Shown here piece after piece: positions 1 to 64,000 of a stretch of 64,000 nt of DNA. Every line of letters starts with the position of its first letter. Within the stretch, counting starts at the first letter, position 1. The stretch spans positions 7,194,001-7,258,000 of the forward strand of contig CM119371.1 of assembly GCA_051294905.1 (NCBI GenBank), given 5' to 3'. The notes beneath the pieces are model-generated. The model had not been told where the DNA came from and ran no database searches. It saw nothing but the letters and a program-made list of their open reading frames with translations. The position numbers and the translations under genes were made by a program. The DNA is from Botryllus schlosseri (Eukaryota).

Positions 1-608
1 CTGTAATTAGAACTAGTCTGGACCGTCGAAGTAACTCGATTAGTAGTTTGTAAAGGTCTGCAGCTTGGACATGAATAAATATAAAGTTTCTGACATTCGA
101 TATTTTCAATTCATCAAGCTATATCAATCATAATTGCATTGAAAATTGTGCATTTTTTTCAATGCAGCAGTAATTTGTCAAGTGTAAACTGCAATAGTAA
201 CCAGTAATTTTGTGGAAATATACTTCATTAATTGTACCACAGTGCATGATCTTGCCGGCAGATTTAGTCGACGCAGCCCATCATATATTTAGTTCCTTAG
301 GCCTACTCAATATAGACATGGTCAATGATTTTGATGACTTGTAGCCTACAATTGTTTCCACAATGGTTATAAGGCCAATATTTGGAGTTTGTACCTACTG
401 CTTACTGTAAGCGGTGTAAGTTTTACACTTCCCATAATTCAGTATGAAATATCCAACAGCACTCAATGACTCAATGCATGGAAATTTCAAATACGTGAGA
501 AATATCTCTTCCTTGTTTGAGCCACATGCGATATATGCTCCAAGCTATTCACTCTTCAAAAGGTATACTCACAACAGTGTGTGTTTCCAAACGAAGCTTA
601 GGTTACAA

Positions 609-1091
609 TTTCGCTTTTATAGTTTTGACTTTAGTCATTTTCAATTCACCACTGAGTCAATTCCGAGTATAAGTCAGTGCGTAGAGGGTCGTGTCTGAGT
701 CAGCGTGTTGTGACTCGAGTCCAAGTCATAGTGTTCACTGTTCCGTTTTGAGTTCAATCAGGTTCAACCCACTCTGCTAGAGTGAAATGGAATGGCTCGC
801 ATTCACAATATTGTAATTTTCCTCAGTAATCAGTTTTTGGCCCTATTTTGGAGGTGTGGGGACTAATAGACAAAATAACTTGGTGACTTTACTGTTCTTC
901 AAAGTTAAAATGAAATGTCTGTCATGCCGTCCTAGTTTCGAGTCATATGACTTTGCTCGAGTCGTGCACAATGATTCAAGTAGGCCTACAAGACGAGTCA
1001 ATGCAAAATACGCATTTGAAAAAATGATTCGGGTCAAGTCGAGTCACCAATATATGGTGACTCAAGTCGGACTCGAGTCATTACAACTCTG
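609..1091 (-). mobile_element. hAT-type MITE with GACTCGAGTC subterminal repeats, one end truncated
   Basis: TSD ggttacaa at 601-608 and 1092-1099; inverted homolog of 5161-5716; absent from copy B near 28215. Confidence 0.8.
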
Positions 1092-1864
1092 GGTTACAAG
1101 TTTATATGCTCATCTTATTGTGTGAGAATCTTGCATAAACAATATGTAACTAAGTAGGCTTATAAAATTGGACGAAGTTTTTGTTTAACTTGTTCTTTTT
1201 ATTGTTTTTGACAAATTAAGTCATTAATTTTTTTGTTATCCATGAACAGGATACCAAATTTGTATGCATTCTTGAACTAAACCATTTAGAGTCTGTTTAG
1301 ATGAGGCGACTATCGGCAACTTGTTATATACCACTTCTGTTGGCATATGGCCAGGCTTGAACAACATGGCATATACAATTATACATTCATTGATTTTTCT
1401 TTTCATTACCAGTCTTCATTTTGTTACAGTGGATTGCTATCAGAAAATCATAATTTACGGCATATAATTTAGTAGTCTGGTCGTCATATGTGAAATGGCT
1501 TCGATGATGAAAGAATTTTGCATGACAATCCCAACCGATATCGATCAGTTGGAATCTGTCATGCATCAATGTCTGACAATTCTGTCCAGGAGTTAAAAGT
1601 GAGTAATTCTGATTTTTTTTACAAAATCAATGATTTCGGATTCGATTATTTGCCGTCAAGGCTATGGTGCGGTGTTTCGAAATGATTCAATTATTCACAT
1701 TATACTCAACACATTACGTGACTGTAAAGTTCGAATTTTAAATCGTTTCTAACCCGATTTATCATTTCTTTATCATCATAGGCATGGATTTTCGTTCGAT
1801 CTCAGTGAAGCAAGTTGCAACTTTCAAGCAAGTTTACCAATTGTCATTCGAGGTGAGTTTTATC

Positions 1865-2694
1865 CAGTGTTGGGATCAGGTCACTACCTTCGAGTCACGA
1901 GTCATTTCGAGTCATTGTACATTTTGACTCGAGTCAAGTCAAATCAATAGATTTTCTGAGGTGACTCGAGTCAAGTCACTCGATTTTTGTAGGTGAGTCG
2001 AGTCAAGTCAAGTCACAATTCAAGTCAAGTTGCCTTATTCGAAGTATGAGGCATGATTACGTCGTTGCATTTTGCTGGCTGTCTGAAATACAGATTGAGT
2101 GGTCATTGATTTTGAACCGATGAACGAATATAGAGTTGAATATACACGCATGAAAGCGCTGTATCGCTCACATATACGTAGAACTGCTAATTGCATAGCC
2201 TCAGTTCATATGATACATTTCGAGCCTGCGTCAATGATTGAGGACTATATAAACTATATTCGAATTCAATTTCAATAAAACAAGAGGTTTGTTTAAGGTA
2301 AGAACAGAGAACAGAAATAGACATTTTGCCAAATTACTTTACTACACTAGTTTACGACAATGTTAGATGTAAGCTTCCATCAATTCGTTTGAGCTCAGTT
2401 TATTTGTGAGAGAACGATGGAGGCTCAGTAAAACGCACGATCATTAAATGATTGGTCGCTCTCGCGGGTTACAGCAGCGTTTCGTGAACAATCCGACATA
2501 CGTGAGATACAGTGATTTTTATCAACACCTATTGATGACTTGAAATTGACTCGTGAATTTTGCTCCGAGTCACGAGTCAATCCTCATTTCTGATACGCCG
2601 AGTCAAGTCAAGTCATTTTAGAAAGGTGACTCGAGTCAAGTCAAGTCATACGAAAAAGGTTACTCAAGTCATGACTCGAGTCATCCCAACACTG
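1865..2694 (+). mobile_element. hAT MITE (CAGTGTTGGGAT family, GACTCGAGTCAAGTC repeats)
   Basis: TIR cagtgttgggat..atcccaacactg; perfect 8-bp TSD gttttatc at 1857-1864 and 2695-2702; empty sites in copies B (about 31950) and C (about 53725). Confidence 0.95.
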
Positions 2695-3126
2695 GTTTTA
2701 TCTGGCTGTGTATTTTCAAACCACGATTAGGATGGACAGCGACATTCTATATTGAGCTAATAGCTGCCCTCACCCGTACTGCATGGTCTTGAAATCCCAT
2801 TGAAAAGCATTCATTCGTGCACGCCTTTGTATTCATTAGTAGCCCCCAAACCTGAAGACGGCATTGTCTTTACCTCTCATAGACATATTTGTACTGCCGT
2901 GAGAATAATTATTCTGGTCGTGATGAAAATTTACCGTATACCCAAAAGAGCCATATATGGTTCGCGAGCCATAGGTTCTCGACCACTGCTGTAGACACAA
3001 ACATATTTTCTACGCCAAATGAAAGCATTTTCTGACATTATTTTGCTCTATTCAGTTTGAGGTGGCTGGCGAAACCACTGTTTAATTTTACTGTTCATGT
3101 CTATTTTATCAGCTGTGTAATTAATG

Positions 3127-3515
3127 TGGGATTACCATATTTTGGAATCTTCGGGTAAGGAGGACACTTTTTCAAACTTAGAATGCCGGAGGAAAATCTT
3201 TGAAGATGGTAAATTTTTCCCACTTTGTGGTCCGTTGACTAAAAAAAGGTCAACTTTCTCGCTCAGCGCCCAAAATACTGTGTTTTCCTTCACTTTATCA
3301 GGTGGTTGACTAAAAAAAACGTCAACTTTCGCTCAGCTCCCGAAATACCCTCCTGAGCGTTAGTTCACTGCTATTTTATGGTATCTCGGTCGAATTTTGC
3401 CTATGTTTGACCAAAATTCTTAAAAAAGAGGACTAAATCTCAAAAAGGAGGACATTTAGGCATCCTCGGAGGACATTTTCAAAAAGCCGAAAAAGGAGGA
3501 TGTATGGTAACCCTA
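3127..3515. mobile_element. hAT MITE (Blackjack-like, TAGGGTTACCATA ends)
   Basis: Imperfect TIRs; perfect TSD aattaatg at 3119-3126 and 3516-3523. Confidence 0.85.
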
Positions 3516-3926
3516 AATTAATGAGATTTTCTTTCAGGCTTTGTCACCTGCCAAAAGACAAGATCTCGATATCAAGATTTCCAGCAATCGTGGTTACTAC
3601 GGGTGAGTTTCTGTTTAATTTTGTAGCATATCCAGAATTGGTGACAATGTAGAAATATATAGCAAACATTCTGACCACTATGTAGACAATGTCAGTTTTA
3701 AATGAATCAAGTGGAATCCCATGGATTTTCATATCAACATGTTACTTCATTAACATCAACGCACCATATATTTACACCCTTCATCCAGCATTTACTCATT
3801 CCAAGCTGACCAAGAAGTCATGCAATAAATATGGCTCACTGATTTACAGTAAATTCAGATGGGGGTAAAGTCTTTTTAGTTGTCGCGAAATAGCCATGAA
3901 AATTAACTATCTGTGATTGCATGCAT

Positions 3927-4485
3927 TACGGTTTTTCAAAAATAACTTTTTTTCTGTATCCCAGGGATTCACTGATTAAAATGTTAGGTTATGTAAGGAA
4001 ACACTGTACGCTCAATTTGGCTCAATTCATACCAGTAAAAGCCGACGCGGAGTTCATTGAAATTTATTATGTATTAGAAAAAATTGATTTTTTTTGCTGT
4101 AAACCTCATAAGATTGTTGAGTTGTCTACGAAAACGCTGCAAAACAAATTTGACGCAATTCCAACCCGTAAAAGAGACGTTAATTGAGTTTTTCATTAAT
4201 TCTGGCATTAGGGCTTACCCACCATCGATGCTATTTTTGCAAATCCAAAACTTTAAACTGCATTTACTTCGCTTCTACCAGTTTGAATTGACCAAAATTT
4301 GTTATGCATTGTTCTTTAAGGCAACTTGACAATTTCATGGCGTTGACTAAAATTCGATTTGGCTCTACGTCGGCTTTCACTGGTTGGAATCGAGCCAAAT
4401 TGGTGTGGAGCGTTTTTAAGCAACGTAACAATATAATCACTGTATCATCGGAATTCGAATAAAAAGTTATTTCTGAACAACCTTA
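3927..4485. mobile_element. Long-TIR non-autonomous DNA transposon (GGGTTGTxxxAAATAAC family)
   Basis: Inverted ends and palindromic interior; orthologous copy at about 52250-52755, so it predates the duplication; related to 32194-33821. Confidence 0.7.
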
Positions 4486-4514
4486 TTCCGCATGCATGAT
4501 CAGATGGTGTGAAA

Positions 4515-4796
4515 GAGTGGTGAGATAGCGCAGTGTTATATTCCGCGGCTGCAACACTGATGGGTTGCGGGTTCAAGTCCAACCGAGGTCGACTTCAGAA
4601 TTCCTACCCAAGTGCTGGAGGTTTATGTAGGCTTGCTCCTCCCCATCTCATCTGCGTAAGCGGTGTCTTTTAAAAAGCCCAGAATTGGGCCGTGCTATAA
4701 GTCGGCAGTTTCGGAATAAACATGAAGAATATCGGCCTAGTGTAAATGACTATGGTAGTCGACAAACACCATGTATACCTCAAAACAAACAAACAA
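4515..4796 (+). mobile_element. tRNA-derived SINE with (CAAA)n tail
   Basis: A box tagcgcagtg, B box ggttcaagtcc, aaacaaacaaacaa tail; TSD ggtgtgaaa at 4506-4514 and 4797-4805; second copy 21622-22230. Confidence 0.85.
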
Positions 4797-4805
4797 GGTG
4801 TGAAA

Positions 4806-6109
4806 CGTAATTTTCCATGTATAATGCGCAAAATTTTACCGATTTTTTGCCTTCAAATACGGGGGTGCGTATTATATATGGGTACAGCAAGCCTTGAAAA
4901 GAATCTCCCTTGATCAAAAACTTGAAATCACACCTTTCTTCGTGTTTGTTTCCAATCGCGCATCACCTCTAGCTACCGTGCCCCGTAACTAGTTTTATAG
5001 AGTGTAACGCGCTGCCAAATAGAGAAGCGTGTTGCCAATTAACGAGAGTCTTCTGCACAGCTCGCGAGTTAGTTTGCCGTTGGTACGCGAGCGAAATTAG
5101 GTCGCTGATTGCTAGAAGCGTGCGCGGCAATCCTTGCTGGTTCATCGCGTCAACGACAGGCAGGGTTGTCATGACTCGACTCGAGTCACGATTTTCTGAT
5201 GACTCGACTTGTCTCGAGTCATTTTCTCAAAATACGGTAATGACTCGACTCGATTCGAGTCAGTCTGTGTTTTGACTCAACTTGGACTCGAGTCATTGCG
5301 CATGACTCGAACCAAGTCATATGATTCGAGACTCAGACGGCCAAGACTAAGATTTCATTTTGTGATTTCGAAGAATAGTAACCACCCTATAAGGACTTCG
5401 TCTATTGGTAGTGGTACTTGAAAAGGCGACCAGAAACTGTTAAAAGTGAGGAAAATTAGTATAAAATAAACGCGAACCATTTGATATCACCAAACAAGAG
5501 TTGTAAAAGTGGGTTTAACAAGACTTCAACTGAAAACTGAGCAATCAACACAATGACTTGGACTCGGACTCGAGTCATAATACCATGACTCGGACTCGAA
5601 CCTCTGCTTGATGACTTGGACTCGGACTTGACTCGATGGTGAATTGAAAATGACTCGACTTGACTCGAGTTAAAACTATAAAAGTGAGATTGACTTGTGA
5701 CTTGGTTACAACCCGGGCGACAGGCCTTAACAATTGCTCACACAAGAGGCTATGTGCGCACGATATAATCACTTGCGTAATCAGTCGCATCTCCAACAGG
5801 ACTGGTGCGCCCGACATAACCGTCAGACGCCTGAACTATCGCGTCGCCGGCCTCGCAGGCTTTGGCTTACTATCTACTTTCGTTTAGAGACAATGCCGTT
5901 AATTGTATTATGATTAGCGATCGTTTTCTAATGATTGTTCGACAGTGACATCGCAAAACAGAACAACATCATGTACTAAAACACAACTATTCATGTACTG
6001 CGAATGTAGGGTGCGTACTATACATGGGTACAGGCTTTTCCCCATAATTTACACGCCATTTTAAGGGTGCGTATTATCCATGGGGCGCACTATATTCGGA
6101 AAATAACGG
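4806..6109. mobile_element. Tc1/pogo (Tigger-like) MITE
   Basis: Ends cgtaattttccatgtataatgcgca..gcgcactatattcggaaaataacgg followed by TA; internal gggtgcgtattata repeats; related pieces at 20115-20560 and 14590-16320. Confidence 0.65.
5161..5716 (+). mobile_element. hAT MITE (CAGGGTTGT ends, GACTCGAGTC repeats)
   Basis: TIR cagggttgt..acaacccgg; TSD acgacagg/gcgacagg (7 of 8). Confidence 0.85.
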
Positions 6110-6668
6110 TAGTCAAGAAGGATACTCGACTAGAAGTAACGCTGAAAAATTCACTCAAATATGAATAGTAGTAGTGCTGTTCCAAGCAACCAAGAAGTAG
6201 CCTACTTCAGGTAGAAGTGGAATTTGCTGTCTTTGAAACTACTGAATTATGTAAGAAGTTTTGCAAATCCGTCATAAACACACTCTCGAAACCTGGAAAC
6301 TCACATGCTGACGGTGCAGAGTGCTGGGTTTCTGTTTCTACATCCCAAGAGATATCTATTTGAACAGCATCAGGATTCGGATGTATCCTATAATAGCCTA
6401 TAAAAGGACACTGTTTCTGTAGAACAGTGGTTCTTGGCTTCTTTTTCTCACCTGCGCTCCATTTTAGAGAATGCGGCGCTATGGCGACCTCTCTCGTATT
6501 ACCATGCCTGTAGTGAATAAGACAATGACCGATGTGGATAAGTTCTACCCGGAGACTACATTGATGTTTTGCCCTATTAGGTAGGAAGCTGAAATACGGC
6601 AGGTCGTATACTTTTAAACGTTTTGCTGAACCTTAGGCCTGTTTACTGTCATGAAACTGCCATATGGA

Positions 6669-6738
6669 CATGAACTTCACAAACACACAAACATGAACTT
6701 CACAAACACACAAACATGAACTTCACAAACACACAAAC
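6669..6738. repeat. 23-bp tandem repeat x3
   Basis: acatgaacttcacaaacacacaa three times; not expanded in copy B. Confidence 0.9.
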
Positions 6739-7740
6739 TTCAACATCAATTATATTGACCCAGACTTAAGTGGAAAGATATTGGTCACCCCATAACTTCG
6801 TGCAAGGCACGACAAAAAGTCTGGGCACTCCGCAACAGCAGCCCCTGAATTTCTCCGCCTTAGTCACTCTATCTCTCTTATCAGAAGAACATAACACTTC
6901 CTCTTGACAAACTGGAAATAGTGAAAAGTAGTCAAGTTACGAGATATGGCGGATTACAAGTAACAGTAGCGGAAATTTTACTTACTCTAGTAGGTCCTAC
7001 CAGTAGTGGGGAAATACTCGATTCTTGGAAAAAGTAGAAGTACTTTGTTGCTGACCACCACTGTGCAGACTTGAACAACTAGATATTTTTAGTTGTGTAA
7101 TTCTTATCTGATTTATGAAATATTTCTATGCTCTAATTTTATAACGTATCTATTTTCTGGCTTTCCTGAAATGGATCTAGACGAACTGTATCGCTTGAAT
7201 CGAGCCAAGAAACAGGAATTTGCCATTCTCATGATAAGGAACTCTGTGATTTAATATGAACTGAACTTCATTCAATGTGCAAGTTTTCGTAAATTCAATA
7301 ATTGTAATCTAATTTTTTCAAAACTTCTACTTCTAATGTAATTTAGAAGATGCTGCATATTTACAATTATGATTGTAATAGAGTCAGTGTCGCAATTTGC
7401 TTCGCGTTGCCCAAAAAACGGACACCTTTTATTCCAGTGTCACCCTTGCTCGGGAAGGATTTCCGTCACGCCACCCAATTGATAAAAGGTCGACCCAGTA
7501 GCTGGAAGTGAACCGCCAGAAAGTTTCCCAAGACCCACCATTGGTACGGATGCCTACAGGAAAAGTCGGTCGATCCCGATGTAAAAAGGTGGGTGACAAA
7601 TGTGGGTGAAGGTCGGGGTTGGAGGTCATTCGACATCGCTGTTTCAGGAGAAGAATAAAGTATTCATTGTTGGTACTCAAATGGAAGGATAAGTAGCGTC
7701 GTGTATTTCTACTCAAGTGCAAGTAGAAATTTCCAAATAG

Positions 7741-8523
7741 TACTACAGTACTACAGTACTACGAACCATCTACTTCTCTCTTTTCCACTCGCATCTGCAA
7801 TATGGAATCGTAGTATGGGGAAATGCATGTACAACATTTTTGTGCAGAATTCGAACCCTGCAAAACCGTGCGATACGGCTGATCTCATCTGTACCTTTAC
7901 GTACCAATTTATCGCCTTACTACCGTAAGCATCGAATTTTGCGAGTTGATGAACTGTATCGCTTCGAAGTATCAAAAGTTGTTCACAAATATTTTTCCAA
8001 TAGTCTCCCTCCTGTGTTTGATGACTTTTTCATACCTGCTAAACATGTCCATTCCCATTACACGAGATCTTCGTCTAAAGGAAACGTCTACTTACCCCAA
8101 CCCAATAGCAACCTAACTAAGAGATCTATCGACTACTCGGGACCTATCATCTGGAATGCATTACCATCACATATCCGTGAATTGCCTTATAATAGATTCA
8201 AAAAAGCCCTACTTGATCACCTCTTGTCGTTACACTAACACTGTTGCCCTACCTCGCCCAGACATTGCTTCATTGATCATTTGCTACCATTGTTTAATTT
8301 TTTTTCTATTTTCCTTTCGTAACTAAACATTTTTTTACAGCCAGACTGTTCTGAGTCAAGTGTACCTGTTTGATGCTGGTGTGATCAGACTAGATGACCT
8401 TCACGGTCTTATCGATCATTCCTATCTAATACCGAATACTGTGCACGCATATTTTCTGTACCACCATCACTGCCGTTTGTTATGTATTTTGGTTCGATGA
8501 AAATAAAGACTCTCTCTCTCTCT
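7741..8523 (+). mobile_element. 5'-truncated LINE (CR1/L2/Crack group): RT C-terminus, 3' UTR and (CT)n tail
   Basis: Open frame about 7756-8238 reading LRTIYFSLFHSHLQYGIVVWGNA..LQNRAIRLI..HYTRS..SIDYSGPIIWNALP..FKKAL; aataaa then ctctctct; absent from copy B near 43645. Confidence 0.9.
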
Positions 8524-9870
8524 ATAAGTAGAAAGTAAGGTATTATTGGCCTAGATTTGCCGGTAAAAACTGTAAGTGAAAGTAGTGTCAGGTCTTGTAG
8601 ATGCTTTTTTAAATCCCGGGATTTAAATAGAATTGATGCCGGAATCGCTATCAGAAATATACCTTAAAATCCCGGGATCCGAATGCTAATATTGACTGAC
8701 CCCATTCTATTTTTGCATATCGAGGAGGACTTGAACCGGCCCAGTCCTGCGCGACGTTCCAAAGCGAGTAAGGATGCGGCGGCTCAATCAAACGAAGAAT
8801 TTGTAAAATTCAAACGCAAGACCCCCTCCCTTGGTCACAGGTTGTCACGACGACGGAATCAGACACTGAAAAAATTTCAAATTTTTCGAGGGAGAACTCA
8901 TCACTTTGTCGACTCCTAGTGAGCGGGTGAAGCGCACTGCAGGCCCTAAGTAACAATCCAAGTCGGACCCCCAAATCAAACAATTGACCCAAAAAGGCAG
9001 ATACGGTCCAGACAGGCTTGGACAACTAGACAGATTTTGTTACAGAAGAACTGTATAGTTGGAAATGAGCCAAGCCTGTGATACATACATTTGCCATTTT
9101 CTTGCTCATGAGAACTATTATTTGATATGAACTGCTAGGCCTAAACCTGCCGTATTGCCGCCGCTTAAGAGAAGACTGAGGCCAAGTAACGGGTCATGGC
9201 ATATTTGCAAAATGAAGATTGGGCCACGGCTATGAAAAGGACAACAACCACTGCTTTTTGCAGATATGTTAACCTTGACTATTTCCAGAGCCAAAATACA
9301 CTCTTTCTTGACTTAGAAAAATATGTCATTTAGGTTGCACATTCTAATATTTACCATGTACAGAAGTTTTGACTCTTTCGCTTTCTAGTTACTATGGCTA
9401 GTTTGACATCTTCACTTTACCTCAGTGTTTTGAATAATATTGGGTTGTTATTTGCTGGACTTGAGGCTTTGGAAGAGCAGGTTTCTATAAATATATCAAC
9501 ACTAAATTTAAGACGCGACTGTGTTCAGGTTAGGATTGAATTTCATTGTCTCTCTGCCTCTGTCCTGTCTGTTGGTTACAACTGCGTAAGAGTAAATTCT
9601 CATCGTTTTCTACGAAATCAATCGGACATAATTGGGCTTATTCGTGCTACTGCTGTGTCGTATTATAATATGGATAATTGATATAAGGAAATTCGATCTA
9701 TTGGAACTTCAAGCAATATACTGTTTCTACTGTACTTCAAGATTGCATATATTTACATCGGGGAACCTGTTGGACTTTGCGGCGCTGTCCGAGTGTCCGT
9801 TGTGGGAAGACAGCTACATAGAATTGTGAAGGCATTTCAGCGACCGCAACAGTCAAACCATAGTGTTGTA

Positions 9871-10596
9871 TATGGTGTGGACACAGCGAGAGTGAACGGC
9901 TCGCTGCATTTGGGTTTCGTCATACTTTTTATTTGACCAAAGACAACTGTACGGCCATTTATGACCGGCTTGCCGAGTGCTAAATTCGATAAAACGGGCA
10001 TCAATGGAAAGCTGCTGCTGTACTGATTACGAAAATATAAATGTTATTCTGTTCATGGTCCTGGATCCCCTCGAAATCAGTCAAGTAATTTGCATTCTGA
10101 TCGAGTTTTGGCATTGTGACGCAACCATCCTGTCTGGCAAAACGAAAGTGAAGAGCCAGATAGTCCTGTTGGGTCACAATGACAAAACTCGATCGAAATT
10201 GAAATTTCTAGGCTCATTTTGGGGGTCCAGGACCCTGAACAGAATCATATTTATATTTTCGTAACCGCAACACAATGGCCATAACAATGACCCGTTGCGA
10301 CTCTCAGATTGTTCGAACAATGCCGATATTTCAGACTTGGAGGACAGATTCTAGGTGGATCAGTGCCTGATCATTATTTTAATTTATATTTTCGGAATCG
10401 GTACAACAGTAGCTTTCGATCAAGACCAGATTCAATAATTTCTGCGCTTGGGAAGATAGCTTTTGGATTGCCAGAAATCCTACAGTTGCTTTCGCTTTCA
10501 CTCCAGCCTCGGCAAAACGGAACGAAGCTGTAAAATCGGTCGTTGTCATTCCATGTTTATTTTCTATACATTTACTCTCGCTGTGTCCACACCATG
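9871..10596. mobile_element. Tc1/mariner-type MITE
   Basis: 22-bp TIR atggtgtggacacagcgagagt; TA on both flanks (9869-9870, 10597-10598); internal inverted repeats. Confidence 0.8.
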
Positions 10597-11445
10597 TAAT
10601 TTACAGCGTCGCTCCTCACTGACCCTGGCATGGAGATGTTCGGAGCGTTCCATCTGAATATAATCGATGTTTTTGTTTACAGCGACACCTACTGTCCGCG
10701 AGAGATGTAAACATAAGCAGTAGCCTTAGCAACAGTCGAAAGTTGATATTAGTCGGATTCAGAGGTGACACTTCTTGTGTCTTTATACTAGATTTAGTGC
10801 AGGGCAGCATAGGCGCCGAACGTAAATTTTCCTTAGGCATGCTAGTTCGATGACGTCACAAATGAATGACGTCATGATCCGACGAAATTGATAATTAGGG
10901 ATAATATAGCATCCATTTATGAGGGTTAAGTGCCTGCATAAATGCCGATTATGCAATATCTTCGTGTTTTGTGCGTATGATAAGCTTGTCAACGAGTCCG
11001 GAAGTGCTGTCAATTAGTGAGTCCCTGATCGCATGCGAACAATTAAATACGCCACTTTTCAACGCGTATTACGTAACCTCGGCGACGATTTGCGCAAGGC
11101 AAAATGTCCGAGTTGTTATGGAATCTGTTCTATAACGGCACCGATTTCAGGTTGTTCAAACCTTCCTCGTCTTTTACAACTCAAGCCTTGACAGTTGACA
11201 AACATCTTCTGAATGTTATGTTTAGGTATTAGCGGAATTCACTTACGCATGGGAATGGAATTGGTGGCAACAGGGGCGTAGCCGGCCCTGTGGATATAAA
11301 GCTGTATCAGCTGTATCACCCCGTGGATATAAAGCTGTATGAGCTGTATCACCCTGTGGATATGAAGCTGTATCAGCTGTACCACCCTGTGGATATAACG
11401 CTGTATCCACTGTATCACAGCTCTATCAGCTGTATCACTCTACCT

Positions 11446-12688
11446 CAGGGGTGGGCAAACTTTTGGGCTCGCGGGCCGCATTCAACTTCTAAATCCATTC
11501 GCGGGCCGCACTATTAAATTAAGATTGTTAGCGAAAAGGCAATATTATTAATTAATCACATAGCAGTGGCTACAAAACTTTATTAGACACGCCATCCTTT
11601 ATGATAGTGAAAAATATCACGCGCCCTTTTATGGTGATATCATAAAATATCCAAGAGAGAAATCAAAATGCTAGCAATCCCAACGGATAGTGAGATGGCA
11701 TTTAATAACCATGAACCGGAGGCAAATGGCGCGGAGCGCGAAAAATTTTCAGTTTACTGCGGCCTCGTGCCTCCTTTCAGATGGTTCCATGCCCCCAGTT
11801 TGAGAACCACTGTCATATAGTGAACGGAGAAATATGGAGATAACATATAAGTGGACCAGTTTGTAAAGCACACCACTCGTGGACCGAGCACTCAACATCA
11901 AAATCGATGCGCCTGCCACACTATGTAAAATTGGGATTATAAACCAAAACGCAATATTGGTATTTGATTATAATTATAGTGAAGATCTGGAAATTATATA
12001 TATTTTTATTTAAAACAAACCAACCATTGATTTGAGGATATGGTACAAGCGTCAAAAACATTGGCGAGATGTCATAAGCTGCTGTTGGTCAACCTCAAAA
12101 TAAAACTTTTCAAAATTAGGGATGAAAGTCGGTTGTCCCGATTCTTAGAATAGGATGGAGATTTGAATCTGTGAGCAGCGATCTCTATAGATTCGCTGAT
12201 TCTACTTTTGGTTCCACCCCAGGACACACAGTGTGGACAGCGTCATAACCATGTTAGCTTCAAATATGCTATATATAGATTTTATAAATATAAATACTTC
12301 TGCACATACAGAGAGCGAATCTACGTATCACACGCGCGAATCGGTTTTTTCAAGTAACACTCAAGAGTGGCGAATGTAAAATTACATCGTGATCCAATAG
12401 TCATTCCCATTTTAACTTTATGGGATGTTTAGCAATAAAAATATTTTAAAATGCGGGGGCCTGCACTATCGCACCAGCAATGAAATAAAAATATACTAGT
12501 CAGAATATAACTTACAATTATGATGGTGAAATATAATGAGAAAAAGTTTAATGGAGTCCCTGCAGAAAGTAGATTTTTACTGCGCATTTTTTCAATATTT
12601 TAAATGTGATTTTTGAGCCTTTCGCGGGCCGCACAAAACGGTGTCGCGGGCCGCATGCGGCCCGCGGGCCGTAGTTTGCCCACCCCTG
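11446..12688. mobile_element. Charlie-type hAT MITE
   Basis: TIR caggggtgggcaaact; gcgggccgca motifs; perfect TSD ctctacct at 11438-11445 and 12689-12696. Confidence 0.93.
11564..11812. mobile_element. Small Charlie-type hAT MITE
   Basis: cagtggctacaaaact..agtttgagaaccactg; TSD tcacatag/tcatatag; same family at 63317-63633. Confidence 0.8.
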
Positions 12689-14724
12689 CTCTACCTGTAT
12701 TGAATCGGTGTCTTGTGTTCAAAAAAATTCTCGATTTTTTTATTATGATTTTTTAATTACTTTAACTTTGAGAATCATCGCTGATCCCATGTTATATAAG
12801 ACAAACCGTACCGACATTCACCTAGGTATCACTCTGCAATAAGTATCACGTCCATACTATGTCTGAGATGCGCGAAATAGTCTAGTAGGCTGTCACTCAA
12901 GTATCAACCATGTCACTCAGGTATCAGCTCTCTCACTCAATTATCAACTTTATCATCCAGGTTTCTCTCTGCATAAAAAGTATCATGCCAAGACTACGTT
13001 TGGGATGCAATATAGTCAGGTATCGGAACACAATGGTATCATACCCTACAGTGATTATGCAAACACGCAATGTCAGACGTAAACTAGATCCTCATCATCA
13101 TTGGTTTATTAGCATTATCAGGACGCATTATAGCCAGGGCCGTAATAGCACTTCGTCAGCCCCCCCCCCCCCAAAAAAAAACTTTGGTCTTGGGCCCCCT
13201 ATAGGATGATAAACCGACCCCCCTCGTGCTATACGCTGTACTTCAGCTGATATATGAGTGATACAGCTGCGATACAACTGATACAGCTGATGCAGCTTTA
13301 TATCCACAGGATGATGCAGCTGATACAGCTTTATATCCACAGGTTGATACAGCTGATACAGCTTTATATCCACAGGGTGATACAGCTGGTACTGCTGGTA
13401 CTGCTGATACAGCTGATACAGCTTCATATCCACAGGGCCGGCGTAGCCAGCCGAGAAAAAAAGGGGGAAGAACTGAATAAAGGGGGCAGAATAAACCTCT
13501 ATGCGCCATACCTTTGCGACTTGTGTATTCAGTACGCCATGGTGATAACCAGAGGATTGTCTGCATGCCGCTTTGGAAAGCGTAACTAATTGGGGAATCT
13601 AATTACTGAAAGCGAGTTAGCAATCAACAACTTGGGCGGGGATCATGTTACAAAGCACACGCGCTTGTCTTGTAGCAGTGCGGCCGATCTCATTTGCATT
13701 CAAATAAGTAATCGACCTTGAAACATACAAGAACATTTCACGGCTAACAGTCTATACAGCGCGGAATCTGTTATATTGTGATGAATTTTGACATGATTCA
13801 GTTCGCGTGTAAGAGACTAAGAGTAACGTCTGCTAGGTGTTTTAATTCTATTCATTTCGAACATAGCGGATATACTAATTGTACCAGTGTGTGAATAATG
13901 ACTTATTCACAAAGTGAGGGAATCGCGGAATAAGTTTCGGTGAGGCTATTCAAGGCTGAATGCGTCCCAGTGGGATACCCATCACGAATGGTGTAATCTA
14001 GTATGACGAATGGTCAATTTTAGAGATTTGAGGTCGTTAAGAGAGTGCACACTGCATATCAACGGCGTCACGAAATAAAATGCTAACCGAAGGTATTATT
14101 CCTTCAGGCTGTTGATTATATACCAACCCGCGAGCGCGCGACAAATGTAGCAATTGCAGACGCTTGTGCGACGTGCGTGCAGAACAAGGGGATAAGCTGA
14201 TTGATTACTCTCGCCGAGAAAACAATGTGACACTGCCCTTTCCACGCTTCCATATACGAGAGATCATACGCGAAAAAAGCATCGTCGCGTACTACAGTAC
14301 TCGCATCGTTCGATCGACGTCCCGCGCAGCAAATTGAAATTTGGTGATATCGGGCTCGATTAGGGATTTTATATGGGGGTAGAACGTTCTACAATTCTAC
14401 CCCCTGGCTACGCCCCTGGGTGGCAACGTCACGCAGGATTTTCTGTTGATTTGCTTAATTATTCTATACAGAAAAGCTCTAGTCACGCAGGATTTATTTC
14501 AAAAAATGGACCGAGATTCCATATAGGCACATGCACGGCGCACTCACAATCGCACATGTCTGCGGACATTTGATGTCATTCAGGTCAGCGATGTCGCTCT
14601 TTAATTACAATCGCTAACTAACAAACACCTAACGGCATTGTCACCAAGCCATCGAAAGATTGGAGCCAACGCATGCTAGGCTCGAGAGATGGGAGCCAAC
14701 GCATGCTCGGCTCTAGACGCGATA

Positions 14725-15916
14725 CACTTCAAAACATAAGAACACAAATTTGGTCTTATGGTCTGAAAGTGACTTTTTAGAAAAAGACTTAAAGACTGAT
14801 CGGTCTTAACAACGATTTTTCCTCTCAAAATTAAGACTGAAAATGCTCGAAAATAAGACCATTGTCGCCCACGCGAGCTGTGTCGGTATTCATGAAAGTG
14901 TTAGGTTCTGCATGAAGGATACCTGGATTTTCAATTTATTATATAACCTACCCATTGTATAACATTATCATTCTATATAACACTTACCAATGTGTATACA
15001 ATCCTCCAAACAATATATAGTGTAGTTTGAGTATATAATAGTATTTGTGGTGGGTGCGATGTGCCAACACCATTTTGTTAGTGAAAAGTGACAAGGTACA
15101 GTACTTTGAATTTTTGTTCTGGCGCAAATGCATCCTGTATTTGACTTATTTGAAGTGTGACATGTGACCAACGAGAAATGGACAAACATGGCACCACCAA
15201 ATACCTTTTGGCTCTCCGCTCTCACGTAACCACTAAATTGTATTTGCAATGACCTTTCATGGATCAAAATTGGTCAAAGAAAGCTAATTACGTCTTGTGC
15301 TCCGGGCTCATGACAATTTACCATTCTGATTTATAAGACTACGGACCATGATGTTTCTTGATTAGCAAAATTCGTCTTAAAAACAAGACCAGAAAAACTG
15401 TTGCATCATAAACCGTCTCAATAAGCTAGTTATGTCTTAGAGCTCCTGGCCCATGTCAACTTTCTGGTCTCATTTTTAAGACCACAAATCATGTCGTTTC
15501 TTGCTTAGCGAAATTTGTCTTGAAAACAATACAAAAAATACTGACACAGCAAAAACTGTCTCAATAAGCTAGTTATGTCTTAGAGCTCCTGGCCCATGTC
15601 AACTTTCCGGTCTCATTTTCAAGACCACAAATCATGTCGTTTCTTGATTAGCGAAATTTGTCTTAAAAACAAGACCAAAAATATTGACACAGCAAAAACT
15701 GTCGTAATAAGCACAACATGTCTTATAAGGTGCGTTTTATTGGTCTTATTTTCAAGACCAAATAATTGTGACAATAATATATGGTCTTAACAAGCTGAAT
15801 CAGTCTCAATTTTAAGACCTCAATTCATCAGTGAGACTAAAATTGCTGAAAATGAGACCAAATCATCCCCATTTCTTAAATTTGAGACCAAATTTGTTTA
15901 ATTTTTTTTTGTAGTG
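14725..15916. mobile_element. CACTA/EnSpm non-autonomous element
   Basis: cacttcaaaa..aaatttggtct versus agaccaaattt..ttttgtagtg; 2-bp TSD TA; many AAGAC/GTCTT subterminal repeats; internal tandem duplication of about 150 bp at 15405-15720. Confidence 0.8.
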
Positions 15917-16540
15917 TAGTTGTCCAGCGATGATATCTTTCGTACCAGGCCTGTTGCAGATTGTGTTGGCAAGCGCTAATATCGTGTGCGCCAAAGCAGA
16001 TGCGATAGTGCAGACAGCGATGGCACCGGGCCTACTGCTGATGTGATTGTTCATCATGCTCAAGCGAGTGAAACTAGGCTTGACGGAGACACGATAAAGC
16101 AGGCAAGCGTCCCAAGCAATGATTGCCGAGCGCACGGCAATCAATGACACAATTTCGCGATCATCTCAGCGGGAGATCGCGTCGCGTTACATTGTGCACA
16201 GACAAATCTCGTTAATTGGCAACGCGCTTGTAGCTAATTGGCCGCGCGCAACGGGTTACCTCGCTCACATCAGCGGTAGGAGGTAATGTCGTAAACGGAA
16301 ATACATTGCGATTCGTTCTAAATAACACAATCGGGGTTTATGCCGATTCATGCCAAACTGAATTCTAGGCATGCCGCATACCTAAAAAAATGTCTAGGTA
16401 TGCCTGGCATGCCTTGCATACCCAGGTTCGGCGCCTATGCAGGGCAGTGTTAGGATGACTCAAGTTTTTTGTATTACGTGACTTGACTCAAGTCACTTTG
16501 GTAAAATGACTTGTTAATTTCAAGTCATCAAGTAAAGTAA

Positions 16541-18576
16541 CAGTGTTGGGATCAAGTCACTGCCGTCGAGTCATCTCAAGTCATTGCAGATTTTGACTCG
16601 AGCCAAGTCAATCGATTTTCAAAGGTGACTCGAGTCAAGTCAAGACGCTAATTTTTTGGAGCTCACTCGAGTCAAGTGAAGTCACGATTCAAGTCAAATA
16701 TAATTTTCAAAGTAGGAGTGATGATTCAAAGTCATTACATTTTGCTAGCTGTGAGAAAGACATTATTTGATCATTTATCTTGAATCAAATAACAAATATC
16801 TATAGTTAGATATACATGCAAAAAGACGTTGTATCCCTCACGTACACGTAGAACTGCTAATCAAATACGTGAGTAACTGTACAGCTGCAGGATACAGTCA
16901 GTTATTACACTGGGCAATAATTTTGAATGGAAAATTTGTTGACTTTGATATAGGCTAATTTTGGCTTGCTGATTCCAAAAATGCCACTGTTTTTTATCAC
17001 GTCAACTTTTTGCCCTACGACATAGGCCCAAAATATGTAAATTTTCATCAATTTAGCCGTATTACTTTCCCATATCATATAAAAATCCACACTTTTACCA
17101 TATAATAAGTTATACAGTCAGGGGCTCAATTGAATTATGTAAGAAAAATGTACTGGTATCGATCTAGGCCGATGCTTTCACCCATCTTTGGTTAGAGGAT
17201 GCAATCAACCGATGATATATCACATAATATTTGATGCAAACTGTAGGCTCTTGCAAGAAAAATAAACATGACATCTAGGCTACTATCAGCTATGGGTCCA
17301 ATGCACCATTCAGCTTATCCAGCATAACCTCAAACTCCTATACGCTCGATAGTTTGGATCAAGATGGAGATATTACGGATAGCAGGCCTAATGATAAAGA
17401 TTTTGAAATCGAAGTTGATTCAGAACGTAAAGTAGTCCATCAACACAAGTTATTGATCTGACATAGGCTTTGGGACTTGGAATAGAAATTTCGGAACTTT
17501 TAACATCCTTACGACGTGAGAAAAGATTACTTGGCAAGGTGGAGAAGGTATCTGACTTTCGATCAGGAGAAATAGCCTTTTCTTCGTAGGCCTACTTTCG
17601 GTAGCTTTGTGCATTGCCGTGATACCGTTACCATGAATTACTGGAGGAGTTAGGAATCCTGATTTACAAGTCAGTCAATGGCAAATGCCTATAGGTAGCT
17701 CGAAAAGGATCCTAATGATTTCCCTAATAACTTTGACATAGTCGGAGATGGGCAGGGAGAAAATGTCCCTCGACATCTGAAGATGATTGGGGTAAGATAC
17801 CAGAGTAGATTGGAGCTTACATATGTTAGCAGACCAGTGTTCTCGAGTATCAAACTAGACAACCTGTATAAATATAGGTTATTAGCGTAAATTTGGACCC
17901 TAGAACTCGCACTTTAATTGTCATGTAGAAGCAATATCAGTTTAAATCAACCAAATAAAGCAGTGCAAATGTGTATTTGGAGTCTATTGATTCACTTTCG
18001 ACTGCTTGTGATTTTTGAAACGTTTTATACAATGAACACAAACTAATATAAATAGTGCTATCATGTGGTTTATGAGACAATGCGGTGGGTGCCTAACCCT
18101 AAAAATTGACGTAATAGAGAAAAACGGAAGTCAAGTCATTTTTAAATTCAGCACCCAAAATTTAGTCAAAATCAATTGTCTGATCAAAGTCAACAAGAAT
18201 AGTGTTGACCAGTGTTATCAGCCAAAATATAGGACCTTATACGAAGCTTCGAGAAATTGAAACAAATTGATATAGTTGAACAAATTGATATTTTTTTGTG
18301 ATTTAACAATGGAGGTTCAGTGTGACGTACAATCAGTGAATGACTGGTTGCTCTCACAAGTGACACTGACGTATCTCAAACAATCCGAACATACCCAAGA
18401 TACAGTGATTTATTCGACACCGTTTACTTGATGACTTGAAAGTGACTCGTAAATTTTCCTCCAAGTGCACAATACACACTTTTGAAGCTCCGAGTGAAGT
18501 CAAGTCGTCATTATTCCAAAGTGACTCGAGTCAAGTCAAGTCATACAAAAAAGATGACTCGAGTCATCCCAACACT
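16541..18576 (+). mobile_element. hAT MITE (CAGTGTTGGGAT family), inner copy in opposite orientation
   Basis: cagtgttgggat..atcccaacactg; TSD taaagtaa/tcgagtaa; colinear with 1865-2694. Confidence 0.82.
16908..18214 (+). mobile_element. Chapaev3 (CMC) internally deleted element with transposase remnants
   Basis: cactgggcaa..ttgaccagtg with 3-bp TSD TTA; decayed frames VIDLT*ALGL..SELLTS..EKRLL..FRSGE and DFPNNFDIVGDGQGE..RYQS..MLAD resemble Chapaev3 motifs DLVRDL..ELLGSRL and FPENLGAVSDEQGERFHQ..RYQG..MMADY. Confidence 0.8.
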
Positions 18577-18788
18577 GTCGAGTAATCGGTGCCGATAAGA
18601 ACCACTGCATCTTGCATAAGGCGGTCGGATTGTTCGCGAAACGCTGGTGTAACCCGTGAGGTGAGAGCGACCGATAATTCAATGACTCTGCGTTTTACTG
18701 AGCTTCCATTGTTCTCGCACCAATAAATTGACCGCAAACGAAGTGATCGCCACTTACAGCTTACGTTGTCTTAAACTAGTATAGTAAA

Positions 18789-19301
18789 ATTGGATAGTAT
18801 ATTCATATTGAAATGAACCCGAATATTTTTGGCTGAAACTCGTCAGGAGTAATCGTCAGCAACTAGTAGAGAGAATTGGAAAGAACATTGTATATCAACA
18901 ATCGCACAAATCGGATTATCGGCAAAAATCTGTTAGATAATCCTATTTGTGCGAATAATTATCGAAACGACCGATTTCGGATCGTTGGGCGGGGCCGTTC
19001 ACAATTCCATTTGTGTGCCTTGGAGTCGACCTTTATCAAAATACACCAACCAAAACTCTGTCATCAAAAGGAGTTCGTGTACCACCAAAAAATAGTACAT
19101 TGAACGCTCTCTCTTTCGAAATTTCATGCTGGTGACGTCATATTTTGTGATACGATTGTTGATATACAATGTTCTTTCCAATTCTCTACCACTTGCTGAC
19201 GATTACCCCTGACGAGTGTCAGCCGAAAATATTCGGGTTCATTTCAACATGAATATACTATTCAATTGTATATTGAAGTTCTGTACCTCCAAGAAGCTCT
19301 T
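18789..19301 (+). mobile_element. Penelope-like retroelement 3' fragment (GIY-YIG C-terminus) with inverted pseudo-LTR
   Basis: IGKNLLDNPICANNY..FRIVGRGRSQFHLCALESTFIKIHQPKLCHQKEFVY at about 18915-19103; 18790-18910 inverted against 19145-19265; 13-bp TSD ctagtatagtaaa at 18776-18788 and 19302-19314. Confidence 0.88.
19195..19239 (+). ncRNA. Minimal type I hammerhead ribozyme in the Penelope pseudo-LTR
   Basis: accc-CUGACGA-g(ugucagc)c-GAAA-auau-UC-gggu: both core boxes, helix I accc/gggu, palindromic helix III, UH cleavage site; upstream gcugac complementary to loop II. Confidence 0.78.
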
Positions 19302-21621
19302 CTAGTATAGTAAAGTAATTTAATAGCAAAATGTCTATTTCTGTTCTTTTCTGACCTTAACCAAACCTCTTGTTTTATTGAATTTGAATATAGTTTATAT
19401 AGTCCTCAACTATTGGCGCAGGCTCGAATTGTATCATATGAACATGTAAATGGGTATAGGGTGATGTATTGCATTTTATCAATTGGTTTCTCTATTCTCT
19501 ATTTTGGCTGGTAACTGTAAACTGAAGCTATATACAATTACTCACATAGTTTAGCAGTTCTACCTATATATGTGAGTGATACGGCGCCTTATTGTGTGTA
19601 TATCGAACTCTATATTCGTTCATCGGTTCAGAATCAATGGCCACTCAATATGTATTTCAGACAGCTAGCAAAATTCAATGACATAATCATGCCTCATACT
19701 TCAAAAAGGTAACTTGACTCGAATCAAAATGTGCAATAACTCGAAATCACTAGTGACTCGAAGTTAGTGACTTGAACCCAACACTGGTGCAGGGGCGGTC
19801 AACCCGTGGCCCGCGGGGTAATCCTCGAAATTAGTTACATTATCAGACCGTAATTTACCAAAACCAAATAACCAAAATCTGATCAGCTTGGTCACGAAAT
19901 TTGGGATTTTCCGACTAAAATATCAGATTCGACACATTGGCGTAGCCAGGGGTCAGCCACATTTTCCGTGGATGGTCGTTTATGATCATAGAGTACCGGC
20001 ACAATGTTTCGCGTAGTACTCAAAATCTTCGATATTTATAAGTTCAAGCGCCGAATAATCCTGACCAAATGAGCCCAGCAGTATATGCAGAGAGAGGCGT
20101 CCCGCAAAATCTTAATTTTCCATGTATAATGCGCAATATTTTATCAATTTTCTGATCTAAAATAGGGTTGTGGGTATTATACATGGGTACAACAAGCCTT
20201 GAAAAAAATCTATCCGATAAAATTTGAAATCACACCTTTCTTCATGTTTGTTTCCAATCGCGCATCACTTTCAGCCATTGTGCCCAGTAATTCGTATTAT
20301 CAGTGTAACTCGCTGCCGATTAACGAGAGTCGTCTGCATAGCACGCAACCTCCTGCTGTGTTGGTTTGCTGCATGTGCAATCCTCACTAATTCATCGCGT
20401 CAACGACAAGCGTGAACAATTTCATATACAACACCCCATGTGCGCAAGATGTAATCGTTGGCCTATCCACTACAGTCCCATCTACAACAGGCCTGGTGAT
20501 CACGACATAATCGTTGGCCTGAGCAATCGCATCTGTAATAGGCCTCGTGCGCAAGATGTCGTGGTTTAGTGTATTTCGACTTGACCTGTGGTGTTCTAGT
20601 GTATTTTTTATCAAAATTCTGCAAATCTGGTGTTTTTCCATGAAGAAATACATTCAACGGAATATTTTATTTTGATGTACTTTACATAATATATACTTTG
20701 ACGAATAATAATTATTATCCGTCCATACCGGCCCTGTGGATATACACAGGTATCACTCAGGCATCACTCTGGATCATGGGTGTCCTCAGGTTGTTCTGGT
20801 ACTGATGTATCATGCTTCGAGTGTTCTCGGGGTGTGTTTAAGCTTGTCTACTGATCAGGTATCACTCTGCATCAAGTTTCTTGAAAAAATCGCACCTTTG
20901 TATGCACACCCAAAAGAGACCATGAATTCTCTATGACAACATTGATGTTTCATTTCTCTAATTAATGGACAAGCGTAACATAATGCATTTCGGAATGGAG
21001 ATATAAAATTCTGTTCTTCTTCGCTCCTTCAACATTTTTTTTGTTCTTTTTGTCACCTTATAGGATAGGTAATGGATCCCACATAAACTTTCGCAGCTTC
21101 GGCTATAGCTGCGTACCAAGCGTCGGAAGTAACCACTCAGGCAGTGGTTCTCAACGGGTGTATGTAATTTGTCAATGTCCCCAATGTCGACGTGTATCTA
21201 TTTCGTCAATGACGACATCCCCGACAATGCTGCTCGGGGCCTAAACTATGGTTGTAATGACTCGAGTCAGGATTTTTCAATGCCCGCAATCAGAATATTC
21301 ACCCAGTAATTTGTCAATGTCGACGTGTATCTATTTTGCCTTGCTCTTTCCATTCCTTGTGATTGCATTACAATTAGAATAAAAGCTACACAATGTTTTC
21401 CAATTTTGATTCTAAGATGGAAAAACTGGAATAAATATTAGAAATATGATAAGAGCGCATAATATTCCAAGTTTACAAATCAGATTAGAATTCGTATTAC
21501 TGCATTAATGTACTTTGAGTAGCAGGTGCTTAGCCGGAAGTAAGATTTCACTATACGTTATAAATTTTCGTCTTTGATGTTTTTTCGGCATAACCGACTT
21601 ACGATATGCATAGAAACTACA

Positions 21622-22230
21622 TGTGTGGCGAGATAGCGTAGTTGTATAATCCACAGCTGCAACACCAATGGGTTGCGGACTCGAGTCCGACCGAGGTCGA
21701 CTCCAGAATTCCCACCCAAGTGTTGGAGGTTTATCTAGGCTCCTCCTCGCCATATAATCCGTGTAAGCGACTAAGCGGTGTCTTATAAATACCTAGAAGT
21801 GGGCCGTGCTACAAGTCGGCGGCTGCGGAATAAAAATGAAGAAAATTGGGTCGCCCGACATATGAGCATGCGGCACAATGGAAATCGACAGTTCAGCATG
21901 GAACACTTCAGCATGCGTCACTTCAGCATGTGACTGTATAACCCAAAAACTTACCCTAACCCGAAACATAGCCTAACCTAACCTAACCTAGCCTAACCTA
22001 ACCTAAAGCCTAACCCTAACCCAACCATAAATCCAACCCTAACCTACCCCTAACCCGTAATTTAACCCACATGCTCATGTGTCACATGCCAAATTACCGC
22101 ATGCCGAAGTCTCGCATGCTGTAATATCGCATGCTGATATGTCCACGGACCAGAAAATTGGCCTGGTGTTAATGACCAATTGACCACAGTAGTAAAAAAC
22201 TCGACATGAATACCACAAACAACAACATAG
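21622..22230 (+). mobile_element. tRNA-SINE (same family as 4515-4796), interrupted
   Basis: Colinear with 4515-4796 on both sides of the 21849-22151 insertion. Confidence 0.8.
21849..22151. mobile_element. MULE-like MITE with central (CCTAA/CCCTAA)n tract
   Basis: ggtcgcccgacatat..atatgtccacggacc; 9-bp TSD agaaaattg at 21840-21848 and 22152-22160; agcatg subterminal repeats. Confidence 0.8.
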
Positions 22231-24265
22231 AAACGATATGTTCATATTCATACCATGGGTGCATATTATTTGGTCAGACCCGGCCGGGATTTGAACCACG
22301 ATCAGATATACTTTTTGTCAAATCGAGTCACCAAAATATTCTAACTCGAGTTATTACAACCCTAGTTTCGGCCCCCCAGAGACACTGTCGGCATTAGTCA
22401 CATCGGTGGCATTGGCGACATTGACCAAATAGATACACATCGACATTGGTGACATTGACGACATTGAGAAATTAAATGCACCCGTTCGCAATCGGGATGG
22501 GCCTGCGAAACCGCCATATTTGTAAAATGGTTGATAACCGTATTTGGATTTTTTTTAAATAAGACAAATCTCGAGCCAATTTCGCTTCATAACTGCTAAA
22601 ACCCCATGTTGCACATAAACAGAATGGCCGTCTGAGATGAAATATTCTACTGGGGAAATTCATTTAAGTAGCCAAATTGCCAATAGCTTACTGATGCAAA
22701 CATATTGCTGATTAGAGATGTCTTGTTGGATTTTGCAACATATTTGTAAGCAAAAATCCATTTTCTCCTGTGATATGCATAACCGCCATTCCAGAATAAC
22801 TTCAAGAAGAGCTGCTACAAAGAACTCACTATATGTTTTGTTTCACAATTTTGGTGCCATATATGTGGCGATCATACCCAAAGGTGTCGTCGGAAGCGTT
22901 ACACGTTGTTTCATTCGCAACCACCCCTCTTTGTGGAAATGGTTTTTGGCACTCTCTCATATAAAATCGAAGGCGCGGATTTTCAAGACACGACCGCATA
23001 TTTAAAAAAATGCTGCCACTCAATTCGCTTCTTCCCAATTTTCACATAAATAGTATGATGCTACTTTCAAGAAAAGTAATTTTTGTGCTGTTTATCACAA
23101 GCATATACCGGTAATATTTGCACAACACAAATGACGGTTGAACGATATCAAGCTATAAATTGGACCTTAAACTTGGGTGTTCACCGCGTTATCCCTGGCG
23201 GTCCAAAGGGAGTCCGCGAAGACAAAAAGGTTGAGAACCGATCCCTATGACCATCTGGCAATATACAAATACAATGAATTTATCAATCGATATCGGCGAC
23301 AGACACACTCAAGACTTGATACCTGAGTGCCAGAACAACTTGAACACACCCCATACACCCACCAGACATGATACAGAGTGATACCTGACTGATACAGTCA
23401 GCGTATATCAAAAGGGCCGTCTATAGCATACGTCATTTAGCACAAGGACAAACCCCATAGATAACTTGCCTTGCTGCTGCTCATTTCTATCACTGGCAGA
23501 GTGAAGATCCCAAGATTTATAAAACATTTTAATAATATAATGGTGATTCATATTCATAAAATATCATGTTTGGGAGTCCATGTTGAAGTTTTACCAGGCC
23601 ATGACAGACAGTTTGTTATTCTGATTGTCATGTCCTAGTATGGGCGAAGTTTGCATGACAGCGACTGAGACAAACTGGACCAATCGGCAACCTGACCATT
23701 GGTTTTACCCTAGTCCCAAAAGCGAGCCGATAACAGAAGCGAACATGATACCTTGCCCAAATTGCCTGGGCCCATTCATGAATGATTTCAGAAGGTGTAT
23801 GCATTGTTGTATAGCTAGAAAACCACTCATTGGCATGCTAGTGTATGACGCTCCACCAATTTTTATATCCCTATCTCGGATCGGATCAAATGTAGTGGAT
23901 ATTATTTATATTCACACGAATCTGTTTTATTTTAAAAATGAAAAAAATTTGAATTTGCTATGGCTAATTATTAGTAAGCAATATTGTGTCTGGTGTGAAA
24001 AACATGGCCCAAAAGGTAATGAATTTGTCATTTAGTGTTTTTTCACGAACCTCAAGTTGCAACACTGGTTCAGTGTTCGCCTTGTTTAGAGATTTGACTT
24101 TCCTTTGATTCATACTCGTAGAGTTGATTAGTACGGTAATATGATTATTTCAACAACTCAATAGGCCTTACCGTACTTGAGAATTACCTTTACTTCAATA
24201 ACAGTGCTACTGTATAATAATAATCGTAGGGTAATTAGCCTATATATCGTGGTTGATTGACAATC

Positions 24266-25885
24266 ATGGTTCAGATTGTGTGTCGAAATGTAAAGAAACA
24301 TTCAGTGAAGATGATGGAAGAATTACATCGAATGAAGCAAGAAAACGATCATTGTGATTTCATAATTCAAGTAGGAGACGATATCTATTACACTCACAAA
24401 AATGTATTGTCGGCTGGTTGTGCTTATTTCAAAGCGATGTTGAAACACGACACAAAAGAGAGTCGCGAAGGAAAAGTCGTTTTAAAAGAGGTCGATTCTC
24501 AGTGTGTGAAAAACTGCATCGATTTCATATATTCCGGGAAATTTGAGATTCCTGACGAGAAGATAACTAACCTTCTTCATGTCGCAATCATGATGCAGTT
24601 GGAAGATGTGAAACAGGCAGTGTCTGACGTTTTGGAGAGATCAGTTAATGTAGAGAATTACTTTTCCACAAGAAATGTCGCCGATATGTATTATCTGGAT
24701 GCTGTCTCTACGCGATGTGATGTAATTTTTCATAAAAATATCATGGAAATATCAAACCAGTCTGAATATGGAAATATTGAAAAAACTAAGATCCTTAATG
24801 TTGTGAAGTCGGGAAAAACAAAGTTATGCGAAGAAGAAAAACTAACTTTATTGTTCAATTGGGTTGAGAAAAATCGCAACAATCAGGAACATTTGCGAGA
24901 ATGTCTTGAAGCTATCAAGTTTGATGAAGTCCCTCCGGCATTTTTAGAACGTCTTTTGGAATCAAACCTAAATATCAGTAACGACTTCGAATTGTACAAG
25001 TTGATCAATGGACATCTTTTGATAGCTTCAAAGGCATCGCACAAAATGAACGAAGAAATTGGCAATGATGGATTGATAATTCTGTTTGATAATAAAACCG
25101 ATTGTATCCGATCCTTCAATCCAGTAACTGAGAAAGTAGAGAAGTTTCATGATGAGACGTTTCAGAATTTAAGAGATTTCTCAGCGATTTCTTTAGACTC
25201 GTATATCTACGTTTTATGTAAAAATAAATCAGTTCATCGAATCAATTTTCATAGAAAAAATTCAAAATGGGAAAGGATGAAAAATATGATTTGTTACCAT
25301 GGATGGCGTCCTCGCTCGGTTACTTTGTCGGGATCAATATTCATTGTTGGAGGAAGCGATGAAGCAACAAGGGATGTGGAAATGTTTACTTCCCTTGTTA
25401 ATCGATGGATTCAACTAGAAGACAAACCTACAGCGATTTCTGTAACAAGTCTGGTATCATTGAATGATTCCATCTATTGTATCGGAGGTGCAGGACAAGA
25501 TGATGTCATAGTTCCATCATTCTGCAGATTCACTCCAACCTCGTCAAAGTGGGTTGATCTCGATCCAATGAGATACCCTGTTAGTGTCACTGGTGTTGTT
25601 GCAGTTGATCAGAAGATATTTGTGATCGGTGGGGTGAGTAGAGGACAGAAACTAAACAACGTAGAATGTTACGATGTTACTTCAGCTCAATGGACTTCAT
25701 TATCGTCCACGAATGGTCGCCACGGTCGGGTTTCTACATATCACATTGACAAGTGGATTTTTGAAGTCGCAGATGGAGTAATTGCAATTGAAAAGTATGA
25801 TATATTGGAGGACGAATGGACTATAGTGGAACCAAAATTGGATCAATATTGTAACATTTTCACATCCGTACTTGTGAAGAGATAG
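24266..25885 (+). CDS. Intronless BTB-BACK-Kelch (KLHL-like) protein, 539 aa, putative CUL3 substrate adaptor
   Basis: Uninterrupted ORF; BTB motif CDFIIQV..HKNVLSAGCAYFKAML..IDFIYSG; BACK region; kelch blades with GG..Y/F..W; first ATG is 24266 (ORF track starts at TTG 24257). Confidence 0.95.
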   Translation: MVQIVCRNVKKHSVKMMEELHRMKQENDHCDFIIQVGDDIYYTHKNVLSAGCAYFKAMLKHDTKESREGKVVLKEVDSQCVKNCIDFIYSGKFEIPDEKITNLLHVAIMMQLEDVKQAVSDVLERSVNVENYFSTRNVADMYYLDAVSTRCDVIFHKNIMEISNQSEYGNIEKTKILNVVKSGKTKLCEEEKLTLLFNWVEKNRNNQEHLRECLEAIKFDEVPPAFLERLLESNLNISNDFELYKLINGHLLIASKASHKMNEEIGNDGLIILFDNKTDCIRSFNPVTEKVEKFHDETFQNLRDFSAISLDSYIYVLCKNKSVHRINFHRKNSKWERMKNMICYHGWRPRSVTLSGSIFIVGGSDEATRDVEMFTSLVNRWIQLEDKPTAISVTSLVSLNDSIYCIGGAGQDDVIVPSFCRFTPTSSKWVDLDPMRYPVSVTGVVAVDQKIFVIGGVSRGQKLNNVECYDVTSAQWTSLSSTNGRHGRVSTYHIDKWIFEVADGVIAIEKYDILEDEWTIVEPKLDQYCNIFTSVLVKR

Positions 25886-26241
25886 ATTGACACTCACTTG
25901 AGCAGACTCGTATAAATTACTGGATCTTCAAAATACAACTTGACCTAGAACTAGAACCACTTTTCAAAACTGGCTACTAGAACTATAATGACCATGCTTT
26001 AAAAATCCGTAACCAAAGACAATTGAATTGATTCAATTCTGAAGCAACTGCAATAGGTACTGATAATGCAAATTACAGAATTTGAAACGAGCTAAGAAAT
26101 ATATATTGGGGATAGAATCGGCGTTTCAAAACCAACGGGGTTCGGAGTTCGAAATTTGGCATTTTCCGACCGCCCAACACCCACTAGTGGCTACGCCACT
26201 GTTACTAGTGTTAACTCTGAGCTAGCAAGGTCTGCATGAAC

Positions 26242-27538
26242 CAGAGGTGGTCAGTAACGAAGTACTTCTACTTTTTCGAAGTACTCAAGTAGTTTTCCTC
26301 TACTTCTGGTACTTACTCAAGTAGATCTGATTTTCGCTACTTCTACTTCTACTTATTAATATTTGGTGATCTACTTACTTACTTTTCGCTATTTTCAGTT
26401 TGTCAAGTAGAAGTAGTTCAATCTTCCAATCAGGAAGATAGCCTGATGAATTGCGGAGCTGTTTTCACGGAATATTAACATTTAATTTTCATAAAAGTTT
26501 AGTAAAGCACAGAATTTTCGTCGCACTTCGCGCGCAGTTGATACGGAGTGACCGGTATGATTTCACGAAAGTATCGGTGAATATAATTTAGGTGGAAGGT
26601 TGGCGTGGTTCCGTTCACACCACATTGTCGCCCTTCGCCCATATGAAATAATTAATCAAAGTATATATGGCTCATCATAACGTTTGAAACTGATGTTTCG
26701 CAATCTAGCATTTTCTTGTCATATCGTAATCTAGCATATATATCCATGGTGTGTCCTAATCTGGAAGAGTGGACTTTGATTTTCTTTTTTTAGTTTTAGA
26801 GCTGTTTTAGCATGCCACCTTTGAAACTTTCTGGACTAAAAACATGAAATACATATTCTGCTTTTAGAAGTAGTATTTATATTTCACTTTCAATTCCCAG
26901 TATCATATACTTTGAGTTATAATTAATATCAGTTCTTTTGTCCGGATAACATACATGTTGAAGTATAAAAGCAAGTGCAGCAATGCCTTTAATTTCTGGA
27001 AATAAAGCTACACAATATGGCATTTTACGGTCCACCATATTTTTTATCAACGTTTACTAATAGCGCAAAGTGTTTACATCGTATCCTATACAACTTCTCC
27101 GTATTGCTCTTCGACTAAACTACAGACCTTATAATATGGGGGATGGCGCTATACCATGCTATTTTGTAATACCAGATGTTCCAGAAAACAGAGGATTAGT
27201 ATCGCGTTTCCTTATCAATACTATCATTTTCATCCCATGGGGCGGACGAATGATTATGCTATCGAAAATTGGATACCTGCGAGTATGCATCAATATGAAT
27301 CAAGCTCGTCACCTATCACATAGCTCAATTTGTACCTTTTTATAATCCATCCAATCAGAATCGTTTTAACAACTACTTACTTACTTGAGTACTTTTAAAG
27401 TCAGTCAATTCTACTTCTACTTCAAGTAGTTTTAGGTTGCTTATGAAAGAAGTACTTCTACTTGTACTTGAGTAGATATTTTCGTCGCTACTTCTACTTC
27501 TACTTGAGTAGCTTTCTTGACTACTTTGACCACCTCTG
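26242..27538. mobile_element. hAT MITE (CAGAGGTGGTCA ends, TACTTCTAC repeats)
   Basis: TIR cagaggtggtca..tgaccacctctg; perfect TSD gcatgaac at 26234-26241 and 27539-27546. Confidence 0.93.
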
Positions 27539-28355
27539 GCATGAACATCACAAAACAGAAGAACAGCATCGCTATTCATGCCAAACAACGATACTAGTAG
27601 CCTACTACCCACTTTTAAAAACCTGTGGCCAGAGAACTTCTCTTGACCCTCAACCATCTAGATTAGTAGTTTGTTAAGTCGGCAGCTGAAACCATCATAA
27701 TTCAAACATGGCCTTGAATATTGTGCATTTTTTGTTTCCAAGCAGCAGATGTTCATACGTCAGTTTTTCAAGTCTGAACTACTTTTCGGTAGATTCGTAC
27801 CATTTGACGAATGTAATAGCAGTTCTGACCAGCGATTTTGTTGAAATATACTTCATTATTTGTACCACAGTTCATAATCTGCAAGCGATTTTAGTTAATT
27901 CAGCCCACTATCTGTTTAGTCCATTATTCATTCAATATAGATTGGGTCGATGATTTTGACGACTTGTAAAATTGATTCGACAATGGTGACCAATATCAGG
28001 AGTTCGGAAGTTACTAATTACCGGCAGCTGTATAAGCTTTACCCTTCCAATAATTTAGTATGGTATAACCCACAGTACGCAATAACTCCATGCCTGAATA
28101 TTTCATATGAGTGTGGATGATCTCTTCCTTGTTGAGCCGTATACGATCTTTGCTCAAGTTACTCGCTCTTCAGAAGGGCTACTCACAACAGTACGTGCTT
28201 CCGAATAGAACTTGGGTTACAAGTTTATTGGGGTATCGTGCTTTATGAGAATTGTGGATTAACAATGATTATAATATCGGATGAAATATTTGTTTATCTT
28301 GTTATTTTATTGTTTTTAATGAATTTGCATGTGCTGCGTCAAAAACTGTCATTAG

Positions 28356-29176
28356 TAGGGCGGTTTTTTTTTGACATGTCAAAATTTGTCAAAATTTTGT
28401 CAAAATTGTAGCGTTAGGTCAAAATTTGTCAAAATTGTTCATAAAGTCAAAATTTTTTTGACGTCTTTATTTCGTTTGTATCGTAGATTTTGCACTGTCT
28501 GTGAACGTATCATTTGATATTTTACAGCTTGTAGTCTACTTTATAGGCCTACTGTTGTAAACGACGCATTGTCTGCTCATACTGAATCATCAACGGTTAA
28601 TGGTCAACGTACCGCAATATCCTAACTGGGGCATCATTCTTATATTGAGAAGCGCATGATGAAAAATTGTAATAGACAACATTGTCAGAATGAAGCAACA
28701 TGGTGCGTCACCAGTAGTGTATGCACATTGCACAACTTGAGTGTTGTAAGCCAACAACTGCTGCTGTTGAACGTCCTTGGCAAGTAAGGACATGCACTTT
28801 TTACCCAAGAATATAGGAAAGTATCTCTCGTTGTACTACAATTTTTTAAAATTATTTCCACCATAATACGTATTGCAACCACTGGAATTTTTCATAGAGC
28901 CAGATTTCGTTAAAATATTGTTTTTTATATGTACAAAGTTGCCTGTTTCTAAGCCAAAAGCGTTTTTTCAGGCCAAACTACTACGTTGGGACAGCCAGTT
29001 ACAACCGGAAATGTAGATAACTGGTACAATTTTGACATTATTTGGGAAAACACCTAATTTGCATACGTTAGGTCAAAATTTGGTCAAAATTCAGTTTTTT
29101 TAGGTCAAAAAAAGTCAAAATTTTGAATTTTTAGGTCAAAATTTACTTTTTTTTAGGTCAAAAAAAAACCGCCCTA
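28356..29176. mobile_element. hAT MITE (TAGGGCGGTTTTT ends, GTCAAAA repeats)
   Basis: TIR tagggcggttttttt; perfect TSD gtcattag at 28348-28355 and 29177-29184; empty site near 1220. Confidence 0.93.
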
Positions 29177-29704
29177 GTCATTAGTTTTTCGTTATCCATG
29201 ATCAAGATACTAAATTTGTACGCATACTCAACATAAATCATTTCGATTATGTTTTTATGCGGGGCTATCGGCAACTCGTTTTATTCCACACATCCTCTGG
29301 AACGATTGCCACGGTTGAGCAACCTGTGCTGTATACAGATTCATTGATTTTACTTTTCATAACCACTCTTCATTTTGTTACTGGGGATTGCAATCAGAAG
29401 TTCATAATTTATGACGTATCATTTAATGGTCTAGTCGTTGGATGTGAAATGGCTTTGGTGATGAAAGAAGTTTACATGAAAATCCCAACCGATATCAATC
29501 TGTGGGAATCTGACATGCATCAATGTCTGACAATTCTACCCTGTAGATGAAAGTGAGTAATACTGAAATTATCTTTTTGCAAAATCAATGATATCAGATT
29601 CAATTATTTGCCATCAATGCTATAGTGGAGTGTATCGATATGCTAAAATTATTCACAATAAACTCAACTCAACCCACTAGAAACGATTTTATATCTATCT
29701 TTAA

Positions 29705-31788
29705 CACTAGAACTACCGGAACTTCGAACTACCTAGAACTACCATGTGGCTTTTTTGACGCATGTTGAATTTTCTTCGATCAAACGCATTTACCGGAGCT
29801 AAAAATCTGCACAAATCTCAACAAATGGCATCAGAAACCATTGTTTATTGCGCTCATAGCTACTTGCAATATTTTACATACACCTTAGGTCAACACTTAT
29901 AAAACAAATTGCCGTTTTTTGGTGTAACATATAAGTGTTGCTCTGGTGCGCATTTGGTATTTGAGCACGTTCTCTTAAAATTTAGAGTAGGTTCCAGATC
30001 CGCTTTAGCCACATCATCATTGTTAGTTGTTGCTGACATATCATAAAGCTTATCAGATAAGATTTGCATAATTCAATTTTGCAACTAATCCTCGATTTGC
30101 ATATTTTTAGAGTATCGGCATTTTGGCAAGTAGACGATCAATCACATTATAAGAAAACATGCACGGACCATCGTCGACTTGTTGGTACCCTCATAGAATA
30201 CTGCCTTGCAACCTGACCAATAATATCCCCCTGGTTTTGTTTCGTTATATAACATTTAACCGTCACTGGTTTCTTGTTTGTGTTGTTTCTGAAGGAAACA
30301 TACCTCAGGTTGCAGTGAAGTCAATATATATGTGTACAAATTCGATCTCTACACTGGCATCTCGCCGTTACGCATATCAACAAGATGATAGCTTTGAAAA
30401 GTGTGGCTACATGAAGCTGCCTGTGTTCCTTCTGGTCCTGGGTATAGCTTCAAGCAACTTTAGACAATAGTGTCAACTGGGACTTCGTTTGCATCTCCAA
30501 GCGTATACAGCCACATTCACGTAACATTGTTTCGAGATGGATTACATCAGACTCTTCACATTACTATGCTTGGCAAATGTATAGATTATGGAAGAGCTGT
30601 CCTGTCCTATCCTTGCCTAAATATGAGACGCGCTTGTACAGATACTTGGTAGCAGCAGCGTCCGCCATCTGACATTTTCCCCCAATTATTTGCTGGCATT
30701 TCGACCATGTAATAAACGAAAACCATATTATCTTTATCGAATCCACACCTATTTTTACTCCTTATGTCAATAGAAAGCTCATGACTTCCATAAATCTGTT
30801 CTTCGAGATGGCCTGACTAAACATAATGTACCCATTCCCTCAGTCCTCATATGCATTCAATTTACTAGATTCAGCTCACTATCCCCCCGAAGATCCATCT
30901 CGTAGACCGGAGCAAAGGCCCTTTGCCATTGTACAACCCTAGTATATTAGTATGGACAATACAGATGTCGGCTTGGTCTAATGGTACATTTCAAATTTCA
31001 TGTCCTGTAACACGCTGAGCTTCAGAAATATAATATTACAGAGCTTTGGAGACTTGGAACGAGGAAGATCCAGGGCCTTCTATTACAAGGGATGTTGTTG
31101 CTAACACAGTTAGACCGAGTCGATATTAACAAAGTTCTGTTGTTACAAACGGGTTTTCTGCGTTTATCAGATACATAACCATCTTTCAAGAATATTATTA
31201 TTATTATTATTGACATTTTTACAGTGGTGCTTCTCGCCTTTTCCAGGCTATGTGCACCACGACAGTAATTTTGGTAATGTTCATTTCTTTGACTTTGGTA
31301 ATCTTGGGGACGACTTCTTCATTCTTTCTCTCTGTCAATCATCATGCTCTCTCACACCCATGCGTCCCCGTCGTGGTCTTTGCTGCCGACTTGAAGCACG
31401 GCTCACTTTCAGTCTGGGCTTTTCAATGCACTGCAACCGCAGTGAGGTCGGCGATGAGGAGCCCAGAGAAACCTCCGACACATAGAAGTTGGTCCGAACC
31501 GGGATTCGAACCACTACCATTGGTGTCGTGACGCTGGCGATTAACCAACTGCCTGATGCCTGAAGGTGGAAAAAGTGTAATGCGTCAAAAAAGCCACTCG
31601 GTAGTTCTAGGTAGTTCTGTGTATAACTTTTTTATTTGTACTAGATGAGTGATGAAAATCATGGGTAAGGTGGCTTACATAAAATAAATAAAAGTCAAAA
31701 AGTTTCAGCCGAACAGCGTAAGATTTGACTGAATGCCAGCTCTTCAAAAATGAAAATGCGTCAAAAAAGCCACTTGATCGTTCTAGTG
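29705..31788 (-). mobile_element. piggyBac element with decayed transposase
   Basis: TTAA flanks at 29701-29704 and 31789-31792; TIR cactagaac; minus-strand remnants KYLYKRVSYLGKD and YNETKPGDIIGQVARQYSMRVPTSRRWSVHVF match piggyBac motifs YLGK and YNxTKxGVD..YS..TRRWP. Confidence 0.88.
31193..31560 (-). mobile_element. tRNA-derived SINE with (AAT)n tail, inside the piggyBac element
   Basis: Minus strand ggcagttggtt (A box-like) and ggttcgaatccc (B box); (att)n at 31193-31211. Confidence 0.75.
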
Positions 31789-32193
31789 TTAATAACAAGT
31801 CTCAAGACATTGAGTTACTGTAAAATTGGAATTTGAATCGTTTCTAACCCGTTGTATCCTTTCCTTAGCACTGGCAAGGATTTTCTTTCGATCAGATTCA
31901 AGCAAGTTACAACTTTCAAGCAAGTTTACCAATTGTCATTCAAGGTGAGTGTTTTCCGGCTGCGTGTCTTCACTCCACAATTAATATGTACATCGACATT
32001 CTATCCGCATTACACTAACCTGGTCATATATTTTCAGTTTTCAATTTGCTCCTACGCCATAGTTATTATCCCGGTTTGTAGAAACTGATTGAACCGTGCG
32101 TGACTGCTAATAGAATAATCGAGGTTATCGTATGGCTAATAGCTATACTCACCCGTGCTGCTTGTTCTCGAAATTCCATTGAAAACCGTGATA

Positions 32194-33821
32194 TAGGGTT
32201 GTTCGAAAATAACTTTTTTTTTCAAATCTCAATCGCTTAGTCATAAAATTGTCAGGTTGCCTAAAAAAGTGCCAAATTTCAGTAAAAGTAATCTTGAATC
32301 GAAATTTCAACCACTTTTTGAATTTATAGTATTTACGGTGAAAAATTTCGGCACTTCGATATGACCAAATATCGTGTTCCAGGCATGCCTGAAGGGAAAT
32401 TGATGATTTTTACACGGGTGTACATCTTGATAAAGGCATTTGATCAAGTTTGGTGATGAAATTGCTAATGTATGAAAAATGAATATGACACTGGAACTAC
32501 ATTGAAAGAGCCCCGTGAAAACGATAGTGATATACATCGCATATGAATACTTTCAGCACTAAAAATGAATTGCCATGCAGGTGAAATACAGTAAAATATC
32601 ATACTCAGACTAGAGGCGATATCTTTTGTCACACCAGTGTGAATTTCACGTAATCAGAGCAAGTAAGCTTGTGGATAACAGCACTGCGCTATAAAGCGCA
32701 TTGTCATATCCTCATATCACTAGGCTAAATGAAGACAATTGTATAAAAAGACAATGATAAATAATCTGGAGATTATATTTTCATCCGATCAAGACACACA
32801 CAATGCGATAAAACACCATGCGATGTGATGAACACATGGGAGGACGCCGAAAGACGCGCAGTTGCGGTCTCTTAAACTGACATCCACCTCGGCCTAGTGC
32901 CCAATGTCACAGTTCATTTTCAATGTTGATTTTTATGCTTTGGCTCATTCTAGCTCTTCCCATTCCTTGCGAGTGCCTTCTTTCTTCATGTTATTTTTCG
33001 CTACCAAATCGTGAGGATGATATGAAGTGGTTCAGAATAATTATTGATATGATGAAGATATGTCATCATTGTTATCAACCTACTGGTAGCATGACACACA
33101 AGCATCCCATTGTTGGGTGGCATGAGTTCGCTACAGTACATATAAATGGCCTATGATGATGTTGATCCTTCAAAATTCGAAAATAATGCCCGAGCATTCA
33201 TAATTCGACTTGTAGAGGTTTATAGGAGTTGGGAAAAGCAAATATCTTAACGCTTTGCGATGAAAACAGCCACAATGTCGTCAAATCTACATTGGCAACA
33301 TCGCCACGACAAAAGACACTTTCGGGCATTGATATTAACCTGGGAAAAACATTTTGCTGTATTTTATCTGTGCGTCAGTTCATTTTCTCTTCATAGTACC
33401 TGATTTTAGCCTTAAAAGTATTTTATTTCCCAATATATGTCACCATCATTTTGACGAGAATATTTCAATTTTATTGACTCATTTCCAGCAAATCAGTGTC
33501 AAATTAATTTTTCATAAGCTGCCAATTTCATTATCTCAGCTCTATCACAGCCCAGTATCAAGATGTAAACCCGTGAAAAAAGCATCACTATCCCTTCAGG
33601 CATGCCTGGAACACGATATTTGATCATATCGAAGCGTCGATATTTGCCATCGTAAATGCTATAAATTCAAAAATGGCCGAAATTTCTATTTAAAATTGCA
33701 GAGCCTTTACCGGTCGGAATTGACTCCAAAATTGGATGTGTAGCGTTTTTTGTAGCAACCAGACATTTTTATCACTAAGCATGTGAAATACAGAAAAAAA
33801 AGGTATTTTTGTACAACCCTA
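32194..33821. mobile_element. Long-TIR non-autonomous DNA transposon
   Basis: tagggttgttcgaaaataac..gtacaacccta; about 270-bp inverted arms (cgtgttccaggcatgcctgaaggga and its reverse complement); absent from copy A near 2805. Confidence 0.75.
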
Positions 33822-34809
33822 CCGTGCATTCATGCATGTCTCTGTATTCATTAGCAGCTATCGTGGTTGAACTCTTTTATGAGATGGTTAGTTACATCGT
33901 TGTCATGATCAGAAGTTGTGAAAGTAATCAACAAGGCTACCGCACTCAAGTATGAGTAGGAGTAGTGCTGTTTTAAGCAACCCAGAAGTAACCTACCTCG
34001 GGTAGGAGTAGAATTTGCTGTCTTTGAAACTACTGAATTATGTAAGTAGTTTTAAAATCTGTCATAAATACACTCTCGAAACCTAGAAACTGACTGGACG
34101 GTGCGGAGAGCTGGGTTCGTGTTGCTACATCCCAGGAGATCTATTTTACCAGCATGAGGGTTGAAACGTGTCATGTGATAGCCTGTAAACGACACCACTG
34201 CATAAGAACAGTGGCTCTTGACCTCCTTTTTCACCCCAGTTCCCGCTTTCAGAAAATGTGATGGTATGGTGCCCTCAGTCATTTTGCAATGCCTGTAGTG
34301 AATAAGACAATGACCGATGTGGATAAGTTCTACTCGGATACCACATTGGTGTTTTACACTATTAGGTAGGAAACTAAAATGCGGCAGGTCGTATAATTCC
34401 AAACGTTTTGCTGAACTTACCCCTGTTTACCGTGCACTGTAAAAAATAACCGTGGGTTTTGGGGTGGAATAGGAGTGGATAGGAATTATCCACCGTAGGG
34501 TAGGGGTGTACCTTTTTGCTCCACCCCGTTTTAGAGTGAAATAGGCGTGGATTGTTGCTCCTACCCCTGCATTACGGTGGATGACATCCTGCCACCCTGG
34601 ATTAAGCATGGTACGGCGACCCCACCGCTGATCAATTGAGGAAACAAATATGTTTCCGCTGTGATCATTCCAATCACCTGTGGTGTATAGGCTATGTACG
34701 CGCGAGATGCTTGCACGGCGTTGATGTCGCGAGATTGAATGCATATGTGCTCAAAGTCTCTGCTGGTGCAAATCAACATATCGGACGGCCGAACTGACAG
34801 ACATATCAT

Positions 34810-35062
34810 TTATCGAGAGAGAACAGGGGTATTCAGTTTCGTCTGCACCATCGAGGTGCTTTTGTCGACGGAGATGCGACACTAGTCATCTGGTCAGCAC
34901 CCCCGCTTTTTTCTCCTCCATGCTATCCGTGGATGCTGAGCGTCTAGCAGGATAGCGGCGGATACCAGTTTTCGAGTCTTTGGTCTCACACGGCCGGAGA
35001 TCGAACCCACGACCTACCGATCAAGTTGCCGGACGCATAACCATTACACTATCTTGCTCGGT
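34810..35062 (-). mobile_element. tRNA-SINE, possibly Meta-domain type
   Basis: Minus strand tagtgtaatgg (A box), ggttcgatctcc (B box), then accaaagactcgaaaactggta..cgctcagca resembling the MetaSINE central domain. Confidence 0.7.
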
Positions 35063-37841
35063 AAAGAGCGGGAGAGCGGGATTGATAGAATATTCATCGG
35101 TCAGCCGTGCAAATCAGCACCGTTAAAGAGGAATTGAATGAGTTGGGGGAAGATATAATAGTTTGTTCATTTCAAAATTGAGCAGTGAGCTTATATCAGG
35201 AAATCGCAACATCGTTTTTGATTCAAAATCACAAACTTATACAATAAAATTTAGGCGATCTACCGTATAAAGTTTGATCTAAAATTCTAATATCGTTGTG
35301 CACGGTATCGAGATAATATGATTCAAAATTACCGTAATGCAACGCCTCAGTTATTTGCGCGGCGATCCCACGAAATCAGCTGTGTTTCCGCGGGAACCAA
35401 ATTGAAGCGGCAAACACCATTCAACCACAGAGTTTTATAAACACAGATGAGCTAATGGTTCGACTTACATCTTACCATCATATTCGATCAACTTCTACTC
35501 TGAACTCAATAATGATAGTTATAATATTCATTTAGTGAATGATTGTAGGAAGTGGCACGCACACAAAGCGAAGATACTAATATCTGATGCTGATTGATCA
35601 ACCGGGTCGGTTACGCTTTAGTGACTCAGAAATCGAGGATCGAAAGCGAGAAGCGGAAGGGGAAAGATGGCGAATATGTCTTGCAGTTTTACTATGATGC
35701 GAATTTCTTATCCTCGCTGCACAGGGCAATAGTTGTACGCTTTAGAATATGATCCCTGTTCATCCTGTTAAGGGATGCGTTATGAACGCATTCTATTCTC
35801 GCTGGCCTATACCGGTTACGATATTTGCTCTATTGTTTCTGACGGTCGGACGCCATATTGGATATTACGTTACGTGAAGAAATTGAAGGTGAGACGATAA
35901 TGCACTCATAAGTGTATTTTGCATGCTTCTAATTTGCCTTTTCAAATTTGCATGCTTGAGTTAGAGTCATTGAGTCAGATTTGTTCGGTTGAATTATATA
36001 GTTGATACTGCAATTCAATGTCATTTTCTAGTATGAAACCATGCTGGTATATCCAGTATGGAATTGGTGTCGGAAGCACACTTGATTGGTCGTCTGGCAG
36101 GCTGAATATCACTATCATGAAAATTCGACTGGTTTACCAAGTCACTGTAAAAGCTATAAATTATATCTGCTCCAGCCATCCATAGCAGTCACCACAGACC
36201 TTGGTAATGTATATATCGTCATTTCTGCATGAGAGTGTGGGCATCGTGCTATTATATTTCATGTGTATGAATGCGAGTGCGCGCGATAAAATTATAAAAC
36301 ATAAATTGAAATTATATGTACGGTATTGAAATTATTTAGCCTAAGCAATAAATATGTTGGCAAGGAAAGGAAAGGACGTAGTTTATTTTTGTCCTTGATG
36401 TTTTTGCGGTATATACACCGACTCATGATACACATACACGCGATCTGCGCATATGCATACCATGAGTACATGACAGCCAAAAGATAAAACATCTTGATCC
36501 GGACATGCTCTAGGTAAGAGTGATGCTTTCAAACTTACCATCATTAAAAAGAATGGTTAGTGCCTGTGGTACAGTTTGAGTTGAAGGGGCACTGCTCTCT
36601 AAATATGACGTGGTCTCAAATTAATCAGTACAAAAATTTCATTCGCATCAGCTATTCCGTACAGAAAGCCACTGTAAAGAAATTGTAGCTAAAAGATAAT
36701 TATCTCCATTTCACACTAGCTGCCTAAATCAATGTACTTTATTGTATCGAGGTTGCTTTGTTTTTATTGCTTCACCTGTTGCAAAAATGTTTGAGTTTCG
36801 GTTCCACACATTCAATCTCCTAATGAAATTTTAATTCCGGTTCAGTGCATATTTCAAAATTTGACTACTTTGCTTTGTAGAAAGCTGTTTCGACTTATGT
36901 ATCTGAAGACGAAGTAAGCGAGATCAACGCGGTTCGAAATATCCAGGTTGATAGAATGAAGCGGGCGTTGATATCCCGAGGAGACAAAATGCTGTAATGT
37001 TATGGGTATGTTCTTCTCTTTCTGTTATCTATGTATTTGTTCCAATAAAGCTGTTGATTTTGAGAGAAGCCGTGATCTCTTCAAATATTTGTACCAAGTA
37101 GTTAATCTCTATCTATTAATTGCCTCTCATGATATATCGTATTCATTAGTCATGCTTAAATTGCATGACAATCGAAATCAGGCCATGCCTCAATACGTGC
37201 ACCGTTTTTTATCTAAAGAAATACGTGCATATGAAGCGACACGTCGATGCACTCTTCGATATGCTGTGTCTTGTAATGAGTTATTGCTCATCTGCATGTA
37301 TCAAGTGATGAACTTTGACTCAATAAGATATTTTGTGATTGTGTTACAGCATCTCCAAATCTAGACCGGATTGTTTCTATACCTACCATTCTGCATGAAA
37401 GATAATATGTTGATCAGGTACGTCAAATAATCTTTGTTTTTTTTTTGATAAGGTTTACATTTGATTCTGATGGAATATAATTTAGAGAAGTGTTTTGCAA
37501 CTTTTTTACCTCACGGAGCGGTAAAACATTGAAACAAATTTGCATGGGAATGAATCACCATTGACATTCTATTGCCGCAACCGCAACCAATGGAATAAGT
37601 TCAATGTTGATTACTAAAATAGGTCTCCACTTTCACCTGGCTGCCAAATCAGCATATATGTATTTTGGCTGGAAATTGGGGCTATTCCGTTACTTTCGTC
37701 GTTTGGCAGGTTTACTTATGGTGAGCGATACGACAACTTTTTGCGTCAATACTATATTCATATTGTGTCTGAAAAAAGCAATGCCTGGTCCATGCCTGAT
37801 CATACCCTAGGCCTATATTTCATAAGCTGAATACTATATAG

Positions 37842-38736
37842 CAGTGGTCGGGAACCTCTGGCTCTTTTGGGTATAAGATATGGCTCTTTACCAAATATTT
37901 ATTTTTGTATTGAATTGATCAATTTTGCAACGAGTTGTTGGTAAATTTTAATCACGGCCAAAATAATTATTCTCGTGGCAGTACAAGTCTTTGAGAGGTA
38001 AGGACAATGTCGTGTTCATGTTTGAGGGCTCGGACCCCCTCTTTTCAAAATCATCAAATTTAAGTAACTGTCACGCCGGTGGCCAATATCACTCGCGCCT
38101 TCTATGTACCCGACTCGAAATCTTGAATTGCGCGATACGTTAAGTAATGAAAGAGCATAGCAGACACGGCGGCGCCCATTTCAAAACTCAGTTTTCAAAT
38201 ACGCATTGTCTTCCGGATCTACGTCACGAAATGAACTGTTGAGAATGTGACAATTAAAAATTCGAATTACAAACAACGCCATAGCTATCCACGTTCTTGA
38301 TCGGTAAGTATAGCTCTGTGTAGTCGCGGCGATAAAATGTATACGTGTAACGCAACTTTATGTTGACGTCGAATACTTTGAGAAGTCAATAAGTATTTAG
38401 ATTTTCGTAATCAGTGTGACAGTCACATTCGATTAATATCAGTTGTAAAAAATTCCAAGCTACATATGAATTGCGTTATCAAGGGTGAGGCTTGGCCCGT
38501 CTGTTCTATACCTCTCGTTTCGACCTTCCTTTCCGAACAATAAATACCAGATTTTACTGAGAAAATATGGCGCACACGAGGAATCCCATGCAGTGAGCTC
38601 GAATTAGTGCTACCATGACGTCTTGAATTTTCAATTGTGACGTAACAGTTGATTGACATGTATAGCTCTTTGTTGGTTGGGATGGAAAAAAATAGGGCCA
38701 AAATGTCTCTTCGGACAAAAAGGTTCCCGACCACTG
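37842..38736. mobile_element. Charlie-type hAT MITE
   Basis: 16-bp TIR cagtggtcgggaacct; perfect TSD ctatatag at 37834-37841 and 38737-38744. Confidence 0.93.
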
Positions 38737-39115
38737 CTATATAGGCTAGGCTAGGCTAGTCTAGTCGATATGTATGTTTGCGTGTATATGTTTGACCTTT
38801 TTTCTTTTTTGTTATATTAACAGACACCCAAGTATGGACCCTGTCATCTGCTTCAATATGGCGAATGAAGAGCGGGCAGTCAGTTTTGAAGCGGAACACA
38901 TGACACAAATACACATCATTCATGAGGTATTAGCAGTGATGATATCAATTCATTGAGTATTCAACATGCTATTTTTTACCCAAAATTATAAAATCTCCGA
39001 CTTTCATGTCAATTAATTTTCATAAGCCGTGATTTGCTCGGTATTGATTAGTCATCAAAATCAGATATGGCACCCATTTGAAACCTCCTTAGCAAACAAA
39101 GCACTTGCTCTATAG

Positions 39116-39527
39116 CAGGGGTGGCCAACCTTTTCAGCCAAATGGCCACATGAAATTGACGAACCGTTGCACGGGCCACTTGAATGTTGATGTCATTTTT
39201 TTCATTGTCCGATAGGAGCAAACCAGATTAGGTAATGGTAGTAATAGATCCTATAATCAAAATCAATAACAATTTGCCATGTGCTAGCTATTGACGTAGC
39301 CAGGAGCCAGACACGTTTTCGTAGATTTTATTTGTTAGTATATGACCATAAAGTAGAATATTTCGCAGCGGATTTATTTGACTTGGAATTTTTCTTAGCC
39401 CTTTGCGCGATTTATGGTCACTTGATTTCTTGCCCCTAATTTACAGAAACGAGTTCAACTATAGTGACACGTGCAATGGTTTGTTGGATTATTGTGGCCC
39501 TCTGGCCGAAAAGGCTGGTCGCCCCTG
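39116..39527. mobile_element. Charlie-type hAT MITE
   Basis: caggggtggccaacctttt..aaaaggctggtcgcccctg; TSD ctctatag/aactatag; related end at 59994. Confidence 0.8.
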
Positions 39528-40546
39528 AACTATAGTAATTGAAAGATTACAGCAATGTCACTAGCTAATAAACTAGCTCCCTGCAGTAACTAACTCCTGA
39601 CTTCAATATTGTATTTTTTACAGAATCTCAGATGGTCGCTACCGGCCGTTTTTCATGAAGAGTATTGCCACTTCCTATTCATTGATCAGGTACGACGCTC
39701 GTCAATGTTATTAGCCTATGAATCGATTATCAACTCCACTATGTAAATTATGCACCATTGGTATTTTATTGCCGCAACTAATATAATTCGTTCAATGTTG
39801 GCGACTAAGAAAAGATCGCCACTTTCACCTGGCTGCCAAATCTGCATATTTTATTCCAGCTGTACCAAGTTTAATTTTTTTTCCAAAATCCGTTGTTGCT
39901 CTGATATTTTGACTGACTCTCCATTTATGTGTCACAAATACATTGACCGCAACCAATGTGATCAAAGTTATGTTGTCATCAACTAGTAAACTTTTGCTCC
40001 CCGCAGTACCCAATTTTATTATTGTATTTCTAGATTGGATGGTCGCACTTCGCAGTACCCGCCGTTTTTCACCAAAAGTATGACCACTTCCTATTGATTG
40101 ATCGGGTACGAAGTTCATCAATGTTAAATTAGCATGTGAATCTATTATCAATTATCCTATGTAAATTACGCAGCATTGATATTTTTTGCCGCAACTAACA
40201 TAATTAGCAATGTTGGTGACAAAAAAAGATTGCAACTTTCACCTGGCTGCATAATCTGCTTAGTTTATTCCAGCGATTCCCAAACTGTGTGTCGCGGATT
40301 TTGAACAAAAAACATGGTATAATATTGAATATAAGCAAAATGTTCACACAAACCTGACACTCAGGGTTCTTACCATCCCTTTATTCACGTTATTCTGTTG
40401 ATATAAGCTCTGAAAGTTTTACTAGTAATGAAGCGAAACTGCCTCGTGATTTTCCGAATTTAAAAAAATACAAATTAGGTTATCAACTATTTTGAGGCTT
40501 CGCGAACCCCCTGAAAATGCTTTGCGGACCCCCGGTTGGTAATAAT

Positions 40547-41588
40547 TAGGGCCATTTAAAGTCATTAAAATCATATTTTTTTCTATGCATCAGTAAGTCG
40601 TGAAATCAATTTTAACGCGAAAACCACGTCCCTATGGGGTATATTAAGAAAGTTATAAAGTCATATTTTCCTGGTTAGGTCATATTTGAGTTATAAAGTC
40701 ATATTGTTGTATACTTTAAATAAAAAGTGCCAATTTAGGCGGTGAAGCAATTAAGCCCTAAGAAAGTAGGGCAATTTCTGATTGAACGAAGGCAAGCTGT
40801 AAGGTTAGCCTACATCACATTACAGTCACAGACCTATGAGGTCACACATTGCATTATGAGGTCACACATTGCATTGTGTTGCTACACAATCTGTTTTACT
40901 TCTGTGCACTGAAGTAGGACGTCATTTGAAGTTCAGTCAGTGGGTAGGCAGGCTTAAAAGCTCTATCCTGGTCTAGTTATATACAAATACATTTGGATTT
41001 GAATAAAATAGTATTTACGATGGGCACCACGATAATAAATAATTGAAGAATTAGTCACCGAAATATGCCTCCACTACAACAATATTTCAAACTTGATACT
41101 GAAAATGGAAAGTTGTACGTACACCATCAGAGAGGCTAATGCTGATCTAAATGCCCTCGATTTCAGAAAAGATCCGCTTGAGCTCAAAAATTACATTAAG
41201 AAGCGAGTGGACAAAAACGATGTGAAACAAATTATGGAGCCACAAAGGCAAGACATTTCACCAGCGCTGTATGCAAAACTGCAGAAGTGTCAACCCACAT
41301 CAGCGTCTGTGGAGCGCTCATTTTCCTTACTAAAGTCATTTTACGTCCAAATTGTCACTTTAAAGACTCCAACATTCCACACAACATGAAACTGTACTAC
41401 AACAGTGGTTTAAAATAAAAATGGGTGCGTATTACTGCTATGTTGTGTATGTTTTACTCGTCAGTTCCATGAGTGACGTTGGTTTCATGTAAAAATACAC
41501 TATTTTCACATAAAGTCATATAAAGTCATATTTTCCATAAAATAAAGTCATATAATTGATTTTTTAAGGTCATATAAAAATGGCCCTA
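40547..41588 (+). mobile_element. hAT deletion derivative retaining the transposase dimerization motif
   Basis: TIR tagggccattt; perfect TSD gtaataat at 40539-40546 and 41589-41596; ORF 41093-41389 contains CQPTSASVERSFSLLK. Confidence 0.92.
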
Positions 41589-41596
41589 GTAATAAT

Positions 41597-41865
41597 ACAT
41601 CTTACTTCGAAAGGGCAACTTGACTCGAGTCACTTGAGACGTAATGATGCATCTTACTTCGAAAAGGCAACTTGACTCGAGTCACTTGAGACGTAATGAT
41701 ACATCTTACTTCGAAAAGGCAACTTGACTTGAATTCTGACTTGACTCGAGTCACTTGAGACATATTCATACATCTTGCTTCGAAAAGGCAACTTGACTTG
41801 AATTCTGACTTGACTCGAGTCAAAATGACTCGTCACTCGAAGGTAGTGGCTTGATCCCAACACTG
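41597..41865 (-). repeat. Tandemly amplified end of a CAGTGTTGGGAT MITE (about 54-69 bp x4)
   Basis: catcttacttcgaaaaggcaacttgact repeated four times, ending in atcccaacactg. Confidence 0.8.
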
Positions 41866-41939
41866 CTGATAGCTAGAAGTATGTGTGTGTGTGATGTGCT
41901 GTGTAGATTTGTCCTAATTCTTTTTTGATATAATAACAG

Positions 41940-42209
41940 ACACCCAAACACGGAAATGGATACCCTGTCATTTGTTTTGATACGACGAATGAAGAGTGGA
42001 CAGTCGGTTTTGAAGGGCAACGCATGACACAAATACGCAGCTTTCATCAGGCATTGGCGGTGATGATATCAATTCATTGGGTCTTCAACATGACATTTTC
42101 ACCCAAGATTGAAAGATCTCTCACTTTCATGTCGATTTTTCTCGCTCGCGTGCCTAATTTAAAGGCCAGTTATGCTGTTCGCACCAAACTTCGCGAGATT
42201 AGTGACTAA
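41940..42209 (+). pseudogene. Terminal exon of an EnSpm accessory (SAMD3-like C-terminal domain) gene; degenerate duplicate at 38824-39010
   Basis: After a taacag acceptor, an open 89-codon frame TPKHGNGYPVICFD..VGFEGQRM..SFHQALAVMISIHWVFNMTFSPKIERSLTFMSIFL..*; upstream exon LPAVFHEEYCHFLFIDQ then gtacg at about 39625-39688. Confidence 0.65.
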
Positions 42210-45045
42210 TTGGCGAATGAGTTGCCTGAAATAATGACGATGTTTGGTAATTTATGTCAGCATGCGAGGCATAATGAACACTTCAATAAACATCGCAAAA
42301 ACCGATATGGTATATAAGAGTGCAGCAGGAATGGGCGTTTGACAAAGATATGGGTTGGTATTGGTAACCGGAGATTGAGCGTTTGATGAAGATTTTCGGG
42401 TAGGATATAGGTTGTTATGCCTTGGATTTACTTTTGTAAATAATATCCCAAGGTTGATATATCCGGATAGGTAAGGGTTATATCCGGATAGGGGTGGTTA
42501 GACCAGTCTACCCTGTGGCGTGGTTGAACCAGTCTACCCTGTGGCGTGGTTTGACTAGTCTACCCTGTGGCGTGGGTAGACCAGTCCACCCTACCCTTCT
42601 GATCATGGGGTGGCATTTTGAACCACCTCTAGGGGTGTGCCCAGTTTTTACAGTGTGATGAAACTGCCATATGAGCAACTAGGCAATCCGAAATTGCTCA
42701 CATGAACCACGCAAACTGCAACATCAACTTTATTGACTGAGACTTTAGTGGAAAGATATTGGTCACCCCATATATTCGAGCAAAGCACGAGAAAACGTCT
42801 GGGCTCTCCGCAAAAGTAGCCCTTGAAATTCTCCGTCTGGGTCATTCTATTAACTCTTATTGGGGGAACATAATACTTCTACTTGACAAACTGTAGGTAA
42901 GTCACGAAACATGACAAAGTAGAATTAAAAGTAGCGGAAAATTTGATTTTGGGCCTACTTCAGTAAATGCTGCAAGTACTGCAAAACGTAGAAGAACTTC
43001 GTTAGTGACCACATCTGTGCAGACTTGGACAACTAGATCAATCTAGTGTTCTAATTCTAATGTGATTTTCCTGAAAAGGATGAACGAGAACTGTATTGCA
43101 TGAAACGATCCAGGCTTGTTGTACAGACAGTTGGCTTTCGTGCTTATGAGATGAACTCTAATTTGATATGAACTGAACTTCATTCAATGTCCAAGTTTTC
43201 GCAAATTCAGTAATTCCAATCTAATTTGGAAAACACTTTTACTGTTTATTTACAATTATAATTGTAATCGAGTTGATGTCACAATTTGCTCTGAATTGCC
43301 CCAAAAAATCTGACCCCCTTTCATTGCAGAGTCCCCCTCGTTCGGGATCGATTTCCGGTCCGACATCCAACTGGTTAAAGGCCGGCCCACCAGGGTGGGT
43401 GGGGTGATACAACAGATAGTGCCCAGGTCCCACCGTTGGTCTGAGTGTTTACAGGAAAAGTCAGTAGATCCCGATGTAAAGAGGTGGGTGACGAATGTGT
43501 CTGGAGGTCGAGGTTATGGTGATTCGACGTTGCTGTTTCCTGAGCAGATATGGTCAAAGTATTTATCATTGGTACTCAAACAGAAGGATAAGCAGTGTCG
43601 TAAATTTTTATTCAGGTAGGCTTACAAATAGTAGAAATTTCCAAATAAGTAAAAACATAAAGTATTGTGGGCCTAGTTGTAAGTGGAAGTAGTTTCAGGT
43701 CTGGTAGATCTTTTTGCGAAATCCCGGGATTTCAATGAAGTTAATTCTGGAATCGGGATCAGAATATAACTTGAAATCCTGTGATTCCAATGCTAGTATG
43801 GACTGACCCCCTACTATTTTACAGGTCAAAGAGGACGGTAATCAACCCAGTCCTGCGCGACATTCCAGAGCGAGTAAGAATGTGGCGGCTCATTCGAACG
43901 AAGAAGTCGTAGAATTCAAACCCCGGACCCCCTCCCTGGTTCACAGGTTGTCACAGCGACGGAATCAGACGACGACAAAAATTCAAATTTGTCGAGGGAG
44001 AACTCATTACGAAAAGCGCTCCCTTCATCATGCCGATATCTAGTGACAGGGCGAATCGCACTGCGGGCCCCAATTTATAATCCGAGTCGGACCCAAAAAT
44101 CAAACAGTTGAACCAAAAAGGCGGAGACGATCCAGACAGACTTGGGCAATTGGATAATTTCAGTTGTCTGTTTTGCCTACTTAGAGCGAAATGCCATTAA
44201 TCTGATTATAATCTAATTTTGGGAATGTTCCACTCTACTTTCCGGTTTTTCTGTAAAGGCTATAGAATAACTGTGTAGTTGGAAACAAGCCAAGCTTGGG
44301 ATACATACATTTGTCATTCTCTTGCTCGTGAGAACGTACGATGATTTGACATGAACTGCCAGGCCTAAACCTACCGTATTGCAGTGACTTAAAAGGAGAT
44401 TGAGGCCGAGTGGTGGGTCATGGCATATATGCAAAATGGTAATTAGGCCACGGCTATGAAAATTACAAAAAGCATTGCTTTTCGCAGATATGTTAATCCT
44501 GACTATTCCCAAAGCCAAAATACGGTCTCTTTCTTGACTTAGGAATAACAGCAATTTAGATTCCACATTCTAACACTTAATATGTACAAATGATTGTACA
44601 GAAGTGTTGCTTATTTTTCTCTAGTTACTACAGCTAGTTTGACATTTTCCTCTGCCTTTGTATTTTGAATAATATTGGGTTGTTGTTTACTGAACCTGAG
44701 TCTTTGGAAAAACGGGTATCTATAAATATATAAATACTAAATTTAAGACACGATTGTGTTCAGGTTAGGTTTCGAATTCAATGTCCCTCTGCCTTTGTCC
44801 TATCTGTTGCTTACAACTGCGTAAGAGTTCTGCGAAATGAATCGGACACAAATGGGTTTGTTACTTGTCTACTGTTTTTAAAAATAAACTGTATTGAAAG
44901 CATGGATGGGTGCAAATAATAATTTTAGTACCCAAAAGGTGTGATGCCTTGAAATACGCCCTGCGCTATGGAGTAAATTGCGAAAACACACCATCTTCGT
45001 TTACAGTGCGTGATGCTGTGAAGTGATGCAGTTTTTTCTATGCAG

Positions 45046-45490
45046 GGACGTGAAGCAGCAATTGAACACATTTGACTGTGGCATTCACGTAATAGCAAAT
45101 GCCTATTGCGTGTCTAACAATTTACCCTTGTCTGAAGATTTTCCGTCGGGATGGTGCCGAGTGTGGGTGGACCACTTAGCAAAGAGTCGGCGACCGTCAC
45201 CTGAGAACCGATTCACATTGAGTGACACAGCCCGATCAAAATGCGCTTCTGTATTGGAAAATTGGTCTACGATATCAGACAGTGATATGCCATACAAAGA
45301 ACTAGCTGATTCCTCATCTGCCATTGCCGTCACGGATAAATCAAGATGGGGTAATTGCGACAGCAGCATATGTCAAGGTAGTAAACACGACGATCAGCAG
45401 ATAATGTGTGTCGAATGTCGGAAATGGTTTCACAAAGTCTTGTCTCGCCGATGAAGATGTTAACGACTGCTTAGCTGCAAAACTTGAATC
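45046..45490 (+). pseudogene. Ulp1/C48 peptidase catalytic-Cys region plus PHD-like finger; frameshifted, probably TE-derived
   Basis: QQLNTFDCGIHVIANA (QxNxxDCG motif); C..C..IMCVECRKWFHK, with a frameshift restoring SCL; preceded by a ttttctatgcag acceptor. Confidence 0.7.
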
Positions 45491-45829
45491 GTGAACTTTT
45501 ACCTTTTACTCTGTGTTTTGCCATGACTGTAAATATTATCATCGTTTCATTTGTCGTTTTCGTTGATGAAGTGTCATGTGTTAGCTAATGAGGAGTAGTC
45601 AAGCGAAGCAGGGGTGGAATGTTAAAGCTATAGTGAAAACACCGCGACATTGAGACCAGGCATGGGGTGATTAGATTACTTAATGAACGAAATCGATTGC
45701 GATATACGATTACTTCTTAATTACGATTGCAGCAAAATCTGGAAGTAGTCGATTGCGATTACGATTGCATTGGAAAAGTAATCACGATTACTCCCGATTA
45801 CATTTAGCAGATAGTAATCACGATTACAT

Positions 45830-46850
45830 TTAGCAGATTATGTCAGTATCAAAGTCATATTCGCCTCAAACTGGTATGGTTAAATTTTTCGCTGCTTCGG
45901 CTACGCTCCGTTTTCCGCTAATTTGGTTCCGCAGCGAACAGATTTTGTCAGTATCATTCGCCTCAAACTCGTATGGTTAACGTTTCCGCTGATTTAGATT
46001 CCGCAGCAAGCAGATTATATCAGTAGGCTATTAAAGTCCTCTCTATAATCGATGGTCAATCTTCCGTCAAATTTGCCTCAAACTCGTATGATTAACTTTT
46101 CCGCTGCCTCGGCTACGATCTGCTTTCCGCTGATTTAGATTCCGCATCCAGCAGATTATGTCAGTATCGAAGTCCTCTCTTTAATCGATGGTCATTCTTC
46201 CGTTAAATTTGCCTCAAACTCGTATGGTTGACTTTTCCGCTGTTTCCGCAGCTTCGGCTACGCTCCGTTTTTCGCTGATTTGGATTCCGCAGCCAGCAGA
46301 TTATGTCAGTATCAAAGTCATATTCGATTCAAACTGGTATGGTTAAATTTCCGCTGTGTCCGCTGCTTCGGCTACGCTCCGTTTTCCGCTGATTTAGATT
46401 CCGCAGCAAGCAGATTATATCAGTATTAAAGTCCTCTCTTTAATCGATGGTCAATCTTCCGTCATATTCGCCTCAAACCGGTATGGTTAACTTTTCCGCT
46501 GTGTCTGCTGCTTCGGCTACGCTCCGTTTTCGGCTAATTTAGATTCCGCAGCGAACAGATTATGTCAGTATCAATTATCAAAGTCCTCTCTTTAATCGAT
46601 GGTCAATCTTCCGTCAAATTTGCCTCAAACTGGTATGGTTAACTTTCCGCTGCTTCGGCTACGCTCCGTCTTCTGATTTAGATTCCGCAGCAAGGAGATT
46701 ACAGCAGTATTGAAGTCCTCTCTTTTATCGACGGTCAATCTTCCGTCAAATTTGCCTCAAACTCGTATGGTTAACTTTTCCGCTGCTTCAACTACGCTCC
46801 GTTTTCCGCTGATTTGGATTCCGCAGCCAGCAGATTATGTCAGTACCAAA
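45830..46850. repeat. Modular minisatellite, about 8 units of 75-150 bp
   Basis: Recurring cagattatgtcagtat, gcctcaaactcgtatggttaa, ttcggctacgctccg and gattccgcagc modules. Confidence 0.9.
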
Positions 46851-47742
46851 TACTGCGTTTCCATGCACGGCCGATGGGCCCATTTTCGAGAGATTGGGCC
46901 GACGAACGAGAGAATTATGTTGCGCATTTACAGATTGCACACCCACGTCGGCCGACTCGTCGGCCATCGAGTGAATCCTTCGGCTTAGCCCTTCGGCCAT
47001 ACTTGCGCTGTGTCTTGGTTTAGGGAATTGGTATTCGCTACTTACAATACACTTTTCGTATCAAATTAACTATGGCTGCACTCCGGACGGATCTTGGACG
47101 CCTTGCAAAACCTGGAATTTAATTACGATTGCAATGGAATTTAGTAGTACCGGAACTGCTACGAATTACCCGTAGGCTACCGAAATCTTCGCGATCTTAT
47201 CACATACGCTGCTGCCACAATTCGAGGGTTTGTGTTCTGGTGCATGGGTACAATACAAACTATACCGTTTGACCACAAACTAGGTGAACTTATTCACATT
47301 CCCCTTGTAAGCAAATCATCAACGGGACACTGGAAGTTCATGTCTGAATCACGACGACGAAACAGTAGTACCGGTAGACTACTGGACAAGTTACTATCCT
47401 GCGGTCGAAATTATTGGACCACGATATCCTATATCTATATCCCCCACATACTAAGATATGTCACCAATTTTCATCTTTTTTCCATTTTATTTTATCTTCT
47501 GTTCATCATGACCATTTTACATGTTGGATGGATTAAGGCTTTGTTTTCACGGGGAGCGTGCATTCTCACGGCCAGCGAATGTCGTTGTTTATTTCTTTGC
47601 TTCACGCCTCGCTGGAGATTTCCGTTGACTCGCTCGTTCTCGCTCACTTTTTCACGTTCCCGCACGGTCCTGGCGCGTTTCGAGAACGTATCGCAACGAG
47701 AAATTTGCGAGCGTTGCTAGACAAGCAGACCTCTAGACCGCT

Positions 47743-47895
47743 ATGGAAGTGGAATATAGTTGCGAACATTGCTGGAATGAATACCAGGAGAAAGTATTGG
47801 TGCTAGTAGCTGCGTATGTTTATTGTAAACATAAAAAAAGACAGAAGAGGAGATTCTGGGTTGGTGAAGATCTTCGAACCAGGGAACAAAAAGGT
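47743..47895 (+). pseudogene. Possible PIF/Harbinger transposase N-terminal fragment
   Basis: Hydrophobic stretch then KKRQKRRFWVGEDLRTREQKG, resembling the RRxWV..R..G start of HARBI1-type nucleases; no DDE core visible. Confidence 0.4.
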
Positions 47896-48411
47896 ATATC
47901 TAAATTGTTGACCTTACCGGTACTTTTTCGTTGTTGCATCGGCAATGATTGTCAACTGAAATCATTCCGATATGGAATTCTATTATGGGCTTCGCAATGA
48001 TGCTGGTCAATATTGCTAAATGATCTGCTACAAACAAATAATATTAGAAAAATATGTAAAATATTGCCCACAATCTATAAATGTGCATTAATTTGTATAA
48101 TATACCGGTAATATATAAATTAGCGTTGGTGGCCAATTTCCTGTGAAATCTTACACAAAAAACGTGTTGACCAGTGTATCTTTATCATATTGACAATGAT
48201 TGTATCCATATCCGGTCCGCCTAATGGAGAAGTGGCAAGGCCCCCGTTCTAGAAGTCCACCGCATAACTAACAGGTCGACAACTTGATAGATTCCCAATT
48301 CCATGCTTTCAATACAGTTTATTTTTACAAACAGTAGACAAGTGACAAACCAATTATGTCTGATTCATTTCGTAGAAAATATGAGAATTTAGTTACAGAT
48401 AGGACAGAGAC

Positions 48412-48658
48412 CAGAGGTGGTTAGAGTAGTCACCGTCGCTACTCAAGTAGAAGTAGAAGTAACGCCGGAATTTCTACTCAGATAGTAGGAGTGATGGTTC
48501 ACGAATAAGTAGGTATTCTACGCTTATTTTTGCCACAAAACTTAAAACTGTCAAGTAGAAAGTAGTCTAAAATCATAACTACTTGAAAAGTAGTGAGTAG
48601 GAAAAATCTACATCAAGTACTTCAAAAAGTAGAAGTACTTCGTTACTGACTACCTCTG
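48412..48658. mobile_element. Short hAT MITE (CAGAGGTGG family)
   Basis: cagaggtggtta..tgactacctctg; perfect TSD acagagac at 48404-48411 and 48659-48666. Confidence 0.9.
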
Positions 48659-51600
48659 ACAGAGACAGAGAGACATTGAATTTTAAGCTTAACATGAACA
48701 CAGTCGTGTCTTAAAGTTGTGTTGATATATTTATAAAAACCTGCCATGGAAAAGCCGCATTTTCCACAAACAACAACTCAATATTATTCGAAACGCTGAG
48801 GCAAAGTGTAGATGTCAAACTGGCTGAAGCAACTAAAACGACACAATCAAAACTTCAGAACAATATTATCCGTACATAGTAGTCCTACCATAAGCATTCG
48901 AATGTGCAATCAAATTGCATATTTTCCCTAAGTCAAGAAAGAGACCGCATTTTGGCTTTGGGAATAGTCAGGATTAACACATCTGCGAAAATCAGTGGTT
49001 CTTGTTGTTTTCATAGCCGTGGCCCAATATCCATTTTGCAAATATGCAAATATCCTTTTAAGCGGCGGCAATACGGCAGGTTTAGGCCTAGCAGTTCATA
49101 TCAAATCACAGCAGGTTCTCATGAGCACGAGAATCGCAAATGTATGTATTGCAAGCTTGGCTCGTTTCGAACTATACAGTTCTTCTGTAACGAAATCTAT
49201 CCAGTTGTCCGAGCCTGTCTGGAAGGCATCTGCCTTTTTGGGTTAATTGTTTGATTTGGTGTCCAGCTTGGATTGTTACTTGGAGCATGCAGTGCGTTTC
49301 GCTCGGTCACTAAATGTCGACAAAGTGATGAGTTCTCCTCGACAAATTTCAAATTTTGTCGGTGTCTGATTTTGTCGTCGTGACAACCTGTGACCCAGGG
49401 ACGGGGATGGGGTCTGGGGTTTGAATTTTACGAATTCTTTGTTTGATTGATCCGCCACATTCTTACTCGCTTTGGAACGTCACGCAGGACAGGGCCGGTT
49501 CGCGCCCTCCTCACTCTGCAAAAAATAGTAGGGTCAGTCAATACCAGTATTGGAATCACAGGATTTTTAAGGTATATTTTTCATCGCGATGCCGGGATTA
49601 ACTTCATTGAAATCCTGGGACTTCGAGAAAGCATCTTTTAGAGCTGAAGTAGTGCTTGCTTTGCTCTTAAAGCGGCGTTACAGAACACTCTACATTGCCG
49701 TGACAACAACACCAACTATGACACAACAATGAACTACACCAGGGTGCTTCAATCTTTTTCGTAATGGTGCACCATTTTACATGTCACTCAAAACTTTCCC
49801 ACCTCAGTTAATCTAATAAATCGAATTCCCGGTGATCATAATTATAGGAAGAGGGATGAAGGCTGCAATCTATCGGAAATGCTAATTCTAAAAACTGATT
49901 AGCGGTTGAGTTATCCTCATCACGTTCTAACATGGTGGTTTTCAATTGGGGTCTACGAAACATTGTCAGGAAACAGCATACCGACTGATAAATATAATTT
50001 GTGATGCTGGAAACTAGGGTGGATCATGTGAAGCAGTTTTGCTTCATAGCTGCGAAAACTTCATGGCTTTCATCAGCCGGACGGCTGTTTGAGACAGGAC
50101 ATCATACTGTGTCAGCTCATTTTAATTGCCAGCAAGCCATTTAGTCAATGGGTAGACCTATTGATGGAAACATTTTGCTGTTTAGAGATGTTGAGGTTTG
50201 TGGCTAAACTGTAAATTTGAATAACAAAGGCCGGAGGATCCATAATTAGAAATCGCGTAAGCGATGATAGTCTCGCTGCTGCCACGATTTTGCGTCGGTA
50301 TTACGATAAATGAATGGGGCTGGCAAGTGTATTTTTCTACATCGCTGATCCCAACCTAAGTCATACACGCAGTTCTTCAAGTAGGTTTTGCCTGCTTCTG
50401 CAGCCACCTCAAGTGGTTCGTTTCCATATTCTTCCACTTATACTTGCTACAGATTTATAAGAAAAACTAGTTGCTTGTTACAATTCGGACAAGTGGAAAG
50501 TGGTTTTGTAATACTTGCAATTCTTACTCGCGGGGTAATGTTTTCAAACTACTTTTCGGCAAAACTAGGCCTAGAATATTTTTCTTTTTTACTCGAATGG
50601 AAATTCACGACGCCACTTCACCTTCTATTTGAGTAACAACAACGAATACTTTCACCAGATCTGCTTCTGAAACAGCGATGTCGGTTCCCCTCAACCCCAA
50701 CCTCCACTCACATTTGTCACCCACCTTTTTACATCGGGATTAACTAACTTTTCCTGTAGGCACCCGGACCGACGGTGGGACTTGGGGCCACCGCTGGTGG
50801 TCTGACCTTTGACCAGTTATGTGGCGGGCCGGAAATCCATCCCGAACGAGGCGGACTCTGGAATAAAATGGGGACAGTTTTTTGGCAACACGAAACAAAT
50901 TGTGACACTGATGTTTTCCAAATTAGAATAGAATTAGAACGATAGCTATACATTTTTCCATATGAGATTAGACTTAGAATTATATCTACTCGGTGTTTTC
51001 CAAATGAGATTAGAATTACAATTATAGCTACTTTTTAAAAAATTAGATTAGAATTAGAATTACTGAGTTCGCGAATGCTTGGACATGGAATGAAGCTCAG
51101 TTCATATTAAATCGCAGAGATCCTTCTCATAAGCATGACAAAGGCATATGTCTGTGTAGCAAGCTTCACGCGATACAGTTCTCCTCTATCATTTTCAGGA
51201 AAGCTAGAACATAGATTAGAAATAATATTAGAGCAAAGAAACATTTCACAATTCATACAAGAAATAGACAATTAAAATTATCTAGTTGTCCGAGTCTGCA
51301 CAGATGTGGTCACTAACAAAGTTTTTCTACGTTTTCGATGTAGGCTACTCGAGTAGTTTTCCTATGCTTGCAACTTATACTGAAATACCTCAAATTTTCC
51401 GCTACTTCAACTTCTCCTTTGTCATATTCAGTGACTTACCTACTCATTTCTATTTACAGTTTGTTAAGTAGAAGTGTTATGCTTCTTCAATAAGAGTTTA
51501 AAGTGACCAAGACGGACAAATTCAGGGGCTGCTTTTGCAGAGAGCCCAGACTTTTTCTCGTGCTTTGCGCAAATATATAGAGTGACCAATATCGTTCCAA

Positions 51601-54342
51601 TGAAGTCCAGGTCAAGAAAATTGATGTTGCAGTTTGTATGGTTCATGTGAGCAATTTCAGGTCGCCTAGTCGCAATTTCATGACATTAAACAGGCATAAA
51701 ATTCATCAAAACGTGTGGAATTATACGACCTGCCGTGTTTCAGTTTCCAACTTGACAGCGCATAACATCAATGTAGTGTCCGAGTAGAACTTAACATCGG
51801 TCATTGTCTCGTTAACTACAGATATTGCAATACGACTGAGGGCACCATACCATCACATTTTCTGAAAGGGGGCACTGATGTGAAAAAGAGGTCAAGAGCC
51901 ACTGTTCTATAGCAATGGCGTCATTTGGAGGCTATCACATTTGAATCCTGATGCTGTTAAAATCGATATCTCCTGGGATGTAGCAACACAAACCCAGCTC
52001 TCTGCACAGTCCGCATACCGTTATGTTAGTTTCTAGGTTTCGAGAGCGTATTTATGAGTGATTTTCAAAACTACCTACATAATTCTGTAGTTTTCAAAGA
52101 CAGCAAATTATACTTCTACCTGAAATTGGCTACTTCTGGGTTGCTTGGAACGGCAATACTCCTACTCATACTCGAGTGAATTATGCATCGCTATTTCTAC
52201 TTGAGTAGCCTTCTTGACTACTTTGGCAGCTTCTGATCCTGCATGCGGAATAGGTTTGTTCAGAAATAACTCTCGAATTCCGGGGATTCACTTATTAAAT
52301 TGTAAGGTTGCCTAAAAAGGCTTCACACCAAATTCGGCTCAATTCCAACCAGCTTAAGCCGCGACAGAGCAAATTCAAGCTTTTTTTCAATTTTTTTTAT
52401 ATATTTTATTGTCAACCCAAGAAAATTGCCGAGTCGCCTAAATGAACGATGCATAACAATTTTTGCTCACTTCGAACCCGTAAAAGCGAATTTATTGCAG
52501 TTGAGAGTTTTGGATTTGCAAAAATAGCATTGATGGTGGGTAAACCCAGAATTATTGATGACAAACCTAAATAACTTCGCTTCTACGGGTTGGAATTGCA
52601 TCGTTTTTGTAGAAAGCTTAACAACTTCATGGGGCTGACAGTGAAATTTGTGTCGGCTTCTACTGGTAGGAATTGAGCCAAATTTCGTGTGCAGCATTTA
52701 ATTTTAATCAGTGAATCCCCGGGATACGGCAAAAGATTATTTTTGGACAACCCTAAAGCATGCAATCGCGGATAGGTATTTTTTGTGACTAGTTCGCGAC
52801 AAGTTACAGACTTTACCACCTCCGAATTTACTGGCAATTAGTGAGCCAGATTTATTGCACATTGTCTTTGTCAGCTCGGAATGAGTAAATGCTGAATGTA
52901 GGAGTCTGTAGGGTGTAAATATATGGTGCATTGATATTAAGGAAGATAACATGTTGATATGAAAATCCATGGCATTTCACTCGATACATTTAAGAGTGGC
53001 ATTGTCTACATAGCGGACAGAATGTTTGCTATATCTTTCTACATTGTCACCAATTCTGGATATGTCACAAAATGACACAGAAACTCACCTGCAGTCGTCA
53101 TGATTTCTGGAAATCTCAATATCGAGATCTTGTCTTTTGGTCAATGACAATGCCTGGAAGAAAATCTGATTATTATACAGCCAAAAAATATACATCAACA
53201 GTAAAATTAAACAGCGGTTCCACCAGCCATCTCGAACTGTATTGAGCACAAATATGTCAGCAAATGCTTTCATTCGGTGTAGAAAATACCTCAGTGTCAA
53301 CATGGGAATGGCTCACCTTGGTTTATGCATACCATCTTTATGACGTTACGGAGACGTCACAATGCGCGTTCATACAATTTAGGAAGATTTGGTTGTTCAT
53401 AAAACCCTGACCTCTGCCCAATTATGTAATTAATCTTCTCATAGAGTTCAACCACGAATGGCACTAATGAATACTCAGGCATACGCGAATGAATGCTTTT
53501 CAACAGGATTTCAAGAACATGCAGCACGGGCGACGATAGCTATTTGCCAAACTTCAATTATATACCATTAGCAGTCATGCATGGTTCAAACAGCTCCTGC
53601 AAACCGGGATAATAACTTCAGACTAGGAGCAAATTGAAAACTAACAACCTCCGGATATGACCTGGTGATTGTTATGCGAATAGAATGTCGATCCTAATTG
53701 TGACTTGAAAATACGCAGCCGAATATAACTCACCTTGAATGGCAATCGGTAAACTTGCTTGAAAGTTGCAACTTCCTTACATCTGATCTAAAGCAAATCC
53801 TTGCCTGTGATGATAAAGAAACGATACATCGGGTTAGAAACGATTCAAATTTGAACTTTACAGTCACAAAATGTGTTGAGGATTGTAGTTACAGATAGAA
53901 ATAGGATCGTTACTAGTGGTTTTGAGTCGAGTTTATTGGTAAAAATTTAATCATTTCGAAATAGCCCACTATAGGATTGATGGCATTGTAAATGGATAAA
54001 TTCAGAATCACTCACTTTTATCTCCGTAGAATTTTCACACATTGATGCATGTCAGATTTCAACTGATTGAGATAGGTTGAGATTGTCTTGCAAACTTCTT
54101 TTATCACTAAAGCCATTTCACATCCAACGACCAGGCCATTAAATAATATTATATAATGTTATATATGATATTCTGATTGCAATCCACTGTAACAAAATGA
54201 ATAATGGTTATGAAAAGTAAAATTGTTGAATTTATATACAGCAACACTCATATGAGAATTCCATGCATTGAGCAGTCCTATCAAGTGCTGTGGGTTATTT
54301 CATACTGAATTACGGGATGTATAAAACTTGAACAGCCTACAG

Positions 54343-55130
54343 CACTGGGTGTCAAACTCAAATTGCGTCGCGGGCCGTATTCAAGCCTACAAATCGCTCT
54401 GGGGCCATACCAGTCAACTGATTGCAAAATGTTACTATGTTCTGTTGCTTTTCACTTGAATACGTTAAAAGCATATATAATAGATAATACACGGCTCAAA
54501 GGGTTTTCAAAGTAGCAAGTAGCAACACCTTTATTCGCAAACAATGGAATTGGCTAAAATACAGTAATTGTCTTCTTGAATATAGTTCAGAACCGCTAAA
54601 ATAGTGGCAGCAACGACGATATAAGTTGGCATATTCTATGCTCCCTTTGATTCAGTCGCAATCTGGCGTTAGCCCTGCATATGCGTTGGAGTTACATACA
54701 TACAAGACATGTAATTGGAAACGCGGACGTTGGAATTTGGTTTAATATTACACCGTAAGTCCGGTTCGTCTCATGTCTGGGGACCTACTGGGTCGAAAGT
54801 GACACACAGTATTGCGTCCATAGATAGGCCTATGTCAAAAAAAAAAAACAAAAAAAAAACAAACAAACTACTTTTTGGTCCTTATTTGTATAAAACTCTG
54901 AATTGGGTGTACCTTCGATTTGTTGTTACTAGTGGTAACTAGAATGAAACGATATTGCCACAGTCGGGTGGTTATAATAGGGCCTATCAACATGGAAGTA
55001 TTTCCTTAAAATAATCTCAACATTCGTTACAATTGTGCTGAATGTAAAAGAAGATTTCAATCTACTCAGCATTGCTTCGCGGGCCGGATGAAATCGTCTA
55101 GCGAGACGGAGATTTGACACCACGGCCCTG
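54343..55130. mobile_element. Charlie-type hAT MITE
   Basis: ggtgtcaaactc..gagatttgacacc; perfect TSD gcctacag at 54335-54342 and 55131-55138. Confidence 0.8.
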
Positions 55131-55452
55131 GCCTACAGTAATCAGTACGTTCAAAACTCCGGAAATTTCAGGACTCAGCTGCAGACTTATACAAACTACC
55201 AATCTAGATGGTTGACGGTAAAGAGTTGCTCAAGTGGCAGATTTTAGAAAAGCAAGTAATTCTAGTGTAGACGTTTGGCATGAATAGTGATACTGATGCT
55301 TCAAAAACCGTCCATTTCGAACTCTCCAATACGTTCCTTTGAAAGGCATATTCTATTACCAACTCAGTAATTTGCGTTACAAATATTGCAATCTTTTGGA
55401 ACTGAAAATCCAGTTTTTGTACCAGTCTGCTCAGGTGAGTCATGAGTGCAAC

Positions 55453-57081
55453 CTATCTCTTCACAAATATGGATCTGTAAATTTGACAACATTCACCTAC
55501 ATTTGGTTTCATTTTGGTCCATTTGTCTTGCGATGTATCATACTTTTCAATTGCATTAGAGGTTTCTAAATCTGTTACTGTGAAAATCCACTTGCCAATG
55601 TGGTAAGCCGAAATTAGAACATGACAAGCATTCATAGAAGATAATGAAGTCCACTGAGCTGAAGTAGCATCGTAACATTCCACGCTGTCAACATTGATTC
55701 CTCCACTCTCCCCACCGATTACAATTATCTTCTGATCAACTGCAACAACACCACTCCCCCACACAGGATATCTCATTGGGGCGAGATCAACCCACTCTGA
55801 TGAAGATGGAGTGAATCTGCAGAATGATGAAACTCTGACACCATCTTGTCCTATACCTCCGATACAATAGATGGAATCATTCAATGATACCAGACTTGTT
55901 GATCGAATCGCGGTAGGTTTGTCTTTTAGCTGAAACCATCGATTCGCAGGAGAAGTAAATATTTCCACATCACTTGTTGCTTTAAAACCACTTCCTCCAA
56001 CAACGAATATCGATCCTGACAAAGACAGTGAGCGAGGATAGTATCCATGGTCACAAATCATATCTTTCATCCTTTCCCATTTTGAATTTTTGCACTGAAA
56101 ATTGAGTCGATAGACTGATTTATTGCCACATAAAACGTAGATGTAGCAGTCTAGAGAAATCGCCGAAAAATCGATTAAATTCGGAAAAATCTCATTATGA
56201 AAATTCTTTACCTTCCCACTTGCTGGATTGAAGGATCTGGTATACTTTGTATTGGAATCGAAAAGAATTATCAATTCATCATTGCCAATTTCTTCGTTCA
56301 TTTTGTGCGATGCTTTTGGAGCTTCTAAAAGATGTCCATTGATCAACTTGTACAATCCGAAGTCGTTACTGATAATTGGGTTTGATTTCAGAAGACTTTC
56401 TAAAAATGCCGTAGAGACTTTATCAAACTTGATTGCTTCAAGACATTCTCGCAAATGTTCCTGATTGTTGCGATTTTTCTCAACCCAATTGCACAATAAA
56501 GTTAATTTTTCTTCGTCGCATAACTTTGATTTTTCCGACATCACAAATTTGAGGATGTTAGCTTTTTCAATATTTCCAAATTCAGGTTGGTTTGATATTT
56601 CCAAGATATTTTCATAAAAAAACTCTCTACATCGTGCAGAGACGGCATCCAGCCCATACATATCGGCGACATTTCTTGTGGAAAAGTAATTCTTTACATC
56701 AACTGATTCCTCCAATACGTCAGATACTGCCTGTTTCACGTCTTCCAACTGCATCATGACTGCGACATGTAGAAGATTATTTATCTTTTCATCAGGAATC
56801 TCAAATTTGGCAGAATATATGAAATCGATGCAGTTTTTCACACACTGAGAATCGACCTCCTTCAGAACGACTTTTCCTTCACGACTCTCTTTACTGTCGT
56901 GTTTCAACATCGCTTTGAAATAAGCACAACCAGCCGACAATACATTTTTGTGAGTGTAATAGACATCATCTCCCACTTGAATTATGAAATCACAATGATC
57001 GTTTTCTTGCTTCATTCGATGTAATTCTTCCATCATCTTCACTGAATGTTTCTCTGCATTTCGACATACAATCTGCACCAT
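55453..57081 (-). CDS. Intronless BTB-BACK-Kelch (KLHL-like) protein, 542 aa, paralog of 24266-25885
   Basis: Uninterrupted ORF with the same architecture; first ATG at 57081; BTB nearly identical to the + strand copy. Confidence 0.95.
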   Translation of the reverse strand: MVQIVCRNAEKHSVKMMEELHRMKQENDHCDFIIQVGDDVYYTHKNVLSAGCAYFKAMLKHDSKESREGKVVLKEVDSQCVKNCIDFIYSAKFEIPDEKINNLLHVAVMMQLEDVKQAVSDVLEESVDVKNYFSTRNVADMYGLDAVSARCREFFYENILEISNQPEFGNIEKANILKFVMSEKSKLCDEEKLTLLCNWVEKNRNNQEHLRECLEAIKFDKVSTAFLESLLKSNPIISNDFGLYKLINGHLLEAPKASHKMNEEIGNDELIILFDSNTKYTRSFNPASGKVKNFHNEIFPNLIDFSAISLDCYIYVLCGNKSVYRLNFQCKNSKWERMKDMICDHGYYPRSLSLSGSIFVVGGSGFKATSDVEIFTSPANRWFQLKDKPTAIRSTSLVSLNDSIYCIGGIGQDGVRVSSFCRFTPSSSEWVDLAPMRYPVWGSGVVAVDQKIIVIGGESGGINVDSVECYDATSAQWTSLSSMNACHVLISAYHIGKWIFTVTDLETSNAIEKYDTSQDKWTKMKPNVGECCQIYRSIFVKR

Positions 57082-57249
57082 GATTGTCAATCAACCACAA
57101 TATATAATGATCCTACGATTGTTATGTTGTGGTTGCGCTGTTATTAAAGTAAAGATGATTAGGTAACTCAAGTAACGCCTGAACAAAGGATCATAATACT
57201 TATCAACGTCACAATTATGAATTGAAGTGAAGTCAACTACACACAAGTC

Positions 57250-59090
57250 GCAAATAGATAGGACAAAGGCGGAGAGACATTGAATTTCAAGCTTAACCTG
57301 AACAGAGTCATGTCTTAAATTTCGTGTCGATATATTTATAAAAACCTGCTATGCCAAAGTCTCAGGTTCCACAAACAACAACCCAATATTATTCAAAACA
57401 CTGAGGCGAAGTGAAGATGTCAAACTATCTGTAGTAACCAAAGCGAAAGAATCAAAACTTCTGCAAAATATCATCTCATATACTAAGTATTAGAATATGC
57501 CACCTAAATTGCATATTTTCCCCCAAGTAAAAGAAACCGTATTTTGGCTTTGGAATAGTGAGGATGAACACATCTGCGAACAGCAATGGTTTTTGACCTT
57601 TTCATGGATGCGGCCCAATTTTCATTTTGCAAATATGCCATGATCCAAGTTTAGACCTAGCGAGAGAGGTGACCTATGTAATGGATGTTACATCACAATT
57701 CCCTTGTCATTGACATAAGTTATTTGTTACTGCAGTAATCTGCAGTGTTATTATCAGTAATTGATTAGGCACCGTAATTGTGGTTCTTTATATATGTTGA
57801 TTGGCCGCCACCTTTAGTTTATTCGGTTCTGTCGTTGGTACTATGTGTTAGCTACGTTGAGTTGGTACGCTGTTAGTTGTTTTTGTTTCCTATGTGGTCT
57901 TTAGTTACTGACATATGTTTCTATTGTTTAGGCTTGTCTTCCATAACCGCAGGCGACCACTATTTTAAAACCTAGTTTCACGACCTACTTTATTTGCTGT
58001 AATCGGGACATTCATTTGTTATGTCATTCATTCGAATATATCATTTCAACCTTCATCAAGGGATCATCATTTGTCAGGATTGATCGTGGGATTTGAGTTC
58101 AATTAAAAGTGGTTTCAATAACTCTCATTACGTTAGGAGCAGTTACATTATTGTTTCAACTCAATAGCCAGTTGTAAATTGAGCATGGGGTGTCAATATC
58201 ATTTACGAGCGGCACAGTAAAATTTTACGATTCTTCAAGGGGTGTCTGGACCTTGACTTGAACAACTAGAACTTTTCAGATTTTCCAAATTAGGGTAAAA
58301 TCAGAATAATAGCTACACTGTTTTTACCAAATAAAGGGTAAAGTAAGAATTAGGCTACAGCTAAACAGTATTTTCCAAACTAGATTAAAAATAGAAATAT
58401 AGTTACACTCTTTCTCCAAATTACATTAAAGTTGCCGAGTTCACGAAAACTTGGACACTGAATTAAGTGCAGTTCATATCAAATCACAGTTCCTAGCACG
58501 ATAAAGGCAAATGTCTGCACCGCAAGTTTAGCTCGTTTCAAACTATACAGTTCTTGTACAGTATTTACAAGAAAACAGGAAATTAGATTAGAATAAAAAA
58601 GTAGAGAATAGAAACATTTCCAAAATTAAAGTAGAATTAGAGCAAGGACACGCTACGTCGTTACACGAATTCGATTGCTTGCATTTCAATCTAATTAGTC
58701 AAATTGGACAACTAAAATTATGTAGTTGTCCAAGTCGGTCTGGACAGTCTCCGCCTTTTTGGGTCAACTGTTTGATTTGGAGTCCGACTTGAGTTGTTAC
58801 TTGGTGACTACAGTGGGCTTCGCCTGGTCACTAGATGTCGACAAATTGAAGGAGGCGCTTTTCATAATGAGTTCACGACAAATGTGAAATTTTGTCCGTG
58901 TCTGCTTCTGTGACAACCTGCGATCCAGTGATGGGGCTGGGGTTTGAACTTTACGTATTCTTAGTTTTGCTGCTTCGAGCCGCCACATTCTTACTCCCCT
59001 TGAAACTTCGCCGGGTTTGCGCTGCTTCACGGCCTCCTTGATCTGCAAAAAATACTAGCGAGTCAGTCAATACTAGCATTGGAATCGCAG
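57250..59090 (-). repeat. Unit copy D (distal part only), directly upstream of KLHL2
   Basis: Reverse-complement similarity to 8670-9570 and 43785-44810, interrupted by an unrelated segment at about 57660-58240. Confidence 0.82.
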
Positions 59091-59615
59091 GCAGTGGTTC
59101 TCAACCTAGGGTCCGTGGAACCGCAAACTAGTTGATGAGCTACGTTGTATTTTTTTTAATTCGGAAAATCACGAGGCCCTTTCGCTTCATTACTAATTGC
59201 TAAATAGCCGGTAGCCTACGGATACAAACTTTTTCCTGTTAGGAGATGTTCTGTTGGATGTGTAAGGTCAAGCACGGAGACTTTGAAATGTTTACAAAAA
59301 CTCATTTTCTCTTGTGATAACCATTTTTCCATAATTACTTCAAGATAAGCTGCTAGATAGAAATAACCAGGATTGACGTTATATAAGGGGCGTGCAGCTT
59401 CTCCAGTCGGCTGGTCAGATATGGAAAAATGAAGTACTAGGCGGGCCGGATTCCTGAATTGATACATAAACCGCGTATTTATCAACCTATATATCTATTG
59501 TAACATTTAAGTTTAAAGTAGAGACCAAAAACAGTAATTACTGGATTATTCGTAATGTATGTCGATAGCTGTTGAAGTAAATGAGACATCTGTGATAATC
59601 AAAGTCGTCAAGAAG

Positions 59616-59740
59616 TTATTTAAACTCTGGCTGCATGTCAGACGTAGAAACCCTTGGGAGAGAATGCAAGTGAACGTCAGTTAGATTGTTAATGTTCATG
59701 GTAGAAAATGTTTGCTCGCAAATGTATGTAGACCCGCGGG
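59616..59740 (-). pseudogene. hAT (Charlie/SPIN, GTF2IRD2-type) transposase C-terminal fragment
   Basis: GSTYICEQTFSTMNIN..LTDVHLHSLPRVSTSDMQPEF matches the hAT dimerization consensus GSTYxCEQxFS..LTDxHL..LR..TS. Confidence 0.8.
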
Positions 59741-60912
59741 TCACATTATCATGGGAGACCGGAGACTGTTCGTCAATTTTGGTGCCATATTTATTGCGAT
59801 CATACCCAAACGAGTCGTCGAAAGCGTTACGCTTTATTATTACATTCACCAACACCTGTATTTGTGGAAATGGATTTTCGGCACTCGTTAATATCCTATC
59901 AAGGCGCTCATATTAAACACACGGCCTTATATTTAAAGAAATTCAATTGCGGAATTCGCTTTGAAGTAATAGGAGTAAACTCAATTTCTAGATCAGGGGC
60001 GGCCAACCTTTTCAGCCAAAGGGCCACATTTGATTGACGAACTATTGCGCGGGCAACTAGCCGCGCTAAGCGCGAAAATTTTTCGAAATTCATAGGTCAA
60101 TAATATTGTCACTTGACTATATTGCGGGCCTGCTGTATATCGCTGGGCTCAGTTTGCAAGGAATGGACTATTCGGCGCCTGGACATATCGATATCGAAAG
60201 CTTCGACCAACACGCGTCAATCATTTTGAGCCTGGGTTTCATAAACGACGGTCTTTCTGCGAGCGCAAACGCAAGGTCGCATATGTTGAACGACACTTTG
60301 TCTTCTAATTGCGAATATAGTTAGACTCAATCTGATACATTAGGCTTTCTTTCATTTTCAGAAAGGGGTAACAATAGTAAAAGCAAAAAATCGAGTGACA
60401 ACATGTTGCGCGAAGCGTGTAGAAAATTTTTACTTTTGATCAATTTATCACAAATTATTCTGCTTTATTGTAGTGTACGAAGATCTACCAAAATGTGACT
60501 GGCTCATGGATCTGCCAATGCGCCGGAACTGATATTTTAGTCATCACATGTCAAGTGTTGCGGCCAGACTAATCAAATTATTGGTTGGCCTTGCAAGTTC
60601 ACAATTTGTGCAATCCATGTTTGATAATATTACTAATTTTGGAAATTAACTCGCGGGCCACTCAAAACCTTCTCGCGGGCCACATGTGGCAGGGTTGGGC
60701 AATTATTTTCCTCCTCGGGCCAAATGAGAAGTAGAAACACGTTGGCGGGCCGAGTGTAAAATTTCAGCTATATTCTCCAGCGTATTTTAATTTTATTTCT
60801 AAATTGCATTGTTAGTAAATGCTGCTCAGTGAATGTGTTGGTAATGAGAAATTGACGGTTGATTCAAAAACATCCATTTGTCGTCATAATTGGCAACAGG
60901 GTAATATCATAT

Positions 60913-63229
60913 CAGTTGGTCCAGGCCATATCCCCACTATCTCGAAACATCATGAAAATTGGCATGCTTACAGATCTTTGTTTTCTGATTTCAGAAATCC
61001 AAATTTCAACAAAAAAGGTCAACTAAATCTGAAGGTATGACCGTCCAAAAATTGCCATTTTTGTGATCGTTCAGGCGGAAAAATTGTCAGAAATATAAAC
61101 ATGTAACTTAAATTTGCCATAACTCGATCGAATTTGGGTTGTTGAGAATGACACTTTCACACTTGTTCATTTACATCCTACTTGATACTTTGCCCCCTAC
61201 TTTGACTCCTGGGGTTGCATAGTCTGACCTTTAACCCTGTGATTCTGCTCATGTCTTCAAAAATCGCTCACGCACAATTTCTTTTGGCTAAGAGGTGGTG
61301 TCATCAAATGTAAGGTGTCATTGGAAAGGTCTTGACAAGGACTTTCAAAATCAACGATAACATTCCTCGCTATAGAATCATTACTTACCATAAGAGTGCC
61401 ATGAAACTAACCTGCAAATAACATGTATTGATTGAAAATCTCACCTTTCTTAACACGACACAAACTCTGTAAGACAACTTATTTTACTTTTATTCTATAT
61501 ACAGTACCTATTGTACTATACACCAGGTAGTCAGTATAACTCAGAACAGATAATTGCTGCCATAAATTATGCTGGAAATAATTTTGGGAGATATTTTTAA
61601 AATAATGGAGAAAATTTGCTACACAGTTTGAGGTGAACACACAATACTTCGAAAATTAATCAGAATTCACAACTATCGCAATGATAAGATGCAATATCTC
61701 ATGTATTGTAGTTTTCATGTTATGGTGAGATATTAACAACGCACATATCAGTGTCTTCATGCTGTTGGTGAATCTCCAGTAAAGCTGCATTCTCTTTCTG
61801 GAAATCGAAAAATTAGATACGGAAAAAGAAAAATACAAGATTTGAATCTCAATGTTGAAACAAAGTTTGCCAAGGTTTTACATGTTGATGAGATTCAAGA
61901 ATTTGTAGGGACGGGAAAAGACGAATATGAAAATGAAGTTGCTTTTGAAATATCGTATTCAAAATATAAGAAAAAACAATAGCCCTAATTCAACAAGACC
62001 TCAAAAAATTCAAATCTTAACAATTGGTCAAGAATGAAAATCTCGGAAATTTTTGGAGTAAGTGGAAGGTTGGTGAGAGATGCGAAACAGCAAGAACAAG
62101 ACACTGGAGTTATTCTTTGCCACCACCACAAAAAGGGAAGATGCTTTCAGATGAAAAAATTGTGAAGTTTTTTGGAAACAGCAAACACAACAGGATGATG
62201 CCGGCGTTGAAAGACCTAGTTAGCATCAAAAAGAGTGTGTATAAACAACACTGAAAGTCAAAGAAGTTTGGAAGACATATCATCAAAGATAAATATATAT
62301 ATCTGATATGTGCAAGTGCGTAGTTGATATCTCACCATAATATGAAATCTACCAATCCGCTGACATTGATTTTCATTGTTATTGTCCATTTCATTGTTTA
62401 GTGCTGATCGTTGCCCAAATGTATTGTGTAGAATACATAAAATATTGCATCTTATCAGTGCGTTAGTTGTGAATTCTGATTCATTTTTGAAGTACTGTGT
62501 GTTCACCTCAAACTGTGTTTTTCAAAAATTATTTCCAGCATAATTTATGTCGGCAATTATCTGTTCTGAGTTATACTGACTACCTTGTGTATAGTACAAT
62601 AGGTACTGTATATAGAATAAAAGTAAAATTAGTTGTTTTACAGAGTTCGTGTCATGTTGAGAAAGGTGAGATTTTCAATTAAAACATGTTTTTTGCAGGT
62701 TAGTTTCATGGCACTCTTATGGTATGAAATGATTCTATAGCGAGGAATGTTATAGTTGATTCTGAAAGTCCTGATCAGGAGCTTTCCAATGACACCTGAC
62801 ACTTGATGACACCACCTCTTAGTCAAAAGAAATTGTGCAATTAAAAATGACTTCACGTGTGAGCGATTTTCGAAGACGCGAGCAGAATCATGGGGCTAAA
62901 GGTCAGACAATGCAACCCCAGGTGTCAAAGAAGGGGGCAAAGTATCAAGTAGGATGTAAATGAACAAGTGTGAAAGTGTCACCCTCAACAACCCAAATTT
63001 GACCAAAATATAGCAAATTTCAATTGCATGTGTAAATTTCTGTCATTTTTTTCCGCTTCAGCGATCACAAAAACAGCAATTTGTGAACGGCCATATCTTC
63101 GGTTGTACTGGATCGATTTTCATAAAATTTGTTTTTCTGAAATCAGAAAGAAAAGTTTCCCAAGCATACCAATTTTCATGATAATGTGAGAAGGTGGGGG
63201 CATATTTTGAAATTTTTCTGGACCACCTG
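60913..63229 (+). mobile_element. Foldback-like DNA transposon with about 740-bp inverted arms and a transposase remnant (Sola2-like)
   Basis: 60913-61650 is the reverse complement of 62475-63229; spacer frames KIQILT..WSRMKISEIFGVS..VRDAK..PPPQKGKMLSDEKIVKFF..RMMPALKDLVSIKK; no clear TSD. Confidence 0.7.
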
Positions 63230-63316
63230 GCATGAACTGACCTAACATTGTTAAACATGATACTTATTTAACTCTCATTAAACCCCTATCCACGTTCTGC
63301 TATTAAAACTCTAAAA

Positions 63317-63633
63317 CAGTGCTTCTCAAGCTTTTTTAGGCACGCCTTCCTTTATGATAATGAAAAATTTTGCGCCCGCCTTATCATGATATTACAAAAT
63401 AATAAAAAGTGTCACCAGAATGCTAGCAATCCCAATGAATAGTTTGATGGCATGGAAGGTTCTGGCTGTTGATGAGAGAATTCTCAAATATAAAAGTCAG
63501 AGAATACACAGAGCATAAACGATATGCTGGGGTGCTGGGGGTGAATCACGCTAAGCGCGAAACTTTTTTTCGGTGAACTTTGGCGTCGAGCCACCCTTCT
63601 GATGCTTTAACGCCCGCAGTTCGAGAATCACTG
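63317..63633. mobile_element. Small Charlie-type hAT MITE
   Basis: cagtgcttctcaagct..agttcgagaatcactg; interior matches 11564-11812; TSD ctctaaaa/cactgaaa. Confidence 0.75.
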
Positions 63634-64000
63634 CACTGAAATGTATATAACAAAGCATGTTTTCTTGTTCGCTACCTTCCGAGCAGTGTGCAGCTTGAAA
63701 GCGTGTATGTTGCGCGAAGCTTGCAGTTTTTCTGAGTTTTTCCCTCCCTTGACCACAAGTTTAGTGTTTTTGTCATAAGACCAACTCTAATTAATATCCT
63801 TAATCTCGGCAACATGCTCGGCAAAAACTAAAAGGATGAGTTTACCCCTGAATCCAGTATACAAATATTTAGTGCTCTAGTCTAAACCTAAGACTTTTTT
63901 GGCATGCCCGTTAATAATTTATGGGTGATAGATATGATGAGTCATATAGTAATCGCAAGCACTGATTGACTTGTTTTACAAATTGGGGATTTGGAAACGT

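Follow-up and report, generated by a model that had tools for sequence, protein, structure and literature searches.

Hammerhead ribozymes are carried by Penelope-like elements (PLEs) in tens of thousands per genome, their role there is unsettled, and surveys assign ribozymes to PLE clades with descriptors that demand a hairpin stem II. The minimal type I hammerheads of metazoan PLEs have reportedly been covered by Lunse, Weinberg and Breaker in 2017. In the main text of Cervera and de la Pena (2014; PMC4209133) the consensus for metazoan PLE hammerheads shows one unpaired nucleotide followed by a stem II of 6-8 bp. By prediction, some 40% of hammerheads employ a pseudoknot between their stem I and stem II sides, and in a published case with a stem II of a single base pair this pseudoknot is needed for activity, as given in the available part of Perreault 2011 (PMC3088659). 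For endonuclease-bearing PLEs, the accessible text of Craig et al. 2021 (PMC8557442) describes an inverted 5'-truncated copy adjoining the insertion, along with a tail of 30-40 nt on one side only, and according to that of Frangieh et al. 2024 (PMC11167929) insertion in vitro can proceed without the PLE hammerhead. A 2026 preprint on animal retrozymes has nothing on stem II or pseudoknots.

The locus described here lies in a 64-kb window (the whole stretch of DNA that was analysed, 64,000 nucleotides); positions without a locus name refer to the window, and features are on the plus strand unless stated. Positions 18789-19301 are a 513-bp 5'-truncated insertion of a high-copy PLE with an endonuclease. 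The insertion is bracketed, as the initial annotation had proposed, by a perfect 13-bp target-site duplication (TSD; CTAGTATAGTAAA) whose unstranded copies at 18776-18788 and 19302-19314 are 100% identical, and a direct-repeat search found this to be the sole direct-repeat family in 18600-19500. Where the PLE stops and the TSD starts can be fixed only to within 1-2 nt, since the bases that come next in the element (CA...) look like the TSD's beginning. The direct, 5'-truncated body (18918-19301) comprises the insertion unit's final ~384 nt and is about 94% identical to young tandem units of the family (tandem-unit positions 2510-2900 match 18918-19308 at 94.1%), and element positions 130-513 match many genomic copies at 95-96%. 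In order, we found the 3' end of the RT/GIY-YIG ORF (18909-19103, amino acids 785-848 of the family product P0001 at 90.6% by tblastn, with the stop codon TGA at 19101-19103), the inter-ORF spacer that forms the pseudo-LTR (pLTR) core and, in tandem units, separates the stop codon from the following ATG (19104-19248), and the PLE ORF start (19249-19301, amino acids 1-18, MNILFNCILKFCTSKKLF; tblastn placed amino acids 1-20 against 19249-19308). The insertion unit of this copy terminates within the ORF.

Upstream of the body lies an inverted 5' arm on the minus strand (18789-18904), the reverse complement of 19153-19266, which holds pLTR spacer, the hammerhead module and the first 18 nt of the ORF. 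The two arms are complementary between 18785-18872 and 19183-19270 (88 nt, 91%) and between 18870-18904 and 19153-19187 (35 nt, 100%), and tandem-unit positions 44-170 match 18910-18785 at 91%. A short second inverted piece occupies the arm/body junction (18902-18920, minus strand; 19 nt, 95%, reverse complement of 18936-18954), and this junction is peculiar to the window copy, junctions varying among the 9 copies compared. The right end alone carries a 35-nt 'tail' (19267-19301), which is missing from the inverted arm; the arms stop at 19270, and the left arm starts at what we call the 'no-tail' end class.

The 848-aa product of the family ORF, P0001, was taken from a tandem unit and contains YVDD and a VVYEY...YVGRT...R...H motif, with a Pfam RVT_1 match at E 7.8e-9. 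Its GIY-YIG match (E 0.027) falls below the cutoff, and that of the relative P0013 (59% identical) passes it with 27.5 bits against 22.6. The single ORF thus consists of RT followed by a C-terminal GIY-YIG, as for endonuclease-bearing PLEs, and has 842 protein relatives at E<=1e-10. Four tandem units of 2,692 bp stand on contig C16, two of them with open 860-codon frames, and dispersed copies share a common 3' end with variable 5' ends produced by 5' truncation; at the 11 loci examined, no copy had its 5' end at the predicted ribozyme cut site. Five more copies (L002, L003, L004, L008 and L009) have TSDs of their own of 9-11 bp. The RT/GIY-YIG ORF, the 2,692-bp tandem arrays, the variable 5' truncation, the inverted arms and the one-sided tail together bear out the initial call of a Penelope-like insertion. 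The tail-less left end begins ATT[AG][AG]ATAGTAT in 9/9 copies compared, each with a different junction, and on the 3' side copies end in either of two classes (ref 762-771 and 801-809), which accounts for the 35-nt tail. A non-autonomous subfamily in which the 513-bp inverted-arm unit is copied whole was considered and rejected, since the junctions differ in all 9 copies despite their similar sizes.

By the published PLE mechanism, both target strands would have been cut and extended, with one cDNA primed from an outer reverse-transcription start site to give the right end with its 35-nt tail, a second from an inner start site to give the inverted left arm without it, and a staggered cut to give the 13-bp duplication. 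The Poseidon element PAc of Anolis carolinensis is alike on several counts in the portion of the study available to us (PMC11167929): its hammerhead lies at the pLTR-ORF junction, its units end inside the ORF start, both target strands are cut and extended, and its 30-40-nt tail is put down to a pair of adjacent reverse-transcription start sites. Unlike the present element, PAc has an ORF that starts inside the hammerhead at a canonical stem II, whereas here the ATG stands 14 nt past the predicted cut and a pseudoknot would serve for stem II (same portion of PMC11167929).

The hammerhead-like core module of the right arm spans 19205-19238, or 19195-19238 with its leader, and every part of it that the initial annotation had described is present at those positions. 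It consists of a 4-bp stem I, ACCC/GGGU (19205-19208 / 19235-19238), the core box CUGACGA (19209-19215), a sole stem II pair G10.1-C11.1 (19216 / 19224, from our own descriptor), a 7-nt loop II made of U (19217) and GUCAGC (19218-19223), the GAAA box (19225-19228), and a stem III that is only the palindrome AAUAUU (19228-19233, with auau at 19229-19232 and U19233). Compared with the hammerhead consensus the core is complete (C3 U4 G5 A6 N7 G8 A9, G12 A13 A14, A15.1-U16.1, H17); the right-arm module is identical to the shared sequence of the family, whose core is perfect in all young copies. The initial description of the ribozyme as 'intact' consequently holds for the sequence alone. By the consensus position H17, cleavage is predicted after C19234, 14 nt before the ATG of the PLE ORF. 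Our descriptor reports this arrangement (register A) with a spacer of 9 nt, a stem I of 4 bp, a palindromic stem III and a stem II of 1 bp. A stem II hairpin is absent between A9 and G12, only 9 nt separating CUGACGA from GAAA, and six loop II bases are complementary to the leader strand GCUGAC (19195-19200; gcugac/gucagc), which overlaps a second, upstream CUGACGA box at 19196-19202. A hairpin stem II could accordingly have shrunk to the single G10.1-C11.1 pair, with 6 of the 7 loop bases pairing to a leader located 4 nt upstream of stem I to make a quasi-continuous 7-bp 'stem II' that would tie stems I and II together. Since stem III is only a palindrome, two copies, such as tandem arrays provide, would be required for any cleavage after C19234. 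The analysis establishes what the element is, how it is built, where the module sits and, as described below, that its pairings are conserved with compensatory changes; that the fold forms in RNA and that it cleaves is our inference.

Set beside the PLE minimal hammerheads of PMC4209133, as presented in the main text, the module shares their place beside the ORF start in the pseudo-LTR, the full CUGANGA/GAAA/UH core, a 4-bp stem I (consensus 4-5), the G10.1-C11.1 pair, a palindromic 15.x-16.x segment implying dimer action and, in truncated copies, a very large number of solo motifs. It differs from them in having 9 nt between the boxes, a 1-bp stem II in place of the 6-8-bp hairpin, and a loop that would pair with the leader. 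The pseudoknot hammerhead of Perreault 2011 (PMC3088659), in the part of the paper available, likewise has a 1-bp stem II and a 6-bp Watson-Crick pseudoknot that joins the stem I and stem II sides. The pairing in the window module is Watson-Crick, extends over at least 4 bp and is kept across homologues, the definition of such a pseudoknot, with the homologues amounting to effectively three lineages. The case described in that part of PMC3088659 is of type II (loop I with the 3' tail), bacterial or metagenomic, with a normal stem III and an active monomer, whereas the window module would be of type I (5' leader with loop II), in a eukaryotic retrotransposon and with a dimer-type stem III. The suggestion that the tail-loop II pseudoknot may be a variant architecture calls for a qualification: pseudoknot-type hammerheads with a 1-bp stem II are already on record in the same text. 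Two further systems are close by description. The Naiad 'HHR_core' of Craig et al. 2021 also shows a cuganga-(7-17 nt)-gaaa core that falls outside stem/loop descriptors; unlike the element here, Naiads have an N-terminal endonuclease and belong to another PLE clade, and the accessible text of PMC8557442 reports no leader/loop pairing. Craig et al. 2021 list 10 'HHR_core' and 8 'HHR_half_core' entries. The non-circularly permuted hammerheads SGC/CSG (Nucleic Acids Res 2023, PMC10085705) are similar in that their helices can be drawn only with pseudoknots, and different in that their three conserved blocks are reordered, in the part of that paper available, whereas the window module keeps the ordinary type I order with the 5' strand of stem II coming from upstream.

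Textbook minimal hammerheads were found by our descriptor in 17/80 metagenomic PLE loci, with one unpaired nucleotide, a stem II of 4-7 bp, a palindromic stem III and a spacer of 15-22 nt, and in those checked the hammerhead occupies the interval from the ORF stop to the start of the following ORF, where the window module is placed likewise. We aligned seven sequences by structure, namely the family sequence, the window copy and five distinct relatives at 59-68% amino acid identity; these closest metagenomic relatives retain the pseudoknot and stem I as well as the palindrome of stem III. A model with pseudoknot, stem I, G10.1-C11.1 and stem III pairs in 94.3% of cells across the seven sequences, a score reached by 1/500 shuffles, and slid controls all pair in <=44% of cells. 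The pseudoknot proposed in the initial annotation is supported by this comparison and pairs by itself in 40/42 cells of the seven sequences, a conservation that derives from effectively three lineages and has low power; in 2/5 relatives its middle is interrupted by a G x G mismatch. Compensatory changes are seen at three pairs: 25-53 in the pseudoknot (G-C/U-A), 35-68 in stem I (A-U/U-A, the relatives' stem I being 5-6 bp) and 60-61 in the stem III palindrome (U-A/G-C, AAUAUU becoming AAGCUU in relatives). All three split the same two lineages, and therefore represent three single events on one branch. Between the family sequence and L133, the hammerhead model accommodates 10/10 differences in columns 25-69; six of these are compensatory, and the rest comprise N7, H17, one gained pair and C3 to U3.

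An independent lineage, L109 (47% amino acid identity), reads GCAUU-guac-ACAG-CUGAUGA-g-AAUGC-u-c-GAAA...UC-CUGU with its ATG 21 nt later, which is the layout of the window module with a putative 5-bp pseudoknot of unrelated sequence; a 5-bp match of this kind is expected by chance at roughly 8%, a loose estimate. Within the genome, the covariation check of gcugac/gucagc found no changed family: the search for a second genomic family with a changed module was negative, and older copies (L052-L069) depart from one shared ancestral module by isolated single changes only. A pattern search for further relatives of the module gave 0 in genome contigs and 0 in viral contigs.

Our preferred reading, which we consider probable, is that the module is a true descendant of a PLE minimal hammerhead in which stem II has been replaced by a leader/loop pseudoknot, residing in an old 5'-truncated PLE copy. 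The main alternative, in our view possible but rather unlikely, accepts descent from a PLE hammerhead and holds that folding and cleaving have been lost, the RNA adopting two small hairpins or some other fold and the conservation reflecting either the module's position at the promoter, 5' UTR and start codon or recognition by the protein of the element. Such a degenerate remnant would be in keeping with the lack of a hairpin stem II and with the minimum free energy (MFE) fold, in which two small hairpins (CUGAC/GUCAG and CCGAA/UUCGG) sequester both core boxes at -10.5 kcal/mol, a value that does not stand out from shuffles (z of -0.35 over 56 nt and -2.0 over 38 nt). On the alignment, however, this two-hairpin model pairs in 80% of cells with 0 compensatory changes and is matched by 500/500 shuffles, as against 3/3 compensatory changes on the hammerhead and pseudoknot pairs, and the stem III palindrome survives the double change from AAUAUU to AAGCUU. 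The core box speaks on both sides: in relatives it is off consensus, with C3 replaced by U in all five (UUGAAGA in 3/5, where U3 stands opposite G8), G5 lost to A in L070 (UUAAAGA) and A6 lost to U in L128 (UUGUAGA), and one diverged variant in the genome (two copies; L049, seen again as L050/L051) has the core deleted, whereas in the family's own young copies it is a perfect consensus throughout. The CCAAT and TATAAA boxes and the initiator-like TCATT motif just upstream of the relatives' module make a constraint other than RNA structure likely, and against this stands L109 with the same architecture in a different sequence. Also in line with a remnant, Naiad PLEs proliferate without canonical hammerheads and with a reported stemless 'HHR_core' (accessible text of PMC8557442), and PAc inserts in vitro without hammerhead catalysis (available portion of PMC11167929).

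The RNA reads at hand came from two single-cell runs, mapped to L047:4700-7390, whose libraries are ill suited to capturing cleavage ends. Nowhere in these two runs did many molecules start or stop together, and at the predicted cut (L047 5342|5343) they showed no pile-up of read ends and no joint, which agrees with the remnant alternative to the extent that such libraries can register ends of this kind. Coverage, mostly from dispersed truncated copies within other transcripts and from chimeras with flanking DNA, was almost confined to L047 5150-5419, on both strands, with a depth of 0-5 over the ORF body, and 62-66% of the mapped reads continue into unlike sequence. Run X21, from another organism, gave 0 reads on L047:4700-7390.

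We also considered that the upstream CUGACGA (19196-19202) might be the real core, with a 22-nt spacer and a cut after U19233, in which case the downstream box at 19209-19215 would become part of stem II as a CUGAC/GUCAG hairpin. In its favour, the upstream box with its next base (CTGACGAT) is invariant in the family and in 5/5 distinct relatives, unlike the downstream box; within the window our descriptor picks up this register too, with spacer 22 and a stem I of 5 bp including 2 G-U, and a 22-nt spacer lies within the 15-22 nt of canonical relatives. The invariance of CUGAC is, however, equally explained by a role as pseudoknot strand, and the hairpin would be separated from A9 by 6 nt and from G12 by 2 nt, without a G10.1-C11.1 pair. 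Relatives have no conserved hairpin in the spacer, their best being a 3-bp GUC/GAC (L070, L133), and stem I is unshared, the family having 3 bp (2 of them G-U) and the relatives needing another cut position and still mispairing. The register was rejected on these grounds, and we regard it as very improbable.

Finally, we estimated chance occurrence with our own descriptor on 300 dinucleotide shuffles of the 64-kb window. A core with a stem I of >=3 bp is expected about 1.97 times per window and was observed twice, which is not significant alone; requiring a stem I of >=4 bp and a palindromic stem III lowers the expectation to 0.073 per window, and adding a spacer of <=25 nt lowers it to 0.033, with one observed. 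It is the module's position 14 nt ahead of the PLE ORF ATG, where relatives carry hammerheads, that renders chance implausible. Rfam hammerhead models gave no match here at gathering score, nor at E<=10 on 901 nt, and they equally missed the canonical PLE minimal hammerheads used as positive controls at 8 loci and at L113:2400-3300 searched alone; this silence is weightless because such textbook controls were missed too. Genome-wide, RF00163 gave one weak match elsewhere (22.8 bits, E 0.99) among 73 scored of about 70,000 first-look candidates. That a TIR/MITE-like repeat merely happens to hold CUGANGA...GAAA, as the roughly twofold expectation of the relaxed descriptor per 64-kb window and the absence of an Rfam hammerhead might suggest, is scarcely credible for a sequence shown to be the 3' end of an RT/GIY-YIG retroelement, with a match to the stricter descriptor (0.03-0.07 expected per window) exactly where relatives have hammerheads and with Rfam blind to textbook controls.

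Returning to the pseudoknot reading, the module may be regarded as a variant of known hammerheads and no new class, and a pseudoknot in PLE minimal hammerheads is possibly new with respect to the main text of Cervera and de la Pena. Whether it stands for a distinct, uncatalogued class of PLE hammerhead, with a leader-loop II pseudoknot for stem II and a stem III formed only between two copies, we put forward tentatively and with some doubt. Were this true, such pseudoknot hammerheads would escape both Rfam and the RNAmotif descriptors of PLE surveys, and could explain some PLE lineages scored as 'HHR_core' only or as hammerhead-less. The ribozyme would then cut 14 nt before the AUG (3 nt in the closest relatives) and remove the capped leader to give an almost leaderless 5'-OH RNA, possibly a switch between mRNA and transposition template. 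If a pseudoknot can replace stem II in PLEs, surveys undercount them and the claim of clades without hammerheads needs re-testing; the module could also serve studies of how minimal hammerheads can be.

The PLE copy in the window is old (about 5-6% diverged), and its family is still young. At this locus the hammerhead motif is an inert relic: the copy stands alone, the twin is dead and lies on the opposite strand, and any read-through RNA would fold the arms into a hairpin of ~120 bp; for annotation it is a dead retrotransposon fragment. The twin lies at 18817-18860 on the minus strand, aligned to the family sequence as row L001 1584-1507, and differs from the right-arm module by three changes: ACCC to ACUC in stem I, GUGUCAGCC to GUUUCAGCC, by which the pseudoknot strand GUCAGC becomes UUCAGC, and GAAA to AAAA. 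The initial annotation had called this inverted twin dead, and the last of these changes, G12 to A, confirms it, together with the other two. The twin also folds differently, at -7.1 kcal/mol (z +0.6).

All of the sequence features listed in the initial annotation are present in the window, so that observation is confirmed. A 513-bp insert (18789-19301) is bracketed by the reported target-site duplication, a 13-bp repeat (CTAGTATAGTAAA) that is the sole direct-repeat family within 18600-19500, and the inverted arms of the insert are complementary over 88 nt at 91% and over 35 nt at 100%. On the plus strand the right arm carries a hammerhead-like module (19195-19238) reading gcugac-gauu-ACCC-CUGACGA-g-u-gucagc-c-GAAA-auau-U-C-GGGU. 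Its inverted twin on the minus strand of the left arm has, as described, GAAA changed to AAAA and an altered loop (GUCAGC to UUCAGC), together with ACCC changed to ACUC. Because it is only ~94% identical to the near-identical young copies of its family, the window copy is an older insertion, and it is an ordinary dead fragment of a Penelope-like element (PLE).

The proposed Penelope-like identity was borne out by an ORF encoding reverse transcriptase (RT) and GIY-YIG domains, tandem units, a shared 3' end and variable 5' truncation, making the family an endonuclease-bearing PLE. It is a very large family: a search with the insert gave 4,724 first-look candidates, of which 40 were scored, yielding at least 99 matches. 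The majority of the copies listed match element positions 130-513 only and then run upstream into longer sequence, the 3' end being common and the 5' ends variable, and the ORF of longer copies encodes the RT motif YVDD and a C-terminus resembling GIY-YIG. On another contig, a single array (L047, G000:C16:20950000-20959999, and L048) consists of four head-to-tail units repeating every 2,692 bp, and its left edge holds a partial copy in inverted orientation; an 860-codon frame is open in two units, and the frame spans 778 codons in one. From its first ATG the longer frame yields an 848-aa protein in which Pfam found RVT_1 and a sub-threshold GIY-YIG, the latter rising above the cutoff in a relative 59% identical to it. 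At E<=1e-10 this protein is matched by 842 database proteins (the best 64% identical), none of them named. Family copies on many contigs reach 100% mutual identity, and the family is therefore young and looks to have been recently active. A diverged variant (L049:2240-2450, equivalent to L050 and L051; ~73-78% identity), found in two places that are 99% identical to each other, retains the leader ...TTGCTGACGATTACCCC and lacks the core, GAAA, the stem I 3' strand and the ATG.

Within the tandem units, a spacer of ~148 nt that contains the module comes after the ORF stop, the next ATG lies 14 nt past the predicted cut, and the 3' end of the insertion unit (...AAGAAGCTCTT) falls ~50 nt inside the next ORF. 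Copy 3' ends form two classes ~35-40 nt apart; since the window insert has its right end in the outer class and the start of its inverted arm in the inner one, it has a one-sided 35-nt tail. The inverted arm begins at an identical nucleotide in 9/9 similarly built copies, five of which (L002, L003, L004, L008 and L009) have 9-11-bp duplications of their own. The arm/body junctions differ in all nine, indicating that arms arise afresh with each insertion, and for this reason a non-autonomous subfamily of inverted-arm copies was rejected. This anatomy agrees with published PLE features: Craig et al. 2021 (PMC8557442) describe inverted 5'-truncated copies with a 30-40-bp tail on one side, and Frangieh et al. 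2024 (PMC11167929) describe two internal reverse-transcription start sites, target strands that are both cut and extended, and a hammerhead where the pseudo-LTR meets the ORF.

The module has a complete core, a 4-bp stem I and a stem III consisting of a 6-nt palindrome. With only 9 nt between CUGACGA (19209-19215) and GAAA it has no hairpin stem II, whereas in metazoan PLE hammerheads one unpaired nucleotide is followed by a stem II of 6-8 bp (PMC4209133). Our own descriptor found the canonical PLE minimal design in 17/80 metagenomic loci encoding relatives of the family protein (stem II 4-7 bp, one unpaired nt, palindromic stem III ACGU, ACAUGU, AAUU or AUAU), a scan for cores other than the U3-A8 variant described for PLE hammerheads (Cervera and de la Pena 2014, PMC4209133); those inspected for position lie after the stop of one ORF and before the start of the next. 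By eye, minimal hammerheads with the U3-A8 core (UUGAUAA or UUGAAAA) were seen past ORF ends at L147:~1340-1390, L136:~2180-2230 and L088, and at L101:2958-3054 each strand carries one of a pair of identical canonical minimal hammerheads, whose boxes start 34 nt from each other, a further case of the inverted-pair arrangement. An Rfam search of the window found no hammerhead. Rfam release 15 likewise found none, even at E<=10 in a 901-nt search, in eight canonical controls (L074, L093, L108, L113, L126, L134, L144 and L149), so that its silence on the window carries no weight and the canonical class is effectively invisible to it. In the thermodynamic fold of the module both boxes are sequestered in a pair of small hairpins, at an energy that is not unusual. 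A strict descriptor expects 0.03-0.07 matches per window, leaving the bare motif only mildly improbable, and it is the position of the module rather than its pattern that makes chance resemblance implausible.

The closest relatives with available DNA (L070, L071/L072, L096, L128 and L130/L133; proteins 59-68% identical) provide five distinct sequences, and all have a homologous module directly before the ATG. In the alignment, the CUGACGA kept without change by both lineages is an upstream box (19196-19202), the annotated box being UUGAAGA, UUAAAGA or UUGUAGA in relatives, and three models were therefore tested. The upstream box as core was rejected, there being no common stem I and a 22-nt spacer without a conserved hairpin adjoining A9 and G12. 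For the two MFE hairpins, 80% of cells pair, with 0 compensatory changes and a score not above shuffles. The pseudoknot suggested in the initial annotation, combined with stem I, G10.1-C11.1 and the stem III palindrome, pairs in 94.3% of cells, and in it the upstream 'box' is the leader strand (19195-19200) pairing with loop II. Its score was reached by 1/500 shuffles, slid controls pair at 44% or less, and two-sided changes occur in the outer pseudoknot pair (G-C/U-A), stem I (A-U/U-A) and the palindrome centre (U-A/G-C). Module differences between the two lineages fit this model in 10/10 cases, six being compensatory, all on one branch; the other four are N7, H17, one gained pair and C3 to U, and U3 could still wobble-pair with G8. 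This layout recurs in unrelated sequence in a more distant element, L109, at 47% aa identity (GCAUU, a 4-nt linker, ACAG, CUGAUGA, g, AAUGC, u, c, GAAA ... UC, CUGU, ATG 21 nt on), a match with perhaps an 8% chance expectation by a loose count.

The pseudoknot contains a G x G mismatch in two relatives, and two have lost G5 or A6; a non-catalytic remnant is a serious though less likely alternative. Within the reach of sequence analysis the interpretation in the initial annotation is supported, and the module is probably a genuine PLE hammerhead with a leader/loop II pseudoknot in place of hairpin stem II. In such a fold G10.1-C11.1 would stack on the 6-bp leader/loop helix, making stem II quasi-continuous over 7 bp. 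In H-type pseudoknots loop 1 crosses the deep groove, and the single U (19217) may span it similarly. The 4-nt linker GAUU would join the far ends of the leader/loop helix and stem I and keep stems I and II alongside each other, a tethering that a pseudoknot performs in many hammerheads. As stem III is only a palindrome, cleavage after C19234 would take two modules, in tandem arrays or in trans. The proposed pseudoknot can be likened to that of the one-bp-stem-II hammerhead of Perreault et al. (PMC3088659), which cleaved at >1.2 per min and needed its pseudoknot, and the same paper estimates that a contact of this kind occurs in ~40% of hammerheads; the architecture has in this a validated precedent outside PLEs.

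The two CUGACGA boxes of the window's own family (19196-19215) lie 13 nt apart. The downstream one is two substitutions away from the relatives' UUGAAGA, and the same substitutions allow CUGAC to pair with GUCAG in a 5-bp hairpin, a competitor of the pseudoknot and thus possibly a conformational switch.

In two single-cell RNA runs, reads fall almost only over the final ~250 nt of the unit, on both strands (depth up to several hundred at L047:5150-5419, 0-5 over the ORF body). Most of these reads are chimeric with flanking DNA, and since 62%-66% of them continue into sequence unlike the element, the signal reflects dispersed truncated copies within other transcripts. Read ends in these runs are not concentrated at the predicted cut and none of 11 loci holds a genomic copy starting there, in agreement with poor in vitro cleavage by PLE hammerheads (PMC4209133) and with their being dispensable for insertion in vitro (PMC11167929). 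In relatives, the 70 nt before the module contain CCAAT boxes and, ~45 nt upstream, TATAAA (L070:5967-6036, L072:301-370, L096, L128 and L133), and a TCATT initiator-like motif stands immediately 5' of the leader strand in the same five. An internal promoter there would place the mRNA start at the pseudoknot strand, in which case cleavage, only 3 nt ahead of the AUG, would strip off the capped leader.

What the first reader, a model, noticed from the sequence alone, without database searches (positions are those of the whole stretch)
24266..57081. KLHL paralogs with a conserved BTB and hypervariable substrate-face loops: candidate diversifying CUL3-adaptor (immune-like) array
Seen (by-eye count): 7 differences in the first roughly 124 aa versus about 90 in roughly 278 propeller columns. 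Radical changes and both indels cluster in inter-strand loops, mainly before strand A and after the GG motif: HGWRP/HGYYP, GGS-DE/GGSGFK, TAISVT/TAIRST, PVSVTG/PVWGSG, GGVSRGQKLNN/GGESGGINVDS, GRHGRV/ACHVLI, AD--GVI/TDLETSN, while cores such as TSLVSLNDSIYCIGG are unchanged. Known: kelch DA/BC loops bind substrate and BTB binds CUL3; the same constant-adaptor, variable-binder pattern marks nematode F-box and MATH-BTB expansions proposed to target foreign proteins. Inference: an intronless, birth-and-death ubiquitin-ligase adaptor family under diversifying selection. Gene conversion of the BTB part is an alternative explanation.
Basis: partly seen in the sequence, partly recalled or inferred. 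Interest (0 to 1): 0.78.

Follow-up and report, generated by a model that had tools for sequence, protein, structure and literature searches.

The report
Fast-evolving BTB-Kelch gene array, sea squirt
Two intronless genes in this window belong to a family of about a hundred ubiquitin-ligase adaptor genes in a sea-squirt-type genome that keep their ligase-docking half nearly constant while the target-binding face of their propeller changes under strong positive selection, the signature of an arms race whose opponent is still unknown.

Summary
Genes A (24266-25885, +) and B (55453-57081, -) are intact, intronless BTB-BACK-Kelch genes. They are 2 of 52 copies (45 intact, 7 damaged) in a 1-Mb array, within a family of at least 100 full-length places in the genome. 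Among 44 array copies, median dS is the same in the BTB (0.27), BACK (0.30) and kelch (0.28) parts, while dN is 0.04, 0.11 and 0.15. The BTB part is therefore conserved by purifying selection, not by gene conversion, although one clear BTB conversion tract exists. My own codon site models give LRT 516 (M1a/M2a) and 519 (M7/M8) for the kelch half, with about 6% of sites at omega 4-5. All 16 such sites lie in the B-C and D-A loops (substrate face) and touch all 12 of those loops. The signal survives segment-specific trees and synonymous-rate variation, and it recurs in a second, independent array. Not shown: CUL3 binding (the hydrophobic residue of the phi-X-E motif is Thr), expression (almost no reads in four RNA runs) and any immune role. 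I found no paper on such an array.

The parts
24266..25885 (+). Gene A: intronless BTB-BACK-Kelch ORF, 539 codons plus stop
   Evidence: ORF and translation; Pfam BTB E 2.7e-20, BACK 1.8e-12, Kelch_1 5.2e-23; AF2 model mean pLDDT 90.4
24176..24265 (+). Conserved 90-nt upstream leader or core promoter of gene A, shared by the array copies
   Evidence: Median pairwise p-distance 0.152 over 30 copies, below the synonymous level; beyond -90 most pairs no longer align (0.51). Function inferred, no RNA support
24329..24640 (+). BTB domain of A (codons 22-125), the presumed CUL3-docking and dimerising part
   Evidence: Pfam match; omega 0.10 for the A/B pair and 0.21 in the array; T63-K64-E65 at the phi-X-E position, E in 44 of 44 copies
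24665..24958 (+). BACK domain of A (codons 134-231)
   Evidence: Pfam match; omega 0.48 in the array, two selected sites at codons 204 and 211
25070..25879 (+). Six-bladed kelch propeller of A (codons 269-538)
   Evidence: Strand pattern of the model; Foldseek TM 0.84 (target-normalised) to the KLHL12 kelch domain
25304..25309 (+). Codons 347-348, the most variable pair (D-A loop between blades II and III) between invariant H-G and P
   Evidence: 14 and 13 residue kinds among 44 paralogs, with H345, G346 and P349 invariant; posterior 1.0 for omega>1; codon 347 also selected in the second array
55453..57081 (-). Gene B: intronless BTB-BACK-Kelch ORF, 542 codons plus stop
   Evidence: 76% identical to A
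56707..57018 (-). BTB domain of B (codons 22-125)
   Evidence: Pfam BTB E 5.4e-21
55459..56277 (-). Kelch propeller of B (about codons 269-541)
   Evidence: Pfam Kelch_1 E 7.5e-26; alignment to A
57082..57171 (-). Conserved upstream leader of gene B
   Evidence: Same element as upstream of A (L026)

Best explanation
A and B are two members of a large, lineage-specific, tandemly duplicated family of BTB-BACK-Kelch proteins in a tunicate-type genome. Each protein most likely works as a CUL3 ubiquitin-ligase substrate receptor. The nearly constant BTB plus BACK part would dimerise and dock on CUL3. The top face of the six-bladed propeller, made of the B-C and D-A loops, would bind the protein to be ubiquitinated. 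Shown here: the architecture and fold; the size and state of the array; equal synonymous divergence along the gene; strong purifying selection on BTB; and recurrent positive selection at one to four positions in every one of the 12 top-face loops. Several of these positions are the homologues of KEAP1 pocket residues. Also shown: paralogs exchange segments by gene conversion. Inferred, not shown: that they bind CUL3; that the variable face binds substrates; and that the driving force is a set of fast-changing targets, such as proteins of viruses, other parasites or selfish elements, so that the array acts as a germline repertoire of degradation receptors.
For: Architecture and fold:
- Pfam finds BTB, BACK and Kelch.
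- The model has mean pLDDT 90.4 and six four-stranded blades.
- The best Foldseek hits are full-length KBTBD2-CUL3 and KLHL22-CUL3 complexes (E about 1e-32 to 1e-29). The KLHL12 kelch domain matches at TM 0.84.
- A CUL3 orthologue is present in the genome on C14.

Family size:
- 80 of 80 scored places are full-length matches at E below 1e-200, out of 531 first-look candidates. 52 of them, at 72-100% identity, lie in C1:6.59-7.55 Mb.
- A second search adds 20 further places, mainly in C1:13.8-15.7 Mb.
- 45 intact ORFs of 536-551 codons were extracted.

Conversion is not the cause of BTB conservation:
- Median dS over 946 pairs is 0.269 (BTB), 0.301 (BACK) and 0.278 (kelch). Median dN is 0.042, 0.113 and 0.146.
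- Synonymous-unit tree length is 11.3 for BTB against 13.2-16.4 for the kelch segments.

Positive selection:
- M1a/M2a LRT is 516 for codons 261-539, with 6.2% of sites at omega 5.0.
- M7/M8 LRT is 519.
- The core sites survive a grid that allows synonymous-rate variation.
- All four kelch segments keep the signal when each is given its own tree (LRT 34-130).

Location of the selected sites:
- 16 of 16 sites lie in the 106 B-C/D-A loop residues, none in 39 bottom-loop or 125 strand residues (hypergeometric 1.5e-7). All 12 of these loops are hit.
- In the KEAP1 alignment, codons 393, 409, 441, 457 and 462 match G509, Y525, A556, Y572 and F577. These are listed as pocket residues in passages of PMC6891428.

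Replication in independent genes:
- In 23 genes of the second array the N half gives LRT 0 and the kelch half LRT 44. Its five sites (347, 409, 462, 488, 530) are all top-loop sites.
- Array-1 hot sites have omega 1.78 in array 2 (LRT 41 against omega = 1). The other top-loop sites have 0.57 and the rest of the propeller 0.28.

The excess is not mutational: dS in the top loops is 0.308 against 0.253 in the rest of the propeller.
Against:
- The phi residue of the phi-X-(D/E) CUL3-contact motif (described in a passage of PMC6484134) is Thr in 42 of 44 copies and Ser in 2, not a hydrophobic residue.
- Gene A has almost no RNA reads. Four RNA-seq runs carrying the same species label were laid at 97% likeness with 6-13% of each run read. 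Three gave depth 0 over the ORF; X13 gave depth 0.15-0.99 in three bins. Tissues and conditions are unknown, and only gene A was laid.
- The site models are my own implementation: fixed FastTree branch lengths times one scale factor, F3x4 frequencies, naive empirical Bayes posteriors. Paralogs demonstrably recombine, which can inflate such tests. Segments of 55-71 codons may still be mosaics.
- Averaged over all top-loop residues, dN/dS is 0.84, and the D-A loops as a class give 0.47.
- BACK is also fairly free (omega 0.48), so variation is not confined to the propeller.
- Nothing links the family to infection.
Confidence: 0.7

Rival explanations
1. The targets are the animal's own proteins or germline conflicts, not pathogens. 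The receptors would co-evolve with another fast-changing host family, with gamete or self-incompatibility factors, or with selfish elements such as transposon proteins. The molecular mechanism is the same (CUL3 receptor); only the selective agent differs.
For: Positive selection alone does not name the opponent. Four bulk RNA runs show almost no reads for gene A, which would fit expression in a narrow tissue such as germline. The region is rich in transposon-like repeats.
Against: No direct evidence. No co-expanded partner family was looked for. Comparable adaptor families have been read as anti-pathogen: nematode MATH-BTB and F-box (passage in PMC4334554 summarising Thomas 2006) and fish finTRIM (title and start of abstract of PMC2657112).
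Confidence: 0.3
2. The proteins are not ubiquitin-ligase adaptors. The BTB part would serve only for oligomerisation, and the propeller would act as a stoichiometric binder, scaffold or inhibitor, as in some kelch proteins that bind actin.
For: The phi position of the CUL3-contact motif is Thr or Ser in 44 of 44 copies. No binding test could be run.
Against: The Glu of the motif is invariant (44 of 44). BTB plus BACK is under strong constraint (omega 0.21 and 0.48). The best full-length structural matches are CUL3-bound adaptors.
Confidence: 0.12
3. The omega>1 signal is an artefact of recombination among paralogs, of misalignment next to loop indels, or of my simplified likelihood code. The loops would simply be unconstrained (omega about 1).
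For: Mosaic paralogs exist. L012 and L019 show 17 nucleotide differences, all in codons 1-124 and none elsewhere. L004 and L007 share a BACK tract. Sites 365, 460-462 and 504 sit beside indels. The loop-class mean dN/dS is below 1.
Against: The signal persists with separate trees for seven segments and with synonymous-rate variation. Most top sites (300, 319, 347, 348, 393, 409, 415, 441, 457, 488, 530) are in ungapped columns flanked by invariant residues. The same sites recur in an independent set of 23 genes. Sites chosen in one array give omega 1.78, significantly above 1, in the other. M2a is tested against a null that already allows omega = 1.
Confidence: 0.07
4. Gene conversion keeps the BTB part uniform while the rest drifts.
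For: One unambiguous BTB-limited exchange: L012 and L019, 490 kb apart, are identical over codons 125-542 but differ at 17 nucleotides in codons 1-124.
Against: Median synonymous divergence in BTB equals that of kelch (0.269 and 0.278, 946 pairs). For the A/B pair it is 0.30 and 0.31. Conversion tracts are also seen in BACK and in the C-terminal blades, so they are not specific to BTB.
Confidence: 0.04

Closest known systems
Vertebrate BTB-BACK-Kelch CUL3 adaptors (KEAP1, KLHL12, KLHL22, KBTBD2)
   Same: Same three-domain order and fold. The full-length model matches KBTBD2-CUL3 and KLHL22-CUL3 structures, and the kelch domain matches KLHL12 at TM 0.84. The selected sites align with KEAP1 pocket residues.
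   Different: At most about 30% identical over matched parts. Intronless. At least 100 copies in tandem arrays rather than single conserved genes. Hypervariable pocket. Thr instead of a hydrophobic residue at the phi position of phi-X-E.
Nematode MATH-BTB and F-box adaptor families (Thomas 2006, Genome Res 16:1017; paper not held; known to me from a passage in PMC4334554, and from recall)
   Same: Large, rapidly turning-over families with positive selection in the substrate-binding domain but not in the cullin-binding domain. This is exactly the pattern measured here.
   Different: The binding module there is a MATH or FTH/FBA domain, not a kelch propeller. Different phylum. No kelch-based case is mentioned in what I could read.
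Teleost finTRIM genes (PMC2657112; title and start of abstract seen in the listing)
   Same: An E3-ligase multigene family diversified by duplication and positive selection in a ligand-binding domain.
   Different: RING-type ligases with a B30.2 domain rather than cullin adaptors. An antiviral role has been tested there for some members (title of PMC5445110) but for none here.
Poxvirus BTB-Kelch proteins such as vaccinia A55 (PMC6484134, passage read)
   Same: Intronless BTB-Kelch genes present in several copies that dock on CUL3 through the phi-X-(D/E) motif.
   Different: Viral proteins that subvert the host ligase. The present genes sit in chromosomal arrays of an animal genome, and their nearest named relatives are sea-squirt proteins.
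Styela clava predicted 'kelch-like protein 12' (P0014) and 'kelch-like protein 7' (P0006)
   Same: Full-length collinear matches of similar size (548 and 546 aa) from a sea squirt.
   Different: Only about 30% identical. The names are automatic. The closest database proteins (P0003-P0005, 52, 46 and 43% identical) are unnamed.

Membership tests
BTB-BACK-Kelch (KLHL/KBTBD) CUL3 substrate adaptors | N-terminal BTB/POZ domain | tested here: met
   Pfam PF00651, E 2.7e-20 (A) and 5.4e-21 (B), above the curated cut-off
BTB-BACK-Kelch (KLHL/KBTBD) CUL3 substrate adaptors | BACK / intervening region after the BTB domain | tested here: met
   Pfam PF07707, E 1.8e-12 and 1.8e-13; helical in the model, residues 132-261
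BTB-BACK-Kelch (KLHL/KBTBD) CUL3 substrate adaptors | C-terminal six-bladed kelch propeller | tested here: met
   24 strands in six groups of four, with the C-terminal strand closing blade I; TM 0.84 to the KLHL12 kelch domain
BTB-BACK-Kelch (KLHL/KBTBD) CUL3 substrate adaptors | phi-X-(D/E) CUL3-contact motif in the alpha3-beta4 loop of the BTB domain | tested here: inconclusive
   Aligned to L-R-E of KEAP1. Glu is present in 44 of 44 copies, but phi is Thr in 42 and Ser in 2. Motif definition from a passage of PMC6484134
BTB-BACK-Kelch (KLHL/KBTBD) CUL3 substrate adaptors | Physical binding to CUL3 | not testable with these tools
A CUL3 orthologue exists in the genome
BTB-BACK-Kelch (KLHL/KBTBD) CUL3 substrate adaptors | Substrate bound on the top face (B-C and D-A loops) | not testable with these tools
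   Indirect only: all selected sites lie in these loops, and five align with KEAP1 pocket residues
Adaptively diversifying E3-adaptor multigene families (type described for nematode MATH-BTB and F-box) | Large lineage-specific tandem expansion | tested here: met
   52 copies in 1 Mb; at least 100 full-length places in the genome; the nearest outside protein is 52% identical
Adaptively diversifying E3-adaptor multigene families (type described for nematode MATH-BTB and F-box) | Birth-and-death turnover (recent duplicates together with pseudogenes) | tested here: met
   7 of 52 array copies are broken or truncated. L040 and L041 are identical over 1,608 nt, and three further pairs are 98-99% identical
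Adaptively diversifying E3-adaptor multigene families (type described for nematode MATH-BTB and F-box) | Positive selection in the substrate-binding domain but not in the cullin-binding domain | tested here: met
   Kelch LRT 516, 16 sites; BTB LRT 12.5 with a single site (codon 7, before the domain); replicated in array 2 with N-half LRT 0 and kelch LRT 44
Adaptively diversifying E3-adaptor multigene families (type described for nematode MATH-BTB and F-box) | Role in defence against foreign proteins | not tested
   No expression or infection data. This is a hypothesis in the nematode case too

The most novel reading that the evidence does not exclude
The array is a germline-encoded repertoire of intracellular recognition receptors. 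Some hundred CUL3 receptors would each carry a different propeller pocket, kept diverse by selection and reshuffled among paralogs by gene conversion. Together they would recognise and destroy proteins of viruses or other intracellular parasites. That would be a ubiquitin-based innate recognition system in the closest invertebrate relatives of vertebrates, built on a fold not previously known to play this part.
Probability: 0.25. Interest if true: 0.85.

Novelty: new variant of a known kind. Interest (0 to 1): 0.64.

Why it matters
Families that pair a constant adaptor domain with a variable binding domain are one of the few genomic signatures that point to unknown host-parasite or intragenomic conflicts. 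This is a kelch-propeller version, in a chordate lineage without adaptive immunity. The sites to mutate are already mapped: one to four per loop in all 12 top-face loops. It therefore offers a direct route to finding what these receptors recognise. It is also a natural library showing how far a kelch pocket can be re-specified, which bears on the design of degraders that use KEAP1 or KLHL-type receptors. If the genes turn out to be silent or not to bind CUL3, the finding shrinks to an evolutionary curiosity.

Tried and rejected
FastTree trees were used instead, so no bootstrap support is reported. The tree is star-like with short internal branches.
- Retrocopy origin is rejected. Copies share about 90-185 nt upstream and 30-140 nt downstream, some pairs more than 1.4 kb, so duplication was at the DNA level.
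- A mutational hot spot as the cause of loop variation is rejected: dS in the top loops is 0.308 against 0.253 elsewhere.
- The look-up of sequencing runs listed no RNA holder.
- Complex prediction (BTB-BACK with a CUL3 N-terminal domain, alignments A1 and A2) was not available, so no verdict on binding. The cullin searches made for it only show that a CUL3 orthologue exists.
The mapping to the 'top face' therefore rests on the model's strand order, on the KEAP1 alignment, and on the textbook assignment of B-C and D-A loops to the substrate face, not on measured 3D distances.
- Literature searches found no paper on a tunicate or other animal BTB-Kelch array under positive selection: 0 papers; 4 papers, none relevant. 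The library lacks most subscription journals. Thomas 2006 is not held.
- The scan's own notes hold no look-alike of this protein.
- The other ORFs of the window gave no Pfam match except a weak Ulp1 fragment.
Full report
WHAT IS THERE

The window is G000:C1:7194001-7258000 of a 495.5-Mb eukaryotic assembly, with G+C of about 0.39. It holds only two long ORFs. Gene A is 24266-25885 on the + strand, 539 codons from the Met. Gene B is 55453-57081 on the - strand, 542 codons. Both are uninterrupted and score as BTB, BACK and Kelch in Pfam, well above the curated cut-offs. A and B are 76% identical.

For the A/B pair I count 8 amino-acid differences in codons 1-125, 28 in 126-240 (BACK), 8 in 241-280 and 82 in the remaining 259 aligned codons. 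A tblastn search of the window finds no third copy. The other ORFs gave no Pfam match except a weak Ulp1-protease fragment.

THE FAMILY

A six-frame search of the window's own genome with A returned 80 scored places out of 531 first-look candidates. All 80 are near full-length matches at E below 1e-200.

- 52 places at 72-100% identity lie in C1:6.59-7.55 Mb, on average one per 19 kb, mostly on the - strand. A belongs to a run of three + strand copies.
- Of these 52, I extracted 45 as intact ORFs of 536-551 codons. The other 7 are damaged by stops, truncation or partial loss.
- A second search with a 59%-identical member added 20 more places, mainly a second array in C1:13.8-15.7 Mb. The family therefore has at least 100 full-length places. 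Both searches are stated lower bounds.
- Small groups lie on C3, C4, C5, C14 and C16.

Copies share about 90-185 nt upstream and 30-140 nt downstream, and some pairs share more than 1.4 kb. These are DNA-level duplications, not retrocopies. The proximal 90 nt upstream are more conserved (median p-distance 0.152) than synonymous sites would predict. Beyond them most pairs no longer align. I read this element as a shared core promoter or leader, but I have no RNA evidence for that.

Outside the genome, the nearest proteins in two very large collections are unnamed and 52, 46 and 43% identical. The nearest named ones are Styela clava 'kelch-like protein 7' and 'kelch-like protein 12' at about 30%. 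Earlier notes of this scan on the same genome also call it sea-squirt-type.

STRUCTURE

An AlphaFold2 model of A, built on an alignment of 56 relatives, has mean pLDDT 90.4. It shows a BTB domain, a helical BACK region, a disordered linker (258-267) and 24 strands that form six four-stranded blades. The C-terminal strand closes blade I.

Foldseek ranks full-length KBTBD2-CUL3 and KLHL22-CUL3 structures first (E about 1e-32 to 1e-29). The KLHL12 kelch domain matches at target-normalised TM 0.84.

From the strand order I defined four structural classes before looking at where the selected sites fall:
- B-C loops: 45 residues.
- D-A loops: 61 residues.
- Bottom A-B and C-D loops: 39 residues.
- Strands: 125 residues.

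That B-C and D-A loops form the substrate face is textbook knowledge of kelch propellers.

IS THE BTB PART CONSERVED BY CONVERSION OR BY SELECTION?

For A versus B, dS is 0.30 in BTB and 0.31 in kelch, while dN is 0.032 and 0.183.

Nei-Gojobori estimates over all 946 pairs of 44 array copies (one of two identical copies dropped) give:

| Region | Median dS | Median dN |
|---|---|---|
| BTB | 0.269 | 0.042 |
| BACK | 0.301 | 0.113 |
| Kelch | 0.278 | 0.146 |

Synonymous-unit tree lengths from separate segment trees are 11.3 (BTB), 12.0 (BACK), 12.3 (linker) and 13.2-16.4 (kelch segments). The BTB part is as old at silent sites as the rest, so its constancy is purifying selection (omega 0.10-0.21).

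Conversion does occur. L012 and L019, 490 kb apart, differ at 17 nucleotides, all in codons 1-124, and at none in the remaining roughly 420 codons. L004 and L007 share a BACK tract. L011 and L029 share a C-terminal tract. These exchanges are not specific to BTB and do not lower its average dS.

POSITIVE SELECTION

No codeml or HyPhy was available, so I wrote a codon-likelihood program: Goldman-Yang type, F3x4 frequencies, FastTree topology and branch lengths times one fitted scale. P-values are therefore approximate.

M0 gives omega 0.34 for codons 1-260 and 0.57 for 261-539. The site-model tests are:

| Test | Codons | LRT | omega>1 class |
|---|---|---|---|
| M1a/M2a | 1-260 | 56 | 1.9% of sites at omega 3.9 (codons 7, 204, 211) |
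| M1a/M2a | 261-539 | 516 | 6.2% of sites at omega 5.0 |
| M7/M8 | 261-539 | 519 | 6.6% of sites at omega 4.4 |

In the kelch half, 16 sites have posterior above 0.9: codons 277, 300, 319, 347, 348, 365, 393, 409, 415, 441, 457, 460, 461, 488, 504 and 530.

CONTROLS

1. A grid that lets the synonymous rate vary among sites keeps the core sites, with beta of 3-10 against alpha of 0.6-1.6. My prior there was heavy, so its longer list of weak sites should be ignored.
2. Seven segments, each with its own tree, keep the signal in all four kelch segments (LRT 130, 34, 77, 43). The signal is weak elsewhere (12-17).
3. All 16 sites fall in the 106 top-loop residues and none in the 164 other propeller residues (hypergeometric 1.5e-7). 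Every one of the 12 top loops carries at least one site.
4. As classes, B-C loops have omega 1.18, D-A loops 0.47, bottom loops 0.45 and strands 0.41. Model-free dN/dS is 0.84 for the top loops and 0.30 for the rest. The excess over 1 is therefore a property of particular positions, not of whole loops.
5. dS in the top loops (0.308) is close to that elsewhere in the propeller (0.253), so this is not local hypermutation.
6. Replication in 23 genes of the second array (56-96% identical to each other): the N half gives LRT 0 and the kelch half LRT 44. Its five sites (347, 409, 462, 488, 530) are all top-loop sites, and four are shared with the 16 array-1 sites.
7. The 16 sites chosen in array 1 have omega 1.78 in array 2, significantly above 1 (LRT 41). 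The other top-loop sites have 0.57 and the rest 0.28.

The variety at these positions is striking. Codon 347 has 14 kinds of residue among 44 copies, codon 348 has 13 and codon 461 has 15. The flanking H345, G346 and P349 are invariant.

RELATION TO A KNOWN POCKET

The phmmer alignment to a KEAP1 chain (chain index minus 7 equals the usual numbering) gives these correspondences:

| Codon in gene A | KEAP1 residue |
|---|---|
| 393 | G509 (next to S508) |
| 409 | Y525 |
| 441 | A556 (next to S555) |
| 457 | Y572 |
| 462 | F577 |

Codon 488 lies two residues after the position aligned with S602. These KEAP1 residues are named as Nrf2- and ligand-pocket residues in passages of PMC6891428.

WHAT IS NOT SHOWN

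- CUL3 binding. The Glu of the phi-X-(D/E) contact motif (passage of PMC6484134) is invariant, but phi is Thr in 42 of 44 copies and Ser in 2. The genome has a CUL3 orthologue on C14. The complex predictor was not available.
- Expression. Four RNA-seq runs carrying the same species label were laid on window 19000-31000 at 97% likeness, with 6-13% of each run read. Three gave depth 0 over gene A; X13 gave 0.15-0.99 in three bins. Nearly all laid reads sat partly on flanking repeats. Tissues are unknown and only gene A was examined. This neither shows silence nor supports activity.
- Any link to immunity.

COMPARISON AND NOVELTY

The evolutionary pattern is the one described for nematode MATH-BTB and F-box adaptors: selection in the substrate-binding domain but not in the cullin-binding domain. 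I know Thomas 2006 through a passage in PMC4334554; the paper itself is not held. The pattern also resembles fish finTRIMs (PMC2657112, listing only).

Three things differ here:
- The variable module is a kelch propeller.
- The host is a tunicate-type chordate.
- Every substrate-face loop is hit.

Six literature searches found no description of such a BTB-Kelch array. The library is incomplete, so this is absence in what was searched, not proof of novelty.

VERDICT

The gene-conversion alternative is rejected as the general cause. The immune role, CUL3 docking and expression remain open. I rate this as a new variant of a known kind, of moderate to high interest.

Noticed in passing
G000:C1:6707045-6708655 (L040) and G000:C1:6851882-6853492 (L041): Two array copies 145 kb apart are identical over all 1,608 coding nucleotides. 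The other near-identical pairs are also far apart (200-730 kb) rather than adjacent. This points to long-range duplication or exchange inside the array, or to an assembly duplication.
   Followed up: partly
window 24176-24265 and 57082-57171: A 90-nt stretch directly upstream of the start codon is conserved among 30 copies more than synonymous sites are. It contains a TATA-like run about 30 nt before the ATG and a pyrimidine-rich stretch ending in AG about 70 nt before it, which could be a promoter or a splice or trans-splice acceptor. There is no RNA evidence.
   Followed up: partly
window 21948-22060: A degenerate interstitial telomere-like tract (CCTAA/CCCTAA units). RNA reads of run X16 continue from it into clean TAACCC repeats.
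   Followed up: no
window 60932-63199: A nested inverted repeat with arms of 152-314 nt at 76-93% complementarity around a core of about 940 nt. It looks like a foldback or MITE-type transposon.
   Followed up: no
window 45014-45451 (+): An ORF fragment with a weak match to the Ulp1 protease C-terminal domain (Pfam E 1.3e-4), next to 132-259-nt tandem repeats at 45983-46850. Probably transposon debris.
   Followed up: no
window 19000-19400 and 26218-27821: These stretches collect RNA-seq reads (depth up to about 36), but 97-98% of the laid reads fit only in part, so they are transcribed dispersed repeats, not local genes.
   Followed up: no
window 1-10000 versus 28000-34500, 42600-44900 and 48700-54200: Many 100-230-nt direct and inverted matches at 76-89% identity link the intergenic regions. 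They are repeat-family copies or remnants of the old duplication unit.
   Followed up: no
G000:C16:7991915-7992472: A cullin-family match lies inside a 797-codon open frame without stops. This looks like an intronless cullin-like gene, unlike the multi-exon CUL1-4 genes found in the same search.
   Followed up: no
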